DNA of 64,000 nucleotides from Bacteroidales bacterium (lineage in GTDB: Bacteria; Bacteroidota; Bacteroidia; Bacteroidales; P3). The stretch covers positions 4,079 through 68,078 of the forward strand of contig JBGUZF010000017.1 in assembly GCA_045222795.1 (NCBI GenBank). The letters are read 5' to 3'. Every line of letters begins with the position of its first letter. The first letter of the stretch is position 1. The notes under the pieces are model-generated. The model saw nothing but the letters and a program-made list of their open reading frames with translations, ran no database searches and had not been told where the DNA came from. This document shows positions 1 through 64,000 of this stretch, piece after piece. Position numbers and translations under genes: made by a program.

Positions 1-3000
1 GTGGCGCTGTTGTCGCTAAGGTCGTCGAGGGCCACATTTGTCGGACGGATACAGGAGGGCACCTCGGCACAGAGATTGAAGGCCACATTGACTCGATAAG
101 TGACGCGGGAACCCGATGCAGAGCTTGAGGAGCTGCTCTTGTAGAGATAGATGGTACGGTATCCGGGCGAAGTGCTGCCATAATAGATTGTACCGCTGGC
201 CGAAGGAGCAACGTTGCGTTCGAAAATAACAATCAGGTTGTTGCTGCCGCTGTAGGCAAACGGCGTGGTGAGGGGTATCTCCACCCACTGGTTGGCCGTC
301 GTGGCAAAGTTGCCGTTGAAGACCAGCGTGGGATTGAGAGCATTGATAAGGTTGGTGTCGGACACCGCACTGAACTCATCGAAATCGGCCTCTACCATAT
401 AGACCTTGAAACCATTGATGGTGCAAGCGGTGGCACCGGCATGCACGCTGATGGAGTTGATATTGGCACCGGCCAACAAGCCCATGGCGCCAAGCTCATT
501 GACAGTGAAAATACTGGCAGATTTGCCATAAGGATATGAGGTGTAGTTGTATGCGAAATATGTGTAGCCACTGCTGGTACCATCGCCGATGGTATCCTGG
601 ATGTTGACATATCCGTTGCCACAGTTAACCAGAGTTGTGAACGATTGCAGCATGGGCACATTTGAAGTGTCGCTGCCGCAGTTGGCAACCACAGTCCAGT
701 AGTAGTTGGTGTAGCTCTGCAGGCCCGTGACGAGTGCAAAGGTGTCATATACCGTGGTGAACTGGCACGTGTCGAGGTTGAAGCCTGCTTGGGTGCTGTA
801 GTATACGTTGTACGAGAAGGCGTTCTCGCTACCGCTAACCCAAGAGAGCAACGCGGCATCGTAAGAGAGACTGTCGACAGTGAGAGCAGTCGGGCGCGGG
901 CAGTCGGGTAGCGGGCCGAGGGTCACATCGTCGAGCATCAAGTAGATGGCCGTTGAGGAGCCAGGATGCTGCACAGCACTGAAGGCTATGTAAAGACCAG
1001 AATCTGTATAGGATGCCAGAGGCACCTCATACATCTCGTATTCCGTTCCTGTGGGATGCACCTGTTCTATTGCCGTGAAGGTGGTGGCATCAGTCGGGTC
1101 AGTCATCACGCCCACCACGAAGTCGCAGTTGTAGCTGGTGCTGTACTGCCGTGCCCAGAAGGTGAGTTGCAGGGTGCTGAGGTCCAGCAGCGAGTCCACC
1201 GGTGGCATGATGCCATAGCAGTAGCCTCCGGCAGCAGCGTAGAAGTAGAGGCCGTGGCTGTTGTTGTGGCCGTAGGTGGTAGTGCCGTGGACATAGGGAC
1301 GGTCAGCGGTGCTGCCAAGCTTGTACCAGCAGGTGGGGAAGACCGTGCTGCCTGAACCATAGCTTTCGAAGTCTTCGGTGTAGGGCAGTGCGGTGGCGTT
1401 GATATATCCGCAGTTGGTGCGTACATTTAAAAGTGTAGCGTCGCTAGTGTCGCCGCCGCCACACACTGCACGCACGCTGATTTCATAGTTAGTGCTGGCA
1501 GACAGGTTAGAAAAAGTGTAGGTGGTATCGTATGCAGAGTACTCATTGGTGCCGTCGCTGACAATCCACTCGCTCTCGAAGCCACCAGGCTGCCAAGTGA
1601 CAGTAATTTCATCGGTCGACACCTCCGTGGCCGTCAGACCCGTCGGGCGAACACAGGCTGGCAGTTCCTCCAGAGTGACGTCGTCGAGCATCAGGTAGAT
1701 GGCCGTCGAGGTGCCAGGATGCTGCACAGCCCGGAAGGCGACATACACACCTGTGCCCGTGTAGGCCGTCAGGGGCACATCGAACTGTTCATATTCTGTT
1801 CCTACAGGGTGCACCACATCCAGCGGAGTGAAAGTGGAGGTATCCGTCGGGTCGGTCATCACGCCCACCACAAAGTCGCAGTTGTAGGTTGTGCTGTACT
1901 GACGTGCCCAGAAGGTAACCTGCAAGGTGTTGAGGTCCAGTAGCGAGTCCACCGGTGGCATGATGCCGTAGCAGTAGCCTCCGGCAGCAGCGTAGAAATA
2001 GAGGCCGTGGCTGTTGTCGCCGTGGCCGTAGGAGGTGGTAGCATGGATATAGGGGCGGTCGGCGGTGCTGCCGAGTTTGTACCAGCAGGTGGGGAAGGCC
2101 GTGGTGCCGCTACCATCGTTCTCAAAGTTCTCGGTGTAAGGCAGCGCGTCGGCGTCGATGGCGACACACGACGTGCGGAACTGCGTGGTCGACACGTCGC
2201 TCGAGTCGTCGACGCCGCAAACTGCACGCACAGAGATAGTGTAGTTGGTGTTGGGCGTCAAACCAGTTATCGTGGTGGTGGTGTCGTAGACAATGGAGGT
2301 GGTATTATTGAAGCTTACCTCCCACTCGGTCTCGGTGCCGGCAGGGGTCCACGTCAGCGTGGCGTCGCCGGAAGATGCCAGGACATGCAGGTTCATGGGA
2401 GCCGGGCACGAGGGCATGTAGTCAAGCGTGATGTCGTCAACGTTGGCATACCACGAGGTAGTCGGGCGCTCGGCCTTGATGGCCACATAGCAGCCCGTAC
2501 CTTGATAGATGGAGAGGTATGCCTCGTATTCCGCATAGGTTGTGCCTTCCACCTCGACGGTGGTCACCTCGGTGAAGGTGGTGATGTCGGCAGGGTCGGT
2601 CATCACGCCCACCTTGAACACGGGACGGTAGCTGGCAGACGTTGCTCTGGCCCAGAACTTCAGTGTCAATTCTGAAACATTAGCCACATTGGGGTCAATA
2701 CCAGGCAACACGATGCACTGGTAGTCGCCGTAAGTGCCGGTTGTCGTGCTCCCATACCAGTAAAGGCCGCGGCTGCCACCGTGGCAGTAGCTGGCAGTGC
2801 TGGAAATATAGGGATAGCCGAAGTATTGGCTAGCATTGTTCAGCAGCGTCCAGCAGGGGGCCCACGTTGTAGTAGGTGTGGTGGAGGTGGTGGTCGAAGC
2901 GTCCTCGAAGCCGTAGACGTATGGCAACGAGTCAATATAGACGCACGGTGTGTGGAATGAGGCCGACTTAACACTGCTTGAGTCGTTCGCGCCGCAGACG

Positions 3001-3905
3001 GCACGCACGGAGAAGGTGTAGTTGGTGTTGGGAGTGAGGCCTGTCACTGTGGTGAAGGTGTCGTTGACAGTGTATGTGCTGCCTCCGAAAGTCACTTCCC
3101 ATTCACTTTCACTTCCCTGGGGAGTCCATCTGAGGGTGGCGTCGGTCTGGGTGGCAGAGGCCTGCAGGTTCGTGGGAGCCGGGCAGCTTACATAAGGACG
3201 CGTGAAACGGTAGTAGCGGTTGGCATCGGGCCATGTGCCGCTCGCTATAGTGGTCGAGTTGCCAGCGGTGAAATGGGTTGCTACATGCGAGGCCGAGATG
3301 GTCCAGCCATCGGAGGCATTCACGCAAAGTCCGCACTGGCGCGCAACAGCAGGAGCCGTAGTGGGAATGCCGCTGGCTGAGGGATAGACAATCTCCACAT
3401 TGCCGCTGGCATACAGATGCACTTGCCACTTGTAGAGGTTGTTGCGCGTTGTAGAGTTAAAGGTTCCCGTACAGAACTCGACCACCAGAATCGAGTCATC
3501 GACCAGCAACTTCTTCACATAGTGGCTGCCGCTGACGCCATAGCCATCGCAACCGAAAGCATTAATCTTCGGGTTGTTGGAATTGGCATTCGACGAGTTG
3601 AATGGGGTAGAGTAGAGTGTCGTTCCGGTCACAACGCTTCCAAGGCGCAGGTTGCCGTCGGTATTGACCGAGAACTGTGTGTAGACATCCTCGGCAAACG
3701 GAAAGCTAAAACCGATGGTTTGAACACTCGACGCCAGACCGTCGCTGCCCGAAGGGGTCAAGATCTGTGTTGCCGATGACATGTCGTACCACAGCGTTGC
3801 ATCGGTGCCGGTGCTAAAAGTATAGTCACCCAGCATCTGCGCCTGCGTCACCCACGGCACCAACATCGCCGCGAGGAGCATCAGAATCGATAAGTGCTTT
3901 TTCAT
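1..3905 (-). CDS. Large secreted cell-surface protein, C-terminus cut by the window edge. A signal peptide is followed by alternating Fn3-like and choice-of-anchor-J / cleaved-adhesin-like modules.
   Basis: Not in the ORF track because it has no in-window stop. Hand translation of the minus strand from the ATG at 3905-3903 gives MKKHLSILMLLAAMLVPWVTQAQMLGDYTF, a signal peptide. The same frame reads ATLLNVRTNCGYINATALPYTEDFESYGSG at 1439-1350, CVAIDADALPYTENFENDGSG near 2170-2110 and CVYIDSLPYVYGFEDAS near 2950-2900. No shorter minus-strand ORF ending at 3905 is listed, so the frame must stay open to the window edge. Confidence 0.7.
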   Translation of the reverse strand, partial: MKKHLSILMLLAAMLVPWVTQAQMLGDYTFSTGTDATLWYDMSSATQILTPSGSDGLASSVQTIGFSFPFAEDVYTQFSVNTDGNLRLGSVVTGTTLYSTPFNSSNANSNNPKINAFGCDGYGVSGSHYVKKLLVDDSILVVEFCTGTFNSTTRNNLYKWQVHLYASGNVEIVYPSASGIPTTAPAVARQCGLCVNASDGWTISASHVATHFTAGNSTTIASGTWPDANRYYRFTRPYVSCPAPTNLQASATQTDATLRWTPQGSESEWEVTFGGSTYTVNDTFTTVTGLTPNTNYTFSVRAVCGANDSSSVKSASFHTPCVYIDSLPYVYGFEDASTTTSTTPTTTWAPCWTLLNNASQYFGYPYISSTASYCHGGSRGLYWYGSTTTGTYGDYQCIVLPGIDPNVANVSELTLKFWARATSASYRPVFKVGVMTDPADITTFTEVTTVEVEGTTYAEYEAYLSIYQGTGCYVAIKAERPTTSWYANVDDITLDYMPSCPAPMNLHVLASSGDATLTWTPAGTETEWEVSFNNTTSIVYDTTTTITGLTPNTNYTISVRAVCGVDDSSDVSTTQFRTSCVAIDADALPYTENFENDGSGTTAFPTCWYKLGSTADRPYIHATTSYGHGDNSHGLYFYAAAGGYCYGIMPPVDSLLDLNTLQVTFWARQYSTTYNCDFVVGVMTDPTDTSTFTPLDVVHPVGTEYEQFDVPLTAYTGTGVYVAFRAVQHPGTSTAIYLMLDDVTLEELPACVRPTGLTATEVSTDEITVTWQPGGFESEWIVSDGTNEYSAYDTTYTFSNLSASTNYEISVRAVCGGGDTSDATLLNVRTNCGYINATALPYTEDFESYGSGSTVFPTCWYKLGSTADRPYVHGTTTYGHNNSHGLYFYAAAGGYCYGIMPPVDSLLDLSTLQLTFWARQYSTSYNCDFVVGVMTDPTDATTFTAIEQVHPTGTEYEMYEVPLASYTDSGLYIAFSAVQHPGSSTAIYLMLDDVTLGPLPDCPRPTALTVDSLSYDAALLSWVSGSENAFSYNVYYSTQAGFNLDTCQFTTVYDTFALVTGLQSYTNYYWTVVANCGSDTSNVPMLQSFTTLVNCGNGYVNIQDTIGDGTSSGYTYFAYNYTSYPYGKSASIFTVNELGAMGLLAGANINSISVHAGATACTINGFKVYMVEADFDEFSAVSDTNLINALNPTLVFNGNFATTANQWVEIPLTTPFAYSGSNNLIVIFERNVAPSASGTIYYGSTSPGYRTIYLYKSSSSSSASGSRVTYRVNVAFNLCAEVPSCIRPTNVALDDLSDNSA

Positions 3906-3975
3906 AATGATTAGATTTAGTTAATTAATTGATTTTTATATTCTAACTGTATTATGCCTTTTTCTTAGGTTATTA

Positions 3976-3983
3976 CAAAGGTA
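3976..3983 (-). promoter_or_regulatory. Candidate Bacteroidetes -7 promoter element (TAccTTTG on the minus strand) for the surface-protein gene
   Basis: The plus strand reads caaaggta, which matches TAnnTTTG on the minus strand about 70 nt upstream of the ATG at 3905. Confidence 0.3.
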
Positions 3984-4031
3984 GAAAAACGTATGTATTA
4001 ATGCAAATTTTTTTTCTTTTTTAACATTAAA

Positions 4032-4065
4032 GACGCCCCCTATGCCAGTTAGCACAGGGGGCGCC
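4032..4065 (-). terminator. GC-rich hairpin downstream of the MFS transporter gene
   Basis: gacgccccct ... agggggcgcc forms a 10-bp stem with one mismatch, about 30 nt after the stop at 4095. Only a short T run follows on the minus strand. Confidence 0.45.
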
Positions 4066-4094
4066 TTTATAACTATACTTACCTGATATATCGG

Positions 4095-5402
4095 TTACTC
4101 TACCGGAATGTCTTTGTTGACATTCTTCGAGCCTACGATGGCGTAGAAGAGGATGTAGGCGAGCATGGCAACAACAAGCCAGTAGCTGCCCATATAGCCC
4201 ACACTGCCGGCTAGCCAGTTCTGCAGCAAGGGCATGACGCCGCCGCCGACGACCATCATCATGAAGATGCCGCTGGCCTGCGGGGTGTATTTGCCAAGGC
4301 CCTCGACGGCGAGGTTGAAGATGGCGCCCCACATGAGCGAGGTGCAGAGGCCGCAGAGTACCAGGAAGAGGGCGCTGAGAGGCACCTGGAACATGGCGAA
4401 GCCGTCGGCAACGCTATAACCAGGCATGGAGACACGCACAGTGGAGGGCATCACTATGGCCACCACGATGAGCACTATGGCCACCAGCGAGACGGTGGAG
4501 AGCTGCACGCGGGTGCTGACCTTGCCACTGATGGTGGCGCTGACAGCGCGGCCCACCATCATAAGCAGCCAGTAGACGGCAGCAACAGCACCGCCGATGG
4601 CGGCTCCGCAGAGCGGGTCGTCAGTGAGGTAGAAGTTGAGCTCGGCAGGGATACCCACCTCGGTGCCCACATAGAAGAAGATGGCCACCACACCAAGCAC
4701 CAAGTGTCGGAAGCTCCAAGCACTGTGGGCATCTTTAATGGTCGATTTCTCCTTCTGGAGGCTCGGCTCAGGAATGCTTACGAAGAGCAGTATGACGAAA
4801 GCCAGTGCAAAGACACCCATGGCAATGAAGAGCAGCGGCGCCACATCGCTCATGGCCGTGCGGTCGGTGACGGTGCCAATAAGGGCGCCGACGAGCAGCG
4901 GCGTCAAGGTGCCGGTGAGCGAATTCAGCGTGCCGCCGGTCTGAATGAGCTGGTTGCCGCGGTTGCCGCCGCCGCCGAGGGTATTGAGCATCGGGTTCAC
5001 CACGGTGTTGAGCATGCAGACACAGAAGCCGCAGATGAAGGCTCCGAGGAGGTAGACCACGAAGTTGAGCATCACGGCATCTTCACCAACAGTAAAGACC
5101 GATGTGCCAGCGCCCACGAGGCTCGAGAGGTACTGCACCACCATGCCGGCGAAGCCCACGCCGAGGGCCCAGAGGGCCGTCTTCTTATAACCGATGCGAG
5201 CCATGATGCGCCCGGCGGGAATGCCCATAATCAGATAGGCGAGGAAGTTCATCATGTTGCCGAGCATGCCGCCCCACGAGTACTGGTTCTTCCAGATGTT
5301 GCCGAAAGGCGCCGCCATATTGGTGACGAACGATATCATGGCGAACATGAAGAACATGGTGACGATAGCCACCCACGGAGTTTTTGTTTTCTGCTGTTCC
5401 AT
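4095..5402 (-). CDS. Sugar MFS transporter (FucP/GluP-like)
   Basis: 435-aa polytopic ORF with an ATG start. Hydrophobic segments are spread across the whole length, and the sequence resembles the glucose/galactose and fucose permease family. Confidence 0.7.
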   Translation of the reverse strand: MEQQKTKTPWVAIVTMFFMFAMISFVTNMAAPFGNIWKNQYSWGGMLGNMMNFLAYLIMGIPAGRIMARIGYKKTALWALGVGFAGMVVQYLSSLVGAGTSVFTVGEDAVMLNFVVYLLGAFICGFCVCMLNTVVNPMLNTLGGGGNRGNQLIQTGGTLNSLTGTLTPLLVGALIGTVTDRTAMSDVAPLLFIAMGVFALAFVILLFVSIPEPSLQKEKSTIKDAHSAWSFRHLVLGVVAIFFYVGTEVGIPAELNFYLTDDPLCGAAIGGAVAAVYWLLMMVGRAVSATISGKVSTRVQLSTVSLVAIVLIVVAIVMPSTVRVSMPGYSVADGFAMFQVPLSALFLVLCGLCTSLMWGAIFNLAVEGLGKYTPQASGIFMMMVVGGGVMPLLQNWLAGSVGYMGSYWLVVAMLAYILFYAIVGSKNVNKDIPVE

Positions 5403-5411
5403 ATTTTTTTA

Positions 5412-5493
5412 GTTTTAAGTATTAAGTTTTAAGCTTTAAGCGGGTTGCCGCTACCTGCGTAGCAACTTAATACTTACAGCTTAAAACTTACAG
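5412..5493. repeat. Periodic-arm hairpin: left arm of 7-nt units (gttttaa/gtattaa/gttttaa/gctttaa), loop, right arm of complementary 7-nt units (cttaata/cttacag/cttaaaa/cttacag)
   Basis: Read directly from the sequence. It fills the spacer between the C10 stop (5494) and the MFS start (5402). The unit family is the same as at 12684-12765 and 13821-13892. Confidence 0.8.
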
Positions 5494-7800
5494 TTAGAAC
5501 ACTATTATTTTCTTTGCCGTTCCGTCGACGCGGATGATATATATCCCCGCCGTCGGCAGGGTGAACCGCGCCCCTGCTGCCACCTGGCGCCCTTGCAGGT
5601 CGTAGGCGGCAATGGCCGCGCCCTGCGGAGCCTCGACGCTCACCGTGCGCCCGAGGATGTCCACCCCGAAGCCCACTTCGGCAACCGGGGTTATGCCCAC
5701 CAGCGTGCCGTAGACGGCCGTGAGGCTGATACTGTAATCGGCCACAAAGGTGTAGGGGTTGTCCACAATCTTGCTGCCCCACGGCGTGAGCCAGAAGCGG
5801 AAGAGGGTGTCGCCCTGACCGGCGGTGGCGCTGACGGTGACGGAGGTGCCTTCGGCGAAGGTGCCCCCGCCGCTGACGCTGCAGTAGTCGGGCAGCGGCA
5901 GACCGAGGGTGTCGTAGCGGTAAGCCATATCTAGCGTCACGGTGCTCTCCATGCTGTCGCGCGGAGTGAAATATGTGCGTATCATCCAAGTCAGCCAGCG
6001 CTCGCTGTCGGTGTACAGATGCCAACGGCCGTTGCTGAAGAACCACGACCCGTCGGGATTGCCGCAATAATAACTGCCGGCAGTGGTGAAGACATGCTCA
6101 CGCCCTTCGTTGAGGACTGTGATCCACAGCGGACGGCTGTTGTCGACAACCACAGCGCTGTCGAGCGTGTAGGTATGCCAGCCCTTGCCGACGAACATTT
6201 CACGCTGGCTGTAGAGCAGCGTGGCGGGACAAACGGTGTCACCCTGATATATGCCCAGAGTATAGGTAGCGCCGCCGAAGATGTAAACCTGCACCTCACT
6301 GACGCTACGCTGCGGAACACGGAGGTCGGCGGGGATACGTGCAGCCCAGAAGGAGGTGTCGCCATGGGTGTTCTTGATGGCGGTGATGTACGTGGAGGCG
6401 TTGTATTCCAACGTGTCGGTGCCCAGAGGCACGAAGACGGCAGTGTCGACAACATCACCGCTTGCCAGACCTATGATTGGGTTGAGGGTGCTGCCACTGG
6501 TCCAATGGTCGAATCGGTAGCCGGAGGCCGGAGTTGCGAAGACGGCTATGCTGTCGACATCGACGTTGTACACGCCGTTGCCGCTGACGGTTCCCATGGT
6601 GGTGTCGGCGCTATGCACCCTGACCAATGCCAGCTCGTCGCCGAGACTATTGTAGAGGGGTCGGATGCCTATGATGGCCTGGCAGTTGCCGTTGTAGCTG
6701 TTGGACGAGGAACTGCCCGTACCGCCACCGCCGGGGTTGAGGGCGTCGAGGGTGTAGTAGGCGTCGTAGTAGCCGCCCCAGCCCCAGTTGACATGGAAAT
6801 AGCGCAGACCCGTGGAACTGTTGATGTTGGTCGAGCAGCCGTCGATGACGAAAGCGTGGCCGGCATCGTTGCCGAAACCGGTGTAGAGCACCGGACGGCC
6901 GTAGTGCATCTCGACGAGCATGATGCTGTCCCATTCACTGGCAGTGAAGTAGCTCTTCCTTAGGCCGCGCAACTCGGGACTGTAGCGGAAATATCTCTTG
7001 AGGGAACGCTCGGAGGAAGCCCCGTAGCTCTCCAGTATCTGTGCGCCGCTAGAGTTGACGCCATAGTCCATCTCCACAGAGACACCCACGTGGTACATCA
7101 GCAACGCCACAGCGTTGATTTGGGCATTGGAGCTGTTCCAGCCCAGTGAGTTGGGCATGCTGCCCCACGGGTATACGGTGTCGAAGTCGGCAGTGAGGGT
7201 ACCGAAGCCGGCACATCCGTAACTGTGCGAACCTCGTCCATGGGTGGGATGGTTCCAGTATTTCATTATCTGTGCCTGAGCTGTGGCCACGCATCCTGTG
7301 ACAGCATGCTGGCCCGAGGCATTGGCGGGGCACATCTCGTTGTAGCGCGGCGACTGACTCCAGCGGGTGACGAGCATGGGTGACACAGCGGTGGTGAGGT
7401 CCATCTCGCCTTTGGCAACGATGTCCCTCCACAAGGCAGTAACCTCGGGGGCTGCAGCAAATTCGCGGCGCGAGGCTATGTCGGCGCTATAGCCGTCGAG
7501 CCAAGCCTGCACATGGGCAGGAACACTGTCGAGGGGAAAGCTGCCGTCGGTGGAGTATGCCAGGAGGGGAGCCGCAACATCGTCGGCCGAGACAAGTACG
7601 AAACCAGATCCCGAGACGGGATGCACGAGATAAAGCTCGTCGCTGAGAGGGGTTACGGTGAGGTCAGCCTGCGGCAGTATGCGCGAAGCCACCTGACGAG
7701 CCACAGCGGGGTCGACAGGCTTTGCAGAAACGGTGCTGAAAGTTGAGAGTTGAAAGTTGAAAATTGAAACTAATATAGCTACAAATATGCTCTTTTTCAT
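5494..7800 (-). CDS. Peptidase C10 family cysteine protease (streptopain/interpain-like) with an N-terminal Spi/I69-type propeptide and a probable T9SS C-terminal domain
   Basis: 768 aa. It has a signal peptide and the propeptide motif FVLVSADDVAAPLLAYS. The catalytic Cys context is TGCVATAQAQIMKYWNHP and the His context is GHAFVIDGC ... HVNWGWGG. The C-terminus is AGIYIIRVDGTAKKIIVF. Confidence 0.9.
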   Translation of the reverse strand: MKKSIFVAILVSIFNFQLSTFSTVSAKPVDPAVARQVASRILPQADLTVTPLSDELYLVHPVSGSGFVLVSADDVAAPLLAYSTDGSFPLDSVPAHVQAWLDGYSADIASRREFAAAPEVTALWRDIVAKGEMDLTTAVSPMLVTRWSQSPRYNEMCPANASGQHAVTGCVATAQAQIMKYWNHPTHGRGSHSYGCAGFGTLTADFDTVYPWGSMPNSLGWNSSNAQINAVALLMYHVGVSVEMDYGVNSSGAQILESYGASSERSLKRYFRYSPELRGLRKSYFTASEWDSIMLVEMHYGRPVLYTGFGNDAGHAFVIDGCSTNINSSTGLRYFHVNWGWGGYYDAYYTLDALNPGGGGTGSSSSNSYNGNCQAIIGIRPLYNSLGDELALVRVHSADTTMGTVSGNGVYNVDVDSIAVFATPASGYRFDHWTSGSTLNPIIGLASGDVVDTAVFVPLGTDTLEYNASTYITAIKNTHGDTSFWAARIPADLRVPQRSVSEVQVYIFGGATYTLGIYQGDTVCPATLLYSQREMFVGKGWHTYTLDSAVVVDNSRPLWITVLNEGREHVFTTAGSYYCGNPDGSWFFSNGRWHLYTDSERWLTWMIRTYFTPRDSMESTVTLDMAYRYDTLGLPLPDYCSVSGGGTFAEGTSVTVSATAGQGDTLFRFWLTPWGSKIVDNPYTFVADYSISLTAVYGTLVGITPVAEVGFGVDILGRTVSVEAPQGAAIAAYDLQGRQVAAGARFTLPTAGIYIIRVDGTAKKIIVF
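7735..7770. repeat. Heptamer array (agttgag/agttgaa/agttgaa/aattgaa) inside the 5' end of the C10 gene
   Basis: On the sense (minus) strand it encodes SIFNFQLSTFS, which is the hydrophobic core of the signal peptide. Confidence 0.75.
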
Positions 7801-7809
7801 AGGTCAGAT

Positions 7810-10074
7810 TTATTGGACAATTATGCGGCCGGCGGCCTTGCCGTCGACCTGTATCATATAGACGCCGGCCGCCGGCACGGTGAAGGTGCGACGGTTGGCA
7901 ATAAGGCGGCCCTGCATATCGTACACGGTAATCGCAGTGCCTTCGGGAACATCAACGCTCACACTGCGACCAAGGACGGCAACACGAACAGGTGTGCTTT
8001 CGACTTCGTCGATACCTATGCAATAGGCAAACCAGACCGAGAGTGTGGTATCGTTCTCGGCCACGAAGACCAAGGGGTTGGTGTGATCACCAGCGGCGTT
8101 GTATTCGTCGCCCCAATTCCAACTGAACGAGATGCCGGGATCAACGGTGACCGTCACGGTGTCACCAGCATTATACTGTCCTGCGCCAACAACGCTGATA
8201 CCACCCTCCTGCATGTCCTCTTCGCTCATGTGCGTGTCGATAGTCACCACAACGGGCCGTTCGTCGAAGATGCCGCGGAGCATCCAGGTGTAGAAGACAC
8301 CATCGGCCTGGTCGTAGGGCACCCAGCCCGTAGGCAGGTGGTACCATATACCGTCGCTGCTGCCACAGTAGCGGCCCATGGTAGCGGGGTAGCCGCCGCC
8401 CTCGTAACGGAGGGTAATCCACACGGTAGCCGTGTCGGCAATCCATAGGGCCGAGTCGAGGGCGACAGTGTTCCACTGCTTGATAAACGCGTTGGAGGAG
8501 TAGACATCCTTGGAATATATCGGTGTGGCGCCGTTGATGTCGTCGGCGACATAGACGGCAAGGGTGTAGAGACCCTGCTGATAGGGTATGTACTGCACGG
8601 CGGTGAGGCTGCGGTGGCCGTTGCGCACAGCGGCAGGCAGACGGATGCCCCACTGGGTGGTGTCGCCATAGTCGTCGTGCCACGACGAGCGGTAGCCGTC
8701 GTCGCAGTAGCCCACGGTGTCGCCATGGACAGGTTCGAAGATAGCCGAGTCAGTGATGTCGCCGTTGGCAAGGAAATAGAGGGGGTTCTCTGTGGAGCCG
8801 CCGACCCAGCGGAGGAAGCGGTAACCCTCGTTGGCATGGGCGCACACAGCCACATCGTCGACGAAGGGGGTGTAGGTGCCGTTGCCTGTGACGGTGCCCA
8901 TGGTGCTGTCGAAGCGCATGTCGACCACGGCGACGCTGTCGGACGAGGCTGCCGAAGGCATGATGCCAATAACGGCAGAGTTGTTCAGGTTGAAGGTATA
9001 TGTGGCGTTGCCGCCGATGCCGCCGGCTCCCGGCGAGAGCGAGTCGGTGGTGTAGTAGCCGTCGTAGGCTCCGCCCCAACCCCAGTTGACGTGGAACATG
9101 CCTACAGAGTCTATACCGTCGAGCACGAAGGCGTGACCGCCAGAAGAGTCGTGTCCTGCATAAAGCACAGGACGGCTTGCAAGAATCTCGGTGGCTATCA
9201 GTTCGTCCCATTCGGCATCGCTGTGCTCTTCCTTGTAGATGCTGTAGAGCAGGGGGCTGTACTTGAAGTAGGTCTTCAGGGCTGTCTCGGCGGAGGGGTA
9301 GTTGGCGTAGCCGTGCGAGTTGACGGCGGCGCCGCTGCCGCTGGGGCTGTAATTCATACGGACAGCCACACCGACGTGGTACATCAGCTCGGCGACGGCC
9401 ATTATCTCGGCGCTGTCGCTGGCAGCACTAAGGGCGTTGGGCATAAGGTTCCAGCGGTAGTGCGTAGTATCGAAGACTGCCGAGAGGACGCCATAGGAAT
9501 AGGTATTGTAGGAGTAGCTCCCCCACCCCACCTCGGGGTGGTTCCAGTATTTCATCACCTGGGCTGTGGCCGTAGCCGTACAGCCGGTGACGCAGTAGGC
9601 CGAGTCGTTGTAGTCGTAGGGGCATAATAAATTATACCGCGGGCGCTGGTTCCACGTAGTGGTCAGCAGCGGAGCCACGGTATCCCAGCCTGTCTTGGGC
9701 ATGGGGTTGTCCCACAGGTCCTGCACCGCAGCCGAGGGCACGGCACCTGCATCGCGCAACGACGCAATCTCGCGGCGGTAGCCGTCGAACCACACCCGCA
9801 CATGGTCGGGCATAGCGGTGAGGTCGCCTATATAGCCATCCATCGAATAGGCCAGCACGGGGCGTGTGCAGTCGTCGGCAGAGACGATGGCGAAGCCGGG
9901 AGCACCGTCGTGGACGAAGACATACAGCTCGTCCCAGTCGGAGGGCTGCACGGCCACAGCGGGCGCGAAGAAATTATTCTCTACTATTGCACGTGCGCGC
10001 GCGAGGTCGACGGGCTTGGCAAGGCTTGCGGCCACCACAAGCATGGCGGCCAGCGTCATAAGGAGTCTTTTCAT
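7810..10074 (-). CDS. Peptidase C10 family cysteine protease paralog with propeptide and probable T9SS C-terminal domain
   Basis: 754 aa. Motifs: FAIVSADDCTRPVLAYS, TGCTATATAQVMKYWNHP, GGHAFVLDG ... HVNWGWGG. The C-terminus is AGVYMIQVDGKAAGRIIVQ. Confidence 0.9.
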   Translation of the reverse strand: MKRLLMTLAAMLVVAASLAKPVDLARARAIVENNFFAPAVAVQPSDWDELYVFVHDGAPGFAIVSADDCTRPVLAYSMDGYIGDLTAMPDHVRVWFDGYRREIASLRDAGAVPSAAVQDLWDNPMPKTGWDTVAPLLTTTWNQRPRYNLLCPYDYNDSAYCVTGCTATATAQVMKYWNHPEVGWGSYSYNTYSYGVLSAVFDTTHYRWNLMPNALSAASDSAEIMAVAELMYHVGVAVRMNYSPSGSGAAVNSHGYANYPSAETALKTYFKYSPLLYSIYKEEHSDAEWDELIATEILASRPVLYAGHDSSGGHAFVLDGIDSVGMFHVNWGWGGAYDGYYTTDSLSPGAGGIGGNATYTFNLNNSAVIGIMPSAASSDSVAVVDMRFDSTMGTVTGNGTYTPFVDDVAVCAHANEGYRFLRWVGGSTENPLYFLANGDITDSAIFEPVHGDTVGYCDDGYRSSWHDDYGDTTQWGIRLPAAVRNGHRSLTAVQYIPYQQGLYTLAVYVADDINGATPIYSKDVYSSNAFIKQWNTVALDSALWIADTATVWITLRYEGGGYPATMGRYCGSSDGIWYHLPTGWVPYDQADGVFYTWMLRGIFDERPVVVTIDTHMSEEDMQEGGISVVGAGQYNAGDTVTVTVDPGISFSWNWGDEYNAAGDHTNPLVFVAENDTTLSVWFAYCIGIDEVESTPVRVAVLGRSVSVDVPEGTAITVYDMQGRLIANRRTFTVPAAGVYMIQVDGKAAGRIIVQ

Positions 10075-10082
10075 CTATGGAT

Positions 10083-10121
10083 AAAAAAAAGAGCAGACAC
10101 CGCCGCGGGCAGGTGTCTGCT
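10083..10121 (-). terminator. Rho-independent terminator after atpG
   Basis: The minus strand has agcagacacc / ggtgtctgct as a 10-bp stem followed by TTTTTTTT. It starts 14 nt after the atpG stop. Confidence 0.8.
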
Positions 10122-10134
10122 GTTTGTTCATTGT

Positions 10135-11010
10135 TTAACCTTTAAGGGCTTCGGAGCCGCTCACTATCTCGATAATCTCGTTGGTGATGGAGGCCTGGCG
10201 CGCTTTGTTGTAGCTCAGCCGCAGGTCTTTCAGCAGCTCGGTGGCGTTGTCGGTGGCTTTCTGCATGGCAGTCATGCGTGCTCCGTGTTCGGCGGCCAGC
10301 GAGTCGAGCACCACGCGGTAGAAGGTGGAGCGCAACGTCAAAGGTATCATCTCGCGCAGTATCTCCTCCTTCGAGGGTTCGAAGATATAGTCGTTGTTGC
10401 CTTTCGGCTTTCCACTTTCATCTTTCCGCTTTCCACTTTCCACGGGCAAGAACTGCTCGCACGAGAGCACCTGCGACAGCGAGTTCTTGAACTGATTGTA
10501 GACCAGCTCCACGCGGTCGATGGCCTTGTCGGCGAAGTCGGCCAGCAAGTTGTCGGCCAGCGTGGCTATGGCGTCGAACGAGGGGCTGTCGAGCAGCATA
10601 TCGTATGACGAGACCTTGAGGTCTTTCTGGCGCGAGAGGAGCTCGGAGGCCTTCTTGCCGATGGTTATCAGCTGTATGGCGGCTTTCTCCTGGCGCCAGT
10701 GGTCTATGCGCTGCTGGGCGAGCTTGAGGACATTGCTGTTGAAGGCGCCGCAGAGACCCTTGTTGCTGGTGACCACCACCAGCACCACGGTCTGCACGGG
10801 ACGCACAGCATGGTATGGAGTCATCACGCCTTCGCCGGTGTCGATGTCGGCGATAATCTCGTTGAGCTGGGCCGCATAGGGGCGCATGCCGATGATGGCA
10901 TTCTGCGCGCGGCGGAACTTGGCGGCAGAGACCATCTTCATGGCGGAGGTGATCTGCTGCGTCGAGCTCACCGAGGCTATTCGCGTGCGTACTTCTTTTA
11001 GATTTGCCAT
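10135..11010 (-). CDS. atpG: F-type ATP synthase gamma subunit
   Basis: 291 aa. The N-terminus MANLKEVRTRIASVSSTQQITSAMKMVSAAKFRRAQ and the C-terminus ITNEIIEIVSG are typical of the gamma subunit. Confidence 0.95.
   Translation of the reverse strand: MANLKEVRTRIASVSSTQQITSAMKMVSAAKFRRAQNAIIGMRPYAAQLNEIIADIDTGEGVMTPYHAVRPVQTVVLVVVTSNKGLCGAFNSNVLKLAQQRIDHWRQEKAAIQLITIGKKASELLSRQKDLKVSSYDMLLDSPSFDAIATLADNLLADFADKAIDRVELVYNQFKNSLSQVLSCEQFLPVESGKRKDESGKPKGNNDYIFEPSKEEILREMIPLTLRSTFYRVVLDSLAAEHGARMTAMQKATDNATELLKDLRLSYNKARQASITNEIIEIVSGSEALKG
10401..10442. repeat. Heptamer array (ctttcgg/ctttcca/ctttcat/ctttccg/ctttcca/ctttcca) in frame inside atpG
   Basis: Six 7-nt units, read directly. They encode ESGKRKDESGKPKG just before the conserved YIFEPS segment. 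Confidence 0.8.
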
Positions 11011-11019
11011 TTCTTTATT

Positions 11020-11098
11020 AGTGGGTAGTGGGTAGTGGATAGTGGGTAGTAAGATGCACTGGTTTATATGCTACCAACTACACACTATCCACTATAAA
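11020..11098. repeat. Periodic-arm hairpin (agtgggt-type units, loop, ctaccaa/ctacaca/ctatcca/ctataaa units) in the atpA-atpG spacer
   Basis: A hand alignment of the left arm against the reverse complement of the right arm gives 20 of 28 matches. The mismatches recur at the same position in each heptamer. Confidence 0.8.
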
Positions 11099-12676
<1,578 letters not shown>

Positions 12677-12683
12677 ACTGTTT

Positions 12684-12765
12684 TAGTTTTAAGTTTTAAG
12701 TTTTAAGCTTTAAGTGGGCTTACGCAGCCACTTAATACTTACAGCTTAAAGCTCACAGCTTACTT
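12684..12765. repeat. Periodic-arm hairpin (gttttaa/gctttaa units versus cttaata/cttacag/cttaaag units) in the atpH-atpA spacer
   Basis: Read directly from the sequence. The right arm overlaps the last codons and the stop of atpH (ESKL*). Confidence 0.8.
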
Positions 12766-13310
12766 TCATAATCATTCTTGGCAAACTCCTTGCGGAGCTT
12801 CATTATCTTGGTACGCAGACGAGCGTCGTACATGTTGTGGTCGAACTCCATCTTGAAGCCGCCGAGCATGTTTGGGTCGGTGGCTGTGTGCAGTTCCACC
12901 TTCTTGCCGGTGTACTCTGCGATGAGGCGCGAGACATACTCCTTGGCGCTCTCGTCGGTCTCTTGATGGGTTACGAGGTCGCTGCGCACTATGCCGCGAC
13001 TGTCGCGCCACTGGTCGAGGTAAGCCTCGCTGATGCCGTGGAGGTTCACCGAGCGGCTCTTCTTCACCACGAAGACGAGGAAAGCCATGGTCTCCTCGCA
13101 CACGTGGCCGTCGAAGAGAGCCTGCACAATGCCGGACTTCTTCTCATAGGGCACCGTGGGGTTGGCGAAGATGACGCTCAACTCGCGGTTCTCGGCGGTG
13201 ACACGGCTCACGAGCCTCATGTCGTCTGCCACGCGGTCGGCCTGGCCGCGGTCGGTGGCCAGCATGAACAGCGCCTTGGCGTAGTTGATATTGATGCGGT
13301 AGTCGTTCAT
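12753..13310 (-). CDS. atpH: F-type ATP synthase delta (OSCP) subunit
   Basis: 185 aa. The call rests on its position between atpF and atpA and on OSCP-like sequence. Confidence 0.85.
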   Translation of the reverse strand: MNDYRININYAKALFMLATDRGQADRVADDMRLVSRVTAENRELSVIFANPTVPYEKKSGIVQALFDGHVCEETMAFLVFVVKKSRSVNLHGISEAYLDQWRDSRGIVRSDLVTHQETDESAKEYVSRLIAEYTGKKVELHTATDPNMLGGFKMEFDHNMYDARLRTKIMKLRKEFAKNDYESKL

Positions 13311-13312
13311 GA

Positions 13313-13813
13313 TTAGTTCAGTTTGGCCATTTCAAGCTCTTTCTGAATGAGGGCGTCGGCCTTGGGCTTGTCGCTGAGCTCGGCACGGATGAGCTTCTCG
13401 GCAATCTCGATGCTGAGGTTTGCAATCTGGTTCTTGAGCTCGGTCATAGCCTTCATCTTCTCGTAGTTGATGTTCTCGCGGGCCGCCTCGACGATGCGGT
13501 CGGCTTCAGCGGTGGCCTTTGTGCGGGCATCTTCCACAATCTGCTCACTGGCGAGACGGGCGTTGCGCAGCATCTCGTCGCGTTCCATCTTGGCCTGGCG
13601 CAGCAACTCCTCGTTATGAGCCACGAGGTTCTTCATCTCCTCGCGGGCCTTGGCGGCCTCGTTGAGCGAGGCGGCGATGGCTTCCTCACGCTTCTTCAGG
13701 GCATCCAGAATCATCGGCCAGCCCCATTTCATGAGGATGAACGCCAAGATGCCGAACGAGACAAGCAACCACACGAAAGTGCCTATGCCGGGACTAATTA
13801 AGGGATTGTTCAT
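13313..13813 (-). CDS. atpF: F-type ATP synthase subunit b
   Basis: 166 aa. A single N-terminal transmembrane helix is followed by a long charged helix (EEAIAASLNEAAKAREE...). Confidence 0.9.
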   Translation of the reverse strand: MNNPLISPGIGTFVWLLVSFGILAFILMKWGWPMILDALKKREEAIAASLNEAAKAREEMKNLVAHNEELLRQAKMERDEMLRNARLASEQIVEDARTKATAEADRIVEAARENINYEKMKAMTELKNQIANLSIEIAEKLIRAELSDKPKADALIQKELEMAKLN

Positions 13814-13820
13814 TTTCCTT

Positions 13821-13892
13821 AGTATTAAGTTTTAAGCTTTAAGTTTTAAGTGACAACCCCAGAGTGTCAATTTACTCACAGCTTAAAGTTTT
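13821..13892. repeat. Periodic-arm hairpin (tattaag/ttttaag/ctttaag/ttttaag units, loop, partial complementary arm) in the atpE-atpF spacer
   Basis: Read directly from the sequence. The unit family is the same as at 5412-5493 and 12684-12765. Confidence 0.75.
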
Positions 13893-13901
13893 CTTTTTAA
13901 A

Positions 13902-13924
13902 GGGAGCAACCAATCGTTGCTCCC
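13902..13924 (-). terminator. GC-rich 9-bp hairpin just after atpE. It may be an intra-operon attenuator or a processing site.
   Basis: gggagcaac caatc gttgctccc. On the minus strand only TTTAAAAAG follows, which is a weak U tract. Confidence 0.35.
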
Positions 13925-13946
13925 AAGTGAGTTTAACGTGCGCTGT

Positions 13947-14201
13947 TTACTTGAGGACAACCAGCAAGCACAGCACGACGGCGAAGAAGGCAACACCTTC
14001 AACAAGAGCGGCGGCGATAATCATCGTCGAGCGGATGTCGCCACCGGCTTCCGGCTGGCGGGCCATGCCTTCCATGGCACCCTGACCGATTTTACCGATA
14101 CCGATACCAGCGCCGACGGTAGCCAGACCGGCTCCGATAGCAGCTCCGAGATAACCCCAGGCAATGCCGGCGATCTCCAATAAAATTGCTAATGCTGTCA
14201 T
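13947..14201 (-). CDS. atpE: F-type ATP synthase subunit c
   Basis: 84-aa hairpin proteolipid with the Gly-rich helix GAAIGAGLATVGAGIGIG and the carboxylate in ALVEGVAFF. Confidence 0.95.
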   Translation of the reverse strand: MTALAILLEIAGIAWGYLGAAIGAGLATVGAGIGIGKIGQGAMEGMARQPEAGGDIRSTMIIAAALVEGVAFFAVVLCLLVVLK

Positions 14202-14274
14202 AATGCTTTGTATTTGTTTGTTAAACTGTTGTTATTCCCTTTCTGAGTTTTTCGTACAACGACGAATTCGAGTG

Positions 14275-14282
14275 CAAAGATA
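14275..14282 (-). promoter_or_regulatory. Candidate -7 promoter element (TAtcTTTG) upstream of atpE
   Basis: The plus strand reads caaagata, about 74 nt upstream of the atpE ATG, inside the 120-nt AT-rich nadB-atpE spacer. Confidence 0.45.
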
Positions 14283-14322
14283 ACACTTTTTTTTAAATAA
14301 AATGTTAAATGTGCAAAACTTT

Positions 14323-15882
14323 TTAGATTAGGTCGAGGCTATAGTGGAGTCCGACGTTCTGGCGTCGGGCTCGAGCCATCTTGATAATCAAATAGCTGCA
14401 GGCAATAAGGTTGCGCAGTTCGGAGAGCGGCTCGGTAAGTACCGAGCGGTTGTAGAGGTCTTCTGTCTCACGGAAGATGAGGTTCAGGCGGTCAAAGGCG
14501 CGCTGCAGACGCAGGTCGCTGCGCACGATGCCCACATAGTTCCACATGATTTCCTGCAGCTCGCGCTTGGTCTGGGTGATGAGCACCATCTCTTCGTTGA
14601 GCACCATGCCCTCGGCATTCCAGTCGGGCACCACGGTCTTGAACTCGATGTTCGGCAGGCGCTCGATGGCCGACATAGCGGCGTTGTGGGCATAGACCAC
14701 GGCCTCTAGGAGCGAGTTGCTGGCCAGACGGTTGCCGCCGTGGAGACCTGTGCAGCTGCACTCGCCGGCAGCATAGAGGTTGTGGATGGAGGACTCGCCG
14801 TGACGGTCGACCTTGACGCCGCCACACTGATAGTGCGCCGCAGGACGGATGGGTATCATGTCTCGCGTGATGTCAATGCCGATGGAGAGGCACTTGGCAT
14901 AAATGGTGGGGAAGCCCTCTATGAGGTGCTTCTTGCCTATACCGCGGGCGTCGAGGTATAGGTAGTCTTTACCGCTGAGCTTCATCTCGTTATCGATGGC
15001 GCGGGCCACGATGTCACGCGGCGCGAGGCTCAGGCGCGAGTCGTACTTCTGCATGAACTCCTTGCCGTCACGGTCTTTCAACACAGCACCGGCACCACGC
15101 ATGGCCTCGGTGATGAGGAAGGCTGGCTTCTCGGCGGGATTGTAGAGACTTGTGGGATGGAACTGCATGAACTCAAGGTCCTTCAGCACGCCGCGGGCGC
15201 GGTGTACCATAGCCACACCGTCACCTGTGGAGATGACCGGCGTAGTGGTTGTACTGTAGACGTTGCCCATGCCGCCAGTGGCCAGCAGAGTGACCTTTGC
15301 CAGGTAGGTGTCGATGCGGTTGGTGTCGCAGTCGAGGGCATAGACGCCATAGCACTCGATGTCGGGCGTGTGCTTGGTGACACGCTGGCCCAGATGGTGC
15401 TGGGTAATGATGTCGATGGCGAACTGGCGTTCCTTGATTTCTATGTTGGGGTGCTGACGAACAGCCTCAAGGAGGCCGCGTTCAATCTCCTCTCCAGTGT
15501 TGTCCTTGTGGTGGAGTATGCGGAACTCGGAGTGGCCACCTTCGCGGTGGAGGTCGAACTTGTCGCCCTTGCGGTCGAGGTCGAAGTTGACGCCGTACTG
15601 CACCAACTCGCGGATGCGGTCGGGGGCTTCGCGGATGGTCATCTCCACCACCTCGCGGTCGCAGATGCCGTCGCCAGCAACGAGAGTGTCGTGGATATGC
15701 TTGTCGAACGAGTCGCTGTCGTACATCACAGCGGCGATGCCGCCCTGAGCGTAGCGCGTGCTGCCTTCCGCGGCATCACCCTTGGTGAGGATGCACACCT
15801 TGCCATAGGGGGCCACCTTGAGGGCGAAGCTGAGACCGGCGATACCGGAACCAACTATGAGAAAATCAACTTGGTGACGCAT
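14323..15882 (-). CDS. nadB: L-aspartate oxidase
   Basis: 519 aa. FAD-binding N-terminus DFLIVGSGIAGLSFA, plus RYAQGGIAA and GGNRLASNSLLE motifs. Confidence 0.92.
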   Translation of the reverse strand: MRHQVDFLIVGSGIAGLSFALKVAPYGKVCILTKGDAAEGSTRYAQGGIAAVMYDSDSFDKHIHDTLVAGDGICDREVVEMTIREAPDRIRELVQYGVNFDLDRKGDKFDLHREGGHSEFRILHHKDNTGEEIERGLLEAVRQHPNIEIKERQFAIDIITQHHLGQRVTKHTPDIECYGVYALDCDTNRIDTYLAKVTLLATGGMGNVYSTTTTPVISTGDGVAMVHRARGVLKDLEFMQFHPTSLYNPAEKPAFLITEAMRGAGAVLKDRDGKEFMQKYDSRLSLAPRDIVARAIDNEMKLSGKDYLYLDARGIGKKHLIEGFPTIYAKCLSIGIDITRDMIPIRPAAHYQCGGVKVDRHGESSIHNLYAAGECSCTGLHGGNRLASNSLLEAVVYAHNAAMSAIERLPNIEFKTVVPDWNAEGMVLNEEMVLITQTKRELQEIMWNYVGIVRSDLRLQRAFDRLNLIFRETEDLYNRSVLTEPLSELRNLIACSYLIIKMARARRQNVGLHYSLDLI

Positions 15883-15887
15883 GACTG

Positions 15888-18545
15888 TTAGTGTTGAATG
15901 ATGAATGATGAATGACGAATGCCAGTTTTCAAGAAATAGATACCATTGGCAAAGGCACTCACGTCAATGGTGATTGTTTGATTGCCGGACTGTTTAATTG
16001 TCTGAATGAGACGTCCTGTGGCATCGAGCAGCTGCACGTCGCCCTGGATGCCACTGACGGTGACAGTGGTCGAGGCGGGATTGGGGTAGAGCTGAAGCTC
16101 GACGGCATCGGCAACGTCTACAATGCCCTGAGTACCGGAATCGGTGAGGACTACAGCTTTGATAAGCCATGAATAGGTCAGTGTCGAGGCAAGGTCCGGC
16201 AGGTGACTCCAAGTGGTGCCGTTGGTGGAAGCCCAGTCGCTGTTGGGATCGCCGGTATAGTTGCATACCGCAGCGGGATGCTGCATGCCAGAGGTCTCGA
16301 AGGTGACCCATAGATTCTGACCTTCGGGAATGGCTAGACTGGCGTTGAGCACCACTTCTTTCCAGCCTTCGTCATTGGCGTTGAAAGTGCAGGTCTGTGT
16401 GTGTGCCAGTGTTCCGGGATTGCTTCCCGTGCCGCCAGTGTAGACGTTAAGGGTATAGCTACCTGCTTCCTTCACATAGAGCATAACGCTCTTGAGGTAG
16501 CTGAAACCTGCAAGCTGAGTGGGTGTGAGCGCTATACCCCAATACATGGGACCACCGCTGGTGCCTACAGAACTGTAGTAAGTACTATTGCCACAGTAGC
16601 TGACGGTGTCGGTATGCGCAGGGTCGTCGCTGGTGACCACGGCTATGGTCTGACTGGCGGTATGCGAACCACTGCTATTGGTAGCCGTTGCCGTTACGGT
16701 GTAGGTGCCGGGATTGGCATAGGAGAAAGTCACGCTGGCGCCGCTGGCACTGCTCGGTGTGGCGCCAGGCATGCTCCAGGTCACCGTAGCCCCGGCGGAA
16801 GCGTTGGCGGTAAAGGTGACGGTAGTGCCCACAGTCGCACGCGAAGGGCCACTGATGGATACCGAAGGAGGTGCGACTGGGGGGATGGCCGATGTAACAG
16901 CTTTAAGCAGCCATGAATAGACAAGCGTCGACGAGAGTTCCTGCAAGTGGCTCCACGAGGTGCCGTTGGTGGAAGCCCAGTCGCTGTTCGGCTCATAGGT
17001 ATAGCGGCAGGCGGCGGAAGGATGGTTCAATCCGTTGGCATAGAATACAACCCAGAGATTCTTTGTGGTGTCGATTGGGCATTCGGCATTGAGGAGCACT
17101 TCTTTCCACGAATTGGTATCGGCAGCGACGAATGTTTTTGTCTGATTGTGTATCAACGTCGCAGGAGCCGTGGTACCGCCCGAATAGACCTTGAGCGTGT
17201 GGGCACCGGGCTCACGGACATAGAGCTGAACGCTCTTGAGGTAATTGCGTCCGGAGAGTTGGTCGGCGGGAATCATAATACCCCAGTACATGGGACCTCC
17301 GCTGGTACCCACAGAGGTATAGTAGGAGCTGTTGCCACAGTAACTGATGGTGTCTGACGGCGTTGTCGGGGGAACGTAACCTTGAGGTTGGACGCCGATA
17401 AGAATCTGCTGGTTTTGGTTGAAAGTATAGGAGGAGGTGGTGCCTGTGCCGCCACCACCAAGGGCGAGGTTATCAAGGGTATAGTAGCCGTTATAGTAAC
17501 CACTCCAACCCCAGTTGAAGTGGAACCGTGTCTCGGCGGTATTGCATCCGTCGCATACGAAGCAATGGCCACCCCCGGCGTCAAATCCGGCATAGAGCAC
17601 AGGCCGCAATGCATTGAGTTCGGCCACAATGTAGTTTTTCCAGTTGCTGTCGCCAGTGCTGTTGCGATACTTGGCCTGGATGTTATTGTCGTAACCGAAG
17701 AACATGGGAAGGGCATCCTGTGCCGAGGGATAAGAAGAATAGCTATACCCGAAGTTGGTCAGCTGTGCGCCACTGGCGTCTGTGCCATAATCCATCTCGA
17801 TTGCGACACCCACATGGTACATTAGCGTGGCGACAGCATTGTCCTGAGCGACACTGCTTGTGCTGCCGAGTGCCGTCGGCATCATCGACCAATTGTAGGT
17901 CGTGGCGCCGAAGTTGGCAGAGAGAGTGCCATAAGGCGAGGTATACGAATGGCTGCCGGTACCCTGTGCGGGGTGGTTCCAATATTTCATAACCTGTGCA
18001 ACAGCCGTGGCCACACATCCTGCCACTGTACGCGCATTCGCCGTGCTGTCGTATGGGCAGAACTTATTATAGTAGGGGCTCTGGTCCCATGTGGTCGAAA
18101 GCAAGGCAGGCACCATGGCAAGAGGCATGGGGTCGCCGGCGATTGCCTTGCTGTATTCCTGCCACTGGGTGGAAACCTCGTCTGAGGCAACAGCGTTGAC
18201 ACTACGCAGGTAATCAATCTGTTCCTGATAGGTAGAGAGCCAATAGCGCACCTCGGGATTGAGCTCAGTAGATGCGGGACTGTCGAACGAGTAGGCAAGG
18301 ATGGGCTGCACACAGTCGTCGGCAGCAACAATGACAAAGCCCGTTGTCGGTGCGGTAAAGACATACATCCCGTCGAAAGGGATGTCGATCTGGCGCATAG
18401 GAGACGTGATAGCCGGCACGTCACCATCGCGGTGGGCGTTCCAGAAATTGGTGGCCACATTGCCTGCCGTCTTGCTATTTATGGGAGCAGCCGTGACGTA
18501 AATGCATACAAGGCTGAACAGCAAAGCAAATAATGTCTTCTTCAT
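15888..18545 (-). CDS. Peptidase C10 family cysteine protease with a duplicated beta-sandwich domain, a PKD-like domain and a T9SS C-terminal domain
   Basis: Motifs: FVIVAADDCVQPILAYS, AGCVATAVAQVMKYWNHP, GGHCFVCDGC ... HFNWGWSG. Two ~150-aa repeats both start DT(I/V)SYCGNS. The C-terminal domain contains LQLYPNPAS ... NGIYFLKTG. I moved the start to MKKTLFALLF (ATG at 18545); the track ORF starts 10 codons earlier at 18575. Confidence 0.9.
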   Translation of the reverse strand: MKKTLFALLFSLVCIYVTAAPINSKTAGNVATNFWNAHRDGDVPAITSPMRQIDIPFDGMYVFTAPTTGFVIVAADDCVQPILAYSFDSPASTELNPEVRYWLSTYQEQIDYLRSVNAVASDEVSTQWQEYSKAIAGDPMPLAMVPALLSTTWDQSPYYNKFCPYDSTANARTVAGCVATAVAQVMKYWNHPAQGTGSHSYTSPYGTLSANFGATTYNWSMMPTALGSTSSVAQDNAVATLMYHVGVAIEMDYGTDASGAQLTNFGYSYSSYPSAQDALPMFFGYDNNIQAKYRNSTGDSNWKNYIVAELNALRPVLYAGFDAGGGHCFVCDGCNTAETRFHFNWGWSGYYNGYYTLDNLALGGGGTGTTSSYTFNQNQQILIGVQPQGYVPPTTPSDTISYCGNSSYYTSVGTSGGPMYWGIMIPADQLSGRNYLKSVQLYVREPGAHTLKVYSGGTTAPATLIHNQTKTFVAADTNSWKEVLLNAECPIDTTKNLWVVFYANGLNHPSAACRYTYEPNSDWASTNGTSWSHLQELSSTLVYSWLLKAVTSAIPPVAPPSVSISGPSRATVGTTVTFTANASAGATVTWSMPGATPSSASGASVTFSYANPGTYTVTATATNSSGSHTASQTIAVVTSDDPAHTDTVSYCGNSTYYSSVGTSGGPMYWGIALTPTQLAGFSYLKSVMLYVKEAGSYTLNVYTGGTGSNPGTLAHTQTCTFNANDEGWKEVVLNASLAIPEGQNLWVTFETSGMQHPAAVCNYTGDPNSDWASTNGTTWSHLPDLASTLTYSWLIKAVVLTDSGTQGIVDVADAVELQLYPNPASTTVTVSGIQGDVQLLDATGRLIQTIKQSGNQTITIDVSAFANGIYFLKTGIRHSSFIIQH
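15893..15920. repeat. Heptamer array (tgttgaa/tgatgaa/tgatgaa/tgacgaa) encoding the extreme C-terminus of the C10 protein
   Basis: The sense strand encodes IRHSSFIIQH followed by the stop. The ttcatca unit family is the same as in aroE at 33621-33650. Confidence 0.75.
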
Positions 18546-18578
18546 TTCTGCATATAGTTTTATGGTTAGTATCATTGA

Positions 18579-21527
18579 TTAACGCTTGATGAACGAAGAA
18601 TGGATGTTACCCACTTTGATAAAGTATACACCGTTGGGAAGAGTGCTGACATCGATTGTGATTGTTTGTGGTGCGCCGTCGGCTTGGCCGACAATGTTTG
18701 ATTGTTTGATTGTTTGAATTAGACGGCCAGTGACGTCGAGCAGCTGAATGTCGCCATGGGCACCAGTGACGATGACATGGGTCAAAGCCGGGTTAGGATA
18801 GAGATTGATGCCGATTATTTCCACATCGTCAACGCCTTCGTGCTGGTCAGCCTCGAAGAAGGCGGTATAGGTGGTGTCGGCAGTGACTGTGACGTTGCGC
18901 ATTCGCGATGTATTGCCGTCGTGCCATCTCACGAAGTGGTAGCCGTCGTTAGGCGTGGCCGTAAGCGTGGCTGTGTATCCAACAGTGTAGGTTCCACTAC
19001 CGCCGACAGTACCCCATTCAGGGTTATTGCTGACAACGGTGACGATATATGTAGCCGGGGGCATGACCTCGAAGAAAGCAATGTAGTTGGCATCGCCTGT
19101 CACTGTGAAGGAGCGCGGATTCTCAGTGTTGTAGTCCTGCCAACGAACAAAACGGTAACCGTCAACGGGAATGGCCGTGAGGGTTGCTGTGGCACCAACA
19201 GGATACAATCCTCCACCCTCAACGGTGCCCCATCCGCTGTTGTTGCATCCAGCATGTATGGTGCAGGGAGGAATAGCCTCGAAGTAGGCCGTGTAGGTGG
19301 CATCGCCATTGACAGTGACGCTACGAGGATTATCAGTAAAACCGTCGTTCCAGCGCAGGAACCGATAGCCCGCAGAAGGAGTGGCGACAATAGTGGCCGT
19401 GCTGCCCTGCGAGTAAAGCCCCCCGCCGCTGACGGTACCCCAGTCGGGATTGTTGCTTACCACATTGAGCATGTAGCGATTCGAATCAAATATTGCAGTA
19501 AAGCTAGTGTCGCACGCTAGTACAAAAGAGCGCGGATTGGTCGTCACACCATCATTCCACTGTATGAAACGGTGGCTTGGTCTCGCCGCAGCATGTACTG
19601 TCACCGTGCTACCCTCGTGGTAGGTGCCACTGCCGAACACCAGTCCCATCGTGGTATCGTTGCTATTGACAGTCACCGTACGCAGTGGCGGGACAAAGAG
19701 GGCGCGAATCATGAATGTGTAACGGTAGGTGTTGTAGGAAGTCATGTTGTTGCCCCAACACATGCCGTCATTGTTGCCACTGTAGTATGTCACCGCAGCA
19801 GGATAGGATGCATTGGAGCAGGTGAATGAAATCCATATTGGCTGCGTTGCATCGACAGCAACAGGTGTGGTGAGCGGGATGGTGTTCCATGCTCCAGTGT
19901 TATTGGAGGTGAACGTGTGAGTTGAGGTGTAAAGCAACGTTGTGGGCGACGAAGCGCCAGTGTGTATATTGAGGGTGTAGGTTCCAGCCTTGCTGACATA
20001 GAGCTGTACGGCTGAAAGGGAATGCCCGGCGGTGAGCGTGGAGGCAGGCAACTTAATACCCCAACGGTAGTTATTGCCACTCACACTGTAACTCGTCTGA
20101 CGCCGGCCATTGCTGCCACAATAGCTAAGGGTGTCGCCACTAAGGGCGACGAAATGGGCAGTGACATTCATGTTGCCGGAATTGACAACGAGCTTACGCG
20201 GGTTGTACTTGTTACCGTCGCTCCAATGGTCGAAACGATAACCTGCAGCAGCCGTGGCAAGTAGTGTCACAGTGTCGAAGGCACCGTATGTGCCGCCACC
20301 GCTGACGCTGCAGCCGCTAGTGCCGCCGACAGTGTTAACGGTGACTGTCCCGCCCGTACCCCAGCCAGTAGTTACCGGCTGGATGCCGATAACGGCGGAA
20401 TTGCTGAGATTGAAGGTATACGTCGAATTGCCGCCTATGCCGCCACTTCCTGGGTTCAGCGTGCCTATGGCATAGTAGCCATCGTAACTGCCGCCCCACC
20501 CCCAATTGACATGAAAGAGACCATTGTTGTTATAGCCGTCGAACACAAAGGCATGGCCTGCCGATGTATCGTAGCCTGTGTATAGAAGCGGGCGACCGTT
20601 ATCAAGCTCGTTGCGAAGGAGAGCCTTCCAGTCGGCATCGGTGAAGTCAAGCAGATAGACGCCATGGATATTATGGCTGTAGCGGAAGTAGGTCTTCAAT
20701 GCGTTTTCAGCACTGGCAGTGGTCACGTTACCACCCGAGTTGGTGGCAGCGCCACTTCCGGAAGCGGAGTAGTTCATGTGTGCCGCCACACCGATATGAT
20801 ACATCAGGGTGGCCACAGCATTTATCTGTGTCGTACTGCTCGAAGAACTAAGGCTGTTCGGCATATTGGACCACTGATAGGTTGTGGCGCCGAAGTTGGC
20901 GCTCAATGTGCCATAATTCGTAGTGTTGTAACTGTGACTACCATACCCTGTAGTAGGATGATTCCAGAACTTCATTATCTGTGCCGTGGCGGTGGCGGTG
21001 CAGCCCGACACCGAACGGCCGCCACCAGTGCTGTCGTAAGGACAGAGGTTATTGTAGCGGGGCGATTGGTTCCATGTAGTGCTGAGCATCGGGCTTACGG
21101 CGGTAAGAGGTGCCGGAGGCACAACACCCTTGACCAGCATATTCCACTGCTCTTCAGCCTCGCCCTTTCCGTTGTCCACTTCATGCAAGCGGCAGAAAGC
21201 TATCTGCTGCGCATAAAGGTCCAGCCACTCGGCCACATGCACGGGCATGTCGTTCAATGGGAATTCGCCGGTGACAGAATAGCCCAATATGGGCAGCACA
21301 CAATCGTCGGCAGAAACGAGGATGAACCCTCCATCTTCCGAGGCAAAGATATAGAACTCGGTATAGGGACTTTGTTTTGTGATGTCTACCAACGATGCGG
21401 TGTCTCTCATTCCTGCCGCACTCATGAACGTGGTGGCGGCACGCCGTGCCGTTCCCGCATCGACCGGACGGGCCGTTGCTGTGACACACAGCAGTGTCAA
21501 GACCAGTGCAAACAGTGTTTTCTTCAT
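18579..21527 (-). CDS. Peptidase C10 family cysteine protease with five InlB-B-like (Listeria-Bacteroides type) repeats and a T9SS C-terminal domain
   Basis: 982 aa. Motifs: FILVSADDCVLPILGYS, SGCTATATAQIMKFWNHP, AGHAFVFDGY ... HVNWGWGG. The repeats are GYRFDHWSDG, SHRFIQWNDG, GYRFLRWNDG, GYRFVRWQDY and GYHFVRWHDG. The C-terminal domain contains INLYPNPAL ... NGVYFIKVG. Confidence 0.9.
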   Translation of the reverse strand: MKKTLFALVLTLLCVTATARPVDAGTARRAATTFMSAAGMRDTASLVDITKQSPYTEFYIFASEDGGFILVSADDCVLPILGYSVTGEFPLNDMPVHVAEWLDLYAQQIAFCRLHEVDNGKGEAEEQWNMLVKGVVPPAPLTAVSPMLSTTWNQSPRYNNLCPYDSTGGGRSVSGCTATATAQIMKFWNHPTTGYGSHSYNTTNYGTLSANFGATTYQWSNMPNSLSSSSSTTQINAVATLMYHIGVAAHMNYSASGSGAATNSGGNVTTASAENALKTYFRYSHNIHGVYLLDFTDADWKALLRNELDNGRPLLYTGYDTSAGHAFVFDGYNNNGLFHVNWGWGGSYDGYYAIGTLNPGSGGIGGNSTYTFNLSNSAVIGIQPVTTGWGTGGTVTVNTVGGTSGCSVSGGGTYGAFDTVTLLATAAAGYRFDHWSDGNKYNPRKLVVNSGNMNVTAHFVALSGDTLSYCGSNGRRQTSYSVSGNNYRWGIKLPASTLTAGHSLSAVQLYVSKAGTYTLNIHTGASSPTTLLYTSTHTFTSNNTGAWNTIPLTTPVAVDATQPIWISFTCSNASYPAAVTYYSGNNDGMCWGNNMTSYNTYRYTFMIRALFVPPLRTVTVNSNDTTMGLVFGSGTYHEGSTVTVHAAARPSHRFIQWNDGVTTNPRSFVLACDTSFTAIFDSNRYMLNVVSNNPDWGTVSGGGLYSQGSTATIVATPSAGYRFLRWNDGFTDNPRSVTVNGDATYTAYFEAIPPCTIHAGCNNSGWGTVEGGGLYPVGATATLTAIPVDGYRFVRWQDYNTENPRSFTVTGDANYIAFFEVMPPATYIVTVVSNNPEWGTVGGSGTYTVGYTATLTATPNDGYHFVRWHDGNTSRMRNVTVTADTTYTAFFEADQHEGVDDVEIIGINLYPNPALTHVIVTGAHGDIQLLDVTGRLIQTIKQSNIVGQADGAPQTITIDVSTLPNGVYFIKVGNIHSSFIKR

Positions 21528-21541
21528 TGTTATCTCTTTTC

Positions 21542-22342
21542 CTATTGACGTGAGAGGAACCGCACTTCGGCGGGATTGATGAGGCCCAGCGAGATGGCCT
21601 TGGCCACACGTGCGGCGCTCTTGTTGACAATGTCCAATCGGCGCGAGAGGTCTTTCTGGCGTTCCTGCACCACCTTGTCGGTCTCGCCGAGCTGGTTGGA
21701 TATCTCAGCCGCCGTGCAGCCTGCCGCTTCAAGGAGCAGCAGCTGCCGCTCGGTGTCGCTGAGGCCGAACGAGGGGTCGTGGGCAGAGACAAGGTCGAGG
21801 TAATGGCCGGCGGCCTCCTTGAGGGTGAGCATCACAGGGTAGTTGAAGTAGAACTGCTCACCACGCTCCAGGCATGATATGGCCCGCAGTATGTTCTCTA
21901 TGGCGAAGCCGCCCACGGCGTTCTTGCTCACGAAGGCCGAGGCGCCGAGCTTCAAGGCGTCCATTACCACACAGCCTATGTCATAGAGCCGCTGTCCGCG
22001 GTCTTCCTCGCCAGGCAGGGGGGCGTCGAAGCGACCCGAGAAAACGATGACCTTGATGTCGGGATAGCGTTCGTGGACACGGTTGGTGATGCGCAAGCCT
22101 CCGGTAGGCTCGCCATCGAGCTCCATGTCCACCAGCAGGTAGTCGGGCGGCTCACACTTGCTCAATGTGGCCATCAGCGAAGGGCCGTCGGCAAAGGTCT
22201 CCACCATCTCCACGCGGCTGATGACGCTGGCGTCGAGGTCGCCGGTCTCCACCTTGGCGGCACGGCTGTTCATCTCCATCTTGACGACCTTGCGTATCAG
22301 CGGCTCGTCGTCAACCATCATTACTCGTATCTTCTTTTCCAT
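21542..22342 (-). CDS. Response regulator with a receiver domain (carrying insertions) and a LuxR-type HTH output
   Basis: 266 aa. N-terminus KIRVMMVDDEPLIRK, acceptor context YLLVDMEL, and a C-terminal LSDTERQLLLLEAAGCTAAEISNQLG helix-turn-helix. Confidence 0.8.
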   Translation of the reverse strand: MEKKIRVMMVDDEPLIRKVVKMEMNSRAAKVETGDLDASVISRVEMVETFADGPSLMATLSKCEPPDYLLVDMELDGEPTGGLRITNRVHERYPDIKVIVFSGRFDAPLPGEEDRGQRLYDIGCVVMDALKLGASAFVSKNAVGGFAIENILRAISCLERGEQFYFNYPVMLTLKEAAGHYLDLVSAHDPSFGLSDTERQLLLLEAAGCTAAEISNQLGETDKVVQERQKDLSRRLDIVNKSAARVAKAISLGLINPAEVRFLSRQ

Positions 22343-22355
22343 TTTTCTTGTCTAC

Positions 22356-24293
22356 TTAACTACTAAGTCTCACATGCATCGTCGTTCCGCGACCCTCTTC
22401 GCTCTCGGCCCAGATGCGGCAGCCGCGGCGCGTCAAGTCGTCGTGTTTCTTGATGATATAGCGGCACAGTATCAGTCCGAAGCCGTGCTCGCTGCCTGCC
22501 GGCAACGTGCGGTCGGCGCGGAAGAGCGCCTCCACCTGCTCGGCACTCATGCCGCTGCCGGTGTCGGAAACAGTGATGTCCACCATCTCGCCGTCGGCCT
22601 GCGCTGCAACGGTGACGCCGCCTGCGGCGGTGTGCTGCAGGGCGTTGTTTATGAGGTTGCGCAGCAGGATTGTCAGCAGCAGGCGGTCGCCCGTGACATG
22701 CAACGGCGTGGACACAAAGTGCAGACCAACTCCGGCGGCAGGCGACAGCACCTGGCCCTGCACGTCGTCGAACACCTCCTGCAAAGGGAAGGTGCTACGG
22801 TTGAAGGCCAAGCCGCTGGGTATGGACAGCGAGGTCCAGTTCTTGATATTGTCGAAGGTGCGCAGCAGCTGCTGCAGCACCTCGTCACGCAACTCAGGCG
22901 TGAGGTCGGGATTGCTCAAGTAGCCCATGAAGGGGCTCACGTCGTGGCGCAGCACGCTGAGGGTGGTCTCCACATTGGCTATGCGCTCCACGTCGCGCCG
23001 CTTGGCCTCCTCGAGCTGCCGTTTCTCACGGCTCAGTCGCCGTGCGGCGAACCACAGCAGCGCGGTGAGTGCCAGCAATACCACCGCCAGCACACCGAAG
23101 CCCATGGCGGTGTGTGTCATCCAGCGGCTGCGTCTCTGGGCGGTGGCCAGCGACTGCTGTAGGACGAAGTCCTCACGCTCGTTGCGGGAGATATAGTCCT
23201 GCAACTCGGCGCGGTGCACATACCAAGTACGCACCTCATCTGGCGTGGCGGCCAGTCGGCTGCGGATAATCACGTCGAAGTAGCCCACCTCCATCTTGGG
23301 AGCCGAGAAAGGTTTCCAGGTGCCGCGCATCGAGCGCCATTCCGACAGCACCTCGTGGGCTTTCGCGGTGTCGCCTATCAGCAGGGCATAGCGCGCCGTC
23401 GAGGTGACGCCGCCAAGCATCTGATAGGGGTCGCCGTATTCGAAGAAAGCCTCGCGGGCAGCATCGTAGAGGTAGAGCACGCTGTCGGGCGGCGTAGGGC
23501 CGGGGGTGCTCTTCAGCGCCGAGGCCATCATCTGCAGGGTGTTTGCATAATGGTAGGTGCAGAAAGCACTAGGTATTTCAAGGATGTCGAAATTGTCCTC
23601 GCAGTATTCCAAAGCCTTGTCGCTCTCGCCAGCGCTCTGCCAGCCGTAGGCCATGGCATAGTTCAAAGCCATATCCTGCGCATAGTCGACCCTCAACTGA
23701 GGCCGACGCCCTTCAATCTCGGCCAGCAGGGTGCGCACATCACCCTCCCTGTCATCGCGGTAATGGTAGTTGAGCACCAACATGGTGATGTAGTACTCGG
23801 TCTGGGCATAGTCGTAGAGCAGCTTGCCGCGGCTACGTTCGAGAACTCCACTGCGGTTGATGTCGTATAGCAGGCGATAGCTGTCGGCGATGCGACAGTC
23901 GCGCTGCAACAACCGGGCACGTATCAGACGCGCTATCACCGACTCGATATCGCCGTTTCCGACAGCCTTGACATTTGACGCCACCTTTCGTTCCACCATG
24001 TCGAGCATGCGGTTGGCCTCCTGGGCATCAGACATCTGGTAGTAGGCGAAGGCCATGTTATTGCGGGCCCGCAGCTCGCCGTCGACATAGTCGGGCAGCG
24101 AGTCGGCGATATAGCGCAACGCCTGTTCGGAGAGGGCGATGCAGCTGTCGGGGTCACGGTAGCGATTGACAAAAGCCTCCTTGTTCAGGCCATCGACCAC
24201 CGAGCGGCGCAAGGGGTCGACAGGCACCTGCTTCTGGCAGCCTGCAAGCAGCAGCACGGCCATCACAACAAAGGTTGTCCACATATATTTCAC
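22356..24293 (-). CDS. Sensor histidine kinase with a lipoprotein-type signal, a TPR-like extracytoplasmic region, one transmembrane helix, and HisKA plus HATPase domains
   Basis: 645 aa. LLLAGC lipobox, the transmembrane segment [20 protein letters not shown], the H-box [11 protein letters not shown], and [10 protein letters not shown] ... VSDTGSGMS. The codon at 24293 is GTG; an ATG three codons further in (24284) is an alternative start. Confidence 0.85.
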
Positions 24294-24297
24294 GGTG

Positions 24298-24305
24298 CAA
24301 AGATA
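24298..24305 (-). promoter_or_regulatory. Candidate -7 promoter element (TAtcTTTG) immediately upstream of the kinase gene
   Basis: The plus strand reads caaagata, 5 nt from the GTG and 14 nt from the ATG. This implies a very short leader. Confidence 0.4.
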
Positions 24306-24369
24306 CGAAAAAAAGAATTAATAGCAAGAATACATCATAAAAAAGTCATCCGCGCCCTATTTGCGACCT

Positions 24370-24464
24370 CTGTTCTTCAGTTGTTCTTCAGTTGTTCTTC
24401 AGTCGTTCTTCAGTGGATGACCGAAGAAATACCGAAGAAATACCGAAGAAATACCAAAGAAATG
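24370..24464. repeat. Two adjacent blocks of 4 x 11-nt tandem units (ttgttcttcag x4, then ccgaagaaata x4) in imperfect inverted orientation
   Basis: Read directly from the sequence. The reverse complement of the unit in block 1 matches the unit in block 2 at 8 of 11 positions. Confidence 0.85.
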
Positions 24465-24561
24465 TGCTACCTATCACCTTGTTTTCACCTACGGCAGAGC
24501 AAAACCACAAGTACAAAACATATTATATCTCAGGGGATTGCCATTAATATTGCAAAATTAT

Positions 24562-24592
24562 TTTGCCAATTCGGAAAATGTTCGTACTTTTG
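24562..24592 (+). promoter_or_regulatory. Bacteroidetes promoter (-33 TTTG, 19-nt spacer, -7 TActTTTG) for tRNA-Cys
   Basis: TTTGccaattcggaaaatgttcgTACTTTTG. It is nearly identical in layout to the promoter at 33922-33952. Confidence 0.7.
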
Positions 24593-24651
24593 CACTCCGA
24601 AAAATAGAAACGGTTGCTCGACTTTGCTCGCACACATTTCTATTTTGAAAT

Positions 24652-24722
24652 GGTCGTTTGGCCGAGGGGCTAGGCACAGGTCTGCAAAACCTGCTACTCC
24701 GGTTCAAATCCGGAAGCGACCT
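24652..24722 (+). tRNA. tRNA-Cys (anticodon GCA)
   Basis: Hand-folded cloverleaf. Acceptor ggtcgtt/agcgacc, anticodon stem caggt/acctg with loop ctGCAaa, T arm tccgg-ttcaaat-ccgga. Length 71 nt with no encoded CCA. Confidence 0.8.
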
Positions 24723-24729
24723 CACGAAG

Positions 24730-24759
24730 AAGGGCCTCTAAACAACAGAGGTCCTTTTT
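24730..24759 (+). terminator. Rho-independent terminator after tRNA-Cys
   Basis: aagggcctct aaacaac agaggtcctt forms the hairpin and a T run follows. Confidence 0.7.
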
Positions 24760-24770
24760 GTTATAGTGCT

Positions 24771-25970
24771 ATGAACATTGCGGCATTGGTATCGGGAGGC
24801 GTCGACAGCTCGGTGGCGGTACACCTGCTCAAAGAGCAGGGCTACACGCCCGATATCTTCTATATCCGCATCGGCATGGAGGACGAGGAGGGATATATCG
24901 ACTGTCCCGCCGAGGAAGATATAGAGATAACGCAATGGATAGCAAAGAAGTACGGCTGCCGCTTCGAGGAGGTGAACCTCCACAAGGAGTACTGGGACAA
25001 CGTGGTGAGCTACACCATCGAAAGTGTGCGCAAAGGACTGACTCCCAACCCTGACGTGATGTGCAACAAACTCATCAAATTCGGTGCCTTCGACGACCGT
25101 CGCGGAAAAGACTACGACCGCATCGCCACCGGCCATTATTGCACCACCGAAGTGATTACTATTCTCCCCGCCTGCGGCGGAAATCTTAGAAATCCTGGAA
25201 ATAGATTGACACATGATTTCCATGATTTTAACGAGCCCGACAAATCTTGGAAATCAAAAGAAAATCTCCAAGATCTCCATGATTTCGCGAAGCGGGAAAA
25301 CAAGTACACCTTCCTGGCGACGGCGAAAGATCCTATCAAGGACCAGACAGACTTCCTGTCGCAGCTCGAATACCATCAGATACAGAAGATTATGTTCCCC
25401 ATCGGCCACCTGATGAAGGCCGACGTGCGTCGCATAGCCCACGAAGCACACCTGCCCAGCGCCGACCGCAAGGACTCGCAGGGCATCTGCTTCCTCGGCA
25501 AGATAAACTACAACGACTTCATCCGCCGCTACCTCGGCGAACGCGAGGGCAAGATAGTGGAGCTGGAGACCGGTAAGGTGCTCGGCACCCACAAAGGCTA
25601 TTGGTTCCACACCATCGGCCAGCGCAAGGGCTTGTTCCTCAGCGGCGGGCCTTGGTTCGTGGTGCGCAAAGACATCAATGAGAACATCCTCTACGTCAGC
25701 CAGGGCTACGACCCCGATGCCGCCCACGGCAACAAGGTGACCCTCATGGGTTTCCATTCTTTGGCGCCCATCGAGCTGCCGCTGCCTATGGAAATTACCT
25801 TCAAGATACGCCACACCCCCGAGTTCCACCGCGGACTGCTGCATGCCACCGACGACGGACTGGTGCAGATAGACAGTCCCGACCGCATACAGGGTATCGC
25901 CGCCGGCCAGTACGCCACCATCTACGACAGCGACGCCCACCTCGTCATTGCATCAGGAATGATAGTTTAA
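24771..25970 (+). CDS. mnmA: tRNA 2-thiouridine(34) synthase
   Basis: Starts [16 protein letters not shown] (PP-loop) and contains ATGHY, KDQTDFL and DSQGICFLG motifs. The upstream 130 codons of the track ORF run across tRNA-Cys and were discarded. Confidence 0.9.
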
Positions 25971-25992
25971 ACGAAACGATACATTTGTCTTA

Positions 25993-26020
25993 TCTCCTTA
26001 ACTCCTGTCTCCTTAACTCC
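25993..26020. repeat. Direct repeat of tctccttaactcc (two copies, 15-nt period) just upstream of the rsmE ATG
   Basis: Read directly from the sequence. Confidence 0.6.
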
Positions 26021-26026
26021 TAAAGA

Positions 26027-26752
26027 ATGCAACTGTTTTATTGTAAAGATATAACCCCCAACAGCTACTGCACCCTCGATGCCGAGGAGAGCCGCCACGC
26101 TGTGCGTGTTCTGCGCCTGCGCGAAGGCGACGACATCAACGTCACCGACGGCCGCGGCAACCTCTACCACTGCAAGATAGTGGACGCCAACGACCGCGCC
26201 GCCCAGCTGGTGAGTTCATCGCCTTTCACCTCTCACCTTTCACCTTTCACCTTTCACCTCGCCGTCGCTCCCACAAAGAACCCCGCACGCATGGAGTGGC
26301 TGGTTGAGAAGGCCGTGGAGATGGGCGTGGGCGAGATAACGCTGCTGCAGTGCGACCACTCCGAGCGTTCGTTCCTCAAGACCGACCGCCTCGAGAAGCT
26401 GGCCGTCAGCGCCATGAAGCAGAGCCTCCACCTCACCCTCCCCCGCATCAACCCCGCCGTAAAACTCTCCGACTGGCTCAATCAAGCAATCAAGCAATCA
26501 AGCAATCAAGCACTAAAATTCATCGCCCACTGCGACCCCGACAAGCCCCGCACCTCGCTCCGCGAGGCACTGCTGCCGGGTCGCGACACCGTGGTGCTCA
26601 TAGGCCCCGAGGGCGACTTCTCGGCTGAGGAGATAGCCCTCGCCCTCGACTGCGGCTTCCAGCCTGTGAGCTTCGGCTCTGCCCGCCTCCGTACCGAGAC
26701 CGCAGCCCTCTACGCCGTCGCCGCCTTCAACTTCGTAAACGACAACAAATAA
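26027..26752 (+). CDS. rsmE: 16S rRNA (uracil1498-N3)-methyltransferase
   Basis: 241 aa. N-terminus MQLFYCKDI...EESRHAVRVLRLREGD, PTKNPARMEWLVEKAVEMGV, and a C-terminal LIGPEGDFSAEE motif. Confidence 0.88.
   Translation: MQLFYCKDITPNSYCTLDAEESRHAVRVLRLREGDDINVTDGRGNLYHCKIVDANDRAAQLVSSSPFTSHLSPFTFHLAVAPTKNPARMEWLVEKAVEMGVGEITLLQCDHSERSFLKTDRLEKLAVSAMKQSLHLTLPRINPAVKLSDWLNQAIKQSSNQALKFIAHCDPDKPRTSLREALLPGRDTVVLIGPEGDFSAEEIALALDCGFQPVSFGSARLRTETAALYAVAAFNFVNDNK
26222..26260. repeat. Heptamer array (ctttcac/ctctcac/ctttcac x3) in frame in rsmE
   Basis: Encodes SPFTSHLSPFTFH between the N-terminal domain and the conserved LAVAPTK segment. Confidence 0.8.
26479..26512. repeat. Octamer array (aatcaagc x4) in frame in rsmE
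   Basis: Encodes NQAIKQSSNQA. Confidence 0.8.
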
Positions 26753-26765
26753 GACAATAATATTT

Positions 26766-27482
26766 ATGGTTTTTCAAAGACAACACAAACAACATTGCCG
26801 TCGCATGTGCGACGACATAATAAACCACAAATGCATATTATCTGTTGTCTTTGTTGTCTCCGTTGTCTTCCAAATAAATACAGCCGCGGCGCAGCCGCAG
26901 CTCGCCCTGCTTAAGTACAACGGCGGCGGCGACTGGTACGCCAACCCCACGTCGCTCACCAACCTCATTGCCTTCTGCAACCAGGACCAGCAGATGGGCC
27001 TCACCTCGCAGTACGCCACCGTCGATGTGGGCAGCAGCGAGATATTCAACTATCCCCTGCTCCACATGACCGGCCACGGAAACGTCGTCTTCAGCGACCG
27101 CGAAGCACAGAACCTCCGCAACTACCTTATAGGCGGCGGCTTCCTGCATATCGACGACAACTACGGTCTCAAGGAGTTCGTTGTGCCGCAGATGAAGAAG
27201 GTGTTTCCCGAACTGGAGTTCGTCGAGCTGCCCTTCAGCCATCCCATCTACCATCAGAAATACGACTTCCCCAACGGTCTGCCCAAAATCCACGAGCACG
27301 ACAACTTGCCGCCCAAGGGTTACGGCCTGATATGGGAAGGACGCTTGGTCTGTTTCTTCACGTGGGAGTGCGACCTCGGCGACGGCTGGGAGGACCAGGA
27401 TGTCCACGGCGACAGTCAGGCCACGCGCCAGAAAGCCCTACGCATGGGCTCCAACATCGTCCGCTACGTCTTCACCCACTAA
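26766..27482 (+). CDS. DUF4159 domain-containing secreted protein
   Basis: Contains LKYNGGGDWYANPTSL, LHMTGHGNVVFSDREAQNLRNYLIGGGFLHIDDNYG and PKIHEHD. An alternative ATG start lies at 26805. Confidence 0.7.
   Translation: MVFQRQHKQHCRRMCDDIINHKCILSVVFVVSVVFQINTAAAQPQLALLKYNGGGDWYANPTSLTNLIAFCNQDQQMGLTSQYATVDVGSSEIFNYPLLHMTGHGNVVFSDREAQNLRNYLIGGGFLHIDDNYGLKEFVVPQMKKVFPELEFVELPFSHPIYHQKYDFPNGLPKIHEHDNLPPKGYGLIWEGRLVCFFTWECDLGDGWEDQDVHGDSQATRQKALRMGSNIVRYVFTH
26776..26871. repeat. Periodic-arm inverted repeat (aaagacaacacaaacaaca ... tctgttgtc/tttgttgtc/tccgttgtc, 9-nt period) across the 5' end of the DUF4159 gene
   Basis: Read directly from the sequence. The right arm encodes the signal-peptide core SVVFVVSVVF. 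Confidence 0.65.
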
Positions 27483-28741
27483 GCAACCAGACGGCGCTTG
27501 TAGGTGCGGGCGGCGAGGATGGCAAAGGCGGCGAAGAACAGCAGGATAAGGGCTAAGGAAAGGAACACCTGCCAGGTTGGCAGTCCGAAGGGCAAACGCA
27601 GCAGCACTGCGGCGGGAGCCGTGAAGGGCACCACGGCGAGCCATGAAGCCAAAACTCCGGCAGGGGCCTTGAGCAGCAGAGGCGACAATATCAGCACCAC
27701 AAACAGCGGCGACAGTATCAGCAGCGACCACTGCAGTGGGTCGGCATCGCTGTCGAGGCGCGCGGCAAGCAGGGCCAACAAGGCCCCATAGAGCAGATAC
27801 CCCATCAAGAAGTATAGTAGAAACATTCCAGCCACCAGCGGCAGGCGGATGGCGGTAAGGCCTTGTACAGTCTGGTCGACCAATGCCACAGGCGTCTCGT
27901 ACTGCACGGTGGCAGCGGTGCCCTTGGTGGCCAGCGACTGCACCTCCTGCTGGGCACGGGCTTGCGCGAAGAGATCGGGGTTGGCAGCCTGCACGCCAGC
28001 GATGGCTACGGCGGTGAGGGCCACCCACAGCGTGAGCTGCACGATGGCAGTAAGCGCCACGCCGGCAATCTTGCCAACGAGGAGACTCACGGGCTTCACT
28101 GCGGTGGCGATGACCTCGGCCACGCGGTTCTGCCGCTCCTCCTGCACGCTGCGCACCACCTGCACGCCGAACACCACCAATGCCAGCACCATGAGCACCG
28201 CCAAGACTATGGCCACCACGGTCTTCACATTGGAGAAACTCTCGCGACCCGAGGCGGACTCCTGCGTGTGCAGGCTGATATGCGTGGACTCGACGGAATG
28301 GTAGACCGAGGGCTCGAGCTGGTAGACATCCTCTAGGATGGCATTGCGCAGCAGGGTCTGCATCTGTGCGTCAACGGCACTCTGCAGCGCCAGCGGCGGA
28401 ACACCACCGTCGTAGAGCAGGAAGGCGTCGCGAGGAATGGTGGTCTCACGCAGCGGGATATAGAGTATCACATCGTTCTTATCGGAATGCTCCTTGGCGT
28501 AGTCGAGCGACGGCATAGCCTTGAAGGCCACCTCGGCGGTGGACTGCAGGCCTCCGTCGAAGAGACCCGTCTGGTCGACCACCAGCACCGTGGTGCGCTC
28601 AGCGGCACGTTGGGCGGCGACGACAGGCAGCACATAGAGCACCGCCAGCACCACGGGCACAAGCAGCGTGAGCACCCAGAAGGCGGGGCGACGCATCCGC
28701 ATGCGGCATTCGCGGGCAATGATGAGCATCAGTTTCTTCAT
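27479..28741 (-). CDS. ABC-2 type transporter permease
   Basis: 420 aa. One N-terminal transmembrane helix, a large extracytoplasmic loop and a C-terminal cluster of transmembrane helices. The start overlaps the ATPase stop as ATGA. Confidence 0.75.
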   Translation of the reverse strand: MKKLMLIIARECRMRMRRPAFWVLTLLVPVVLAVLYVLPVVAAQRAAERTTVLVVDQTGLFDGGLQSTAEVAFKAMPSLDYAKEHSDKNDVILYIPLRETTIPRDAFLLYDGGVPPLALQSAVDAQMQTLLRNAILEDVYQLEPSVYHSVESTHISLHTQESASGRESFSNVKTVVAIVLAVLMVLALVVFGVQVVRSVQEERQNRVAEVIATAVKPVSLLVGKIAGVALTAIVQLTLWVALTAVAIAGVQAANPDLFAQARAQQEVQSLATKGTAATVQYETPVALVDQTVQGLTAIRLPLVAGMFLLYFLMGYLLYGALLALLAARLDSDADPLQWSLLILSPLFVVLILSPLLLKAPAGVLASWLAVVPFTAPAAVLLRLPFGLPTWQVFLSLALILLFFAAFAILAARTYKRRLVA

Positions 28742-29340
28742 AGCTGTATCGTTTTATGGCACAGCTGGGTGGCAGCCTGCAGGTTGTGGGTGGAGAGCAG
28801 CACGGTGGTGCCGTCGGAGGAGAGACGCTGCAGCTCGCGGCAAAGCATGTCGGCATTGTCGGCATCAAACCCCGAGAAAGGCTCGTCGAGCACCAGCAGG
28901 CGCGGGCTGTGGGCAACTGTGACCACAAACTGCAGCCGCTGCTGCATGCCTTTGCTGAGGCGCGAGGCCGGGGTGTTCCACCAGTCGGCCATCCCCAGAC
29001 GGTCGAACCACTGACGCAGGCTTGTTTCAGCATCTTTGCGACCCATACCTTTCATCTGCGCCAAGTAGAGTGCCTGCTCGCCGGCACGCATGCGGCGGTA
29101 GAGACCGCGCTCCTCAGGCAGGTAGCCCAGCAGCTCCTGCGGCACGCCGATATGGTCGTCGAAGAGCACCTGACCGCCGTCGGCCTCGAGGAGGCCACAG
29201 ACGATGCGCAGCAGGGTGGTCTTGCCGGCGCCGTTGCGTCCAAGGAGACCCACCACCTCGCCGCGGTCAGCGGTGAAGCTGACGCCGTCGAGCACGCGGT
29301 GGTCGCCAAACGACTTGGTTATATTCTCAACTTTCAGCAT
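28738..29340 (-). CDS. ABC transporter ATP-binding protein
   Basis: Walker A GRNGAGKTT, signature LSKGMQQR, Walker B LLVLDEP. The track start at 29358 is a TTG codon, so I moved the start to the ATG at 29340 (MLKVENITK). Confidence 0.85.
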   Translation of the reverse strand: MLKVENITKSFGDHRVLDGVSFTADRGEVVGLLGRNGAGKTTLLRIVCGLLEADGGQVLFDDHIGVPQELLGYLPEERGLYRRMRAGEQALYLAQMKGMGRKDAETSLRQWFDRLGMADWWNTPASRLSKGMQQRLQFVVTVAHSPRLLVLDEPFSGFDADNADMLCRELQRLSSDGTTVLLSTHNLQAATQLCHKTIQL

Positions 29341-31351
29341 TGTGTTTTGTTGTGCCAATTTTCAATAATGCTACTTCGGCAGCCAATGCCAATAGCGCCA
29401 GCACGAGGCACCAACGCCACAGCTGACGGCCGCCATCGCGCTCGCGGAGTTCGTCGCCGATGGGCTTCTCGCTGTTTTTAATCATGGAATAGCCCGCCTT
29501 GCCGTCGATGGCTTTGGCCACCTCGTCGCGGCCCAGGAAGTCCATCACCGACTCGCGCCGCGGGAAGTTGAAAGCCAGATGCTCGTCGGCAAGGCGATAA
29601 ATGCCCGCCACGGTCATGTCACCGTGGGGCACCAGCAGCTGACGGTTGCCCACCTTGCGGATGTCGGGGATTACGCTGCTGCTGTCGGGAGCCACCAGCT
29701 CGGGCGGCTTGGTGCCGAGGTCGTATATACCCTGCAGCGCTATGGGGTCGGCTCCGCCGAGGGTGTGGCTGGCCTCGGGCAGCGGACGACTGTAGAGGGC
29801 CATATTGTAGAGCGTAGGCACGAATAGGGCCTGACTGACGAAGTCGGTAAACTCCGTACGCAGCGGAGTGCAGAAGAGGTAGAGGCGGCCCTGTCCATAG
29901 GGCGTGACGGTGAGCAAGTCGGTGCCGTCGGCAAGAGTTATCACCGACTGCTTCACGGCTGCTCCGCCAACGGCATGATGGCCGTGCGCCGTAGGCAGTT
30001 CCATATCCTCGTCGCGACCGCCGAAGACCTCACGGTAGAGGGCGTTGTCGTAGTCAACGGCATTGGCGCGCGACGCACGCTTCGCCCAGCGGAGTATCTG
30101 CGGCGCATTCATGGAGGCCAACAACTCGGGAAGCCCCTGACCTGCGTCTTCAGCGGCAAGCACCACCAGCAGGCTACCGCCGTCGTTGACCCATGCCGCC
30201 AGCTGCTGTGCCTCGCCCGAGGCCAGACTTTTCACCTCGTTGAGCACCACGAAGTCGGCATCGGCCAGCGACACCGGTACTCGCGGCACGGTGCTGTAAT
30301 GCACCACCGAGTCGGCGCCAAAGAGCTTCTTCAAGTTCTCGTTGGCGGCGACACCGGCGACCTCAATCATATTGATGGCATTGCCGGCGAGGAGAGCGAA
30401 ATGGTAGCTGTCGTCGAAGGTCACGGGGTAGTCGTCAATCTCCACACATCCGTCGAGCCATCCGGCACGTTCGATACTGAAATGCAGCGCCACCGAGGCA
30501 CTGCCGCCAGCGGCAATGTCAACGGTGGCCAGGGCACGCTCGCGCCCGTCGGCGTAGAGCTTCACGGGCACCTTCTCGGCATCGCGGCTGCCGCTGTTGC
30601 GCACCGTCACCTTGGCGGTAACACGTCCTCCGACGAAATAGGCCGGAGCATCGAGAGTCACAGTGTCGATATAGATATTGTCGGCACCGATGCCTTCGAG
30701 GGGCACCAGCGTGACGAGGGCCAAACTGTCGGCAGGCAGCAGGTCGAGGTCGCTGCCGCTGCGCTGGAAGTCGCTAATAACGTATGCGTGACGGTTGGCT
30801 GCGCCGCTCTGCCGCATGAAGTCGAGCTGGCGGCTTATGACGTCGCTCAGCATAGGGCTTGCCGGCGAGGGCTGCAAAGCATCGAGGGCGTCGAGCAGCT
30901 CGTCGCGCGAGAGCCAGCGCTGACTGCTGCCGTCGAGGTCGGCGGTGAGCAGCTGATAGCGGTCGCCCACACCGTAGGTTCCAGCCACTTCGGCTGCCTT
31001 GCGACAGGCGGCGGCGAGCTGGCTGCCCTCGGTGGTGGCACTCTCCATACTGTAGCTGTTGTCGACATAGATGCTCACCACCGTCTGGCCACTCTTCATC
31101 GTCGTGGTGCCGTCGGTGAGGACGGGCTGGGCGAAAGCCAGCACGAGGAACACTATGGCCAATATGCGCATTGCCAGCACCAGCCAACGGCGCAGGTCGT
31201 TGCGGCGACGGTTCTCGGTATGCAGTTCCACCAGGCGGTCGACATTGCTAAAATAGACTTTCTTGTAGCGGCGGAAGTTGAACAGATGCACCGCTATGGG
31301 AATGGCCACCGCCAGCAGACCCCAAAGGAAGGCTGGGTTAGTGAATATCAC
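29327..31351 (-). CDS. BatA-like (aerotolerance-regulator N-terminal domain) membrane protein
   Basis: 674 aa with a GTG start. MIFTNPAFLWGLLAVAIPIAVHLFNFRR matches the double-transmembrane N-terminus of the BatA family. Confidence 0.7.
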   Translation of the reverse strand: MIFTNPAFLWGLLAVAIPIAVHLFNFRRYKKVYFSNVDRLVELHTENRRRNDLRRWLVLAMRILAIVFLVLAFAQPVLTDGTTTMKSGQTVVSIYVDNSYSMESATTEGSQLAAACRKAAEVAGTYGVGDRYQLLTADLDGSSQRWLSRDELLDALDALQPSPASPMLSDVISRQLDFMRQSGAANRHAYVISDFQRSGSDLDLLPADSLALVTLVPLEGIGADNIYIDTVTLDAPAYFVGGRVTAKVTVRNSGSRDAEKVPVKLYADGRERALATVDIAAGGSASVALHFSIERAGWLDGCVEIDDYPVTFDDSYHFALLAGNAINMIEVAGVAANENLKKLFGADSVVHYSTVPRVPVSLADADFVVLNEVKSLASGEAQQLAAWVNDGGSLLVVLAAEDAGQGLPELLASMNAPQILRWAKRASRANAVDYDNALYREVFGGRDEDMELPTAHGHHAVGGAAVKQSVITLADGTDLLTVTPYGQGRLYLFCTPLRTEFTDFVSQALFVPTLYNMALYSRPLPEASHTLGGADPIALQGIYDLGTKPPELVAPDSSSVIPDIRKVGNRQLLVPHGDMTVAGIYRLADEHLAFNFPRRESVMDFLGRDEVAKAIDGKAGYSMIKNSEKPIGDELRERDGGRQLWRWCLVLALLALAAEVALLKIGTTKHNAES

Positions 31352-31988
31352 CGCCCACCTCCTTTCTGTAGCGGCATATTTCCGTCAAGCCACAAGCCTC
31401 ACAATGCGGCTTGCGTGCCGTGCAGACGTAGCGGCCGTGGAGTATCAGCCAGTGGTGCGCCTTGGGCAGCAGCTCGGGGGCTATGTGCTTCACCAGCTCG
31501 CGCTCGGTCTGTAGGGGCGTCTTGCTGTTCACGGTAAGTCCTATGCGGTTTGCCACGCGGAACACATGCGTGTCTACCGGCATGGCGGGAAGGTCGAAGA
31601 CCACGGCAGCCACCACGTTGGCCGTCTTGCGACCCACGCCTGGCAGACGCTGCAGCTGATCGACATCCGACGGCACCACGCCGCCGAACTCCTCGACGAG
31701 CATCTTGGCAAGTCCCACAAGGTGGTGGCTCTTGTTGCGCGGATAGGAAACCGAGTGTATGTAGTCGAATATCTGGTCTTCGGAAGCCTGTGCCATCTGC
31801 TCGGCGGTAGGATAGGCGGCGAAGAGGGCCGGCGTGACCATGTTCACTCGTTTGTCGGTACACTGCGCCGAGAGCACCACGGCCACCAGCAGCTGGAAGG
31901 GCGAGCCGAAATGCAACTCGGTCTCGGCCACAGGCATAGCCTCCTCGAAATATTCGATAACACGCTTGTATAGCTCCGCTTTCCTCAT
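31338..31988 (-). CDS. nth: Endonuclease III
   Basis: 216 aa with the HhH motif LPGVGRKTANVV and the Fe-S cluster motif CTARKPHCEACGLTEIC. Confidence 0.93.
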   Translation of the reverse strand: MRKAELYKRVIEYFEEAMPVAETELHFGSPFQLLVAVVLSAQCTDKRVNMVTPALFAAYPTAEQMAQASEDQIFDYIHSVSYPRNKSHHLVGLAKMLVEEFGGVVPSDVDQLQRLPGVGRKTANVVAAVVFDLPAMPVDTHVFRVANRIGLTVNSKTPLQTERELVKHIAPELLPKAHHWLILHGRYVCTARKPHCEACGLTEICRYRKEVGGDIH

Positions 31989-33052
31989 GGCACCAATTCT
32001 AACGATGTGAGCACTGGATAATGGTCCGAGATATCGGTCTTGATGCGGCGGTAGCTCAGCGTCTGCCAGCCGTCGCTGTGGAACACCATGTCGATGCGGA
32101 ACTTCGGGAAGCCACCGTTGTAGGTGTTGCTGTAGCCGAGGCCCTCCTCACAATAGGTGTCCTTCATCAGCCTGGAAATCTGGGCGTAGAGCCACGAGTT
32201 GGGTATGTCGTTGAGGTCACCAGCTAGGAGCATGGGCATGGTACTTGCCTCGACCACGGGCTTGATGCGCTCGTTCCACTCCTCCTCATGGCAGAGGATG
32301 GTCTCTTTCACCTTCTCCATAGTGTGCCCCGAGTTGTGGCTCATGTCGCCATGGGTCACCCGCTCTATCTCCTCAAGGTCGGCAGCGTCGAAGCGGTAGC
32401 TGTCCATGTGGATGGCGCAGACACGGAAATGGCGTCCGTCGCACAGCAGCTCCGCCAGCAGTTTCTCGCCGTCGATACGGTTCACGTAGGTCATAGGCAG
32501 ACGCGAGAAGACCACGGTGCCATAGGGTAGGCCGTTCTTGGCGGTGTGCGAGCCGTAGTAGTGGTTGTAACCCATAAGCACCAGGCTGTCGGTGAGCCGC
32601 ACGGTCTTGGGAGCGGCATACTCCTGCAGGCAAAGCACGTCGGGGTTATATTGGCGCACCATGGCTATGAACTCCATGGCGTTGCTGTCGGTAGAGGTGG
32701 GCTGCTGCTGCGAGCCGCGGAAGAGGCGCACGTTGTGACTCATCACCGTCACCATGGCAGGGTGCTCGTCGGCCGACGGAATCTTTGATGTTCCACCTAT
32801 CTGGAAGAAGAGGGGTATCAGCATATAGCGTGCCGCAATGGCAGCCACCGACAGCAGACACTGCCAGCGGCCCATAAGCAACCATATCACTACCATCAGC
32901 ACGTTGGCCGCCAACATAGGCAGGTAGCCGTAGGCCAACAGACCCGGCAGCACGGTGACCGACGGTGCCACGAGGCCGCCAAGGGTCGTCAGGAGAAACC
33001 CCAAAATCAATATTATATTGATTACCAGCAGTATTTTGCGGACAATCTTCAT
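31985..33052 (-). CDS. Membrane-anchored endonuclease/exonuclease/phosphatase (EEP) family protein
   Basis: 355 aa. N-terminal transmembrane helices, then VMSHNV, LCLQE, GDLND and SDHYPV motifs. Confidence 0.75.
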   Translation of the reverse strand: MKIVRKILLVINIILILGFLLTTLGGLVAPSVTVLPGLLAYGYLPMLAANVLMVVIWLLMGRWQCLLSVAAIAARYMLIPLFFQIGGTSKIPSADEHPAMVTVMSHNVRLFRGSQQQPTSTDSNAMEFIAMVRQYNPDVLCLQEYAAPKTVRLTDSLVLMGYNHYYGSHTAKNGLPYGTVVFSRLPMTYVNRIDGEKLLAELLCDGRHFRVCAIHMDSYRFDAADLEEIERVTHGDMSHNSGHTMEKVKETILCHEEEWNERIKPVVEASTMPMLLAGDLNDIPNSWLYAQISRLMKDTYCEEGLGYSNTYNGGFPKFRIDMVFHSDGWQTLSYRRIKTDISDHYPVLTSLELVP

Positions 33053-33065
33053 ACCAATAAGAATG

Positions 33066-33073
33066 CAAAGATA
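33066..33073 (-). promoter_or_regulatory. Candidate -7 element (TAtcTTTG) for the EEP-nth-BatA-ABC operon
   Basis: The plus strand reads caaagata, 14 nt upstream of the ATG at 33052. Confidence 0.45.
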
Positions 33074-33104
33074 ATATTTTTTTCACACGTATACAAATTA
33101 TTCG

Positions 33105-33112
33105 TATCTTTG
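33105..33112 (+). promoter_or_regulatory. Candidate -7 element (TAtcTTTG) for aroE
   Basis: tatctttg lies 11 nt upstream of the ATG at 33123. Confidence 0.45.
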
Positions 33113-33122
33113 CATCCCGAAA

Positions 33123-33908
33123 ATGAAGCACTACGCACTAATAGGCAAGCCTTTGGGTCATTCATGGTCGCAGCGCCTCTTCGAGGAGACTGTGCCTGCC
33201 GACGTTGCCGACTACCGCCTCTGCGAGCTGCCGTCGCTCGACGGCCTACAGCGGTGGGTCGTTGACAACGACATCAGCGGCTTCAATGTCACCGCACCCT
33301 ACAAGGAGGCCATCCTCCCCTACCTCGACGCGATGAGTCCCGAAGCCAAGGAAATCGGTGCCGTCAATTGTGTCAAGGTTGTGGACGGCAAACTTATAGG
33401 ATACAACACCGACGCTCCCGCCTTCCGCCACACCCTCGAGGAAACAATTTCAACTTTCAACTTTCAACTTTCAACTTTCAACTTAGCACTTATCCTCGGC
33501 ACCGGCGGCGCCGCCCGCGCCGTAGCCTACGCCCTCGGCCAGATGGGCATCGACTACACCTTCGTCAGCCGCACTCCCGAACTGCACCCCAACTCCATCG
33601 GCTATAAAGACCTTCCCTCGTTCATCATTCATCATTCATCATTCATCATTCTAATCAACGCCACCCCCATAGGCACCTGGCCCAACATCGACGCTTCCCC
33701 CTTGCCTCCCAATTTTCAATTTTCAATTTTCAATTTTCAATTAGTTTACGATCTGATTTACAACCCATCCCCCACTCTGCTCATGCGACAGGCCGCCGAG
33801 AGGGGGGCAAAAGTGGTCGACGGGCTCGCCATGCTGCGTCTGCAAGCCAAGCTCAGCCGTGACATTTTCTTTACCGACAGCACGGAATATCAGCCTATTG
33901 CAAAATAA
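33123..33908 (+). CDS. aroE: Shikimate dehydrogenase
   Basis: 261 aa. Contains GKPLGHSWSQ, FNVTAPYKE, GAVNCV, GYNTDA, ILGTGGAARAV, INATPIGT and VYDLIYNP motifs. Confidence 0.9.
   Translation: MKHYALIGKPLGHSWSQRLFEETVPADVADYRLCELPSLDGLQRWVVDNDISGFNVTAPYKEAILPYLDAMSPEAKEIGAVNCVKVVDGKLIGYNTDAPAFRHTLEETISTFNFQLSTFNLALILGTGGAARAVAYALGQMGIDYTFVSRTPELHPNSIGYKDLPSFIIHHSSFIILINATPIGTWPNIDASPLPPNFQFSIFNFQLVYDLIYNPSPTLLMRQAAERGAKVVDGLAMLRLQAKLSRDIFFTDSTEYQPIAK
33448..33482. repeat. Heptamer array (tttcaac x5) in frame in aroE
   Basis: Encodes STFNFQLSTFN immediately before the NADP-binding loop ILGTGGAARAV. Confidence 0.85.
33621..33650. repeat. Heptamer array (ttcatca x4) in frame in aroE
   Basis: Encodes SFIIHHSSFII immediately before INATPIGT. 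Confidence 0.85.
33711..33742. repeat. Heptamer array (ttttcaa x4) in frame in aroE
   Basis: Encodes NFQFSIFNFQ immediately before VYDLIYNP. Confidence 0.85.
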
Positions 33909-33921
33909 TTGCAAAAATAAT

Positions 33922-33952
33922 TTTGCCATATCGGAAATTGTTTGTAATTTTG
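33922..33952 (+). promoter_or_regulatory. Bacteroidetes promoter (-33 TTTG, 19-nt spacer, -7 TAatTTTG) for the tRNA-Leu pair
   Basis: TTTGccatatcggaaattgtttgTAATTTTG. It is paralogous to the tRNA-Cys promoter at 24562-24592. Confidence 0.7.
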
Positions 33953-33979
33953 CACCCGCTTTCGACAGATGAGAGCATT

Positions 33980-34030
33980 GAATTTTGACTGCTGAATTTC
34001 AATTTTCAACTTTCAATTTTCAATTTTAAT
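33980..34030. repeat. Heptamer array (gaatttt/gactgct/gaatttc/aattttc/aactttc/aattttc/aatttta) in the tRNA-Leu leader
   Basis: Read directly from the sequence. It ends at the first base of the tRNA. Confidence 0.75.
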
Positions 34031-34113
34031 GCCCAGGTGGTGGAATTGGTAGACACGCTACTTTGAGGGGGTAGTCGCCATAGGCGGTGCAAGTTCAAGT
34101 CTTGTCCTGGGCA
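34031..34113 (+). tRNA. tRNA-Leu (anticodon GAG)
   Basis: Hand fold. Acceptor gcccagg/cctgggc, anticodon stem ctact/ggtag with loop ttGAGgg, a long variable arm, and T loop gttcaagtc. Confidence 0.8.
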
Positions 34114-34134
34114 CCCACCAGAATCAATGTAAGA

Positions 34135-34219
34135 GCCCGGATGGCGGAATTGGTAGACGCGTACGTTTCAGGTGCGTATTTCGAGAGGAGTGCAGGTTCA
34201 AGTCCTGTTCCGGGCACCA
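34135..34219 (+). tRNA. tRNA-Leu (anticodon CAG), with encoded CCA
   Basis: Hand fold. Acceptor gcccgga/tccgggc, anticodon stem tacgt/gcgta with loop ttCAGgt, a long variable arm, T loop ggttcaagtcc, then acca. Confidence 0.8.
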
Positions 34220-34225
34220 AGAGGA

Positions 34226-34252
34226 AAGAAGACCAAACGGTCTTCTTTTTTT
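34226..34252 (+). terminator. Rho-independent terminator after the tRNA-Leu pair
   Basis: aagaagacc aaac ggtcttctt forms the hairpin and a T run follows. Confidence 0.75.
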
Positions 34253-34327
34253 ATGCCCGGAACAGAACCTGAACAAGTACCTTTGCCCCTTCAACCTCGG
34301 CTGGCTATGCCATCGGGCGCCAAAAAG

Positions 34328-34355
34328 AGAAGACCAACAATATTGCTGGTCTTCT
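34328..34355 (-). terminator. Hairpin terminator downstream of the 1519-aa gene, flanked by T runs on both strands
   Basis: agaagacca ... tggtcttct forms a 9-bp stem. On the minus strand CTTTTTG follows. Confidence 0.6.
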
Positions 34356-34408
34356 TTTTCTATTTACAAGATTTACTAGATTTCGCCCGCGTCAGTGGGC
34401 AGGAGCCT

Positions 34409-37400
34409 TTAGTCGTTCTCTTGATACACAGTGCTACTGAACCACTGCAACCAGTTGGGCACTTCACCAGAGTTGTTGCCAACGAAGTAGCGGAAGGTAC
34501 CCATGCCTTCTTTTTCAATCTTGCGCTGGTCGAGGGGTATAGCCTTGATCTTGTCGAGCCATGCGCCGTCGGAGCCGTAGATGGTGAGTTCCTGACCCGC
34601 AAGGTCATACTTGAAGAAGTACCAGTGGTCCTTGGCGGCCTCGATGTAGAAGGTCATTATCTGTGTGTTGCCACGCTTGGAGATCTGTGCCTTGAGGCGC
34701 ATCTCCAAGCCCACGGGCTTGTCGCCCACGGCTACCAGGGTCACCTTGCCATCATAGTAGAGCCCCACGGCGGGGTTGTGCTGCCAGCGCACATGGTCGA
34801 ACAGCAGCGTGCTCTGCATGGGGGCGGGAATCTCGGAAAGCTTGCCGGTGGTGCTGTACATAGCATAGACGCCGGCACCCTTATCGGCACCGAGGTGGTA
34901 CATCATGGCGTGGCGCAACTCAGGGTTGGTATTGCCCATGGCGAAGCTCAGGCGCAGGTCTTCCTTGATGTTGTTGTACAAGCCCTCGACGACATCCTTG
35001 GCCAAGGGGAAGGTCATGCCGAAGACCGTGGCGAGATGGTCCTCCTTGTCGTCCTGTATGCCCACACTGGCGGTACCGTAGGCGTAGAAGGAGGCCTGCG
35101 ACTTGCGCAGCGTGAGGTTCACCAAGCCCTCGCCCTCGACATTGCAGTCGGTAGTGCTCATGGCCAGGTAAGGCTCCACGATGATGTCGGGGTCTGAGAC
35201 CTTGGCCTCGGAGGCTATCATGTACTGCTTGCGGTCGCCGAGATAGGTGAGCACGCCGTGGGCCGAGAGGAGCTCGTTGCCCTCAACCTTGGCATCGGTG
35301 AGGAAGGCAGGCTGCATCTTGAGGGTATGACGCTCGAGCAATATCGAGGTGGCGATGCGACGGCCGTGCCAGTCGGTGGCCTGCTCGGGCACAGCGACAT
35401 GGACATGCTCGGGGTCGGTATAGCCCTTGTACGCCAGCAGGCCGAGCTGTTCCTTGGGGATGCAGGGCTGCAGCAGTCGCACGCCACCCTCGAACCACAG
35501 ATAGGCATGGTCGCCCTCGGCACGTACCTTGCCGGCGAAGCCGAAGGCAGAACTGATGGTAAACGATGCGCTGTCGCTGATGGTGCCGCTGGCCACTGTG
35601 ACACCGCGAGCGTTGACGGCAATGTCGTTGAGGAACAGGCGCTGGGTCTTCTTGGTGTCGTTATGGTAGTCCATATAGCCCTTGCCGGTATACTTTTCAG
35701 CACTGGCAATCATCACGTCGGCACCGGTGACATAATGCCACGCGCTGTCGCGGTTGAAGATAATCTTGGCATTAGCCATGATGCCCATCTTGCCACCGTT
35801 GTGTATATGCAGGCTGTCGGCAGCGGGGGCTATGGCGGCGTCAGCCACATTTATCAAGAACACGCCCTGGCTCGAGAGCTCGCCGCGCTCGTAGTCGTAG
35901 GTCGACAGCAGCGAATGGTAGCTGAGCTCCTTGGCCTCGGGGGCGGTGCCCACGAAGCGCACGCCGGGCAGGTCGCCGCGTTTCTGCAGGCGCATGCGGA
36001 TATCCATGGCATCCATACCCTCGGAGGTGGGACGCGTGGAGTTGGCGATGTCGAGCACCTTGCGGTCCATATTCCACGTGAAGACGTCGGCATAGGCGGC
36101 CTGCTTGACGAGCTGCAGCTCGGTGCGGGCGGGACCGTCGGCGATGCGCAGCTCGGCGATACGCTTGTCGTAGTCCACATGCGAGCGCACATGCTTGGCC
36201 GTGAAGGCCACTGCGTTGCGCTTGGTGCTCTGAAGCGTGAAGTCGCTCACCTCGGCGTTCATTTCCATGGCCAGCAGGTCGAAGCGTGGGCTCACCAAGG
36301 TGCCCTCCCTGACGGTGGCTGTACCAGCCGCCGTAGCACCCTTGGGCGTGATGTCTATGCGTCCACGGAACTGGGCGTCGTCATGATACATGCGGAAGGG
36401 CCGTCCCTTGGTGGTGGTGGCCACGGCCATCGAGTCCATATAGGGGTACCAGCGCTCCGTGAGTTTGCCGCCGCGTATGTCGGGGAAGCCCTGCTCCTCG
36501 CGCACAAAGAAGGTGTCGGTGGTGGCCGACATGGAGTCGAGCAGGAAGAGATAGTTCTTCGAGCGCGTGGTGGAGGTCAGGTAATTGAGGTCACCCGAGC
36601 CTTTGAGACCGAAATGGTCGAGAGTTATAGTATTGTTGTAGGTTCCCTTGCCGCCGTAGGCAGGATAGCCGCCGGCGGGAGTCTCTACCTTGAAGCCAAG
36701 GTAGTAGTCGCGCTGTACGCTGAGGGGATAGGTGATGTCGGGGAAGATGCCGCCAGAGTTGAGCACACCGTTAAACTGCAGCTCGTCGGTGACAAAGTCC
36801 ACAAGGCTGTTGATGGTGAAAGGATGCAGCGTATAGTAGAAGCGGTCGCGCACATACTTGCCGCCGCAGATGTCGCGCTTGTCGTAGTACACGTAGCTGT
36901 TCTCGCGACTCTCGAAGATGGGGTACTCCTTGTTCTTGGTCAGTCCGCAGTGGTTGTCGGGCTTGTCCACACGCAGGCTGCCCACCAGTGCGTATAGGGG
37001 CGTCATAACCATGTGGTCGGTGTCGGGATTGTCGAACTCGGGGACATAGAAGAACAGCGAGTCCACCTTAGGCAGCTCGAAGCTGAACTGCTCGTAGTTG
37101 AAGTCGGCGTCGCTGACGAACATGATGAAGCGGCCCACGTCGATGCGGCCAGTGAAGCCAATGGCACGGTTCTTGCCCACGGTGATGTTGCCCCCCTTGG
37201 GGTACACCACCACCTTCTGGCTGTCGCTCACCACGAACTGTTTCACGCCGCGCATCTTCAGCAGGTAGTCGTCGAGGCTCATGCGGGCGTTGTAGCCCTT
37301 GGCGTTGCTCTCGAGCGACAGGGCGTCGTAATCGAAGCCCTTGGCCTTCGACTCGGCCTTCACATAGTCCTCCAGTTTCTGGTTCACCTGCACGCGGCCG

Positions 37401-38968
37401 GTCATCTCGTTATACGACACCAGGCCATAGCGCGCCAGATTGTGTATCATCAACTGCGTCTGGCTTATGTCAAGCCCTATGTCGTTGGAGAAGGCTTTGA
37501 GCGAGAAGTTCCACGACGTGGCTTCGGCGAACTCGTAAACGCGGCGCACGGGGCTCACATCCTCTATGCCCTGTATGTCACGGGCCTTGCGGTAGGTGTA
37601 GCAGTTGCTACTCTCGAAGGTGGCCTGGCTAGCCGAACCCGAAGTGGTGAGGTTCGAGAACTCCAGCTCGCTGCCAGTGGTAATCCATGTTATGTCGTCG
37701 CTGTAGATATCCAAACCGTGGTACGAGTCGATATAGGGGCAGTAGTAGTTGCGCTGCTGGTCGTTGCTGAGCACCACCCTGTGCTCGGCGGCGTTGTAGC
37801 GCACCGTGACGCCGGTGTTGCTTATCGAGTCCTCCTCGCCGATATAGAAAGCCACGGTGGCATTCTCGCTCACCACACGGTCCTGCGTGAAGGTCATCTT
37901 CAGCGAGGTGACAGCCATGCGGGGCTTGCCGTCGGTGTTGAACACCAGGCTCGCGGGGTGCTTGCTCGACGCCGTGAGGAACTTGGCGCCGTTCATCATG
38001 AAGCTGCCGCGGTAGTCAACGTCGGGCAGTATATTCTTGATTACAAAGTCGCGCTTGTAGCTGCGGAAGCGCGGGTAGCTGTACTTCTCGGGCTCCATGG
38101 CATTGCTCAGCACATCCTCCACCTTGCCGATGACGGGGTCGCTGAAATAGTGCGTGTTCACCAACCTCACACTGTCGGCGCTGAACTTGGGAAACTTGGT
38201 CTCAGCCTTGTACTTGCCCAGGTCGGCATAGCACACCTCTGCATTCAGGCCCGTGCGGCCCCAGTCGATGCGGCCACCCTCGCCCTGCCACAGGTTCTCC
38301 TTGTAGTCGTACACACCCGTGGTACCGTTGATGACGTTCTGGTCCTTCGACGAGGCATAGCTCAGGTTGGACGGTGTGTCGAACCACACCAGCAGCTTAC
38401 CATCCGCGACACCAAGGCGGAACGGGGTCTTGGCGTCGAAGCGCCACTCGCACGAGTTGCTGCGGTAGAGCACCCTGTCGGAGAAGAGCGTCTCGCAGAA
38501 GTCCACATATTCGACAACGGCCTTGGGCTTGGCGGCACGTTTCTTGAGGGCTTCGAGCGAGGTGACGAAACCGTCGAGGTTGGGCGCATTGCCGTAGGCG
38601 TTGGCCACGCTTGTGCCGCCGGCGGGTGTGGTGGCTATGGCGGTGAACACACGCGTGAGGCCGCACACCTCGGGGTTACCCTTCATCTTGGCCTTCACGG
38701 CGTAGGTGTAGACACCCACCAGGCGTTCCTGCATGCTGTTGTCGAGACTCGAGTAGACCGATCGGAAGGCCTTGATGGTCTTGGTGTTCTCCTTCTGGCG
38801 GTCGCCGTCCGATGTCGACTTGTTCATCCATTCCAGCAGTTCGTCGGGCAATCCTGCGACGGTGAACTCCGTGGCCTGCTTGGGCTTCTGGGCCGAGGCA
38901 GAACTGAGAATTGAGAATTGAGAATTGAGAATTAAACTCAGGCAAACAAGTGCTATGTATTTCTTCAT
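34409..38968 (-). CDS. Large (~1519 aa) secreted protein of unknown function
   Basis: Single uninterrupted ORF. I set the start at MKKYIALVCLSLILNSQFSILSSASAQ (ATG at 38968); the track ORF starts 13 codons earlier at 39007. I recognise no family signature. Confidence 0.8.
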   Translation of the reverse strand: MKKYIALVCLSLILNSQFSILSSASAQKPKQATEFTVAGLPDELLEWMNKSTSDGDRQKENTKTIKAFRSVYSSLDNSMQERLVGVYTYAVKAKMKGNPEVCGLTRVFTAIATTPAGGTSVANAYGNAPNLDGFVTSLEALKKRAAKPKAVVEYVDFCETLFSDRVLYRSNSCEWRFDAKTPFRLGVADGKLLVWFDTPSNLSYASSKDQNVINGTTGVYDYKENLWQGEGGRIDWGRTGLNAEVCYADLGKYKAETKFPKFSADSVRLVNTHYFSDPVIGKVEDVLSNAMEPEKYSYPRFRSYKRDFVIKNILPDVDYRGSFMMNGAKFLTASSKHPASLVFNTDGKPRMAVTSLKMTFTQDRVVSENATVAFYIGEEDSISNTGVTVRYNAAEHRVVLSNDQQRNYYCPYIDSYHGLDIYSDDITWITTGSELEFSNLTTSGSASQATFESSNCYTYRKARDIQGIEDVSPVRRVYEFAEATSWNFSLKAFSNDIGLDISQTQLMIHNLARYGLVSYNEMTGRVQVNQKLEDYVKAESKAKGFDYDALSLESNAKGYNARMSLDDYLLKMRGVKQFVVSDSQKVVVYPKGGNITVGKNRAIGFTGRIDVGRFIMFVSDADFNYEQFSFELPKVDSLFFYVPEFDNPDTDHMVMTPLYALVGSLRVDKPDNHCGLTKNKEYPIFESRENSYVYYDKRDICGGKYVRDRFYYTLHPFTINSLVDFVTDELQFNGVLNSGGIFPDITYPLSVQRDYYLGFKVETPAGGYPAYGGKGTYNNTITLDHFGLKGSGDLNYLTSTTRSKNYLFLLDSMSATTDTFFVREEQGFPDIRGGKLTERWYPYMDSMAVATTTKGRPFRMYHDDAQFRGRIDITPKGATAAGTATVREGTLVSPRFDLLAMEMNAEVSDFTLQSTKRNAVAFTAKHVRSHVDYDKRIAELRIADGPARTELQLVKQAAYADVFTWNMDRKVLDIANSTRPTSEGMDAMDIRMRLQKRGDLPGVRFVGTAPEAKELSYHSLLSTYDYERGELSSQGVFLINVADAAIAPAADSLHIHNGGKMGIMANAKIIFNRDSAWHYVTGADVMIASAEKYTGKGYMDYHNDTKKTQRLFLNDIAVNARGVTVASGTISDSASFTISSAFGFAGKVRAEGDHAYLWFEGGVRLLQPCIPKEQLGLLAYKGYTDPEHVHVAVPEQATDWHGRRIATSILLERHTLKMQPAFLTDAKVEGNELLSAHGVLTYLGDRKQYMIASEAKVSDPDIIVEPYLAMSTTDCNVEGEGLVNLTLRKSQASFYAYGTASVGIQDDKEDHLATVFGMTFPLAKDVVEGLYNNIKEDLRLSFAMGNTNPELRHAMMYHLGADKGAGVYAMYSTTGKLSEIPAPMQSTLLFDHVRWQHNPAVGLYYDGKVTLVAVGDKPVGLEMRLKAQISKRGNTQIMTFYIEAAKDHWYFFKYDLAGQELTIYGSDGAWLDKIKAIPLDQRKIEKEGMGTFRYFVGNNSGEVPNWLQWFSSTVYQEND
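38901..38935. repeat. Heptamer array (gaactga/gaattga x3/gaattaa) inside the signal-peptide coding region of the 1519-aa gene
   Basis: The sense strand encodes LILNSQFSILSS. Confidence 0.8.
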
Positions 38969-39065
38969 ATCAGTGAGTTTTCTTTGTTGTTTAACATGAA
39001 TTGCCATTTAATTATCTATGAATTAATGGCCAATTCGTGATAATTCGTGTTATTATATCAAAATG

Positions 39066-39073
39066 CAAAAATA
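39066..39073 (-). promoter_or_regulatory. Candidate -7 element (TAttTTTG) for the 1519-aa gene
   Basis: The plus strand reads caaaaata, about 60-100 nt upstream of the candidate starts. Confidence 0.4.
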
Positions 39074-39140
39074 CTGCAATTCCGCCACACGGAATTTGCC
39101 ATCACCGAAAAGTTATTAAAAGCATAGTGTTTATTACGGC

Positions 39141-39340
39141 AAAGCCCCGTAGGGGCGGCAGATATTAGCCGTGGGTGGAGCGTAGCGCAACCCACGGGGA
39201 ACAGCGTCATATAGATATTTCGAGCCCCATAGGGGCGGCACATTGGCGGTGTGTGTCGCCCCTACGGGGCTCAATATTACGGGGGTATCATGTTCCGTGG
39301 GTTAACACCCACGGCTAAATTATGTCGCCCTTACAGGGCT
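39141..39340. repeat. Cluster of REP-like palindromic units (GCCCCGTAGGGGCGGCA-type and CCGTGGGT-loop-ACCCACGG-type)
   Basis: Three composite copies. 39141-39200 and 39294-39340 are inverted copies of the same ~50-nt unit. 39221-39272 is a near-perfect 21-bp palindrome with 2 mismatches. Confidence 0.85.
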
Positions 39341-39348
39341 AGGATTGA

Positions 39349-40419
39349 TCATCCCACCGACGCCTTCAACTTCTCGGCATTTTCGGCGAGCTGGAGGGCT
39401 TCGATGCACTCCTCGATGTCGCCGTCCATAAAGGCGGGGAGGTTGTGCATGCTCCAACCTATGCGGTGGTCGGTGACGCGGCTCTGAGGGTAGTTGTAGG
39501 TACGCACTTTCTCCGAGCGGTCGCCAGTGGCCACCATAGTCTTGCGCTTGGAGGAGAGTTCCTCCATATATTTGTTGTACTCGCGCTCGTAGAGGCGGGT
39601 GCGGAGGATGCTAATGGCCTTCTCTTTGTTCTTTATCTGGCTCTTCTGGTCCTGCATAGAGACTACAATACCCGTGGGGATATGGGTCAGGCGCACGGCG
39701 CTGTAGGTGGTGTTCACGCACTGGCCGCCGGGACCGCTGGCGCAGAAGGTGTCGATGCGCACGTCGCTCATGTTCAGCTCCACGTCGAACTCCTCGGCTT
39801 CGGGCAGCACCACCACGCCGGCGGCGCTGGTGTGGATGCGGCCCTGCGTCTCGGTGGCGGGCACGCGCTGCACGCGGTGCACGCCGCTCTCGTATTTCAG
39901 TAGGCCGTAGACACCCTCGCCGGTAACCGTGAAGGTGATGTCCTTGTAGCCGCCCGAGGTGCCCTCGTTGAAGTCGGTGACCTCCACCTTCCAGTGCTTC
40001 TTCTCGCAGTAGCGGGTGTACATGCGGAACAGGTCGCCGGCGAAAATGCAAGCCTCGTCGCCACCCGTGCCTCCGCGTATCTCCACCACGGCGTTCTTCG
40101 AGTCCTGCGGGTCGGCGGGGATGAGCAGTATGCGTATCTCCTCCTCCATCTTGTCGCGGCGCTCCTGGCTGGCGAGGAGTTCTTCCTTGGCCATCTCCTT
40201 CAGCTCGGGGTCTTTCTCGTTCTCCAACAGTTCCTTGCACTCGGCTATGGTGTCGAGCAGCGCTTTGTAGTCCTTGTAGGCTTTCACCACAGGCTGCAAG
40301 TCCTTGTAATCCTTCGACAATTTGACGTAGCGCTTCATGTCCGCAGTAACCTGCGGGTCATTCATCTGCTGTTCAATCTCTTGATAACGAGCGTATATTG
40401 CTTCTAACTTGTCTAACAT
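39349..40419 (-). CDS. prfA: Peptide chain release factor 1
   Basis: Contains the GGQ motif SGPGGQCVNTT and the PAT tripeptide context RVQRVPATETQGRIHTS. I set the start at MLDKLEAIYARYQEIE (ATG at 40419). The upstream 59 codons of the track ORF are an AT-rich extension. Confidence 0.93.
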   Translation of the reverse strand: MLDKLEAIYARYQEIEQQMNDPQVTADMKRYVKLSKDYKDLQPVVKAYKDYKALLDTIAECKELLENEKDPELKEMAKEELLASQERRDKMEEEIRILLIPADPQDSKNAVVEIRGGTGGDEACIFAGDLFRMYTRYCEKKHWKVEVTDFNEGTSGGYKDITFTVTGEGVYGLLKYESGVHRVQRVPATETQGRIHTSAAGVVVLPEAEEFDVELNMSDVRIDTFCASGPGGQCVNTTYSAVRLTHIPTGIVVSMQDQKSQIKNKEKAISILRTRLYEREYNKYMEELSSKRKTMVATGDRSEKVRTYNYPQSRVTDHRIGWSMHNLPAFMDGDIEECIEALQLAENAEKLKASVG

Positions 40420-40427
40420 AACGGGTG

Positions 40428-40435
40428 CAAAATTA
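40428..40435 (-). promoter_or_regulatory. Candidate -7 element (TAatTTTG) for prfA, with a TTTG 18 nt upstream
   Basis: The plus strand reads caaaatta, 9 nt upstream of the ATG. Confidence 0.5.
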
Positions 40436-40581
40436 CGAAAGTTGAGCGAAATACAAAAAAAAATTTGTATTTCCGAAATGAAGTTGCTTAGGCCATGAGC
40501 ACCTCTTAATAAATTATTGTAGCGAATAACGTCGGCGTAAGCCAAAATTACAAAAAAAAGATAAATGGAGAAGAAAATAAA

Positions 40582-40616
40582 ATGGTAGCCAGCCAAATGA
40601 GTCGGCTGGCTACCAT
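40582..40616 (-). terminator. Rho-independent terminator after the 747-aa Fn3 partner gene
   Basis: Perfect 13-bp stem atggtagccagcc / ggctggctaccat. A T-rich tract follows on the minus strand. Confidence 0.7.
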
Positions 40617-40636
40617 TATAAGATCCTTACAGGGCT

Positions 40637-42880
40637 CTACTTGGTCTTCACCGAGACCTGGTTCGACGGTGAGGAGTGCTGACCGCGGCCGAGCTGCAGC
40701 TGGATGTAGTAGGTACACCTGCTCTTGGCAGGGGCGTTGGCATCGACGTAGCTGACGTCCTTGCGCGAGAAGGTGCCGATATCGCGGAACTCGCCGTCGC
40801 CGTCCTGGCGGTAGACGACTCCGTAGTAATCCTTCAATCCATCGTACGTGTAATTCCACGTCAAGGTGGTCTTGCCCTTCTTGTACTTGGCTTTCAAGGA
40901 GATGTCCATCTTAACAAGAGGATCCTTCTCCACCCTGATAACTGCATGGCCCGACATGCCGCTGCTGTTGGCCGAAGAGTCGCGCACCTCGATGCAATAA
41001 TCCCATGGGTGGATAGAGGTGCCGGGCTTGTCGACAAAGGAGACAATGCTGTCGGATATCACCGTATTGACAGGCATCTTGGCAATGCACTCCCAGTTGG
41101 GTGTGGGGTGGGGTTTGCGATAGATGTAGAAGTTGGCGATGTCGTCGCTGGACGAGCGATACCAATTGATTATCACACTGTCGCCCTCCTGGTGGATATC
41201 CTTGAGTACACATACGCCGGGGGGCAGCAGGTCGGGCAAAGCCACACACAGCGTGTCGGAGGTGGCGGAGAAGTTGTGGCTGTTGTCCACAGCAATGACG
41301 TAGTAGTAGATATGATGGGTGAGGGAGTTGAGGTTTACGGTGTCATAGAAAAAGGTGTCATAGAGATAGCCCTTTGAGCGCTCGATGAAGTCGTGGTCCT
41401 TCTGGTTTGCGAAGTACACCTTGTAGGCCAGCAGGTCTTCGTCGTGGTTGGGGTTCCAGTGGATGAATACGCTGCCGTTGGTGTCCTTGGCCACTGCAGC
41501 AAGGCCTGTCGGGGCTTCCGGGGCTATGACATCCTCAATGTTGTTGGCTACAGGGTTGGAGTAATTGGCGTTACCCGATGTATCGGTGACGAAAACACGG
41601 TAAAAGCCGCGGCCGCGTTTGCCTGCGTTTTTGTCCTCGTAGGAGGTGGCACTGGCGGGCAGCAGGTCGGACACAGCCTTCCAACGTCCCGTCATCTTTC
41701 TTGAGAACACCACTACGTAGCCTGAAATGTCGTCTGTAACGGCGGGGTTCGTCCACGTCAGTTTGCAGACTCGGTTGTCGACAGGAAAGACATTGTTAAG
41801 GATAGGGGCTTCGGGCGGTATCAAATCGGCCATACGGAAGGTTTCGGTTGTGCGGGGTTCGGGGTTGCCGCCGAAGGCGTCGAAAGCGCGCACGCGGTAG
41901 CTGTAAGTGTGGTTAATCTCCAGGGAGTCGATATACACCACCTCGTTCTTCATCCAACGTGCGACACTGTCGCCCATCACGGCTTTTACATCTGCTGTTG
42001 GCAGCATGGGCCATACAGGTGCCTGGGTGTTGAGGTTGCGCCATGCGGTGTCGGCGTCGTCGCGACGGTCGATGTAGTAGCCCGAAAGTTTGTTCTTGTC
42101 CCAGCGCACAGCCACACGGTAGGCGTCGAGCTGGGTGACGGTAATGTCGGGAATCATCTCCTCCTCCGTACGCTCGTAGGGGTAGTTGCGGAGCTGCACT
42201 TCAGGGGATTCCATGTCGGCAAAGTCGGGGGGAATGAGGCTTTGCAGTATATACTCGTAGTATTCACCCGGCTTTACGTCGCGGTCCACGAAGCGGAGGC
42301 CTATGGCCGAGGCCACCTGCGGGTCGCACTCGGCGGCCAGCATGGCCATGAAGTGGCGCTGGGTCTGCTCCTGGTACTGCTTGGCGGCCATTGAGAGGAA
42401 GTCAAGGTTGGCCTTGGAGGCCGACTCGTTGACGTTGTACTCGAACTTGCCATAGAGGGCCTGGGCGCCGACGCCGGCGTAGAAGTTGGTGCTGTCGAAG
42501 CGCTGCATCATCTCGTCGAGGGTGAGGGGCTTGATGGGCTTGCCGCCGTTGAGGGCCACGAAGGGGATGGTGTCGCCATAGCGGTCGATGGAGTAGGCCG
42601 TGTCGGGGTCGTCGGCCGAAGCCCGGAAGAGCATCCATCCGTTGTCCTTGGAGGAAATCCAGAGGCCGGCGTCCTCGGTGGCCCAGCGCAGCACGATGCT
42701 GTCGCCGTAGGCGCGCGCGAGCAGTTTCACACTCTTCGTTTGACTGCGGGGTAGCATGGACACGGTGTCGCCGGCCTGCGCCGTAGAATCAGCAAGCACC
42801 TGTGCCGTAATGTCCATGGGCAGGAGGATAAGAAAAGCCCACAACAGTTTTCTCATATTTTTCATGAAATTATTACGCAT
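40637..42880 (-). CDS. Secreted multi-Fn3-like protein, partner of the giant protein in module 1
   Basis: 747 aa with a signal peptide. At least 4 Fn3-like units are visible, for example PEAPILNNVFPVDNRVCKLTWTNP...YRVFVTDTSGNANYSNP and APEAPTGL...IHWNPNHDEDLLAYKVYF...YYYVIAVDNSHNFS. It is a paralog of the gene at 52294-54594. Confidence 0.85.
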   Translation of the reverse strand: MRNNFMKNMRKLLWAFLILLPMDITAQVLADSTAQAGDTVSMLPRSQTKSVKLLARAYGDSIVLRWATEDAGLWISSKDNGWMLFRASADDPDTAYSIDRYGDTIPFVALNGGKPIKPLTLDEMMQRFDSTNFYAGVGAQALYGKFEYNVNESASKANLDFLSMAAKQYQEQTQRHFMAMLAAECDPQVASAIGLRFVDRDVKPGEYYEYILQSLIPPDFADMESPEVQLRNYPYERTEEEMIPDITVTQLDAYRVAVRWDKNKLSGYYIDRRDDADTAWRNLNTQAPVWPMLPTADVKAVMGDSVARWMKNEVVYIDSLEINHTYSYRVRAFDAFGGNPEPRTTETFRMADLIPPEAPILNNVFPVDNRVCKLTWTNPAVTDDISGYVVVFSRKMTGRWKAVSDLLPASATSYEDKNAGKRGRGFYRVFVTDTSGNANYSNPVANNIEDVIAPEAPTGLAAVAKDTNGSVFIHWNPNHDEDLLAYKVYFANQKDHDFIERSKGYLYDTFFYDTVNLNSLTHHIYYYVIAVDNSHNFSATSDTLCVALPDLLPPGVCVLKDIHQEGDSVIINWYRSSSDDIANFYIYRKPHPTPNWECIAKMPVNTVISDSIVSFVDKPGTSIHPWDYCIEVRDSSANSSGMSGHAVIRVEKDPLVKMDISLKAKYKKGKTTLTWNYTYDGLKDYYGVVYRQDGDGEFRDIGTFSRKDVSYVDANAPAKSRCTYYIQLQLGRGQHSSPSNQVSVKTK

Positions 42881-42907
42881 TGGTATTTTGTTTTTCGTTA
42901 CACAATA

Positions 42908-45900
42908 TTAGTCGGTCTCCCATTGGTGTTGCTGGCGGTTGGATTCCTGGTCGCCACCTTTGTCGGCCCGGCGGAAGGTTAAACCGGCATAAAGCTTCAG
43001 CAACTGTTCAATTGCCGTAAGCGTAGGCTTGTAACTCCACTTAAAGCTGGATTCATACTTACTATTCGCCACAGGCTGGTTGTAGCCACCAGTACTGGCA
43101 TCGTATGACATGTCGACTATCTTTCCCATCGTATTATTGAGAGCGTAGCTTCCCGCAGAGATATAATAGAAATCAATGTAGATTTCCTTATGGCAATTCC
43201 TTTTTATCTTTTCTTCATTACCGCTTACTGTTCCATTATATATGGTGTTCAACAGTCCCGGCCAACCATAAAAAGTCGCGGTAGTTTTACTGCCTGCATA
43301 ATAGCCAGAATAGCCTACAAACCATTTCTCGTCAAGTTCTCCCACACGATTGTCCAAAGTAAACAAATTACTATAGCATGTGGCCCTGTCGGCATCTATC
43401 CAATATGGCGTTGACTTGAAATGGATAATATAGTTGTTCCAGTATACATTATACATACCTCCATGTTTCATCATTTTAGATGCAGAGATGTTCAGAGTTT
43501 TATCATACACCTTTTTGTCATAACGTGTGTATCCCTTCTCTTTGCATCTGTCGCATAAAGCGTGGTAGACGCCATTCCAGTTCCACATCCACCAAGTCAT
43601 CAGCACTCCCTTTGGAATTGTGTAGGGAATTTTTTCTGTGGCAAATTGATTGGGTATATAGGCTACCTTGCCGTAATGCTCAAACTCCTTGACCTTGGCA
43701 TTATAATTCCGTTTGTGGACATATACGCCATAGTCGAAGAGCTCTTGGAAGAAGTCGTGGTAGCGTTTGATATCGTTATGCAGCGTGGAATGGGGGTCCG
43801 TGGGAACAAGGTCGCCTGAATTGTACGAATATGATTCTTCCGGTCGACTACCCGAGAAACCCTCCTTCCGGTAGTTCTCGTCAAAGAAGGTTATTGAGTC
43901 GTAACGCCAACAGTCCTTAAGCTTCCATCTGACGACATTGGGCACGCTGCAGAACGACGACCGCCCAGTGTTGTCCGCACTCACATAAAGGTTGTCGCCA
44001 TTCTTGGTTGTCATCATGCGCATATCGAGATTCATGAAGTTGTCGTCAAGGTTCTGCGCACCGGCAACACGGACGAAACCCTCTTTGTATTGAGCGGCCA
44101 TCGCCGATGCCTTGATATTGTTATTGTCCCATTTGGGATTCCATGGTTCATATTCGTACGGAGCACCCACTTTCTTCGGATGGTTACTTGGAATAGGAGT
44201 GTTCTTGACCGCGTTGTCCAAGCCGCTCATAGCCGTCGTGTATTTCTTAAACAACTGGTAGTCGTGGGGCTTGTCACTGGTACGCTCCCACGCGAACACC
44301 TGATACATGATGGGGGGCAGAACGGTTCCAGTGTGATACTGTTTTTTGTCATCAGGCTCGTATGGGGCAAAGAGATAGGCATACCTGTAGACAATCTTGT
44401 CTTTATAGTTGCCAACATCCTGTCCCTTCGACGGATTCTTGAACTCGTCGCTCTTCACCAACACCTCATATGTCGAGTATTTCTCATGCGTACGGAAATA
44501 GAGCGAATACACTACGCTGCCCGTCGACAGGTATATGGCGTATGTGTCGTTGAGCATCTTGCGGGCGAACATACGGTTGGTGTCGCCCACCGTGTCGTCG
44601 GTGGCCAGGGCGGCCATCAGCATCTGGTATTCCTGGTCGTTGTACATGTCGTCGCTATACTTGTACGTTTTCTGTCCTTGCACGGTTCGGATTCTGAGAG
44701 AAGAGTTGGACGAGTTGTTGGGTTTCACTTCATACTTGTACCTGTTCTTCACTTCTTCCAACTTTTCGGCATAGTTCTGGCGCTTGGCCACCTCTTCCTG
44801 CATCTGCATGGCGTTGGCATACCCCGCGGCAACAGCCTTCAGGTTCTCGACAGTGAGGTTCACATCGTCGGTTTTTGCCATAAGGATTCTGAGAGCCATA
44901 GGCTTGCCCTTGAATTTGCTCGGAGTCCGGGTCAGATCGCGGGGCAATATCACCTCCAGGCAGGGATGGACGCTTCCCATATACTGGTTTTCGCTCTTGT
45001 GGTAATCCCACCCGCATTCGTAGGTTGTGCCACCCTTGCCGCCCACAATGAGGAACGCCTTCATGTCGCGGCCGTCATCCTCAAGATTCTCTATAAACTC
45101 CGCGTCCTGCATCAGGTAGATGAGGACCCGCTTTTCGTTGAATGCCACAAACTCGTTGATTGGGAAATTGGGGTCGCCGTTGTATGGCCATGTAAAGATT
45201 ACATTGTCGGTCAAATCGGCAGGCTGTGCCGTGGTGGTGACATAGAAGGTGGTGTCCTGCGCCCAGTATTTGGCATACGACTTCCCACGGTCGGTGTACA
45301 GCGGGTTGCGCCAACGGCGTTGATTGGGCCACCATTTTTTGTTTTCCCCGTAGTGCATATACTGGTTGAACCCAGTTACATAACCTTGGTCACCAAGGTC
45401 AAAGCAGGTATCCTTCTTCACCTGGGCGTCTGTGAGGTCGTTCTCTTCGCCACTTCTGCGGTATTCAAAGGCTCGACCCTTCAACTTGATCTTTATCTCT
45501 GACTGGCCAGGCAGGCCGCCCGACGTCCATTCAAAGTTCTGCATGTTGGTCTCCATGGGGTTGGGCGAATACTTTAGCGGCATGTTCACCCACGTTCCGT
45601 CAGCAATATCGGTAAAGCCCTTGTTACCACTGGTCCTGTTCGTTTCGCCACCTCTGTCATCTACCATGCCAGTTTTCTTCTTTTTACCAATCAGTGTTGT
45701 CGACATCTGGCTAGTGATTTTTTTACCGATTTTATTATAGGAGGCATCACACTCGTCGGCGCAAATGATGAAGCGGAACTTGCGCGTCGTGGTGCCGTCG
45801 CCATACTTCTGATCGGCGCAGAGGTACACATCCTCGTTCCACGGCAGGTTGGAGGTGATGGTTCCCGAGGTATAGGGAGACACCCTGCAGCCGTCTTTCT

Positions 45901-48900
45901 TCGAGTCCGCCAAGGTGTTGTAGGCCGGGGTGACATTCTGGAACAGCTTGACGTTGGCCAGCGGGTCGGTGTTGCCCGGCACGCAGACATTACCCACCTT
46001 GAAGTCGACGCTGGTGTTGATCTTCACCAAGCCGCCAAGACAGGTGGCCTTGAAGGCCAGCAGACCGTAGGCCCAAGTGGGCTTGGGGCCACCAGCCTGC
46101 AGCACGGCGGCCATCGTGGACGAGGCCATGGAGAGATGGCCCTTCCAGAAACCCAGGTCGAGACCTATACCCACTTCACCGTCGAAGTAGGCGTAGGCCT
46201 GTCCCATGCCGTAGAATCCGTTCTTTCCTATTTCGGAGTAGCCACCGCAACTGGCACCATTGGTGGCCAGCAGGGCTATGTCGACACCAAGCCTGATATC
46301 GGCCTTGAGGTACAGGAACATATTTACCTCGAGATTGGCGGCAAAAGAGGCTCCGAAGGCAAAGCCACCAGCCGACGGCATTTTGAGATTGTTGCGCGAA
46401 TTGCTGAACCGCTCATACTTGCTGCCGAGGGCATTCCTTATTTCGGCGTCCAACTCAGGCAAAGTATAGCCGCCCGGGAAGTAGTTGCCACACATGATAT
46501 AGGCGGTAAATTCCGTCGATGCCTTGGCAATGCCTAAATCCAGACTGACGTTAACGCTAACACGTTCGTCCTTGGCGGGCTTGCCGACAGAGAAGTACCA
46601 TTCCGTCTTTGACCCCCTCACGTTCGGACTATTGTTCTTGCCATAGTTGTGCATGTAGAAGTCAATGGGTATGTTGATGGTAACGCCATTCTTCCCCTTG
46701 TTATCCTTTTTACTATCTTTCTTATCATCATTTTTATTCCCTGCCTTTTCGGCTTCGGTGTCAACCACTGCAATCGATTCAGAGCTGGCGCCGCCGCTCT
46801 TGCCGTCGGAGCTGGTAAGCGGGTATCTCGACGGAGAGTCGGTACAATCGCCTGCCTTTTCCTTGTCTGATTCGTTCTCCGACTGGCGGACCAGACCCGT
46901 CAGACCCACAGAGCCTTTCACGCATGCGGCGAATGAGAGTTCCCATCCACCTTCATTTTCTGTATCCTCTTCATACCCGATATAAGCACCCACAGTGATG
47001 GCCGCATTGGTACCCTCTTTCTTCACTTCATCGTAGCCGGAAAGTATCTTGGCATTGACCTGCAGGCTGATGCCGCTGAAGTGGCCGTTGCCGATACGGA
47101 AGCACAGCACGCCGCTGGCGTTCATCGTGGTGGAAGAGCCAGTCATGGCCAAACTGATACCGGCCGTGGCCACCCACGCATCGTATTCTGGATAGAAGTG
47201 TTCACCGTCGCTGGCAACCATCGTCTCGACAAAACTCTTGGCAGCAGCCACATTGCTACTGCTTATCTTGGTATTGGACCTAAGTTTCATATTATAGGCG
47301 AAACCGCCGCCGAAACCATTGATGCTGACAGCACCCAGCGGGATTCCCGCTCCTGGGATTTCTGCCGCACCTTCGACGAACCACCAGTCGTAAGTCTCGT
47401 CCGAGCCACCCTTCTTCCTGGTACCGAAGCCTGCACCCATCGAGCAGTTGATAACATTCATAATACTGACATTGAGAGATCCTATCCAGCAGTTTCCGTA
47501 CCCGACGTTTTCATCCCTGCTATGTCTCACGGCACCTCTCACATGGCCAAGGGGACCCATGTTTGCTTCGACAGCGGCCTCGTCGAACACGCCGTCGAAA
47601 TCGCTTATCGCAAAGCTCTTTATGTTGACATGGCAGCCAATGCCGAATCCCAGTGTTGCACCGATGGATTGGTCTTTGCCGATGCCGAACTTCATTTCAC
47701 CCAGGAAGGTGATTCCCACATTGTAGGTGTTGCTCTTGTCGGCCACACTCTCAAACAGAGGCTCTACCTTTTCCAAGCTGTAAGAGAATGCGCCTATCGA
47801 ACCGCTGGCGATGGCCTTGCCGCTACCCGCCTTGTCGGAACCTTCCTTCGTGTCGGGATCGGACATAGTCACCTCGCTGTCAGTATAGTCGATACCCACA
47901 TACTTTTGTGGCGATGCCTTGCCCCATGTGCCGATGCTCATCTCCAAGCCGTCGAACTCGTAGGCTGTAACCTTCTCACCGCCTATCTTCACCTCCTGCG
48001 ACTTGTAGTTGCGCAGGTACATGTTCTGGAACTTAATGTCAGGCAGGGAGACCGGCAGCTTGAATCCCTCGTCAAACTTGATATTTATTGTTCCGTTGAG
48101 GGTAAGATCCACCAAGGTGCTGGGATCCTGGGTATGCCCATAATAGGTGACATCGCCAGCAGCATCGTGGTCGGCAATCCATGTTTTGCCGCCGTAGTCG
48201 TGTTCTATCTTGAAATACGAGCTCTTGTCAAGATTTACAGCTGCCATGAAGAGGTCGAGATTCATGCCTTTCTCGGGAGGCGTGATGGAGAATACCAATT
48301 TCTCCGAACCTATGGACAGATTGTACTTCGTGTCGCCGGTGAAGAAAGGTATCTTCATTTCTCCATTGATATAACCTTCCTTGAATTCGTTCTTCTGGAA
48401 CTTGACACCTATATGGTCAAGGCTGAACTTCCAGCTGTAAGATTCACTGGAGCCGAACTTCGCCAAGTTGTTGACCGAGATATCGACCGTGAAGCCGTCC
48501 TTGTCGATAATCAGGCCGCTGGCCGAGAAGTTGATGCTCTTTCCATAGTTGGGACCCATGTTGCCACCACCGGCAGGTCCATTGCCGCCGCCGGGAGTTT
48601 TGCCCTTGTCACCACCTTGGGCACCATTGCCGCCGGCACCCTTGCCATCACCCTGGTTGTTTCCTTGACTGGGTTGTCCTGTGGAAGGCTGTCCTGTGGA
48701 AGTTGTCTTACCATCGGTCTTGCCATCAGTCTTACCGTCGGTCTTACCATCGGTCTTACCGTCAGACTTGTTCACGCCGGGGGTTCCGTCATGAGGAGTG
48801 GCCTCTTCGCCCGACAATTCACCAAAGGTGTTGGTGATATCCTCGGGGAGCACCACGGTGAACTCATCCAAATAGAAACCCTGCCATTCGCCCGAGGCCT

Positions 48901-51900
48901 TGGGGTCTTTCAGGTAGCCCTGCGGGAATTTCACCTCCTTGGGAGTCTCTTTCTTGCTGTGGTCGTACCACATGCCGCTGCCCGTGGGCACAAAGACGAA
49001 GTCGCCGCATTCGTCGGTGGTGAAGGGATCCATGCTCACCTTGGCAATCCAGTCGCTCCAGGACTTGAACTTGGTGTAGAAGAACATCCTGACGGGGTGA
49101 TCGCTCTTTGTAGCCTTGCCTTCCCTATACTCGACGGCCTGAAGCTTGCTGCCGGGCTGGTTCTTGGGACCGAGGTAAAGCTCGGCGTCGACGGCAATCT
49201 CCTTGAAACCATCCCCATTGAAGGTCAGGTGGCAGCCTGTGCTGAGGTCGCTGAGCTTGGTGGGACGCCTGAACGACATGGTGTAGCCGTCGCTGAGCTC
49301 CATGTCTATGTCTTGACCCAGGAAGAGGTTGACGTCGCCCACAACATCGCTGAAGAACTTGTCGGGCTCGATACAGATGTTGGTGGCGAGGAACGGCAGG
49401 TAGAGGTTGTCCTCGTGCGATGCGAAGATGGCCACAAGGTTCATCTGCGCCGTCACCGGCGAGAAGAAGAAGTCGTTGATAGCCATCGAGAGGTTCTCCA
49501 CCGAATCGCCGCCGAGCATCTTGTCGTTGACCTTAATGGGCGTGGTGATGACGCCCATCGAGCCGCCGCCATCAATCATTGCGTGCACAAACTGCTCGAT
49601 TGGGTTGGCATACTGGTTCAGCTTATTGTACCAATTCTTGATTTCTTGGCCCGTACTGCCAAACTCGCCGGCTTTCTGCATGAGGAGCTGCACGCCCTTG
49701 TCGCAGTACATGTCGAAGCCGGCACCCCACTTGTTGTCGCCCATGTTGAGGTTGAAGTAGTTGTTCGAATCCTTGGTAATGGAGCGCGCCGTACCAGAGA
49801 TGATTCGGTTATCCTCATTGATCTGCAGGGTGTCGAAATGCACCTTGAGTCCGACGCCGTAGCCCGCCACAGGAGTCCACTCCACATAGCCCTCGCCGCT
49901 GTAGCGGTTCTTGCTATCGGTCTTGCCGTTCTGCATGACCAGGTTGAAGCGACCCATCTTGAGCTTGGTACGGTTGTTGACCAGAGTGCTCACCTTGGGA
50001 GTGACCAGTTTCTTGCTCCACCCCGTGGTGTCCTTGGGGAAGCAGGCGTTCGTCACGTCTATGGCCGTGCTATAGTTGTTGGTGTCCTTCTTCAGGAGGA
50101 AGGAGATGGGGTGCGACCATCCGTGATTGCACATCAAGTAGCCCGAGGTGTCGGGGATAATCACCTTGACACGCGCCACATAGCGCTGATAGTCCTTGAG
50201 CGAATCGATGATATCGTGCACCAGGCGTATGTCGGCAATGGAATCCTTGTGGAACTTGGCCTGGCCTTCGATGGCGTCCTTGATGTCCATGCCCTTGCCC
50301 AGTTCGTATATGTACAGGTTATACATTGCGGTGTCCTGGTCTTTGGCGTTGAGGTTGGAGGCAGGCTTCCAGGTGAAGTAGAGATCATAGTCGTCATAGC
50401 GCCATATCTCTTCCAGGGGAGATGTCTCAAGGTAGAGATAGGTTGTGTCTTCCCAGTTGGCGGTGGAGTTACTTACGGGACTGGTAAACTGCGGAGGCAG
50501 CACACGGTCGAGTAGCGTGGAGTCGACGCCCCACTGGAACTTCATGGTCGAGAGGCAGTTGCCCGAGTCGTCATGGGTGACCTTCACGGTGTCGTATTCG
50601 GTGTCGGCCTCAATGCCGTTGACGTAGTGCTTGGTTTCGTTGATGGTGTAGTCCACGTAGCGATAGTTGTAGCTGGTGGCTACAGTGACAATATACTTCT
50701 TGCCCTGCTGCATGTACTGTTTCCAGTTGGTGTCGCCTATCGACATCGGGTCGTTGCTGTTGTCCAGATAGTCATCGCCCACAGCCATCTTCTTGAAGGT
50801 CTTGGTGGCCAAGGGGGTGCGACTTTCTAGGTCGGACAAAGCGCCGAGGTCGTCATACAGTTTGACGGTGTATTCCACCTGGGTAAGCGTATTGCCGCGC
50901 ATGGGCATCCACTTGATGTCGAAAGGTTTGATGGTGGTGCTGACAATATGGTCGTTGTAGTTGCCCTTGAACTTCACCTGTACGCTCTTGTCCTCGGCGG
51001 GCACTATCGTCGCCTCGTCGGAGAACTTGGCGCGGACGGTGTTGTAGGTCTCCTCGTCACGGTAGGGGAAGCAGAAATAGGGTTGGCGGATGCTGGCGAG
51101 AACCTCGTCGCGACCCGAGGAGGAGGTGGTGTTCTGCTGGGCGGTGTTGCCAGACTGACCGCCACTGTCATCGACATTGTACTTGGCGGGACCCCACGAG
51201 AAGGTCTGCACCTGGCTGCGGCCCTCGTTGGCTATTTCGAGGGGATTGTTGACATTCTTGTCGCGGGCGACCACCTGTACGGCATATACGGCGCCGCGCT
51301 CGAGGGGGACGTCGAGATTGCGCAGGGTGTCGATCTGCACATAGGTTCCCGTGGTGGTCTTGGAGAACACTACAGCCGAGTGCTCGATGGCATAATCGGG
51401 GGTCTGGCCAGGCAGGACCTTGACCATCTTAAGGGTGTAAGATAATTTAGCCGAGGCGGCACAGTTGGTGATGACGGGCGACCAGCGGATATCTATATTG
51501 CGGGGATAAACGGTCTTTACAAGTCCTGTCTTCTTATCAACGGATTCTGTGTATGAAGTGATGGGCGTTACAATTTCGGGGGCAGAACCGCTGTAGCACA
51601 CCTCAAATTGGACACATGCCCTCGACATAGGCTCACCGTCGTCGATTACCTGTTCCTGCCAACGGTACACCTCGATGCAGAACTGATAGGTGCCCTCGGG
51701 AATGCGTATGATATTGGAGATATTCTCAGTGACGTTTGTCGTCAGACGTCCGCTGAAATGGTCGGAGAAGTCCATGATGTTGTTCATCTGGCGGTGCTCG
51801 TAGGATCCCAGGGTCATGCGCGGACGCGTGTTGCCGTTCTCCTTGGTGAGGAGCGACATCGGAGCCCCGTTGAGGGCATAGTCCGAGATGAGGCTCATCT

Positions 51901-52111
51901 TCAGGTAGACGTCGGTCGGCCGGTTGGTGTTGTTCTGCAGCGCGACATTGACATAGCGGTTGGGCTGGTCGATGAGTTCTGCAAACGACATGGGCAGCGA
52001 CTGCTTCACCTTGGTGACCATTACCGAAACATCCTGGGCACTAACGGTGATAGTGACCAGCATCAGGGCCATAGTCAGAATGACCTTCGCGAGATTATAT
52101 TTTTGTCTCAT
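42908..52111 (-). CDS. Giant (3067 aa) secreted protein of unknown function, module 1
   Basis: Single uninterrupted ORF with the signal peptide MRQKYNLAKVILTMALMLVTITVSAQD. It is a paralog of the gene at 54633-63632. I see no T9SS C-terminal domain and no lipobox. Confidence 0.9.
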   Translation of the reverse strand: MRQKYNLAKVILTMALMLVTITVSAQDVSVMVTKVKQSLPMSFAELIDQPNRYVNVALQNNTNRPTDVYLKMSLISDYALNGAPMSLLTKENGNTRPRMTLGSYEHRQMNNIMDFSDHFSGRLTTNVTENISNIIRIPEGTYQFCIEVYRWQEQVIDDGEPMSRACVQFEVCYSGSAPEIVTPITSYTESVDKKTGLVKTVYPRNIDIRWSPVITNCAASAKLSYTLKMVKVLPGQTPDYAIEHSAVVFSKTTTGTYVQIDTLRNLDVPLERGAVYAVQVVARDKNVNNPLEIANEGRSQVQTFSWGPAKYNVDDSGGQSGNTAQQNTTSSSGRDEVLASIRQPYFCFPYRDEETYNTVRAKFSDEATIVPAEDKSVQVKFKGNYNDHIVSTTIKPFDIKWMPMRGNTLTQVEYTVKLYDDLGALSDLESRTPLATKTFKKMAVGDDYLDNSNDPMSIGDTNWKQYMQQGKKYIVTVATSYNYRYVDYTINETKHYVNGIEADTEYDTVKVTHDDSGNCLSTMKFQWGVDSTLLDRVLPPQFTSPVSNSTANWEDTTYLYLETSPLEEIWRYDDYDLYFTWKPASNLNAKDQDTAMYNLYIYELGKGMDIKDAIEGQAKFHKDSIADIRLVHDIIDSLKDYQRYVARVKVIIPDTSGYLMCNHGWSHPISFLLKKDTNNYSTAIDVTNACFPKDTTGWSKKLVTPKVSTLVNNRTKLKMGRFNLVMQNGKTDSKNRYSGEGYVEWTPVAGYGVGLKVHFDTLQINEDNRIISGTARSITKDSNNYFNLNMGDNKWGAGFDMYCDKGVQLLMQKAGEFGSTGQEIKNWYNKLNQYANPIEQFVHAMIDGGGSMGVITTPIKVNDKMLGGDSVENLSMAINDFFFSPVTAQMNLVAIFASHEDNLYLPFLATNICIEPDKFFSDVVGDVNLFLGQDIDMELSDGYTMSFRRPTKLSDLSTGCHLTFNGDGFKEIAVDAELYLGPKNQPGSKLQAVEYREGKATKSDHPVRMFFYTKFKSWSDWIAKVSMDPFTTDECGDFVFVPTGSGMWYDHSKKETPKEVKFPQGYLKDPKASGEWQGFYLDEFTVVLPEDITNTFGELSGEEATPHDGTPGVNKSDGKTDGKTDGKTDGKTDGKTTSTGQPSTGQPSQGNNQGDGKGAGGNGAQGGDKGKTPGGGNGPAGGGNMGPNYGKSINFSASGLIIDKDGFTVDISVNNLAKFGSSESYSWKFSLDHIGVKFQKNEFKEGYINGEMKIPFFTGDTKYNLSIGSEKLVFSITPPEKGMNLDLFMAAVNLDKSSYFKIEHDYGGKTWIADHDAAGDVTYYGHTQDPSTLVDLTLNGTINIKFDEGFKLPVSLPDIKFQNMYLRNYKSQEVKIGGEKVTAYEFDGLEMSIGTWGKASPQKYVGIDYTDSEVTMSDPDTKEGSDKAGSGKAIASGSIGAFSYSLEKVEPLFESVADKSNTYNVGITFLGEMKFGIGKDQSIGATLGFGIGCHVNIKSFAISDFDGVFDEAAVEANMGPLGHVRGAVRHSRDENVGYGNCWIGSLNVSIMNVINCSMGAGFGTRKKGGSDETYDWWFVEGAAEIPGAGIPLGAVSINGFGGGFAYNMKLRSNTKISSSNVAAAKSFVETMVASDGEHFYPEYDAWVATAGISLAMTGSSTTMNASGVLCFRIGNGHFSGISLQVNAKILSGYDEVKKEGTNAAITVGAYIGYEEDTENEGGWELSFAACVKGSVGLTGLVRQSENESDKEKAGDCTDSPSRYPLTSSDGKSGGASSESIAVVDTEAEKAGNKNDDKKDSKKDNKGKNGVTINIPIDFYMHNYGKNNSPNVRGSKTEWYFSVGKPAKDERVSVNVSLDLGIAKASTEFTAYIMCGNYFPGGYTLPELDAEIRNALGSKYERFSNSRNNLKMPSAGGFAFGASFAANLEVNMFLYLKADIRLGVDIALLATNGASCGGYSEIGKNGFYGMGQAYAYFDGEVGIGLDLGFWKGHLSMASSTMAAVLQAGGPKPTWAYGLLAFKATCLGGLVKINTSVDFKVGNVCVPGNTDPLANVKLFQNVTPAYNTLADSKKDGCRVSPYTSGTITSNLPWNEDVYLCADQKYGDGTTTRKFRFIICADECDASYNKIGKKITSQMSTTLIGKKKKTGMVDDRGGETNRTSGNKGFTDIADGTWVNMPLKYSPNPMETNMQNFEWTSGGLPGQSEIKIKLKGRAFEYRRSGEENDLTDAQVKKDTCFDLGDQGYVTGFNQYMHYGENKKWWPNQRRWRNPLYTDRGKSYAKYWAQDTTFYVTTTAQPADLTDNVIFTWPYNGDPNFPINEFVAFNEKRVLIYLMQDAEFIENLEDDGRDMKAFLIVGGKGGTTYECGWDYHKSENQYMGSVHPCLEVILPRDLTRTPSKFKGKPMALRILMAKTDDVNLTVENLKAVAAGYANAMQMQEEVAKRQNYAEKLEEVKNRYKYEVKPNNSSNSSLRIRTVQGQKTYKYSDDMYNDQEYQMLMAALATDDTVGDTNRMFARKMLNDTYAIYLSTGSVVYSLYFRTHEKYSTYEVLVKSDEFKNPSKGQDVGNYKDKIVYRYAYLFAPYEPDDKKQYHTGTVLPPIMYQVFAWERTSDKPHDYQLFKKYTTAMSGLDNAVKNTPIPSNHPKKVGAPYEYEPWNPKWDNNNIKASAMAAQYKEGFVRVAGAQNLDDNFMNLDMRMMTTKNGDNLYVSADNTGRSSFCSVPNVVRWKLKDCWRYDSITFFDENYRKEGFSGSRPEESYSYNSGDLVPTDPHSTLHNDIKRYHDFFQELFDYGVYVHKRNYNAKVKEFEHYGKVAYIPNQFATEKIPYTIPKGVLMTWWMWNWNGVYHALCDRCKEKGYTRYDKKVYDKTLNISASKMMKHGGMYNVYWNNYIIHFKSTPYWIDADRATCYSNLFTLDNRVGELDEKWFVGYSGYYAGSKTTATFYGWPGLLNTIYNGTVSGNEEKIKRNCHKEIYIDFYYISAGSYALNNTMGKIVDMSYDASTGGYNQPVANSKYESSFKWSYKPTLTAIEQLLKLYAGLTFRRADKGGDQESNRQQHQWETD
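48672..48764. repeat. In-frame tandem repeats in the giant gene: 15-nt x2 (encoding STGQP STGQP) and 12-nt x5 (gtcttaccatcg-type, encoding DGKT x5)
   Basis: Read directly from the sequence. They lie inside a Gly/Lys/Asn-rich low-complexity stretch that the paralog lacks. Confidence 0.85.
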
Positions 52112-52201
52112 AAGCTATAATTTTTTTCAATACAATAATACGCTGTTTTTCAACGCATTGACCCCCAAACACGGTTCTTTGGGGATAGTCTTTCATGGGT
52201 A

Positions 52202-52209
52202 CAAATATA
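52202..52209 (-). promoter_or_regulatory. Candidate -7 element (TAtaTTTG) for giant module 1
   Basis: The plus strand reads caaatata, about 90 nt upstream of the ATG at 52111 and downstream of the module 2 terminator. Confidence 0.4.
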
Positions 52210-52231
52210 CAAATTTTTTTAATACGCAAAT

Positions 52232-52273
52232 AAAAAAAAATGGTGGTCGGCCAAATAATTGGTCAGCCACCAT
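52232..52273 (-). terminator. Rho-independent terminator after the 766-aa Fn3 partner gene
   Basis: atggtggtcggcc / ggtcagccaccat forms an imperfect stem with a 7-bp perfect base, followed on the minus strand by a run of 9 T. It is homologous to the terminator at 40582-40616. Confidence 0.55.
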
Positions 52274-52293
52274 TATCAAACCCTAGCAGGGCT

Positions 52294-54594
52294 CTATTTC
52301 GTCTTCACCGTCACGGTGTTGGAGGGGCTGGAGTGACGGCCGCGGCCGAGTTGCAGCTGGATGTAGTAGCTGCACTTGGTGTCGGCAGGGGCGCCGATGT
52401 CCTCGAACTTCTCGTCCTTGCGCGAGAAGGTACCCACATCGTGGAAGTCGCCGTTGCCATCCTTGCGGTAGACGACGCCGTAGTAGTCCTTACGGGGCTG
52501 CTCGTCAATCTTCCATGTGAGGGTGGTCTTGCCTTTCTTGTAGTTGGCCTTGAGGGTGATGCCCATCTTGACGGAGGGGTCGGGGTCGACCTGAGCCACG
52601 GCGAAGCCGGCCATGCCGCTGCTGTTGGTGGCCGAGTCGATGGCCTCAATGCAGTAGGACCAAGGGTGGATGGAGGCCTCGGGACGGTCTCCGAAGCGGA
52701 TGATACCTTTCTTATCCACCTTGTCTGGGGTGATGACGGCTATGCATTCCCAGTTGGCGGCGGGACGCGGCTTGCGGTAGACATAGTATTTGGCCACATC
52801 CTCGCTGACCGAGGCGCGCCAGGTGATGGTGATGGTGTCTTTGTCCTGCGTCACTCCGTCGAGCACGCAGACACCAGGAGGCAGCAGGTCGGGCAACAGC
52901 ACACGCAGGGTGTCGGAGGGCTTAGAGTAGTTGTGGTTGTTGTCGACGGCAATGACATAGTAGAAGATGTCGCGGGCGAGGAGGTTGATGTCGACGGAGT
53001 CGAAGTAGAAGGTGTCTTGAATATAGCCGGGAGTGAGCTCGATGAACTCGTGGTCGCGCTGGTTAGCGAAATAGACCTTATAGGCCATCAGATCGGGGTC
53101 GATGTTGGGGGCCCAGAAGAGGAGGATAAGGCCTGTGGAGTCGTCGGGAACGGCGCCAAGGCCAATGGGCGGTTCCGGCGGGGTGATGTCCTCGATGTTG
53201 TTGTTCATCGAGGGCGAGAAGTTGACGTTGCCTGCGGTGTCGGCGACGAATACGCGATAGTAACCGCGGCCGCGGGCGTAGGCGTTGGAGTCGGTGTAGG
53301 AGGTGGCGTCGCGCGGCAGGAGGCCAGAAACGTTGTGCCAGGGACCTTCAAGGGTAGTGGAGAACATAACCATGTAGCCCTTAAGGTCGTCCTCAAGCTC
53401 AGGCTTGAGCCAGTGGATGGGGCAGATACGGTTGTCGATAGGGATAATCTCGCCGACGTAAGGGGGAGCGGGGGGAGTGAAGTCGACAAGTTTGAAGGGC
53501 TTAGCCTCACGGGGTTCTACCTTGTCGCCAAAGGCGTCGAAGGCACGCACACGGTAGGTGTAGGTACGGCGGAGGTCGAGGGAGTCGAAGAAGAGCACCT
53601 CGTGTTCCATCCACTGGGCGATGCTGTCGCCATAGATGACGCGGGTGGAGGAGTCGGGCAGCATGGGCCAGATGGGGGCGTTGGGGTTGACGGTGACCCA
53701 GTTGGAGTCGATGTTGTCCTTGCGGTCGAGCCAGTAGCCGGAGAGGCGGTTCTTGGTCCAGCGCACCGCGGCGCGGTTGGCGTCAATCTGTGTGACCTCA
53801 ACCTCGGGCATCTTCTCCTCCTCGCCACGCTGATAGTACTTGTTGTATACCACCACAGAGGCGTCTTCGATTTCGGCCAACTGTGGAGGAATGGCGGCCT
53901 CGACGATGTACTCGTAGTACTCGCCGGGCACGACGTCGCGGTCAACGAAGCGGAGGGCCACAGCCTCGGCCACGCGGGGACTGCATTCGGCGGCAAGCAT
54001 GGCCATGAAGTGGCGCTGGGTCTGCTCCTGGTACTGCTTGGCGGCCATAGTCATGAAGTCGGCGTTGGCATTCTGTCCCTGCTCGTTGACATTGTACTGA
54101 AACTGACCGTAGAGAGCCTGCGCGGCGACACCGGCGTAGAAGTCGGTGGAGTCGAAGCGCTGCATCATTTCGTCGAGTGTGAGCGGTTTGAGGGGTTTAC
54201 CGCCGTTGAGGGTGCGGTAGGGAATGGTGTCGCCGTAGCGGTTGACAGAGAAGGTAGAATCGTTGTCGGAGGCAGCGGAGCGGTAGATCATCCAGCCGTA
54301 GTCTTTGGCGGTGATCCAAAGGCCGGCGTCCTCGGTGGCCCAGCGAAGAACGATGCTGTCACCATAGGTGCGGACCAGCAAACGCATGACCTTGGGTACA
54401 GAAACGAGACTGTCGGGGACGGCGAGGGTGTCGGCGACAGTGGTGTCGGGCTCGGGCTGGGGCTTAGTCTGAGGCAAAGATGGAGCCGGAGGGTTGGTGA
54501 GGGGCTCGTCTTTGTCGCCGACGACCTGAGCCTGTGCCAAGCTGCCGACAAGCAGCATGGCTATCACAATAAGGAATCGATGCATAGTTTTCAT
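52294..54594 (-). CDS. Secreted multi-Fn3-like protein, partner of the giant protein in module 2
   Basis: 766 aa with the signal peptide MKTMHRFLIVIAMLLVGSLAQAQ. In the stretch RWATEDAGLW...YNVNE, 66 of 88 residues are identical to the 747-aa paralog. Confidence 0.85.
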   Translation of the reverse strand: MKTMHRFLIVIAMLLVGSLAQAQVVGDKDEPLTNPPAPSLPQTKPQPEPDTTVADTLAVPDSLVSVPKVMRLLVRTYGDSIVLRWATEDAGLWITAKDYGWMIYRSAASDNDSTFSVNRYGDTIPYRTLNGGKPLKPLTLDEMMQRFDSTDFYAGVAAQALYGQFQYNVNEQGQNANADFMTMAAKQYQEQTQRHFMAMLAAECSPRVAEAVALRFVDRDVVPGEYYEYIVEAAIPPQLAEIEDASVVVYNKYYQRGEEEKMPEVEVTQIDANRAAVRWTKNRLSGYWLDRKDNIDSNWVTVNPNAPIWPMLPDSSTRVIYGDSIAQWMEHEVLFFDSLDLRRTYTYRVRAFDAFGDKVEPREAKPFKLVDFTPPAPPYVGEIIPIDNRICPIHWLKPELEDDLKGYMVMFSTTLEGPWHNVSGLLPRDATSYTDSNAYARGRGYYRVFVADTAGNVNFSPSMNNNIEDITPPEPPIGLGAVPDDSTGLILLFWAPNIDPDLMAYKVYFANQRDHEFIELTPGYIQDTFYFDSVDINLLARDIFYYVIAVDNNHNYSKPSDTLRVLLPDLLPPGVCVLDGVTQDKDTITITWRASVSEDVAKYYVYRKPRPAANWECIAVITPDKVDKKGIIRFGDRPEASIHPWSYCIEAIDSATNSSGMAGFAVAQVDPDPSVKMGITLKANYKKGKTTLTWKIDEQPRKDYYGVVYRKDGNGDFHDVGTFSRKDEKFEDIGAPADTKCSYYIQLQLGRGRHSSPSNTVTVKTK

Positions 54595-54629
54595 GATGTA
54601 AGATGTATGATGTAAGATGTATGATGTTT
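54595..54629. repeat. Heptamer array (gatgtaa/gatgtat x5) that fills the giant-partner spacer of module 2
   Basis: Read directly from the sequence. The whole spacer is 38 nt. Confidence 0.8.
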
Positions 54630-54632
54630 AGT

Positions 54633-57600
54633 TTATTCCCACTGGTCGACCTGACGGTTGCGGGCGGAGCTTTCCTCATTCTTGGTGTTGATGGCGCGGA
54701 AGGTGATGCCGGAGTTGTCCTTGAGGCGTTGGACAGCCTTTGTGCTGACGGAATAATAGTATGTGTCGTCGGTCTGCTTGTAGGTATTGGCCATCACGTC
54801 GTATTTACCGTCGGTGTTGTGTCGGCGCACGGCATCGGCCATCTTACCGAAGATGTAATGGTCAATCGACGAGTAACCGCCGTGGACATAATAGTAGTTG
54901 AGCGGGATGTAGCGTATGCTGTAGTTGACAGTGTTGAAACCACCGCCGTAGCCCAAGCTCGACACATCGACCAGGGCCATGTTGGATGCGGTGAAGGTAC
55001 CGCCGCCGGTAGTCTCGCCGTTGAACCAGAGTGAGGTGCGCCAGCGGGAGAACTTCTTGGAGTCGCTATATTCGTTGGTGAAGAGTTCCTTGTAGAGGGT
55101 GCCCTTATCGTCAGCCACCATGTAGGGTACCTGATCCCAGTGGAGGATGTAGGTCATCCAGTAGGTAGCCTTCACGCCGCCGTCGTCGGTGAGACTGCTG
55201 TAGGGGATAGCGAGGTACTTCATGTTGTCGTACTTGGTGTTGCGGCGCTTGAGCTGGCCAGCCCAATAGATACCGCGCCAGTGCCACATCCACCATGTGA
55301 AGAGCGTCGAACGGGTGATGGAATAGGGGAAGTTGTTAGTGGTGAACAGGTTGTTGCGGTAGGTGTACTTGATGAGATGCTTGTACTGGTCGCGCTTGTA
55401 GCTCCAACCACGGCTATGTACGTAGAGCGCGTAGTCGAAGAGGTCCTGATAGAAGTCGTGGTAGCGCTTGATGTCGGTGTAGATAGCCGGGACGGCCTCA
55501 TCGATGTTGGTGACATAGGTACAATAAGAATACTCGGGGCGGGAGAAGGTGTTGCCGCCGATGTTCTTGCTGGACGGCTGGCCGATGGAGGTGGAGTCGT
55601 AGCGCCACTTGGGCTGCGCCACGGTGAGCTTGATGATGTTGGGGGCAAGGACCTTGCCGCTGTTGAGACGCGGGAAGGAGGAGCGGTAGGTAGCATCGAT
55701 GGTGGTGTAGACACCATTGACAGTGCTTATAGTATTCATGCGCGAGCCGATGTTGGTGAAGTTGCTTTCGCCGGAGACGGGAACAAAGCCTTTGGTGAAG
55801 ACCTGGCTGTACATATTGCTCTGTTCTGTAGAGCTGCCCATATCCTCATCGGTCCATCCCTTGGGATAGGAACTGAGTTTAAACTGGTTGGAGAGATGCG
55901 AGGGACGCATTGTCGGTGACCAGGTATTCTTGACGGCATTGTCCATGTCGATGAGGCGTGTGGCATAGGTGTTATAGAGTGCAAACTCCTGATATTTGAA
56001 CTTGGTGCGGTTCCAGTCGAGGACGGCATAGATGATGGGAGGCAGGGTGATGCCAGTGTGGTACGCCTTTTTGTCGGTGGGAGTATATGGGGCGAAAAGG
56101 TATGCATACTTGGCGATGTCCTTGTCGTAGGAGTCGGTCTTAGAGAACTCAACCTTGGCAGAGATAGAGGTAGTCTGGTTTTCAATCTTCGTACCGCCAA
56201 AGAGACGGTTGAACATGTGTTTGCCGAGAATCTCGCTGTAGGTGGTGCTGCCCGAGTAGAGGCGGAAATAGAGGGAGTAGATGGGACTGCCGGTCTGGAG
56301 GCAGATAGCATAGTCGTTCTTGAGCATCTTGCGGGCGAAGGCGATATTGGTATCGCTCACCTTCTGGCCGTAGAAGTCCTGCTCCTCGACCGACTTGAGC
56401 AGCTGCTGATACTCCACGTTGTTGTTCAGGGCCGCTTCGTTTACGGTTGTATACTTTCTCTTCCTGCCATACTTGTCGGTATAAACCTTCGAGGTAGAGT
56501 TCTGCCGCTGAATGGCGGCAAGTCTGTCCTTGTTGGCGGCGTTGCGCTTGGTGACTTCCTGTTTCTGCTGCATGGAGCTGGTCGTCTGGTTGGCCTGTTC
56601 CTGTAGCTGCCTGAGGGTGGCATTGTAGGCATCTTTCTTGATGAGCATGATGCGGACAGCCATGTCGTAGTCCTGGTATTTATTACCATTGAAGGAGGAG
56701 GGGAAGACGACCTCGATGCAGGGGGCCGTACTTCCAAGGTAGCCATTCTGGTGGTAGATATAGTCGCAGGCGAGGGCATCGTTGTTGGCGCCGATACCGC
56801 GGAGCACCAGGAAGGCCTTAATCTCGCGGTTGTCGTCGTTATTCGGTTTCAGGAAGTCGCGGTCTTGGTAGAGGTAGATGAGGGCGCGCTTGCGGCCGCC
56901 GATGGAGACGAACTCGTCGACGGGGAACATCGGGTCGCCGTTATAGGGCCAGGTGAAGACCACAGCGTCATCGAGGTTCGGGGACAGCCTGTTGGTGCGG
57001 ATATAGAAGGTGGTGTCTTGAGTCCAGGAGCGGTGTTCGGTTACATCGCGGTCGGTGAAGACCGGGTCGCGCCAATGGTAATTACTGGGATCCTTATAGG
57101 AAGTCTTGGAGCAGTAGTTTGTGGAGAGGCTGTAGTAGTAGTCGGTATTGCGCTGGGCGTCGCTGAGGTTGATTTCATCCTTCTTCTTGTTGGTGTTTGT
57201 ATAAGTTGGACGATACTCGAAAGCGCGACCCTTCAGCTTTATTTTAATATCCGAGTATTCGGGGAGACCGCCTTTGGTCCACTCGAAGTACTGCATGTTG
57301 GTCTCCATATTGTTGGCGGTGAACTTCAGCGCCATGGTCTTATTCAGCGGGCCAAGCAAGCCAGTCGCCATGCGTTTGCCATAAGAGGCGGTGCACTGAG
57401 AACTGACCAGGATGAACTTGAAACGGCGGGTCGTAGTGCCATTGCCGTACTTCTGGTCGGCGCAAAGATAGATATCCTCGTTCCAGGGCAGGTTGGAGAC
57501 AATGGTGCCGGTGGTGTAAGGAGTCTGCACATTCTCGGACTTACGCGAGTCGGACCAGGTGTTGAAGGCCGGAGTGACATTCTGGAAGAGCTTGACGTTG

Positions 57601-60600
57601 GCCAAGGGGTCACTGTTGCCCGGCACGCAGACGTGGCCGAGCGAGAAGTCGACGCTGGTGTTGATTTTTATAAGGCCGCCGAGGCACGAGGCCTTGAAAG
57701 CCAAGAGGCCGTAGGCCCAAGTGGGCTTGGGACCGCCAGCCTGCAGGAGTGCTGCCACCGAGGCGGAAGCGAGACTGAGATGACCTTTCCAGAAGCCGAG
57801 GTTGAGGCTGAGGCCAACCTCGCCTTTCATCATGGCGTAGGCCTGGCCCATGGCGTAGAAGCCGTTCTTGCCTATTTCGCTGTAACCCGGGCAGCCAGCA
57901 CCGTTGGTGGCGAGGAGCGCGAGGTCGAAGCCCAGCGTGGCGGAAGCCTTAACATAGAGGAACATGTCGAAATTGAGCTCGGAATGGAAGGATCCGCCGA
58001 AGGCGAAACCGCCGGCAGCGGGGAGGGTGGGCAGTTTACGCTTGGACTGATAGGTGGCGTACTTGCTGCCGAGGGCATCCTGTACATCCTGAGGAAGCTC
58101 GGGCATCTGGAAGCCGCCGGGGAAGTAGTTGCCGGTCATAACATAGAGGGTCCACTCGGTGGAAGCCGAGCAGATCACGAGGTCCATCGAGGAGGAGAAG
58201 ATTACACGGTCGTCGTGGTTGGGACGGCCCACGGCGAAGAACCATTCAGTCTGCTTGCCGCTCTCCGGACCAACCTGGCCGTCGGGATAGTGCTTGACGT
58301 AGAAGTCGATAGGTATCTGCAGCTTGGCAGAGCCACCGACCTCGCCGTTCTTAAGCTTGCTCAGTTTGTCACTCTCGTTGGCATAGTCCTTCGAGTCTTG
58401 GACCTTCTTGTCGAGCCACGAAGAACTCATGCCGCCGCTCTTGCCGTCTTTGGCAGCTTCGGTCGACGAGGTGGGATAGGTGTAGGCCTTGGCAATATTC
58501 TCACCAATAGCGGAACCCTTGATGAGAGAAGCGAGATTGACTTCGGCAGAGACACGGGCGGCGAAGTTGAGTTTCCAGTCGCCGGCGACATCACCCTTGC
58601 TGTAGTCAATAAAGGCACCGACCGTAAGTGCGGCATTCGAGGCTTCCTTGTTGTCCTTGTCGTAGGAGGCGAGCATTTTGGCATCGACCTGCATGCTGAT
58701 GCCGGCGAAGTGGCCGTTGGCGATACGCAGACCAAGAATACCGTTGGCACTGAGTGTGGATTCAGCGCCAGTAAGAATAATGCTCACGCCCGCGCGCGCA
58801 ATCCATGCGTCATATTTCGGGGTGTAGTTACTGCCGTCGTTGGAGACCATATTGTCGCATAGACTATTGCCAGCCATGAGGTCTTTGCTGGTCATATTGG
58901 CGAGGTTGTTCTTGGGCTCCATATTGTAGGCAAACGCACCGCCGAAGCCATTGATGGCAAGCGGTCCGAAGGGAAGGCCGGCACCCGAGATGGTGGCGGC
59001 ACCCTCGAAGTACCACCAGTCGAAGTCGACAGTGTCGCCTTTATCGTTCTTGCGCTTGTTGGTGCCGAAGCCGGCGCCCATCTTGGTCTCGATGACATCC
59101 ATGACGGTGACCTTGAGCATACCCTTCCAGCAGTTGCCGAAGACGGCGTCGTTGCGCGAGTGGCCTATGAAGCCGTCGACGCTAACTGGACCGATGTCGG
59201 TCTTGACGCGGGCCGAGTCGAAGGTACCGTCCCAGTTGCCGATATCCCAGCTGCTGGTATTGACCTCGCAGGAGATGCCGAAGCCGGCACTGGCACCTAT
59301 CGACTGGTCTTTACCGATGCCCAGCGACATGCTGCCGCCGAACACCAGACCGGCTTTATACTTGCTGCCACCGACACTCTCAAAGGTGGGCGAAAGGGTG
59401 GTCAGGTTGTATTTGAAACCGCTAATCTTGCCCTCGCCCATACTCTGGCCGGGGTTGGCATTGGCATTGTTCTCATTTTCACCGTCGGGCATGACCTCGC
59501 TGTCGGTGTAGTCCACACCTATATACTTCTGCGGCGATGCCTTGCTCCAGTTGCCGATATTGAAGTCCATGTTGCCGAACTTGTACGACTGCACCTTGCC
59601 CTTCTTGCCCATGTCGACAGTCTTGGCCGTGTAGTTGCGCATGTACATGTTCTCGAACTTAATCTTGGGCAGGTCGACTGGCACGCCGATTTTCTTGAAG
59701 TTGATGGTGACCTGGCCGTTGAGGGTGAGGTCGACACGCGTGGTGGCATCCTGGTTCTTGTAGGTGTATTCCGTGTTGCCTTCATACTCGCTCTTGTAGG
59801 TGTTGCCACCGAAGTCGTGGACGATGCGGAAGTGGGTCGACTTCTTGTCGAGGTTGACGTTGGCAAGGAAGAGGTCGAGCTGCAGGGAGTCGCCGGGGGT
59901 GATGGCGAAGTCGATGCTGTCGGTACCGAGCGAGCAATCGTACTTCATGTTGCCGGTGAACAGAGGTATCTTGAGCTTACCAATGATATAGCCTTCCTTG
60001 AAGGAGCTCTTGAGGAAGCGTATGCCGACAGTGTCGAGGCTGAAGGCCCAGCCGCCACCGTTCTTGGTCTCGAGGCGCAGCAGGTTGTTGGCCGAGACGT
60101 CGACCGAGAGACCGCAGCTGTCGATAATCAGTTGGCTGGCCGAGAAGTTGATGCGGCTGCCGTCGGGGATAACCTCGGTGGAGTCCTTAATCTGGCCGTT
60201 GACGCCATAGGAATAGGTGACGAACTTGGTATCCTGTTTGACGGCGGAGTCGCCGGCAAGGTCGATGAAGGTGTTGCTGACATCAGCAGGCATCATGACG
60301 GCGAACTTATCGAGGTAGAAACCTCTCCACTGCTCATTCTTCTTGGGCAGGGTCATGTAGTTCTTGGGCAGCTTGATGGCCTTGGGGGTCTCCTTGAGAC
60401 TGTGGTCATACCACATGCCGCTGCCTGTAGGCACAAAGGCGAAGTCCTCGCAACCCACCACGGTGAAGGGATCCATACCAATCTTCACAACCCAGTTGCT
60501 CCAAGTCTTGAACTTGGTGTAGAAGTAGGCCTTGACCGGTTTGTCGGGTTTCACGATGCCGTTCTGCTTGATGTCGACGGCCATCACTTTGTTGCCGGGC

Positions 60601-63600
60601 TGGTCCTTGGTACCGAAGCTGAACTCCACGTCGACGGCAATCTCCTTGAAGCCGCTGGTGTCGAAGGCTAGGTGCGTACCGTTGCTCAAATCGGAGAGCT
60701 TGGTGGGACGCTTGAAGGTCATAGTATAGCCGTCAGCCAAGGGAACATCCATATCCTGCGCCATAAACATGTAGACGGTGCCAATGGAGTCGGAGATGAA
60801 CTTGTCGGGTTCCACGCAGACGTTGGTGATGACGAACGGCAGGTAGAGGTTGTCATTGAACGACGAGTAGACAGCCAGCAGGTTCATCTGCGCCGTCACC
60901 GGCGAGAAGAAGAAGTCATTGACAGCCACCGAGAGGTTCTCTATCGAGTCGCCAAGCATTTCTGTTGACAGCTTGAACGGCGTGGTGGCAACACCAACGG
61001 CACCGCCACCCTCTATGATGGCGTGCGTGAGCTGGCTCACGGGGTTGGCGGCCTGGTTGATAATGTTGTACCATTTCTTCACATCGTCGCCCGTGCTGCC
61101 AAGTTCGCCGGCATACTGGTTGAGCATCTGCATGCCCTCGTCGGCATACATGTCGAAACCGGCGCCGTACTTGTTGTTGCCCATGTTGAGGTTGAGGTAG
61201 TTGTTCGAGTCGGTAGTTACCGAATGGGCCGTACCGGCGACAATCTGCTTGTTCTTGTTGATCTGAATGGTATCGAACTTCACCTTGATACCGCAGCCGT
61301 AGCCCGCTATGGGAGTCCACTCCACATAGCCCTCGCCGCTGTAGCGGTTCTTGTCGTCTTTCTTACCGCTCTGGACCACCAGGTTGAAGCGGCCCATCTT
61401 CAGTTTCACGCGGTTGTTGACAAGACTGTCGACCTTCGGGGTGATAAGATCCTTGCGGTTGAGGCCTGCAGTGTCGGAGGGGAAGCAGGCGTTGGTCACG
61501 TCGATGGCCGTGCTGTAGTCGTTGGTGTCTTTCTTGATTGTGAACGCTATGGGGTGCGACCAACCGTGGTTGCACATATAATAGCTCGAGGTGTCGGGGA
61601 TAACGACCTTGACACGGGCCACATATATCTGGCCTTGCTTCAGCGAATCGAGGATGTCCTTCTTCAGCATCAGGCCGTCGATGGAGTCCTTGTGGTATTT
61701 GGCATCGCCTTTGACAATGGCCTTTATGTCCTTGCCCTTGGCGGCTTCGTATATATATACATTATATAATGCGGTGTCCTCATCAACGATGTCGAGGTTG
61801 GAGGCTTTCTTCCAGCTGAGGTTGAAGTTGTCGGTATACCACAGGTTATCCACCGTGGGTTCGAAATGCATGAACGAGGTGTCGTCCCAGCTGGCTGTGC
61901 TGCGGTTGATGGGGCCGGTGAACTGCGGGGGCAGCACGCGGTCGAGCAGCGCACTGTCAATGCCCCACTGGAAATTCATCGTCGAGGTGTATCTCACCGT
62001 CTCGTCGTTGGTGGTCGTCACGGTGTCGTACTCCGTGTCGGCCTCGATGCCATTCACCATGTGGACGGTCTTGTTAATCTTGTAGTTGAAGTAGCGGTAG
62101 TCGGCATCGGCGACCACACTTACCACGAACTTCTTGCCCTGCTGCATGTATTGGAGCCACGTAGTGTCGCCAAGCGACATCGGGTCAATACTGGTCAGGT
62201 AATTGCCATCGCCTTCAGCATTGATATCAAAATTCTTGGAGGCCAGCGGCGTGCGGGTGCTGAGGTCGACCAACTCGCCAAGGTCCTCGTAGAGTTTCAC
62301 AGTGTAGCGCACTCGTTTCAGGTTGTTGCCACGCACCGGCATCCACTTGATGTCGAAGGGGCTCATCTTGGGACTGACGATATGACCGTCGTAGCTGCCT
62401 TTATACTTCACCTGCACCGACTTGTCCTCGGCAAGCACCTGGGTGGCCTCGTCCGAGAACTTGGCATGGACGGTATTGTAGGTGGTAGCGTCGCGATAGG
62501 GGTATACGAAATACGACTGGCGCAGGCTGGCAAGGATGTCGTCCTTGCCCGAAGACTCGGTGCTGCTCTCCTCGGCCGTGTTGCCCTGCTGGTTGTTGTT
62601 GCCGTTGTTGTTGCCCACATTGTAGGCGGCCTTGCCCCAGGTGAATGTTATTATCTGGCTCTTGCCGCTGTTGGCAATCTCCAGAGTGGGATTGGCACTC
62701 CTCTCCTGGGCTTGCACCTGCACGGCATAGGTGGCGCCGCGCTCGAAGGGATACTGGAGGTCGCGCAGGGTGTCTATCTGGCAGAAGGTGGCAACGCCAC
62801 AGTTCTTCGAGAAGACTACCGGTGCATGATCAATGGCATAATCGGGACTGAGACTCGGTGCCACGCGGACTATCTTCAGCGTGTAGTTGATCTTCGACGT
62901 GTGGGCGCAGTTGGTGATAACCTCGGTCCAGCGGATATTGATTTGTCGGGCGGGCTGCACGGTATTGGGGTCGCGGGCCTCCACGAAGCCGTCCTTGCCC
63001 TTCTTGGGCACACGCACCGGCTTGGGGCCTACGGCGTTGCTGTTGACAGCCATGACGGGCGTAATCAGCTCGGGAGCCGAAGCAGTGTAGCACACCGTGA
63101 AGTCGGCACACTGGCGCGACATGGGCTCCCCGTCGTCAAGCACCTGCTCGTACCACGGGTAGGCCTCGAAGCAGAGCGAGTAACTGCCCTCAGGGATGCG
63201 CGTCAGCTGCAGGAACGAAGTCGTCAGATTGGTCGTCAGACGTCCGGCGAAATGGTCGGAGATGTCCATAAAGGACAGCGTCATGCCCGACGGCGGCACC
63301 ACGATGTAGGGGCGCGTATTGCCCTTCTCCTGTGTTGTCAACGACATCGGCTCGCCGTTGGTGACATAGTCCGAGGTCAGGCTCATCTTCATGTACACCC
63401 TGACATCGTGGCCAGTGGTGTTCTGGAGCATTATCCTGACCGTTTGTTCGGGATGATCCATCAGCTCGACGAGCGACGACGGCAAAGTCGGCCGCATCTT
63501 CGTCACCGTGACGATTACATCCTGTGCGCTGACTTTAATTGTCGTCAGCATCAAGGCCGCTACCAAGACAGCCTTGACGAACCGGGTACCGCAAGCCTTG

Positions 63601-63632
63601 AGGCCTCTGCGGCGTAATGACTCAGTATCCAT
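54633..63632 (-). CDS. Giant (2999 aa) secreted protein of unknown function, module 2
   Basis: Single uninterrupted ORF whose signal peptide ends VSAQD. It is homologous to the 3067-aa protein end to end. Confidence 0.9.
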   Translation of the reverse strand: MDTESLRRRGLKACGTRFVKAVLVAALMLTTIKVSAQDVIVTVTKMRPTLPSSLVELMDHPEQTVRIMLQNTTGHDVRVYMKMSLTSDYVTNGEPMSLTTQEKGNTRPYIVVPPSGMTLSFMDISDHFAGRLTTNLTTSFLQLTRIPEGSYSLCFEAYPWYEQVLDDGEPMSRQCADFTVCYTASAPELITPVMAVNSNAVGPKPVRVPKKGKDGFVEARDPNTVQPARQINIRWTEVITNCAHTSKINYTLKIVRVAPSLSPDYAIDHAPVVFSKNCGVATFCQIDTLRDLQYPFERGATYAVQVQAQERSANPTLEIANSGKSQIITFTWGKAAYNVGNNNGNNNQQGNTAEESSTESSGKDDILASLRQSYFVYPYRDATTYNTVHAKFSDEATQVLAEDKSVQVKYKGSYDGHIVSPKMSPFDIKWMPVRGNNLKRVRYTVKLYEDLGELVDLSTRTPLASKNFDINAEGDGNYLTSIDPMSLGDTTWLQYMQQGKKFVVSVVADADYRYFNYKINKTVHMVNGIEADTEYDTVTTTNDETVRYTSTMNFQWGIDSALLDRVLPPQFTGPINRSTASWDDTSFMHFEPTVDNLWYTDNFNLSWKKASNLDIVDEDTALYNVYIYEAAKGKDIKAIVKGDAKYHKDSIDGLMLKKDILDSLKQGQIYVARVKVVIPDTSSYYMCNHGWSHPIAFTIKKDTNDYSTAIDVTNACFPSDTAGLNRKDLITPKVDSLVNNRVKLKMGRFNLVVQSGKKDDKNRYSGEGYVEWTPIAGYGCGIKVKFDTIQINKNKQIVAGTAHSVTTDSNNYLNLNMGNNKYGAGFDMYADEGMQMLNQYAGELGSTGDDVKKWYNIINQAANPVSQLTHAIIEGGGAVGVATTPFKLSTEMLGDSIENLSVAVNDFFFSPVTAQMNLLAVYSSFNDNLYLPFVITNVCVEPDKFISDSIGTVYMFMAQDMDVPLADGYTMTFKRPTKLSDLSNGTHLAFDTSGFKEIAVDVEFSFGTKDQPGNKVMAVDIKQNGIVKPDKPVKAYFYTKFKTWSNWVVKIGMDPFTVVGCEDFAFVPTGSGMWYDHSLKETPKAIKLPKNYMTLPKKNEQWRGFYLDKFAVMMPADVSNTFIDLAGDSAVKQDTKFVTYSYGVNGQIKDSTEVIPDGSRINFSASQLIIDSCGLSVDVSANNLLRLETKNGGGWAFSLDTVGIRFLKSSFKEGYIIGKLKIPLFTGNMKYDCSLGTDSIDFAITPGDSLQLDLFLANVNLDKKSTHFRIVHDFGGNTYKSEYEGNTEYTYKNQDATTRVDLTLNGQVTINFKKIGVPVDLPKIKFENMYMRNYTAKTVDMGKKGKVQSYKFGNMDFNIGNWSKASPQKYIGVDYTDSEVMPDGENENNANANPGQSMGEGKISGFKYNLTTLSPTFESVGGSKYKAGLVFGGSMSLGIGKDQSIGASAGFGISCEVNTSSWDIGNWDGTFDSARVKTDIGPVSVDGFIGHSRNDAVFGNCWKGMLKVTVMDVIETKMGAGFGTNKRKNDKGDTVDFDWWYFEGAATISGAGLPFGPLAINGFGGAFAYNMEPKNNLANMTSKDLMAGNSLCDNMVSNDGSNYTPKYDAWIARAGVSIILTGAESTLSANGILGLRIANGHFAGISMQVDAKMLASYDKDNKEASNAALTVGAFIDYSKGDVAGDWKLNFAARVSAEVNLASLIKGSAIGENIAKAYTYPTSSTEAAKDGKSGGMSSSWLDKKVQDSKDYANESDKLSKLKNGEVGGSAKLQIPIDFYVKHYPDGQVGPESGKQTEWFFAVGRPNHDDRVIFSSSMDLVICSASTEWTLYVMTGNYFPGGFQMPELPQDVQDALGSKYATYQSKRKLPTLPAAGGFAFGGSFHSELNFDMFLYVKASATLGFDLALLATNGAGCPGYSEIGKNGFYAMGQAYAMMKGEVGLSLNLGFWKGHLSLASASVAALLQAGGPKPTWAYGLLAFKASCLGGLIKINTSVDFSLGHVCVPGNSDPLANVKLFQNVTPAFNTWSDSRKSENVQTPYTTGTIVSNLPWNEDIYLCADQKYGNGTTTRRFKFILVSSQCTASYGKRMATGLLGPLNKTMALKFTANNMETNMQYFEWTKGGLPEYSDIKIKLKGRAFEYRPTYTNTNKKKDEINLSDAQRNTDYYYSLSTNYCSKTSYKDPSNYHWRDPVFTDRDVTEHRSWTQDTTFYIRTNRLSPNLDDAVVFTWPYNGDPMFPVDEFVSIGGRKRALIYLYQDRDFLKPNNDDNREIKAFLVLRGIGANNDALACDYIYHQNGYLGSTAPCIEVVFPSSFNGNKYQDYDMAVRIMLIKKDAYNATLRQLQEQANQTTSSMQQKQEVTKRNAANKDRLAAIQRQNSTSKVYTDKYGRKRKYTTVNEAALNNNVEYQQLLKSVEEQDFYGQKVSDTNIAFARKMLKNDYAICLQTGSPIYSLYFRLYSGSTTYSEILGKHMFNRLFGGTKIENQTTSISAKVEFSKTDSYDKDIAKYAYLFAPYTPTDKKAYHTGITLPPIIYAVLDWNRTKFKYQEFALYNTYATRLIDMDNAVKNTWSPTMRPSHLSNQFKLSSYPKGWTDEDMGSSTEQSNMYSQVFTKGFVPVSGESNFTNIGSRMNTISTVNGVYTTIDATYRSSFPRLNSGKVLAPNIIKLTVAQPKWRYDSTSIGQPSSKNIGGNTFSRPEYSYCTYVTNIDEAVPAIYTDIKRYHDFYQDLFDYALYVHSRGWSYKRDQYKHLIKYTYRNNLFTTNNFPYSITRSTLFTWWMWHWRGIYWAGQLKRRNTKYDNMKYLAIPYSSLTDDGGVKATYWMTYILHWDQVPYMVADDKGTLYKELFTNEYSDSKKFSRWRTSLWFNGETTGGGTFTASNMALVDVSSLGYGGGFNTVNYSIRYIPLNYYYVHGGYSSIDHYIFGKMADAVRRHNTDGKYDVMANTYKQTDDTYYYSVSTKAVQRLKDNSGITFRAINTKNEESSARNRQVDQWE

Positions 63633-63640
63633 AGTATTGT

Positions 63641-63712
63641 GTGTATTACGTTTTACGTTTGATGTTTGAAGTTGGACGTTTCACTTTTTCACATTTCACT
63701 TTTCACATTTGT
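63641..63712. repeat. 7-nt periodic T-rich tract of about 10 units (tacgttt/tacgttt/gatgttt/gaagttg/gacgttt/cactttt/tcacatt...) in the spacer upstream of giant module 2
   Basis: Read directly from the sequence. Confidence 0.7.
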
Positions 63713-63713
63713 T

Positions 63714-64000
63714 TTATCCCTCCAATGTTGCTTTGTTCTCCTCGTCGTCAGCCTTCTTCTTCTTGCTCTTGATAATGCGTTTGGCGAAGGAATAGCTGTA
63801 GGAGAAGTTTATACGCAGGTCGAAATCGGTGCTGATGTGCTGGCCGATGACGATGTTGTCGCTATAGTTGCTGCTCGACAGGTAGAGCGAGGCATTGTGC
63901 AGTTGCTTGTACGAGAAGGTGGCACCCAGACGGTTGCTGAACGAGATGCTGTTGGTCTTGGCGGTATTCTCGGGATCGCTGGGGTCGTAGGTCACCGAGT
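63714..64000 (-). CDS. Probable outer-membrane beta-barrel protein, N-terminus outside the window
   Basis: Alternating amphipathic strands are visible (ISFSNRLGATFSY, ASLYLSSSNY, DFDLRINFSYSYSF), followed by a Lys-rich tail. The frame stays open to the window edge. Confidence 0.5.
   Translation of the reverse strand, partial: SVTYDPSDPENTAKTNSISFSNRLGATFSYKQLHNASLYLSSSNYSDNIVIGQHISTDFDLRINFSYSYSFAKRIIKSKKKKADDEENKATLEG

Follow-up and report, generated by a model that had tools for sequence, protein, structure and literature searches.

The gene aroE (33123..33908, forward strand) of the window, by which we mean the whole 64,000-nucleotide stretch of DNA that was analyzed, encodes a shikimate dehydrogenase of 261 residues as a single uninterrupted open reading frame (ORF) that contains three tandem repeat arrays, all in frame. 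The protein has the features that define AroE membership, that is, a shikimate-binding N-domain, a Rossmann NADP domain and the motifs NxTxPxK, NTD, GxGGxxR and NAT, and its alignment with the AroE structures 5dzs, 1nvt, and 1wxd in PDB brings the catalytic residues Lys61 (in NVTAPYK) and Asp97 (in NTD) into register, with all catalytic motifs present. It matches Pfam PF08501 (E = 2e-16) and NCBIfam TIGR00507 (E = 2e-43), the latter with 148 bits and hence below the curated cutoff of 200 bits, which is consistent with the divergence of the protein and with its arrays. The AlphaFold model has a pLDDT of 92 overall and of 83-97 in the array segments, and Foldseek aligns it to solved AroE structures with TM-scores of 0.75-0.80. 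A dN/dS of 0.10-0.16 indicates purifying selection. Judging from the intact ORF, the selection and the confident AroE model, aroE is very probably a working gene, and the array-encoded peptides are predicted to be part of the working enzyme.

The arrays were located by Tandem Repeats Finder at the places given in the initial annotation, each 100% perfect, and the peptides quoted there are exact. On the forward strand, (TTTCAAC)x5.3 at 33448..33484 (slot 1) encodes I109-L121, with STFNFQLSTFN as residues 110-120; (TTCATCA)x4.4 at 33621..33651 (slot 2) encodes F167-L177, with SFIIHHSSFII as residues 166-176; and (CAATTTT)x4.7 at 33710..33742 (slot 3) encodes P196-L207, with NFQFSIFNFQ as residues 197-206. 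The three peptides stop 1-3 residues short of the conserved motifs ILGTGGAARAV, INATPIGT, and VYDLIYNP, respectively. A closer inspection of the model shows that slot 1 takes in the C-terminal end of helix 97-111, then a loop and turn, and the initial residue of the strand before GTGGAAR; that slot 2 extends from the C-terminal half of helix 161-170 through a loop into the beginning of the strand preceding NAT; and that slot 3 passes from a loop and turn into the first part of the strand before YDLIYNP. The earlier assignment of the arrays to inter-element loops is thus right as to the connector regions but leaves out the helix ends and first β-strand residues that the model includes. In the model, the three slots appear as helix-to-strand connections, each leading into one strand of the Rossmann domain (the GxGG, NAT, and DxxY strands, respectively). 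The standard Rossmann topology puts such connections on the side opposite the NADP and shikimate sites, and this distal location probably holds for all three slots.

The three aroE arrays are not due to chance. Period 7 alone is enriched in the window, with 7 perfect arrays having 3 or more copies vs 0-2 for periods 4-12, while the expectation from first principles is ~0.0003 such arrays per 64 kb of random sequence. Tandem Repeats Finder returns ~18 period-7 rows for the window, and three arrays in one gene of 786 nt have a Poisson probability of 0.0024 given ~21 arrays per 64 kb. The arrays have 4.4-5.4 units each and a GC content of 15-29%, compared with 56% for the window; about 10 of the ~21 are predicted to be translated, and ~7 adjoin start codons or the 5′ end of a tRNA. 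Most other Bacteroidota loci examined have no such array.

Among the other repeat calls, two lie in rsmE on the forward strand: CCTTTCA x5.4 at 26222..26259 (rsmE slot 1), in the linker that joins the PUA domain to the methyltransferase domain, and the 8-mer CAATCAAG x4.2 at 26479..26512 (rsmE slot 2), which encodes NQAIKQSSNQA. On the reverse strand, atpG carries a purine-rich internal array of the sense type GTGGAAA (10401..10443) in what comparison with homologues identifies as the sole hypervariable loop of the gamma subunit, and an array with sense unit CCCACTA (11019..11050) in its 5′ leader, 8 nt upstream of the ATG. A further non-coding array, TTTCAAT/TTTCAAC x4.4 at 33997..34027 on the forward strand, belongs to the unit family of aroE slot 1 and abuts the 5′ end of tRNA-Leu (34030); the same array is found in the relative L081. 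The remaining ones are all on the reverse strand. TTTCAAY (7737..7769) and CAATTCT (38900..38933) each encode part of a signal peptide, the former that of a C10 peptidase and the latter that of a 1532-aa protein; TCATTCA (15895..15921), which is the unit of aroE slot 2, encodes the C-terminal tail of a T9SS-sorted C10 peptidase and also lies within the 5′ leader of a gene for a NadB/Sdh-like flavoprotein. ACATCWT, with a 14-nt superperiod, abuts the ATG of a 777-aa secreted protein (54595..54627). Some secreted proteases carry arrays too.

In the comparison with homologues, a run was defined as at least 8 residues identical to what a perfect 7- or 8-nt array encodes. At least one run is found in 51 of 118 AroE homologues, including relatives down to ~55% identity, and all 79 runs sit in the same three slots, encoded by ~30 different 7- or 8-nt units; the shuffle control gave 12 matching 8-aa windows among 5,900 shuffled AroE proteins. 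Likewise, 67 of 121 RsmE homologues have runs, with 90 of 90 in two slots, and the atpG homologues have one hypervariable slot. More than 40 different units were counted across the slots. In aroE orthologues, slot 1 is filled with CTCTCCA, CCTCTCA or 8-mer ACACATTM arrays, or in one case (P0074) with ~30 copies of AACTCAG, and slot 2 with the 8-mer CAATCAAG (L083 and L084) or arrays of CTCTCAC type. In many relatives the slots have decayed or lack arrays, without any visible effect. An AroE alignment scan of a genome collection gave, among the matches listed, none closer than 57% identity. From these sequence comparisons, the arrays appear to be a lineage-wide trait of an uncultured clade of gut and rumen Bacteroidales and not private to the genome of the window.

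The initial annotation had described the three segments as lineage-specific insertions. The sharing of slots down to ~55% identity speaks against this description; some net gain of length in each slot speaks for it. From anchor to anchor, slots 1, 2, and 3 measure 28, 49, and 28 aa in the window vs 22, 45, and 26 aa in array-free AroEs of Bacteroidota, so that ~34 array-encoded residues bring a net gain of only ~12 (+6, +4, and +2), in agreement with the PDB alignments. The two rsmE slots hold 30-31 and 29-31 aa regardless of the unit, and array-free fillings are equally long. The annotation had itself named non-repetitive segments of equivalent length in distant orthologues as evidence against insertion, and the anchor lengths go part of the way toward that. 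The arrays therefore cannot be regarded as clean insertions; they appear mostly to replace native residues, which holds for about two thirds of what they encode.

The units filling these slots are drawn from a shared repertoire. Seven units are present in at least 3 of the 5 slots, vs ~6,900 possible stop-free unit classes, and AATTTTC, AACTTTC, ATCATTC, ACCTTTC, and AAGCAATC are each found at several unrelated loci and in more than one genome. Arrays of (CAATCAAG) with at least 3 copies, typically ~4, occur in frame in ~30 different genes, including those for Mur ligase, DXS, ValRS, M17 and S9 peptidases, and RsgA, a count made without a background 8-mer control, the argument resting on recurrence within the clade and on the space of 6,900 unit classes. 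Their length peaks at 30-34 nt, and 40 of 121 lie inside ORFs of at least 250 aa. Identical units at unrelated sites, and (CAATCAAG)~4 in so many genes, therefore speak strongly against local slippage of native sequence as the origin. Neither a target-site duplication nor a conserved flank motif was found at 58 CAATCAAG array borders.

Comparison of close alleles shows both mosaicism and a single-unit slip. Around slot 1 the window and L082 are 99.7-100% identical, yet their arrays differ, and L082 is a mosaic; P0106 and P0150 likewise combine near-identical flanks with differing arrays. One allele (P0030) equals that of L084 minus exactly one 8-nt unit in aroE slot 2 and is frameshifted. Judged by AroE protein lengths, there is essentially no variation in copy number or length within ten 90%-identity clusters, and the few proteins of deviating length reflect swapped arrays or alternative N-terminal starts, not unit steps; ongoing slippage must therefore be slow or strongly filtered. 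Frequent conversion between slots of one gene was also considered and is unsupported, as only ~2 of 19 multi-array AroE proteins have the same unit in two slots.

We lean, without great assurance, toward the arrays being a dispersed short-tandem-repeat family that has colonized permissive helix-to-strand connectors. Its members measure ~30-37 nt, or 4-5 repeats of a 7- or 8-nt unit; they are rich in AT, have few G on the sense strand, and are located in fixed slots in many genes. We infer that arrays from the shared repertoire reached permissive sites by a copying or dispersal process and that, in coding sequence, only outcomes in frame, free of stops, and of tolerable length survived. Slipped-strand misalignment within an array may keep the repeats perfect, and short-patch homologous recombination would swap alleles between co-occurring lineages, so that the history of an array would be decoupled from that of its flanks. 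Some arrays would then decay to ordinary sequence. For AroE, we consider the arrays most probably passengers, neutral or mildly deleterious, and not adaptations.

Besides the absence of insertion marks at the CAATCAAG array borders and the nearly constant copy number given above, three features count against this dispersed-family explanation. The first is conservation at the DNA level. Between the window and L001 (59% amino acid identity) 62% of 4-fold sites differ, while the slot 3 array matches at 30 or more of 33 positions; between the window and L083 44% of 4-fold sites differ, while the slot 1 array is identical at 39 of 39. Array DNA is thus far more conserved than adjacent 4-fold sites, which neutral slippage does not predict. 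The second is orientation. The three aroE sense units are stop-free in every frame and their complements contain TGA, as do the complements of most units, whereas the atpG unit CTTTCCA is stop-free on either strand. The initial annotation had observed as much, and its statement that only stop-free orientations occur in coding sequence is borne out; an earlier paper makes the same argument about stop codons and orientation for TAACTGA repeats (PMC4679880). It had gone on to call the orientation strict and to explain it by the stop filter, and neither point holds. Two arrays, the internal one of atpG and a fourth one in L082, have purine-rich sense strands; among units stop-free on both strands, 17 of 20 are G-poor on the sense strand with 3 against (p = 0.003), and arrays in 5′ leaders have the same G-poor orientation though under no stop constraint. 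Stop codons are a necessary filter in coding sequence, but a weak one (69% of heptamer classes contain no stop in any frame), and not the explanation of the orientation. The G-poor bias of the sense strand in stop-free units and leaders is not predicted by neutrality. The third is a preference of register at the 5′ end for which this explanation does not account, where 15 of 26 coding CAATCAAG arrays start with TCAAGCAA (p ~2e-9).

The conservation and the orientation bias would both be expected if the arrays were functional elements at the RNA or DNA level, confined in coding sequence to slots that the protein tolerates, an alternative that we consider unlikely. The narrow length of the arrays (~30-36 nt) and the ~7 adjoining start codons or a tRNA 5′ end also suit it, as does the sense-strand RNA of the three aroE arrays, which folds at 0 kcal/mol. 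Possibly, the elements would act as structure-free, G-less transcript pads for a factor that reads repeats or binds pyrimidines or A (S1, Rho or an RNase). More than 40 units in the same slots are nevertheless a poor fit to a sequence-specific binder, and a loose binder would need no perfectly identical units. The many relatives that do without arrays also tell against function, and no Rfam family overlaps any array. Hairpin models (REP or MITE-like) for the coding arrays were rejected because there is no sense-strand structure.

An active, templated process that is aware of the transcribed strand, overwriting patches of ~30-36 nt with tandem copies and keeping them perfect, is in our view improbable, a little more so than function. 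It could work by a mechanism like that of reverse transcriptase or telomerase, or by oligonucleotide patches, with a heritable repertoire of 7/8-nt templates and writing from a defined register; the fixed slots would be places that tolerate rewriting or are primed by a resident array.

The reading of the initial annotation itself, three lineage-specific, in-frame, periodic selfish insertions in loops that resemble Rickettsia palindromic elements (RPEs), with their orientation fully explained by the stop filter, is decidedly doubtful. RPEs were reportedly described by Ogata in 2000. They are palindromic, ~100-150 bp long, and conserved in sequence, and they add a peptide segment. The likeness holds in so far as repeated DNA lies in frame within functional genes at positions that the fold tolerates, here connector regions before conserved motifs, and the stop-free frames, the TGA in the complements of most units and some net gain in length fit as well. 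It fails in that the arrays here are 30-37 nt long, periodic, and non-palindromic (0 kcal/mol), comprise many units, mostly replace residues at constant length, and have no conserved flanks or target duplication at the CAATCAAG borders (RPEs are mentioned in PMC1779305). Moreover, two thirds of the array residues replace native ones, the slots are common to relatives down to ~55% identity, and the orientation is not strict, yet biased where stops impose nothing.

Origin in place, in which slippage amplified the native sequence of each loop without dispersal between loci, is strongly disfavored, and we give it very little weight. Slippage does happen, as the one-unit deletion of P0030 shows, many heptamer units are one step apart, and heptamers are the commonest class of long simple repeats in bacteria and attributed to polymerase slippage, as PMC4679880 relates of Mrazek 2007. 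Against this, identical 7- and 8-nt units occupy unrelated slots and genes, the arrays are far poorer in GC than the genes around them (15-29% inside genes of 56%), and the net gain in length does not correspond to a whole number of units.

Phase variation, in which gain or loss of one unit would toggle aroE and other genes, is hardly credible. Like the simple-sequence contingency loci of Haemophilus and Neisseria (PMC2651432, PMC3315296), the arrays have units that are not a multiple of three, lie in or just upstream of coding sequence, in some cases near N-termini or in leaders, and can be frameshifted by a single-unit slip, of which the P0030 allele is the one example. Unlike them, they show no copy-number polymorphism in near-identical lineages, protein length being constant within the ten clusters bar the swaps and alternative starts, and they occupy mid-gene structural connectors. 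Their hosts are housekeeping genes (aroE, rsmE, atpG, and those for ValRS, DXS, Mur ligase, and RsgA), not surface or host-interaction genes, and with only 4-5 units modest slippage rates are expected. Lastly, an assembly artefact or a pseudogene, the latter named in the initial annotation as an outcome that would overturn its reading, is suggested by nothing but the unusualness of the sequence and is refuted by the same arrays and slots in many independent assemblies (ENA, NCBI, JGI, and Logan) and by the intact ORF, low dN/dS, and complete catalytic motifs of aroE.

Among known systems, conserved proteins of Plasmodium contain low-complexity insertions that arise as codon-level expansions, periodic in 3 nt, and lengthen loops; they share with the arrays repeat-driven sequence in the loops of conserved enzymes, but the arrays are not 3-nt periodic. 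The very small dispersed repeats of cyanobacteria, reportedly unique sequences of 21-27 nt (Elhai, 2008), are likewise very short, spread in genomes, and can sit in genes, unlike the tandem 7/8-mers read in three frames here. Closest are the short tandemly repeated repetitive (STRR) sequences of cyanobacteria, said to go back to Mazel in 1990, and the long simple repeats (LSSR) of Mrazek 2007 as related in PMC4679880, the criterion for both being head-to-tail arrays of 5-11-nt units statistically over-represented in the genome. Dispersed arrays of the heptamer GGGNATC, with ~4 units preferred, are described for Xanthomonas and Nostoc (PMC4692102), and dispersed TAACTGA arrays, often just upstream of start codons, for Beggiatoaceae, cyanobacteria, and a few Bacteroidetes (PMC4679880). 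The arrays described here are also head-to-tail and over-represented, with the same unit at many unrelated loci and a preference for ~4 units, and further likenesses are the patchy distribution, the placement before start codons, and the importance of orientation. The GGGNATC and TAACTGA repeats are, however, mainly intergenic and depleted from coding sequence, while about half of the window arrays are predicted to be translated, in core enzymes; they comprise one or a few motifs, compared with more than 40 AT-rich, G-poor units; and here orthologous slots persist across the clade while the unit changes. A literature search found no such system described for Bacteroidales.

Since their discovery in cyanobacteria, the dispersed heptamer repeats of bacteria have raised the questions of how they arise, how they spread, and what they do, and the present clade is unusually well suited to addressing them. 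Its arrays lie in essential genes that evolve slowly and for which metagenomes provide dense sampling, so that births, replacements, and decay could be dated against flanking codons and recombination separated from in-place change. Should the DNA conservation and strand bias reflect function or a dedicated writer, this would be new biology. The arrays also suggest that core enzymes can evolve by exchanging native helix ends and strand starts, at constant length, for the product of simple-repeat DNA translated in all three frames. This bears on loop tolerance and protein engineering as well as on annotation, where arrays lower the scores of family models, as with the below-cutoff TIGR00507 match of AroE.

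The aroE gene of the window is an uninterrupted ORF of 261 aa (33123-33908, plus strand), whose product matches PF08501 (shikimate dehydrogenase substrate-binding domain, E=2e-16) and NCBIfam TIGR00507 (E=2e-43; 148 bits, below the curated cutoff of 200 bits). Tandem Repeats Finder recovered the three period-7 arrays reported by the initial annotation, all on the plus strand and 100% perfect: TTTCAAC x5.3 at 33448-33484 (slot 1), TTCATCA x4.4 at 33621-33651 (slot 2) and CAATTTT x4.7 at 33710-33742 (slot 3). The peptides it quoted match the ORF translation exactly, and they stop 1-3 residues short of ILGTGGAARAV, INATPIGT and VYDLIYNP, respectively. The arrays have a GC content of 15-29% vs 56% for the window. 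Among perfect arrays of at least three copies in the window, only period 7 is enriched (n=7, with 0-2 for the other periods from 4 to 12), and three arrays in 786 nt are improbable even at the window's own array density (Poisson P=0.0024).

The same three positions hold 7-aa-periodic peptides of differing sequence in an alignment of relatives. We searched 118 AroE homologues (52-90% identity) for runs of at least 8 aa identical to the three-frame translation of any perfect 7- or 8-nt array, and found at least one in 51, representing about 30 units. The 79 runs are confined to the three slots (22, 23 and 34), and 5,900 AroE shuffles gave only 12 matching 8-aa windows. The arrays are not private to the genome of the window; the slots are old and common to relatives, with contents that change. 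In one homologue, P0074, slot 1 contains about 30 copies of AACTCAG, encoding NSELRTQ x10. In DNA sequence, the flanks of four syntenic orthologues are 85-100% identical but the arrays differ, the units across these and the window being TTTCAAC, CTCTCCA, CCTYTCA and the 8-mer ACACATTM in slot 1, TTCATCA, CTCTCAC-type and the 8-mer CAATCAAG in slot 2, and CAATTTT, CAACTAY and CACACATT in slot 3. The aroE of the relative's locus L082 has an additional fourth array, AAAGGTN, with a purine-rich sense strand. In homologue P0096, AGTGGGC (VGSGQWA) occupies slot 2 and ACCCACT (HYPLPTT) slot 3; the latter is the reverse complement of AGTGGGT, near-identical to AGTGGGC, giving two near-inverted arrays in one gene. 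In L001, the nearest species-representative relative, an (ATTGAAA)x4 array at 9942-9971 precedes the aroE ATG by 30 nt, within the divergent promoter region, and its unit is that of the aroE slot 3 there, in opposite orientation.

Sequence conservation and modelling indicate that the gene works. Across five syntenic orthologues, dN/dS in the flanks is 0.10-0.16, and the catalytic Lys and Asp, the GxGGxxR loop and the NAT motif line up with solved AroE structures. The AlphaFold model from 118 homologues (mean pLDDT 92, pTM 0.90) can be superposed on crystal structures of AroE at TM 0.75-0.80. In this model the array-encoded residues are predicted to be ordered (block pLDDT 83-97), and each slot leads from a helix into the N-terminal end of a Rossmann strand. 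The slot 1 residues (I109-L121) finish helix 97-111, pass through a loop and turn and supply the first residue of strand 121-125; those of slot 2 (F167-L177) make up the second half of helix 161-170, then a loop and the beginning of strand 175-179; and those of slot 3 (P196-L207) form a loop and turn before opening strand 205-210. By standard Rossmann topology, the slots would face away from the cofactor site.

The arrays had been read as insertions, a view that array-free relatives with segments of equivalent length would contradict, and such segments are partly what we see. The NTD..GxGG, GxGG..NAT and NAT..DxxY distances are 28, 49 and 28 residues in the window vs medians of 22, 45 and 26 in 26 array-free Bacteroidota AroEs. 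Because these distances differ so little, the ~34 array-encoded residues amount to a net gain of only ~12, and most of them replace native ones; in HMMER alignments to 5dzs, 1nvt and 1wxd, the array peptides pair with native residues with small gaps. The sequences thus point mostly to replacement rather than clean insertion.

Array and flank have decoupled histories. Around slot 1 the window and L082, whose aroE is a mosaic of alleles, are 99.7-100% identical and hold unrelated arrays there, and an array swap is the sole difference between the homologues P0106 and P0150. At 4-fold sites, 44% differ between the window and the relative's locus L083 while the slot 1 array is identical at 39/39 positions, and 62% differ from L001 with at least 30/33 positions of the slot 3 array matching. 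Short-patch recombination among co-occurring lineages explains part of this decoupling; such nucleotide-level conservation of arrays would not be expected of neutral sequence. Slippage seems to occur without being rampant, since lengths are steady within ten 90%-identity clusters. Homologue P0030 is the allele of locus L084 (8824-8863) minus exactly one 8-nt unit, frameshifted from slot 2 on into an aberrant 287-aa product, and reflects either genuine slippage or an error of sequencing or assembly.

The slot-array phenomenon is general beyond aroE. In rsmE, which has two arrays in the window, 67/121 homologues have runs, all 90 of them in two slots and drawn from the same unit repertoire as in aroE; the slots stay at 30-31 and 29-31 aa irrespective of unit, and rare array-free fillings are equally long. 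Other coding arrays of the window lie in atpG, two signal peptides, a T9SS C-terminal domain and a C-terminal tail, and about seven more adjoin start codons or the tRNA-Leu 5' end. In a set of 80 Bacteroidota loci, only the window and a few others, such as L001 and L047, are rich in perfect heptamer arrays. The atpG gene (10135-11010), for the gamma subunit of ATP synthase, has a single hypervariable slot (residues ~190-205, between LPV and NDYIFEPSKEE; flanks 84-100% identical among lineages), filled according to lineage by purine-rich heptamer-type, 3-nt-periodic (SGKSGKTGK) or A/pyrimidine-rich peptides. The arrays at 7737-7769, 38900-38933, 18695-18717 and 15895-15921 code for parts of the signal peptides of a C10 peptidase and of a 1532-aa protein, and for segments of the T9SS C-terminal sorting domains or tails of secreted C10 peptidases.

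Only 41 of ~6,900 stop-free 7/8-mer classes were seen as units, and seven units occur in at least three of the five aroE and rsmE slots. A metagenome scan for (CAATCAAG)x3 returned at least 120 loci (L085-L204). Among the matches listed, perfect array length peaks at 30-34 nt, and at least 40 arrays are read in frame within ORFs of 250 aa or more, with CAATCAAG as the sense in every case, from at least about 30 different genes; hosts include Mur ligase, TPP enzyme, M17 aminopeptidase, DPP-IV/S9 peptidase, RsgA, ValRS (between domains), a DXS linker, aroE slot 1 and rsmE slot 2, and contigs of 50-60% GC also hold the window's heptamer repertoire. Local slippage of native sequence cannot account for one 8-mer recurring across tens of unrelated genes. 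Units shared in this way among unrelated slots and genes imply copying or a sequence-specific generator. Among the matches listed, neither target-site duplication nor a flank motif was found at array borders; 15 of 26 de-duplicated in-ORF arrays begin TCAAGCAA (p about 2e-9), and register preference at 3' ends and in non-coding arrays lacked significance. The TCAAGCAA start, which often places TCA as a codon, may mark directional synthesis.

The initial annotation attributed a strict array orientation to stop codons, an argument previously published for TAACTGA repeats (PMC4679880). It is correct as a filter, but a weak one, as 69% of heptamer classes lack stops in all frames, and the orientation is not strict (atpG, the L082 fourth array and AGTGGGC are exceptions). 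The sense strand is G-poor in 63/67 slot-unit combinations vs 48% expected. Because units stop-free on both strands (17 to 3, p=0.003) and 5' leader arrays show the same G-poor sense, the bias is tied to transcription or RNA beyond stop-codon limits. In sense-strand RNA, the aroE arrays form no structure.

Among known systems, dispersed heptamer repeats come closest, namely the cyanobacterial STRR repeats, GGGNATC and TAACTGA. GGGNATC repeats in Xanthomonas and Nostoc prefer four units and are mostly intergenic (PMC4692102), and TAACTGA repeats adjoin start codons (PMC4679880). The Bacteroidales arrays stand apart from these in that they heavily occupy the coding sequence of core enzymes, keep to conserved slots, replace residues in a length-neutral way and draw on a large shared repertoire of units; for in-frame residence, Rickettsia palindromic elements are the nearest parallel. 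The literature searched contains no account of such an in-gene slot system in Bacteroidales.

Some window arrays are paired. At 5406-5493, 12685-12762 and 13831-13891, arrays in opposite orientations (GTTTTAAG-type against CTTACAG/CTTAAAA-type) pair up as imperfect inverted repeats of 18-33 nt. These separate successive genes on the minus strand in the neighbourhood of the ATP synthase genes, with the downstream array ending 3-7 nt ahead of the following ATG, and they resemble intercistronic hairpins made of arrays. At 24371-24463, adjacent, mutually complementary 44-nt arrays of 11-mers, (TGTTCTTCAGT)x4 and (ACCGAAGAAAT)x4, fold as a long hairpin (-33.7 kcal/mol, z=-4.35), which precedes tRNA-Cys (24652) by ~190 nt and also lies upstream of the true mnmA start. 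An Rfam Acido-Lenti-1 small RNA match (39295-39340, plus strand; 52.5 bits vs a gathering score of 37) lies ~290 nt upstream of the start of the 1532-aa gene, which is on the opposite strand. The 12-nt-period array GTCTTACCATCG x4.7 at 48705-48770 (24-nt superperiod), within a 3067-aa ORF (42908-52111, minus strand), differs from the 7/8-mers in being an ordinary coding repeat with codon periodicity.

Follow-up and report, generated by a model that had tools for sequence, protein, structure and literature searches.

A giant and Fn3-partner gene pair duplicated behind one outer-membrane barrel gene in a rumen Bacteroidales genome

In a rumen Bacteroidales genome, a gene pair encoding a giant exported protein and its Fn3 partner is duplicated behind a single outer-membrane barrel gene. 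Barrel, giant and partner form a three-component module that is widespread in Bacteroidota yet undescribed, and that matches no described family. The locus lies in a 64,000-nucleotide stretch of contig JBGUZF010000017.1 (assembly GCA_045222795.1, positions 4,079 to 68,078), hereafter the window; all coordinates are those of the window. A preliminary description, made from the sequence alone, had proposed an uncharacterised envelope system of anciently duplicated two-gene modules. Our analysis supports the proposal: full-length matches to a characterised family were sought for the giants and none was found, and giant and partner are co-conserved. The pairing of giant and partner stands, but the conserved unit comprises three genes (barrel, giant, partner); the obligatory role of the barrel had been overlooked.

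Locus layout and the conserved gene set

Four ORFs are found exactly where they had been placed, all on the minus strand, and the barrel gene reported upstream of them is real, the window holding just its last 94 codons:

63717..63998 (stop 63714-63716), minus strand: 3' end of the barrel gene, last 94 codons, 100% identical to the C-terminus of P0232
54633..63632, minus strand: giant 1 (G1), ORF of 2999 aa
52294..54594, minus strand: partner 1 (F1), ORF of 766 aa
52229..52274, minus strand: terminator-like hairpin and T9 run directly after F1 (fold energy -16.6 kcal/mol, z -3.0)
52202..52209, minus strand: TATATTTG, in the 182-nt F1-G2 spacer, read from the sequence
42908..52111, minus strand: giant 2 (G2), ORF of 3067 aa
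40637..42880, minus strand: partner 2 (F2), ORF of 747 aa
40581..40617, minus strand: strong intrinsic terminator after F2, 16-bp stem then T-rich tail (terminator scan; -27.9 kcal/mol, z -9.15)

The gaps between giant and partner, 38 nt for G1-F1 and 27 nt for G2-F2, are as reported. The co-translation and stoichiometric coupling read from these short spacers are speculation and are not supported as worded. The hairpins after F1 and F2 are homologous, with compensatory changes. Since each partner gene is thus followed by its own homologous terminator, the duplicated unit consists of giant, partner and terminator. A single barrel gene accompanies the two pairs, module 2 having none of its own. 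The TATATTTG element fits TAnnTTTG, the Bacteroides -7 promoter motif, and is possibly a promoter of module 2 itself.

BLASTP aligned G1 and G2 with 60% identity up to about residue 1120 and 43% beyond it, and F1 and F2 with 60%; these values are far beyond chance and agree with the view that the copies are old paralogs. Hand counts for the giants were reproduced, both at the mature N-termini (35/63 identical) and in the core stretch GGPKPTWAYG...NVTPA(F/Y)NT (53/60), as were the giants' tails (...VDQWE and ...HQWETD) and the HSSPSNxVxVKTK C-termini of both partners. For the partners the similarity was borne out, but the count of 66/88 was too low, the best ungapped 88-residue stretch giving 72/88. 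All four proteins have signal-peptidase-I (SPI) type leaders, as had been noted, with Gln at +1 in agreement with the Bacteroidetes Q-rule for SPI substrates (PMC5837995). None has a lipobox Cys or a T9SS C-terminal domain, again as described: neither Por_Secre_tail (type A) nor CHU_C (type B) was detected in G1, G2, F1 or F2 (Pfam/NCBIfam, E <= 0.1), while the same Pfam scan detected Por_Secre_tail in the window's two C10 peptidases (15888-18575 and 18579-21527).

The core profile of the giants recovers 1610 or more clusters at 50% identity, every one consisting of giants of 2000-5000 aa. Of the 35 metagenome loci surveyed, 34 have sequence downstream of the giant, and in 33 of these the next gene is the partner; 28 have sequence upstream, and in 25 of these the preceding gene is the barrel. 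The three genes are adjacent in seven other contigs (L001, L003, L007, L008, L009, L010, L011) and the set is kept in relatives of 20-30% identity; in the remote members L009 and L010 the gene order differs and the set is retained. Arrays of modules recur, as partner-giant-partner in L017 and partner-barrel-giant-partner in L038. The giants have no match in Pfam, NCBIfam, PHROGs, PADLOC or PDB sequences (single-sequence and profile searches), and in these collections the partners match nothing beyond generic Fn3. No NCBIfam model was found for G1, G2, F1 or F2 at E <= 0.1; TANFOR, a label tentatively raised in the preliminary description, gained no support from this library, whose coverage of TANFOR is unconfirmed. 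In the source records the module proteins are just "hypothetical protein".

Architecture of the three components

Full-length barrel proteins have 647-680 aa (680 in P0232). The fragment in the window is homologous to the gene beside the giant in L001, L003 and L007-L011, and the window's own copy is P0348 on contig L012, which is 100% identical in nucleotides to window positions 61324-64000. The AF2 model (pLDDT 79, pTM 0.64) has ~25 strands that start right after the signal peptide. Its best Foldseek match is MtrB (6r2q_B; E 1.3e-10, TM 0.39/0.40, 11% identity), a likeness of size class in which homology is not proven, and MtrB, ushers, SlpA, TonB-dependent transporters and LptD are all matched with a Foldseek probability of 1.00. 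Remote members carry an aromatic beta-signal at the C-terminus (...SYGFSI, ...YAINF, ...YVHTFK); in the close family a Y-S-F strand is followed by a Lys-rich tail. The modelled ~650-aa component thus shows all the generic properties of an outer-membrane beta-barrel. It has no match in Pfam, NCBIfam or PDB sequences.

The giants were divided by conservation, profile coverage and modelling as follows:

63525..63632, minus strand: G1 signal peptide, residues 1-36, ...KVSA/QD, read from the sequence
62643..63524, minus strand: G1 conserved N-terminal module, ~residues 37-330 (profile coverage)
61533..62642, minus strand: G1 variable Fn3-like beta-sandwich array, ~residues 331-700 (profile coverage, sequence pattern)
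57333..61532, minus strand: G1 conserved body, ~residues 701-2100, matched in 64-99% of remote relatives
57633..59744, minus strand: G1 predicted beta-meander, residues ~1297-2000, ~25 antiparallel strands of 12-20 residues (AF2)
57558..57737, minus strand: most conserved core motif GGPKPTWAYGLL...DPLANVKLFQNVTP, G1 residues 1966-2025
54636..56735, minus strand: G1 variable C-terminal third, residues ~2300-2999 (conservation, profile coverage)
48857..52036, minus strand: G2 'constant' N-terminal third, residues 26-1085 (comparison with L017)
48542..48799, minus strand: G2 low-complexity linker, (DGKT)5 and a Gly/Gln-rich stretch, residues ~1105-1190 (from the sequence)

The layout is that of a conserved chassis, made of the N-terminal module and a ~25-strand amphipathic body, followed by a variable C-terminal third. 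Of 130 remote relatives, 80-86% match the profile positions aligned to about the first 330 residues of G1 (1-300 and part of 301-400). Over positions ~330-700 the four successive 100-position blocks are matched in 35%, 1%, 4% and 34%; a W...Y.V.V pattern suggests that this region is Fn3-like. The core motif, with a mean identity of 71% across the family, sits in the central, best-matched portion of the profile. Past position 2300 coverage by the remote relatives is near zero, and in the close family the C-terminal third is the least conserved part (28-42%).

An AF2 model of G1 residues 1150-2330 has moderate global confidence (pLDDT 72.5, pTM 0.46). Its best Foldseek matches are large outer-membrane barrels (LptD, E 4e-6), but at TM values of 0.13-0.24 only. 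The 25 modelled strands average 15.8 residues, with hydrophobic- and polar-face statistics equal to those of the barrel protein, and the predicted body is membrane-compatible. The body may be a closed barrel, an open sheet or a groove. Among long relatives, 8 of 11 carry LRR, BspA-type LRR_5 or DUF285 repeats in the C-terminal region; LRR proteins of the BspA type are established adhesins of the cell surface (PMC2843621). Neither an LRR nor any other recognisable binding domain is present in G1 or G2.

F1 consists of a signal peptide, a Pro-rich linker and about six Fn3-like domains, with boundaries placed from the PP motif at 236, 374, 472 and 572. The first domain has a conserved helical insert of ~90 residues, and it is here that 72/88 residues are identical to F2. 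Both partners belong to the Fn3 class: F2 scores 35.1 bits against Pfam fn3 (PF00041; cut-off 25), and F1, with no Pfam match, is assigned by a titin Fn3 match (E 1.8e-5, PDB sequences) and a match to phrog_31 at the gpJ Fn3 region.

Strain-level exchange of a giant-plus-partner cassette

The rumen MAG RUG197 encodes a giant, P0001, that shares 77% identity with G1. The identity reaches 89-93% over residues 1000-2000 and falls to 61-69% at both ends (68-69% for the N-terminal 500 residues, 61-66% for the C-terminal third). The partner is 80% identical in this comparison, the neighbouring 1532-aa protein 91% and prfA 97%; giant and partner thus evolve fast compared with the genes around them. 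The nearest relatives of G2 are P0010 (52%) and P0009 (46%), a separate paralog lineage.

G2 residues 26-1085 are 73-98% identical in amino acids and 86.8% in nucleotides to the second giant of L017, from the related assembly GCA_016648615.1. The nucleotide similarity stops at ~48855, and the low-complexity linker, with a 12-nt tandem repeat at 48705-48770, lies just past that point. Beyond it lies the exchanged segment:

40441..48854, minus strand: exchanged cassette, G2 residues ~1086-3067, F2 and its terminator (comparison with L017)

Within this block we found no continuous nucleotide alignment with L017, just a 43-nt stretch and, at 75% identity, the final 0.8 kb of the partner gene, while the flanks are 87% and 94% identical. 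Proteins follow the same pattern: outside the block, the F1 C-terminus is 95.5% and prfA 99.5% identical, compared with 25-55% for the giant and 60% for the partner inside it. Judged by this alignment, two near-identical strains differ by the exchange, as one block, of the partner together with the C-terminal two-thirds of giant 2.

Known systems, possible mechanism and alternatives

Two-partner secretion (type Vb: FhaC/FHA, ShlB/ShlA, CdiB/CdiA) resembles the module in several respects: a dedicated barrel gene adjoins a giant beta-rich Sec-exported protein, the giant has a conserved N-terminus and a variable C-terminus, and two or more giants can share a barrel, additional copies being barrel-less. 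However, TpsB has 16 strands and two POTRA domains, whereas the module barrel has ~25 strands and no POTRA/Omp85 signature; the module giant has neither a TPS domain nor a beta-helix, and its obligatory ~750-aa Fn3 partner has no TPS counterpart. A TpsB identity was rejected for the barrel (no ShlB, POTRA or Bac_surface_Ag match; fold nearest MtrB, ushers and LptD, not Omp85), as was a TPS exoprotein identity for G1 and G2 (no Haemagg_act in Pfam). In MtrCAB, also a three-gene set, a ~26-strand barrel sheathes an outer-membrane-spanning partner that meets a third, outer component. MtrB is the barrel's best structural match, but the module shares no sequence similarity with this system, its partners are far larger and unrelated, and it has no link to electron transfer; no heme-binding CxxCH was found in G1, G2, F1 or F2.

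SprB with SprF/PorP is likewise specific to Bacteroidota and likewise sets a giant surface protein gene beside an outer-membrane protein gene, and the SprA translocon is also a giant barrel protein with a signal peptide alone. Unlike T9SS adhesins, the module giant and partner lack both CTD types, and the barrel does not match PorP/SprF models. Inverse autotransporters (type Ve: intimin, invasin) follow a comparable general plan, in which a periplasmic N-terminus and a membrane beta-region lead to an Ig-like stalk whose C-terminal tip is variable and binds. Ushers of chaperone-usher pili are among the barrel's best fold matches (TM 0.33-0.43; FimD/PapC barrels 0.22-0.43), and the accessory subunits are Ig-like or Fn3-like. 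The module, however, is built on a ten-fold larger scale with the barrel as a separate gene, and it lacks the usher plug, the usher N/C domains and a PapD-like chaperone. No Usher or PapD match was obtained for barrel or partner proteins, and no Pfam match to an autotransporter or inverse autotransporter (type Va, Ve) beta-domain. Many members of the superfamily resemble the BspA-type antigens of Tannerella and Prevotella in that their variable C-terminal region bears LRR arrays, either BspA-type or related; G1 and G2 differ in this. BspA, a ~1100-aa cargo protein of the T9SS, lacks the chassis.

SprA, TamB, RHS and RTX had been set aside earlier, and this holds at the level of family models. 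For RTX/T1SS giant adhesins, no HemolysinCabind match was found, the proteins bear Sec signal peptides, and in no locus inspected is the module adjoined by ABC or MFP genes. For an RHS/Tc-toxin cocoon, there was no RHS_repeat match, and the 50 highest-ranking Foldseek matches include no structure of Tc, Rhs or teneurin.

We suggest, with somewhat less than even confidence, that the module is a barrel-anchored system displaying polymorphic surface adhesins, a reading in which we infer localisation and mechanism, including surface exposure, contacts between the parts and adhesion. All three proteins would leave the cytoplasm through Sec and lose their leaders to signal peptidase I. The ~650-aa protein would fold in the outer membrane into a barrel of ~25 strands, comparable in size to MtrB, ushers and LptD, whose width can accommodate a second protein or let it through. 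The giant would be held at the outer membrane by its chassis, the body docking in or onto the barrel or making a second membrane sheet, and its variable C-terminal third would project outward as a binding head. The six-domain Fn3 partner may serve as an accessory subunit matched to its giant, whether as strut, chaperone or co-displayed arm, and bind the variable two-thirds of the giant. One barrel would serve both giants, whose N-terminal thirds are still 60% identical. Module 2 (giant, partner, terminator) would be a separate transcription unit, and swapping of its variable part among strains could produce antigenic or binding-specificity variation.

Some observations sit uneasily with display. 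The module proteins are neither lipoproteins nor T9SS cargo, and so could be periplasmic; the moderate global confidence of the giant-body model and its poor superposition on real barrels, the missing binding domain in G1 and G2, and the lack of any evident means to power the passage of ~1000-2000 residues through the outer membrane also count against it. The fast-diverging N-terminal 500 residues of G1, for their part, fit poorly with a purely periplasmic 'constant' base.

The giant might instead itself be a very large integral outer-membrane barrel, a SprA-like translocon or pore to which the ~650-aa barrel and the Fn3 protein are accessory. Its ~25 consecutive long amphipathic strands with barrel-like statistics, its top Foldseek matches (all large outer-membrane barrels), its signal peptide as the sole sorting signal and its location beside a second outer-membrane protein, much as SprA works together with PorV, speak for this. 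We nevertheless consider it unlikely, as the TM-scores to real barrels are low, no SprA model matched in Pfam/NCBIfam and SprA (36-strand fold) does not rank among the first 50 Foldseek matches for the body model; a housekeeping translocon should also be single-copy and conserved, not arranged in paralog arrays with strain-level cassette replacement and a hypervariable, LRR-headed C-terminal third. The same variability would suit a device akin to two-partner secretion, CDI or Rhs, in which the barrel exports a giant bearing a polymorphic C-terminal toxin against competing bacteria or host cells: a barrel gene precedes a giant exoprotein gene, the N-terminus is conserved and the C-terminus replaced between strains, and the tandem barrel-less copies recall orphan cassettes. 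This appears improbable, given a barrel without Omp85/POTRA features, a giant without TPS, RHS or known toxin domains and a conserved downstream gene that encodes a 700-770-aa secreted Fn3 protein where a small immunity-like gene would be expected. Moreover, the replaced block spans ~2000 residues including the structural body, not a short toxic tip, and the LRR heads of relatives are binding domains, not toxins.

The run of amphipathic strands, the LptD chains (including the beta-jellyroll groove) among the giant's best Foldseek matches and the dedicated barrel partner could also indicate a periplasm-spanning or envelope-integrity device like TamB/AsmA or LptD, whose sheet would form a hydrophobic groove carrying lipids or other hydrophobic cargo to the barrel. 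This is more improbable still: AsmA, TamB and DUF490 models all failed to match, the N-termini read as cleavable SPI signals (...SA/QD) and hence provide no inner-membrane anchor, and paralog arrays, cassette exchange, LRR heads and faster evolution than the neighbours are unlike essential envelope machinery. A phage-derived or defence-related element on a mobile island is effectively refuted, despite the weak match of partner Fn3 domains to the phage tail-fibre J family and the variable presence of the module between related genomes. PADLOC gave no match, the PHROG match is merely generic Fn3, no relative was found among 2.9 million viral contigs, and Foldseek matches to viral structures are meaningless (TM <= 0.12); the module neighbours housekeeping genes such as prfA, with no flanking integrase or mobile genes.

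The communities of gut and rumen are dominated by Bacteroidota. Surface proteins known from these bacteria are either lipoproteins, which use surface-lipoprotein export, or cargo of the T9SS. Extending the display reading, barrel, giant chassis and Fn3 partner could together represent an unrecognised Bacteroidota-wide export or anchoring pathway for giant polymorphic surface proteins, independent of both routes, with head-plus-partner cassettes swapped by recombination at the low-complexity linker; we regard this as possible but doubtful. If true, a third widespread route or anchor for proteins of 2000-5000 residues would alter surface-proteome prediction in Bacteroidota. Exchange of giant with partner and the LRR heads of relatives point to a major class of variable adhesins or antigens, which would bear on how strains compete, attach to fibre or host and escape phages and immunity. 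Pfam and NCBIfam lack three large protein families, for which the core motif combined with the three-gene layout provides a simple finder.

A conserved barrel, giant and Fn3-partner module

The window carries two giant genes (G1 and G2), each followed by an Fn3 partner gene (F1 and F2; G1 and F1 form module 1, G2 and F2 module 2), and the end of an outer-membrane beta-barrel gene:

63717-63998, minus strand: 3' end of the barrel gene, last 94 codons, beta-rich; the window ends inside the gene
54633-63632, minus strand: G1, ORF of 2999 aa
52294-54594, minus strand: F1, ORF of 766 aa
42908-52111, minus strand: G2, ORF of 3067 aa
40637-42880, minus strand: F2, ORF of 747 aa

The four ORFs lie exactly where the preliminary description had placed them, and its hand counts (35/63 and 53/60 identical residues, both giant tails, the 38- and 27-nt spacers) were exact. 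By BLASTP, G1 and G2 are 60% identical across the first ~1120 residues and 43% across the remainder, and F1 and F2 are 60% identical. The signal peptides ascribed to all four proteins are signal-peptidase-I type leaders that leave Gln exposed at +1, and Gln at this position after cleavage is the Bacteroidetes Q-rule (PMC5837995). As had also been claimed, neither a lipobox nor a T9SS C-terminal domain (CTD) was detected in G1, G2, F1 or F2 with Pfam and NCBIfam. The negative CTD result is meaningful, since Por_Secre_tail was picked up by this Pfam scan in two of the four C10 peptidases encoded in the window.

The barrel-like gene reported directly upstream of G1, from which it is separated by 81 nt, proved to be a homolog of P0232, a 680-aa protein with a predicted barrel fold; the 94-codon fragment is 100% identical to the P0232 C-terminus. 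The window strain's own barrel protein (P0348, 647 aa) is encoded by contig L012, whose sequence matches window positions 61324-64000 at 100% identity and runs from a Polysacc_synt gene through the barrel gene to G1. Both the barrel-G1 spacer (63648-63710; TGTGAAA and CAAACGT units, coding strand) and the G1-F1 spacer (54593-54627; ACATCTT/ACATCAT, 4.7 copies) are filled by heptanucleotide tandem repeats, which may affect translation or mRNA processing.

Barrel, giant and Fn3 partner form a conserved module. Barrel-protein homologs adjoin giant homologs in other loci, with the order barrel, giant, partner in L001, L003 and L007, and the set is kept in the very distant relatives L008 (548 aa, giant 3043 aa, 681 aa), L009 (giant 2282 aa, 548 aa, 698 aa), L010 (giant 2171 aa, 695 aa, 549 aa) and L011 (614 aa, giant 4971 aa, 772 aa). 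The barrel proteins of these seven loci are mutually alignable. We then searched the ORFs of 35 metagenome loci, obtained by a core-profile scan, with barrel, partner and giant profiles. A partner lies directly downstream of the giant in 33 of the 34 loci that extend past it, the exception being L034, where an ATPase-like gene follows; giant and partner are therefore co-conserved, the point on which the preliminary description had let its proposal depend. Of the 28 loci that have both a complete 5' end and upstream sequence, 25 carry a barrel gene immediately before the giant; the exceptions are L016, L036 and L017, and in L017 the giant belongs to a second module located behind a partner gene. 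Thus the giant/partner pairing of the proposed two-gene module holds, but the module needs a third member, the barrel. Arrays recur as well: in L038 a complete barrel-giant-partner module follows a partner gene, and L017 repeats the window's arrangement of a second module without a barrel.

The giants have no match in Pfam, NCBIfam, PHROGs, PADLOC or PDB sequences (profiles included), the barrel has none in Pfam, NCBIfam or PDB sequences (profile included), and F1 and F2 match generic Fn3 only across the five resources searched with the giants; this generic Fn3 is also all that the Pfam and NCBIfam searches suggested in the preliminary description yielded among the four proteins. Barrel proteins from five to seven loci likewise gave no Pfam or NCBIfam match, and a PDB sequence search with G1, F1, one barrel protein and profiles of 27 giants and 7 barrels returned titin Fn3 only. 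At source, relatives are named only 'hypothetical protein [Bacteroidales bacterium]' or '[Prevotella sp.]', and every entry comes from MAGs, the nearest genomes being the rumen MAGs RUG197 and RGIG6769. A genome-contig search with a single partner sequence returned three close rumen MAGs only, and a superfamily-level profile in a word-indexed protein search returned one fragment. A profile built on G1 1775-2330 was searched exhaustively with HMMER and matched 1610 clusters at 50% identity, 1371 of them at E <= 1e-10; among the 150 matches listed, nearly all full-length entries are 2000-5000 aa long with the core near residue 1200-2500. T9SS-CTD genes flank several of the loci, so those contigs belong to Bacteroidota. 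Exploratory searches of the literature yielded no description of a giant-protein, barrel and Fn3 system in Bacteroidota. We regard the module as new as a system; its named relatives are known from MAGs, and we infer its function.

Predicted structure of the three proteins

The ~650-aa upstream protein has a predicted barrel fold. AlphaFold2 modelling of P0232 with 74 homologs (pLDDT 79.4, pTM 0.64) gave ~25 strands, the first directly after the signal peptide. The top Foldseek match is MtrB (6r2q_B; E 1.3e-10, TM 0.40), followed by SlpA, the ushers FimD/PapC, TonB-dependent transporters and LptD; it is therefore a wide barrel, in a class whose members hold other proteins or let them pass. No POTRA domains were found in the barrel protein. 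Remote members terminate in a canonical aromatic beta-signal. In the close family, a ~23-residue Lys-rich tail, predicted to be helical, extends beyond this signal (..SYSYSF; window 63717-63790, minus strand; P0232 residues 658-680), whereas remote relatives stop at the aromatic residue. Directly upstream of the barrel gene, two relatives (the GCA_016648615.1 contig with P0232, and L007, 70-2652) encode a protein of ~850 aa that carries a CHU_C domain (type B T9SS); in L012, from the window's strain, a Polysacc_synt flippase gene and not a CHU_C protein gene takes this place.

The giant consists of a conserved chassis (N-terminal module plus strand-rich body) and a variable C-terminus that often bears LRRs. 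When we ran a profile of 27 full-length giants against 130 remote relatives, positions 1-330 and 700-2100 proved to be conserved in 64-99% of these. The variable parts are positions 330-700, which form an array of Fn3-like sandwiches, and everything beyond position ~2100-2300. The close family likewise shows its lowest conservation in the last ~700 residues. LRR_4, LRR_8, LRR_EndoS, BspA-type LRR_5 or DUF285 repeats occupy the variable C-terminal region in 8 of 11 long relatives, and such LRR-type repeats are typical of surface adhesins (PMC2843621). Neither G1 nor G2 has a recognisable domain in this region. P0072 (L011 8001-22916, 4971 aa) ends in a match to the Ribosomal_L12 C-terminal domain (E 3.7e-11), which may reflect either a fusion introduced by gene calling or genuine capture of the domain.

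Structure prediction with Foldseek comparison, a route the preliminary description had proposed, was run for G1 1150-2330 (AlphaFold2, pLDDT 72.5, pTM 0.46). About 25 consecutive antiparallel strands of 12-20 residues each are predicted at ~1297-2000, followed by smaller beta domains. The comparison brought up large outer-membrane barrels only in the PDB (LptD, E 4e-6), at low TM (0.13-0.24), and no meaningful match among viral structures. The modelled G1 body resembles barrels as a beta-meander, not as a demonstrated closed barrel. One face of its strands is hydrophobic and nearly without charge, and statistically nothing distinguishes them from the strands of the barrel-protein model (hydrophobic-face Kyte-Doolittle 1.39 versus 1.24; polar fraction on that face 0.14 versus 0.15).

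PP motifs delimit about six Fn3-like domains in the partner, which also has a signal peptide and a Pro-rich linker. The first domain holds a ~90-residue insert, the most conserved part of the protein (72/88 residues identical between F1 and F2).

Duplication and cassette exchange

In RUG197 only one module is present, with prfA and a 1512-aa neighbour directly after it; module 2 is therefore extra in the window genome. The nearest relatives of G2 are P0010 (52%) and P0009 (46%), which places it, on sequence comparison, in a different, old paralog lineage. A homologous hairpin and T-run with compensatory stem changes follows each partner gene (–27.9 kcal/mol, z –9.2 after F2; –16.6 kcal/mol, z –3.0 after F1), and the repeated unit is giant, partner and terminator. 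The 182-nt F1-G2 spacer holds a candidate promoter element resembling TAnnTTTG, the Bacteroides -7 promoter consensus. Module 2 is probably its own transcription unit, and the barrel gene, G1 and F1 are probably co-transcribed; a single five-gene operon was rejected in view of the terminator hairpin after F1.

The module evolves faster than the adjacent genes and undergoes cassette exchange. Identity to RUG197 is 97% for prfA and 91% for the 1532-aa neighbour, 80% for the partner and 77% for the giant overall; within the giant it is 89-93% in the body (residues ~1000-2000), 68-69% in the N-terminal 500 residues and 61-66% in the C-terminal ~750. L017, of the related assembly GCA_016648615.1, shares the window's layout of partner, giant, partner and prfA, with 95.5% identity in the F1 C-terminus and 99.5% in prfA, and the barrel proteins of the two strains cluster together at 90%. 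Over its first ~1050 residues, the second giant is 73-98% identical between them. Nucleotide alignment ceases to be continuous between G2 residue ~1085 and the end of F2, where only a 43-nt stretch and the last 0.8 kb of the partner gene (75% nucleotide identity) align; at protein level, 25-55% of residues in this block are identical in the giant and 60% in the partner. The breakpoint adjoins a (DGKT)5/Gly-rich linker of G2. The last two-thirds of the giant and the partner have thus been exchanged between the two strains as one block. This argues for giant and partner being functionally matched, and for the N-terminal third being the constant portion, which probably faces the barrel. This constant part is the region of highest G1-G2 similarity, and G1 and G2 share one barrel.

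Possible roles and neighbouring genes

We tentatively suggest that the module anchors and displays polymorphic giant surface proteins, a reading that we consider plausible but short of probable. The barrel would be a dedicated outer-membrane dock or conduit, the amphipathic body of the giant the membrane-associated part, and the partner a matched structural or chaperone subunit. We know of no Bacteroidota route that brings a non-lipoprotein, non-CTD protein to the surface, and for this reason the finding would be important if the display reading is true. Paralog arrays, strain-level replacement and LRR heads all weaken the case for an SprA-like translocon, which is unlikely, and equally that for a TamB/LptD-like envelope transporter, to which we give little credence. 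A TPS/Rhs-like toxin system is improbable, since neither toxin domains nor an immunity-like gene are present. That the module is a phage or defence element is barely credible: PADLOC was negative and viral contigs contained no relative, and a prophage or defence island was rejected on these searches.

The module lacks all the defining features for which we tested it in the case of T9SS cargo, SprA, type V systems, TamB/AsmA, RHS, RTX and chaperone-usher systems. Of the porin-cytochrome features, multiheme partners are absent, and the fold match of the barrel to MtrB indicates a shared size class. The likeness of the module to all these systems is one of general logic only. A multiheme conduit was rejected, G1, G2, F1 and F2 having no CxxCH motif, as was an Rhs-like reading of the 'PxxxDP' core motif (no RHS repeats, no cocoon match).

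Further genes of the window are:

5494-7800, minus strand: C10 (streptopain-like) cysteine peptidase with Inhibitor_I69 propeptide
7810-10074, minus strand: paralog of the same composition
15888-18575, minus strand: paralog of the same composition
18579-21527, minus strand: paralog of the same composition
29327-31351, minus strand: BatA/CARDB aerotolerance-type membrane protein
34409-39007, minus strand: 1532-aa signal-peptide protein, no Pfam or NCBIfam match
39349-40596, minus strand: prfA, listed ORF starting at a TTG that overlaps the F2 terminator

At E <= 1e-4, Pfam finds Por_Secre_tail only in the C10 peptidases at 15888-18575 and 18579-21527 and not in those at 5494-7800 and 7810-10074, which may have a divergent CTD or a different fate. 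A 520-aa ORF (29975-31537) on the strand opposite to the BatA/CARDB gene has no family match and is probably spurious. The 1532-aa protein is kept beside prfA in RUG197 (91%) and L014 (61%) and absent from other module loci; it was rejected as a system component, being syntenic in close relatives only and not homologous to the giants. The true prfA start is most likely the ATG at 40419, and the resulting 356-aa product aligns end to end with the RUG197 protein (97%).
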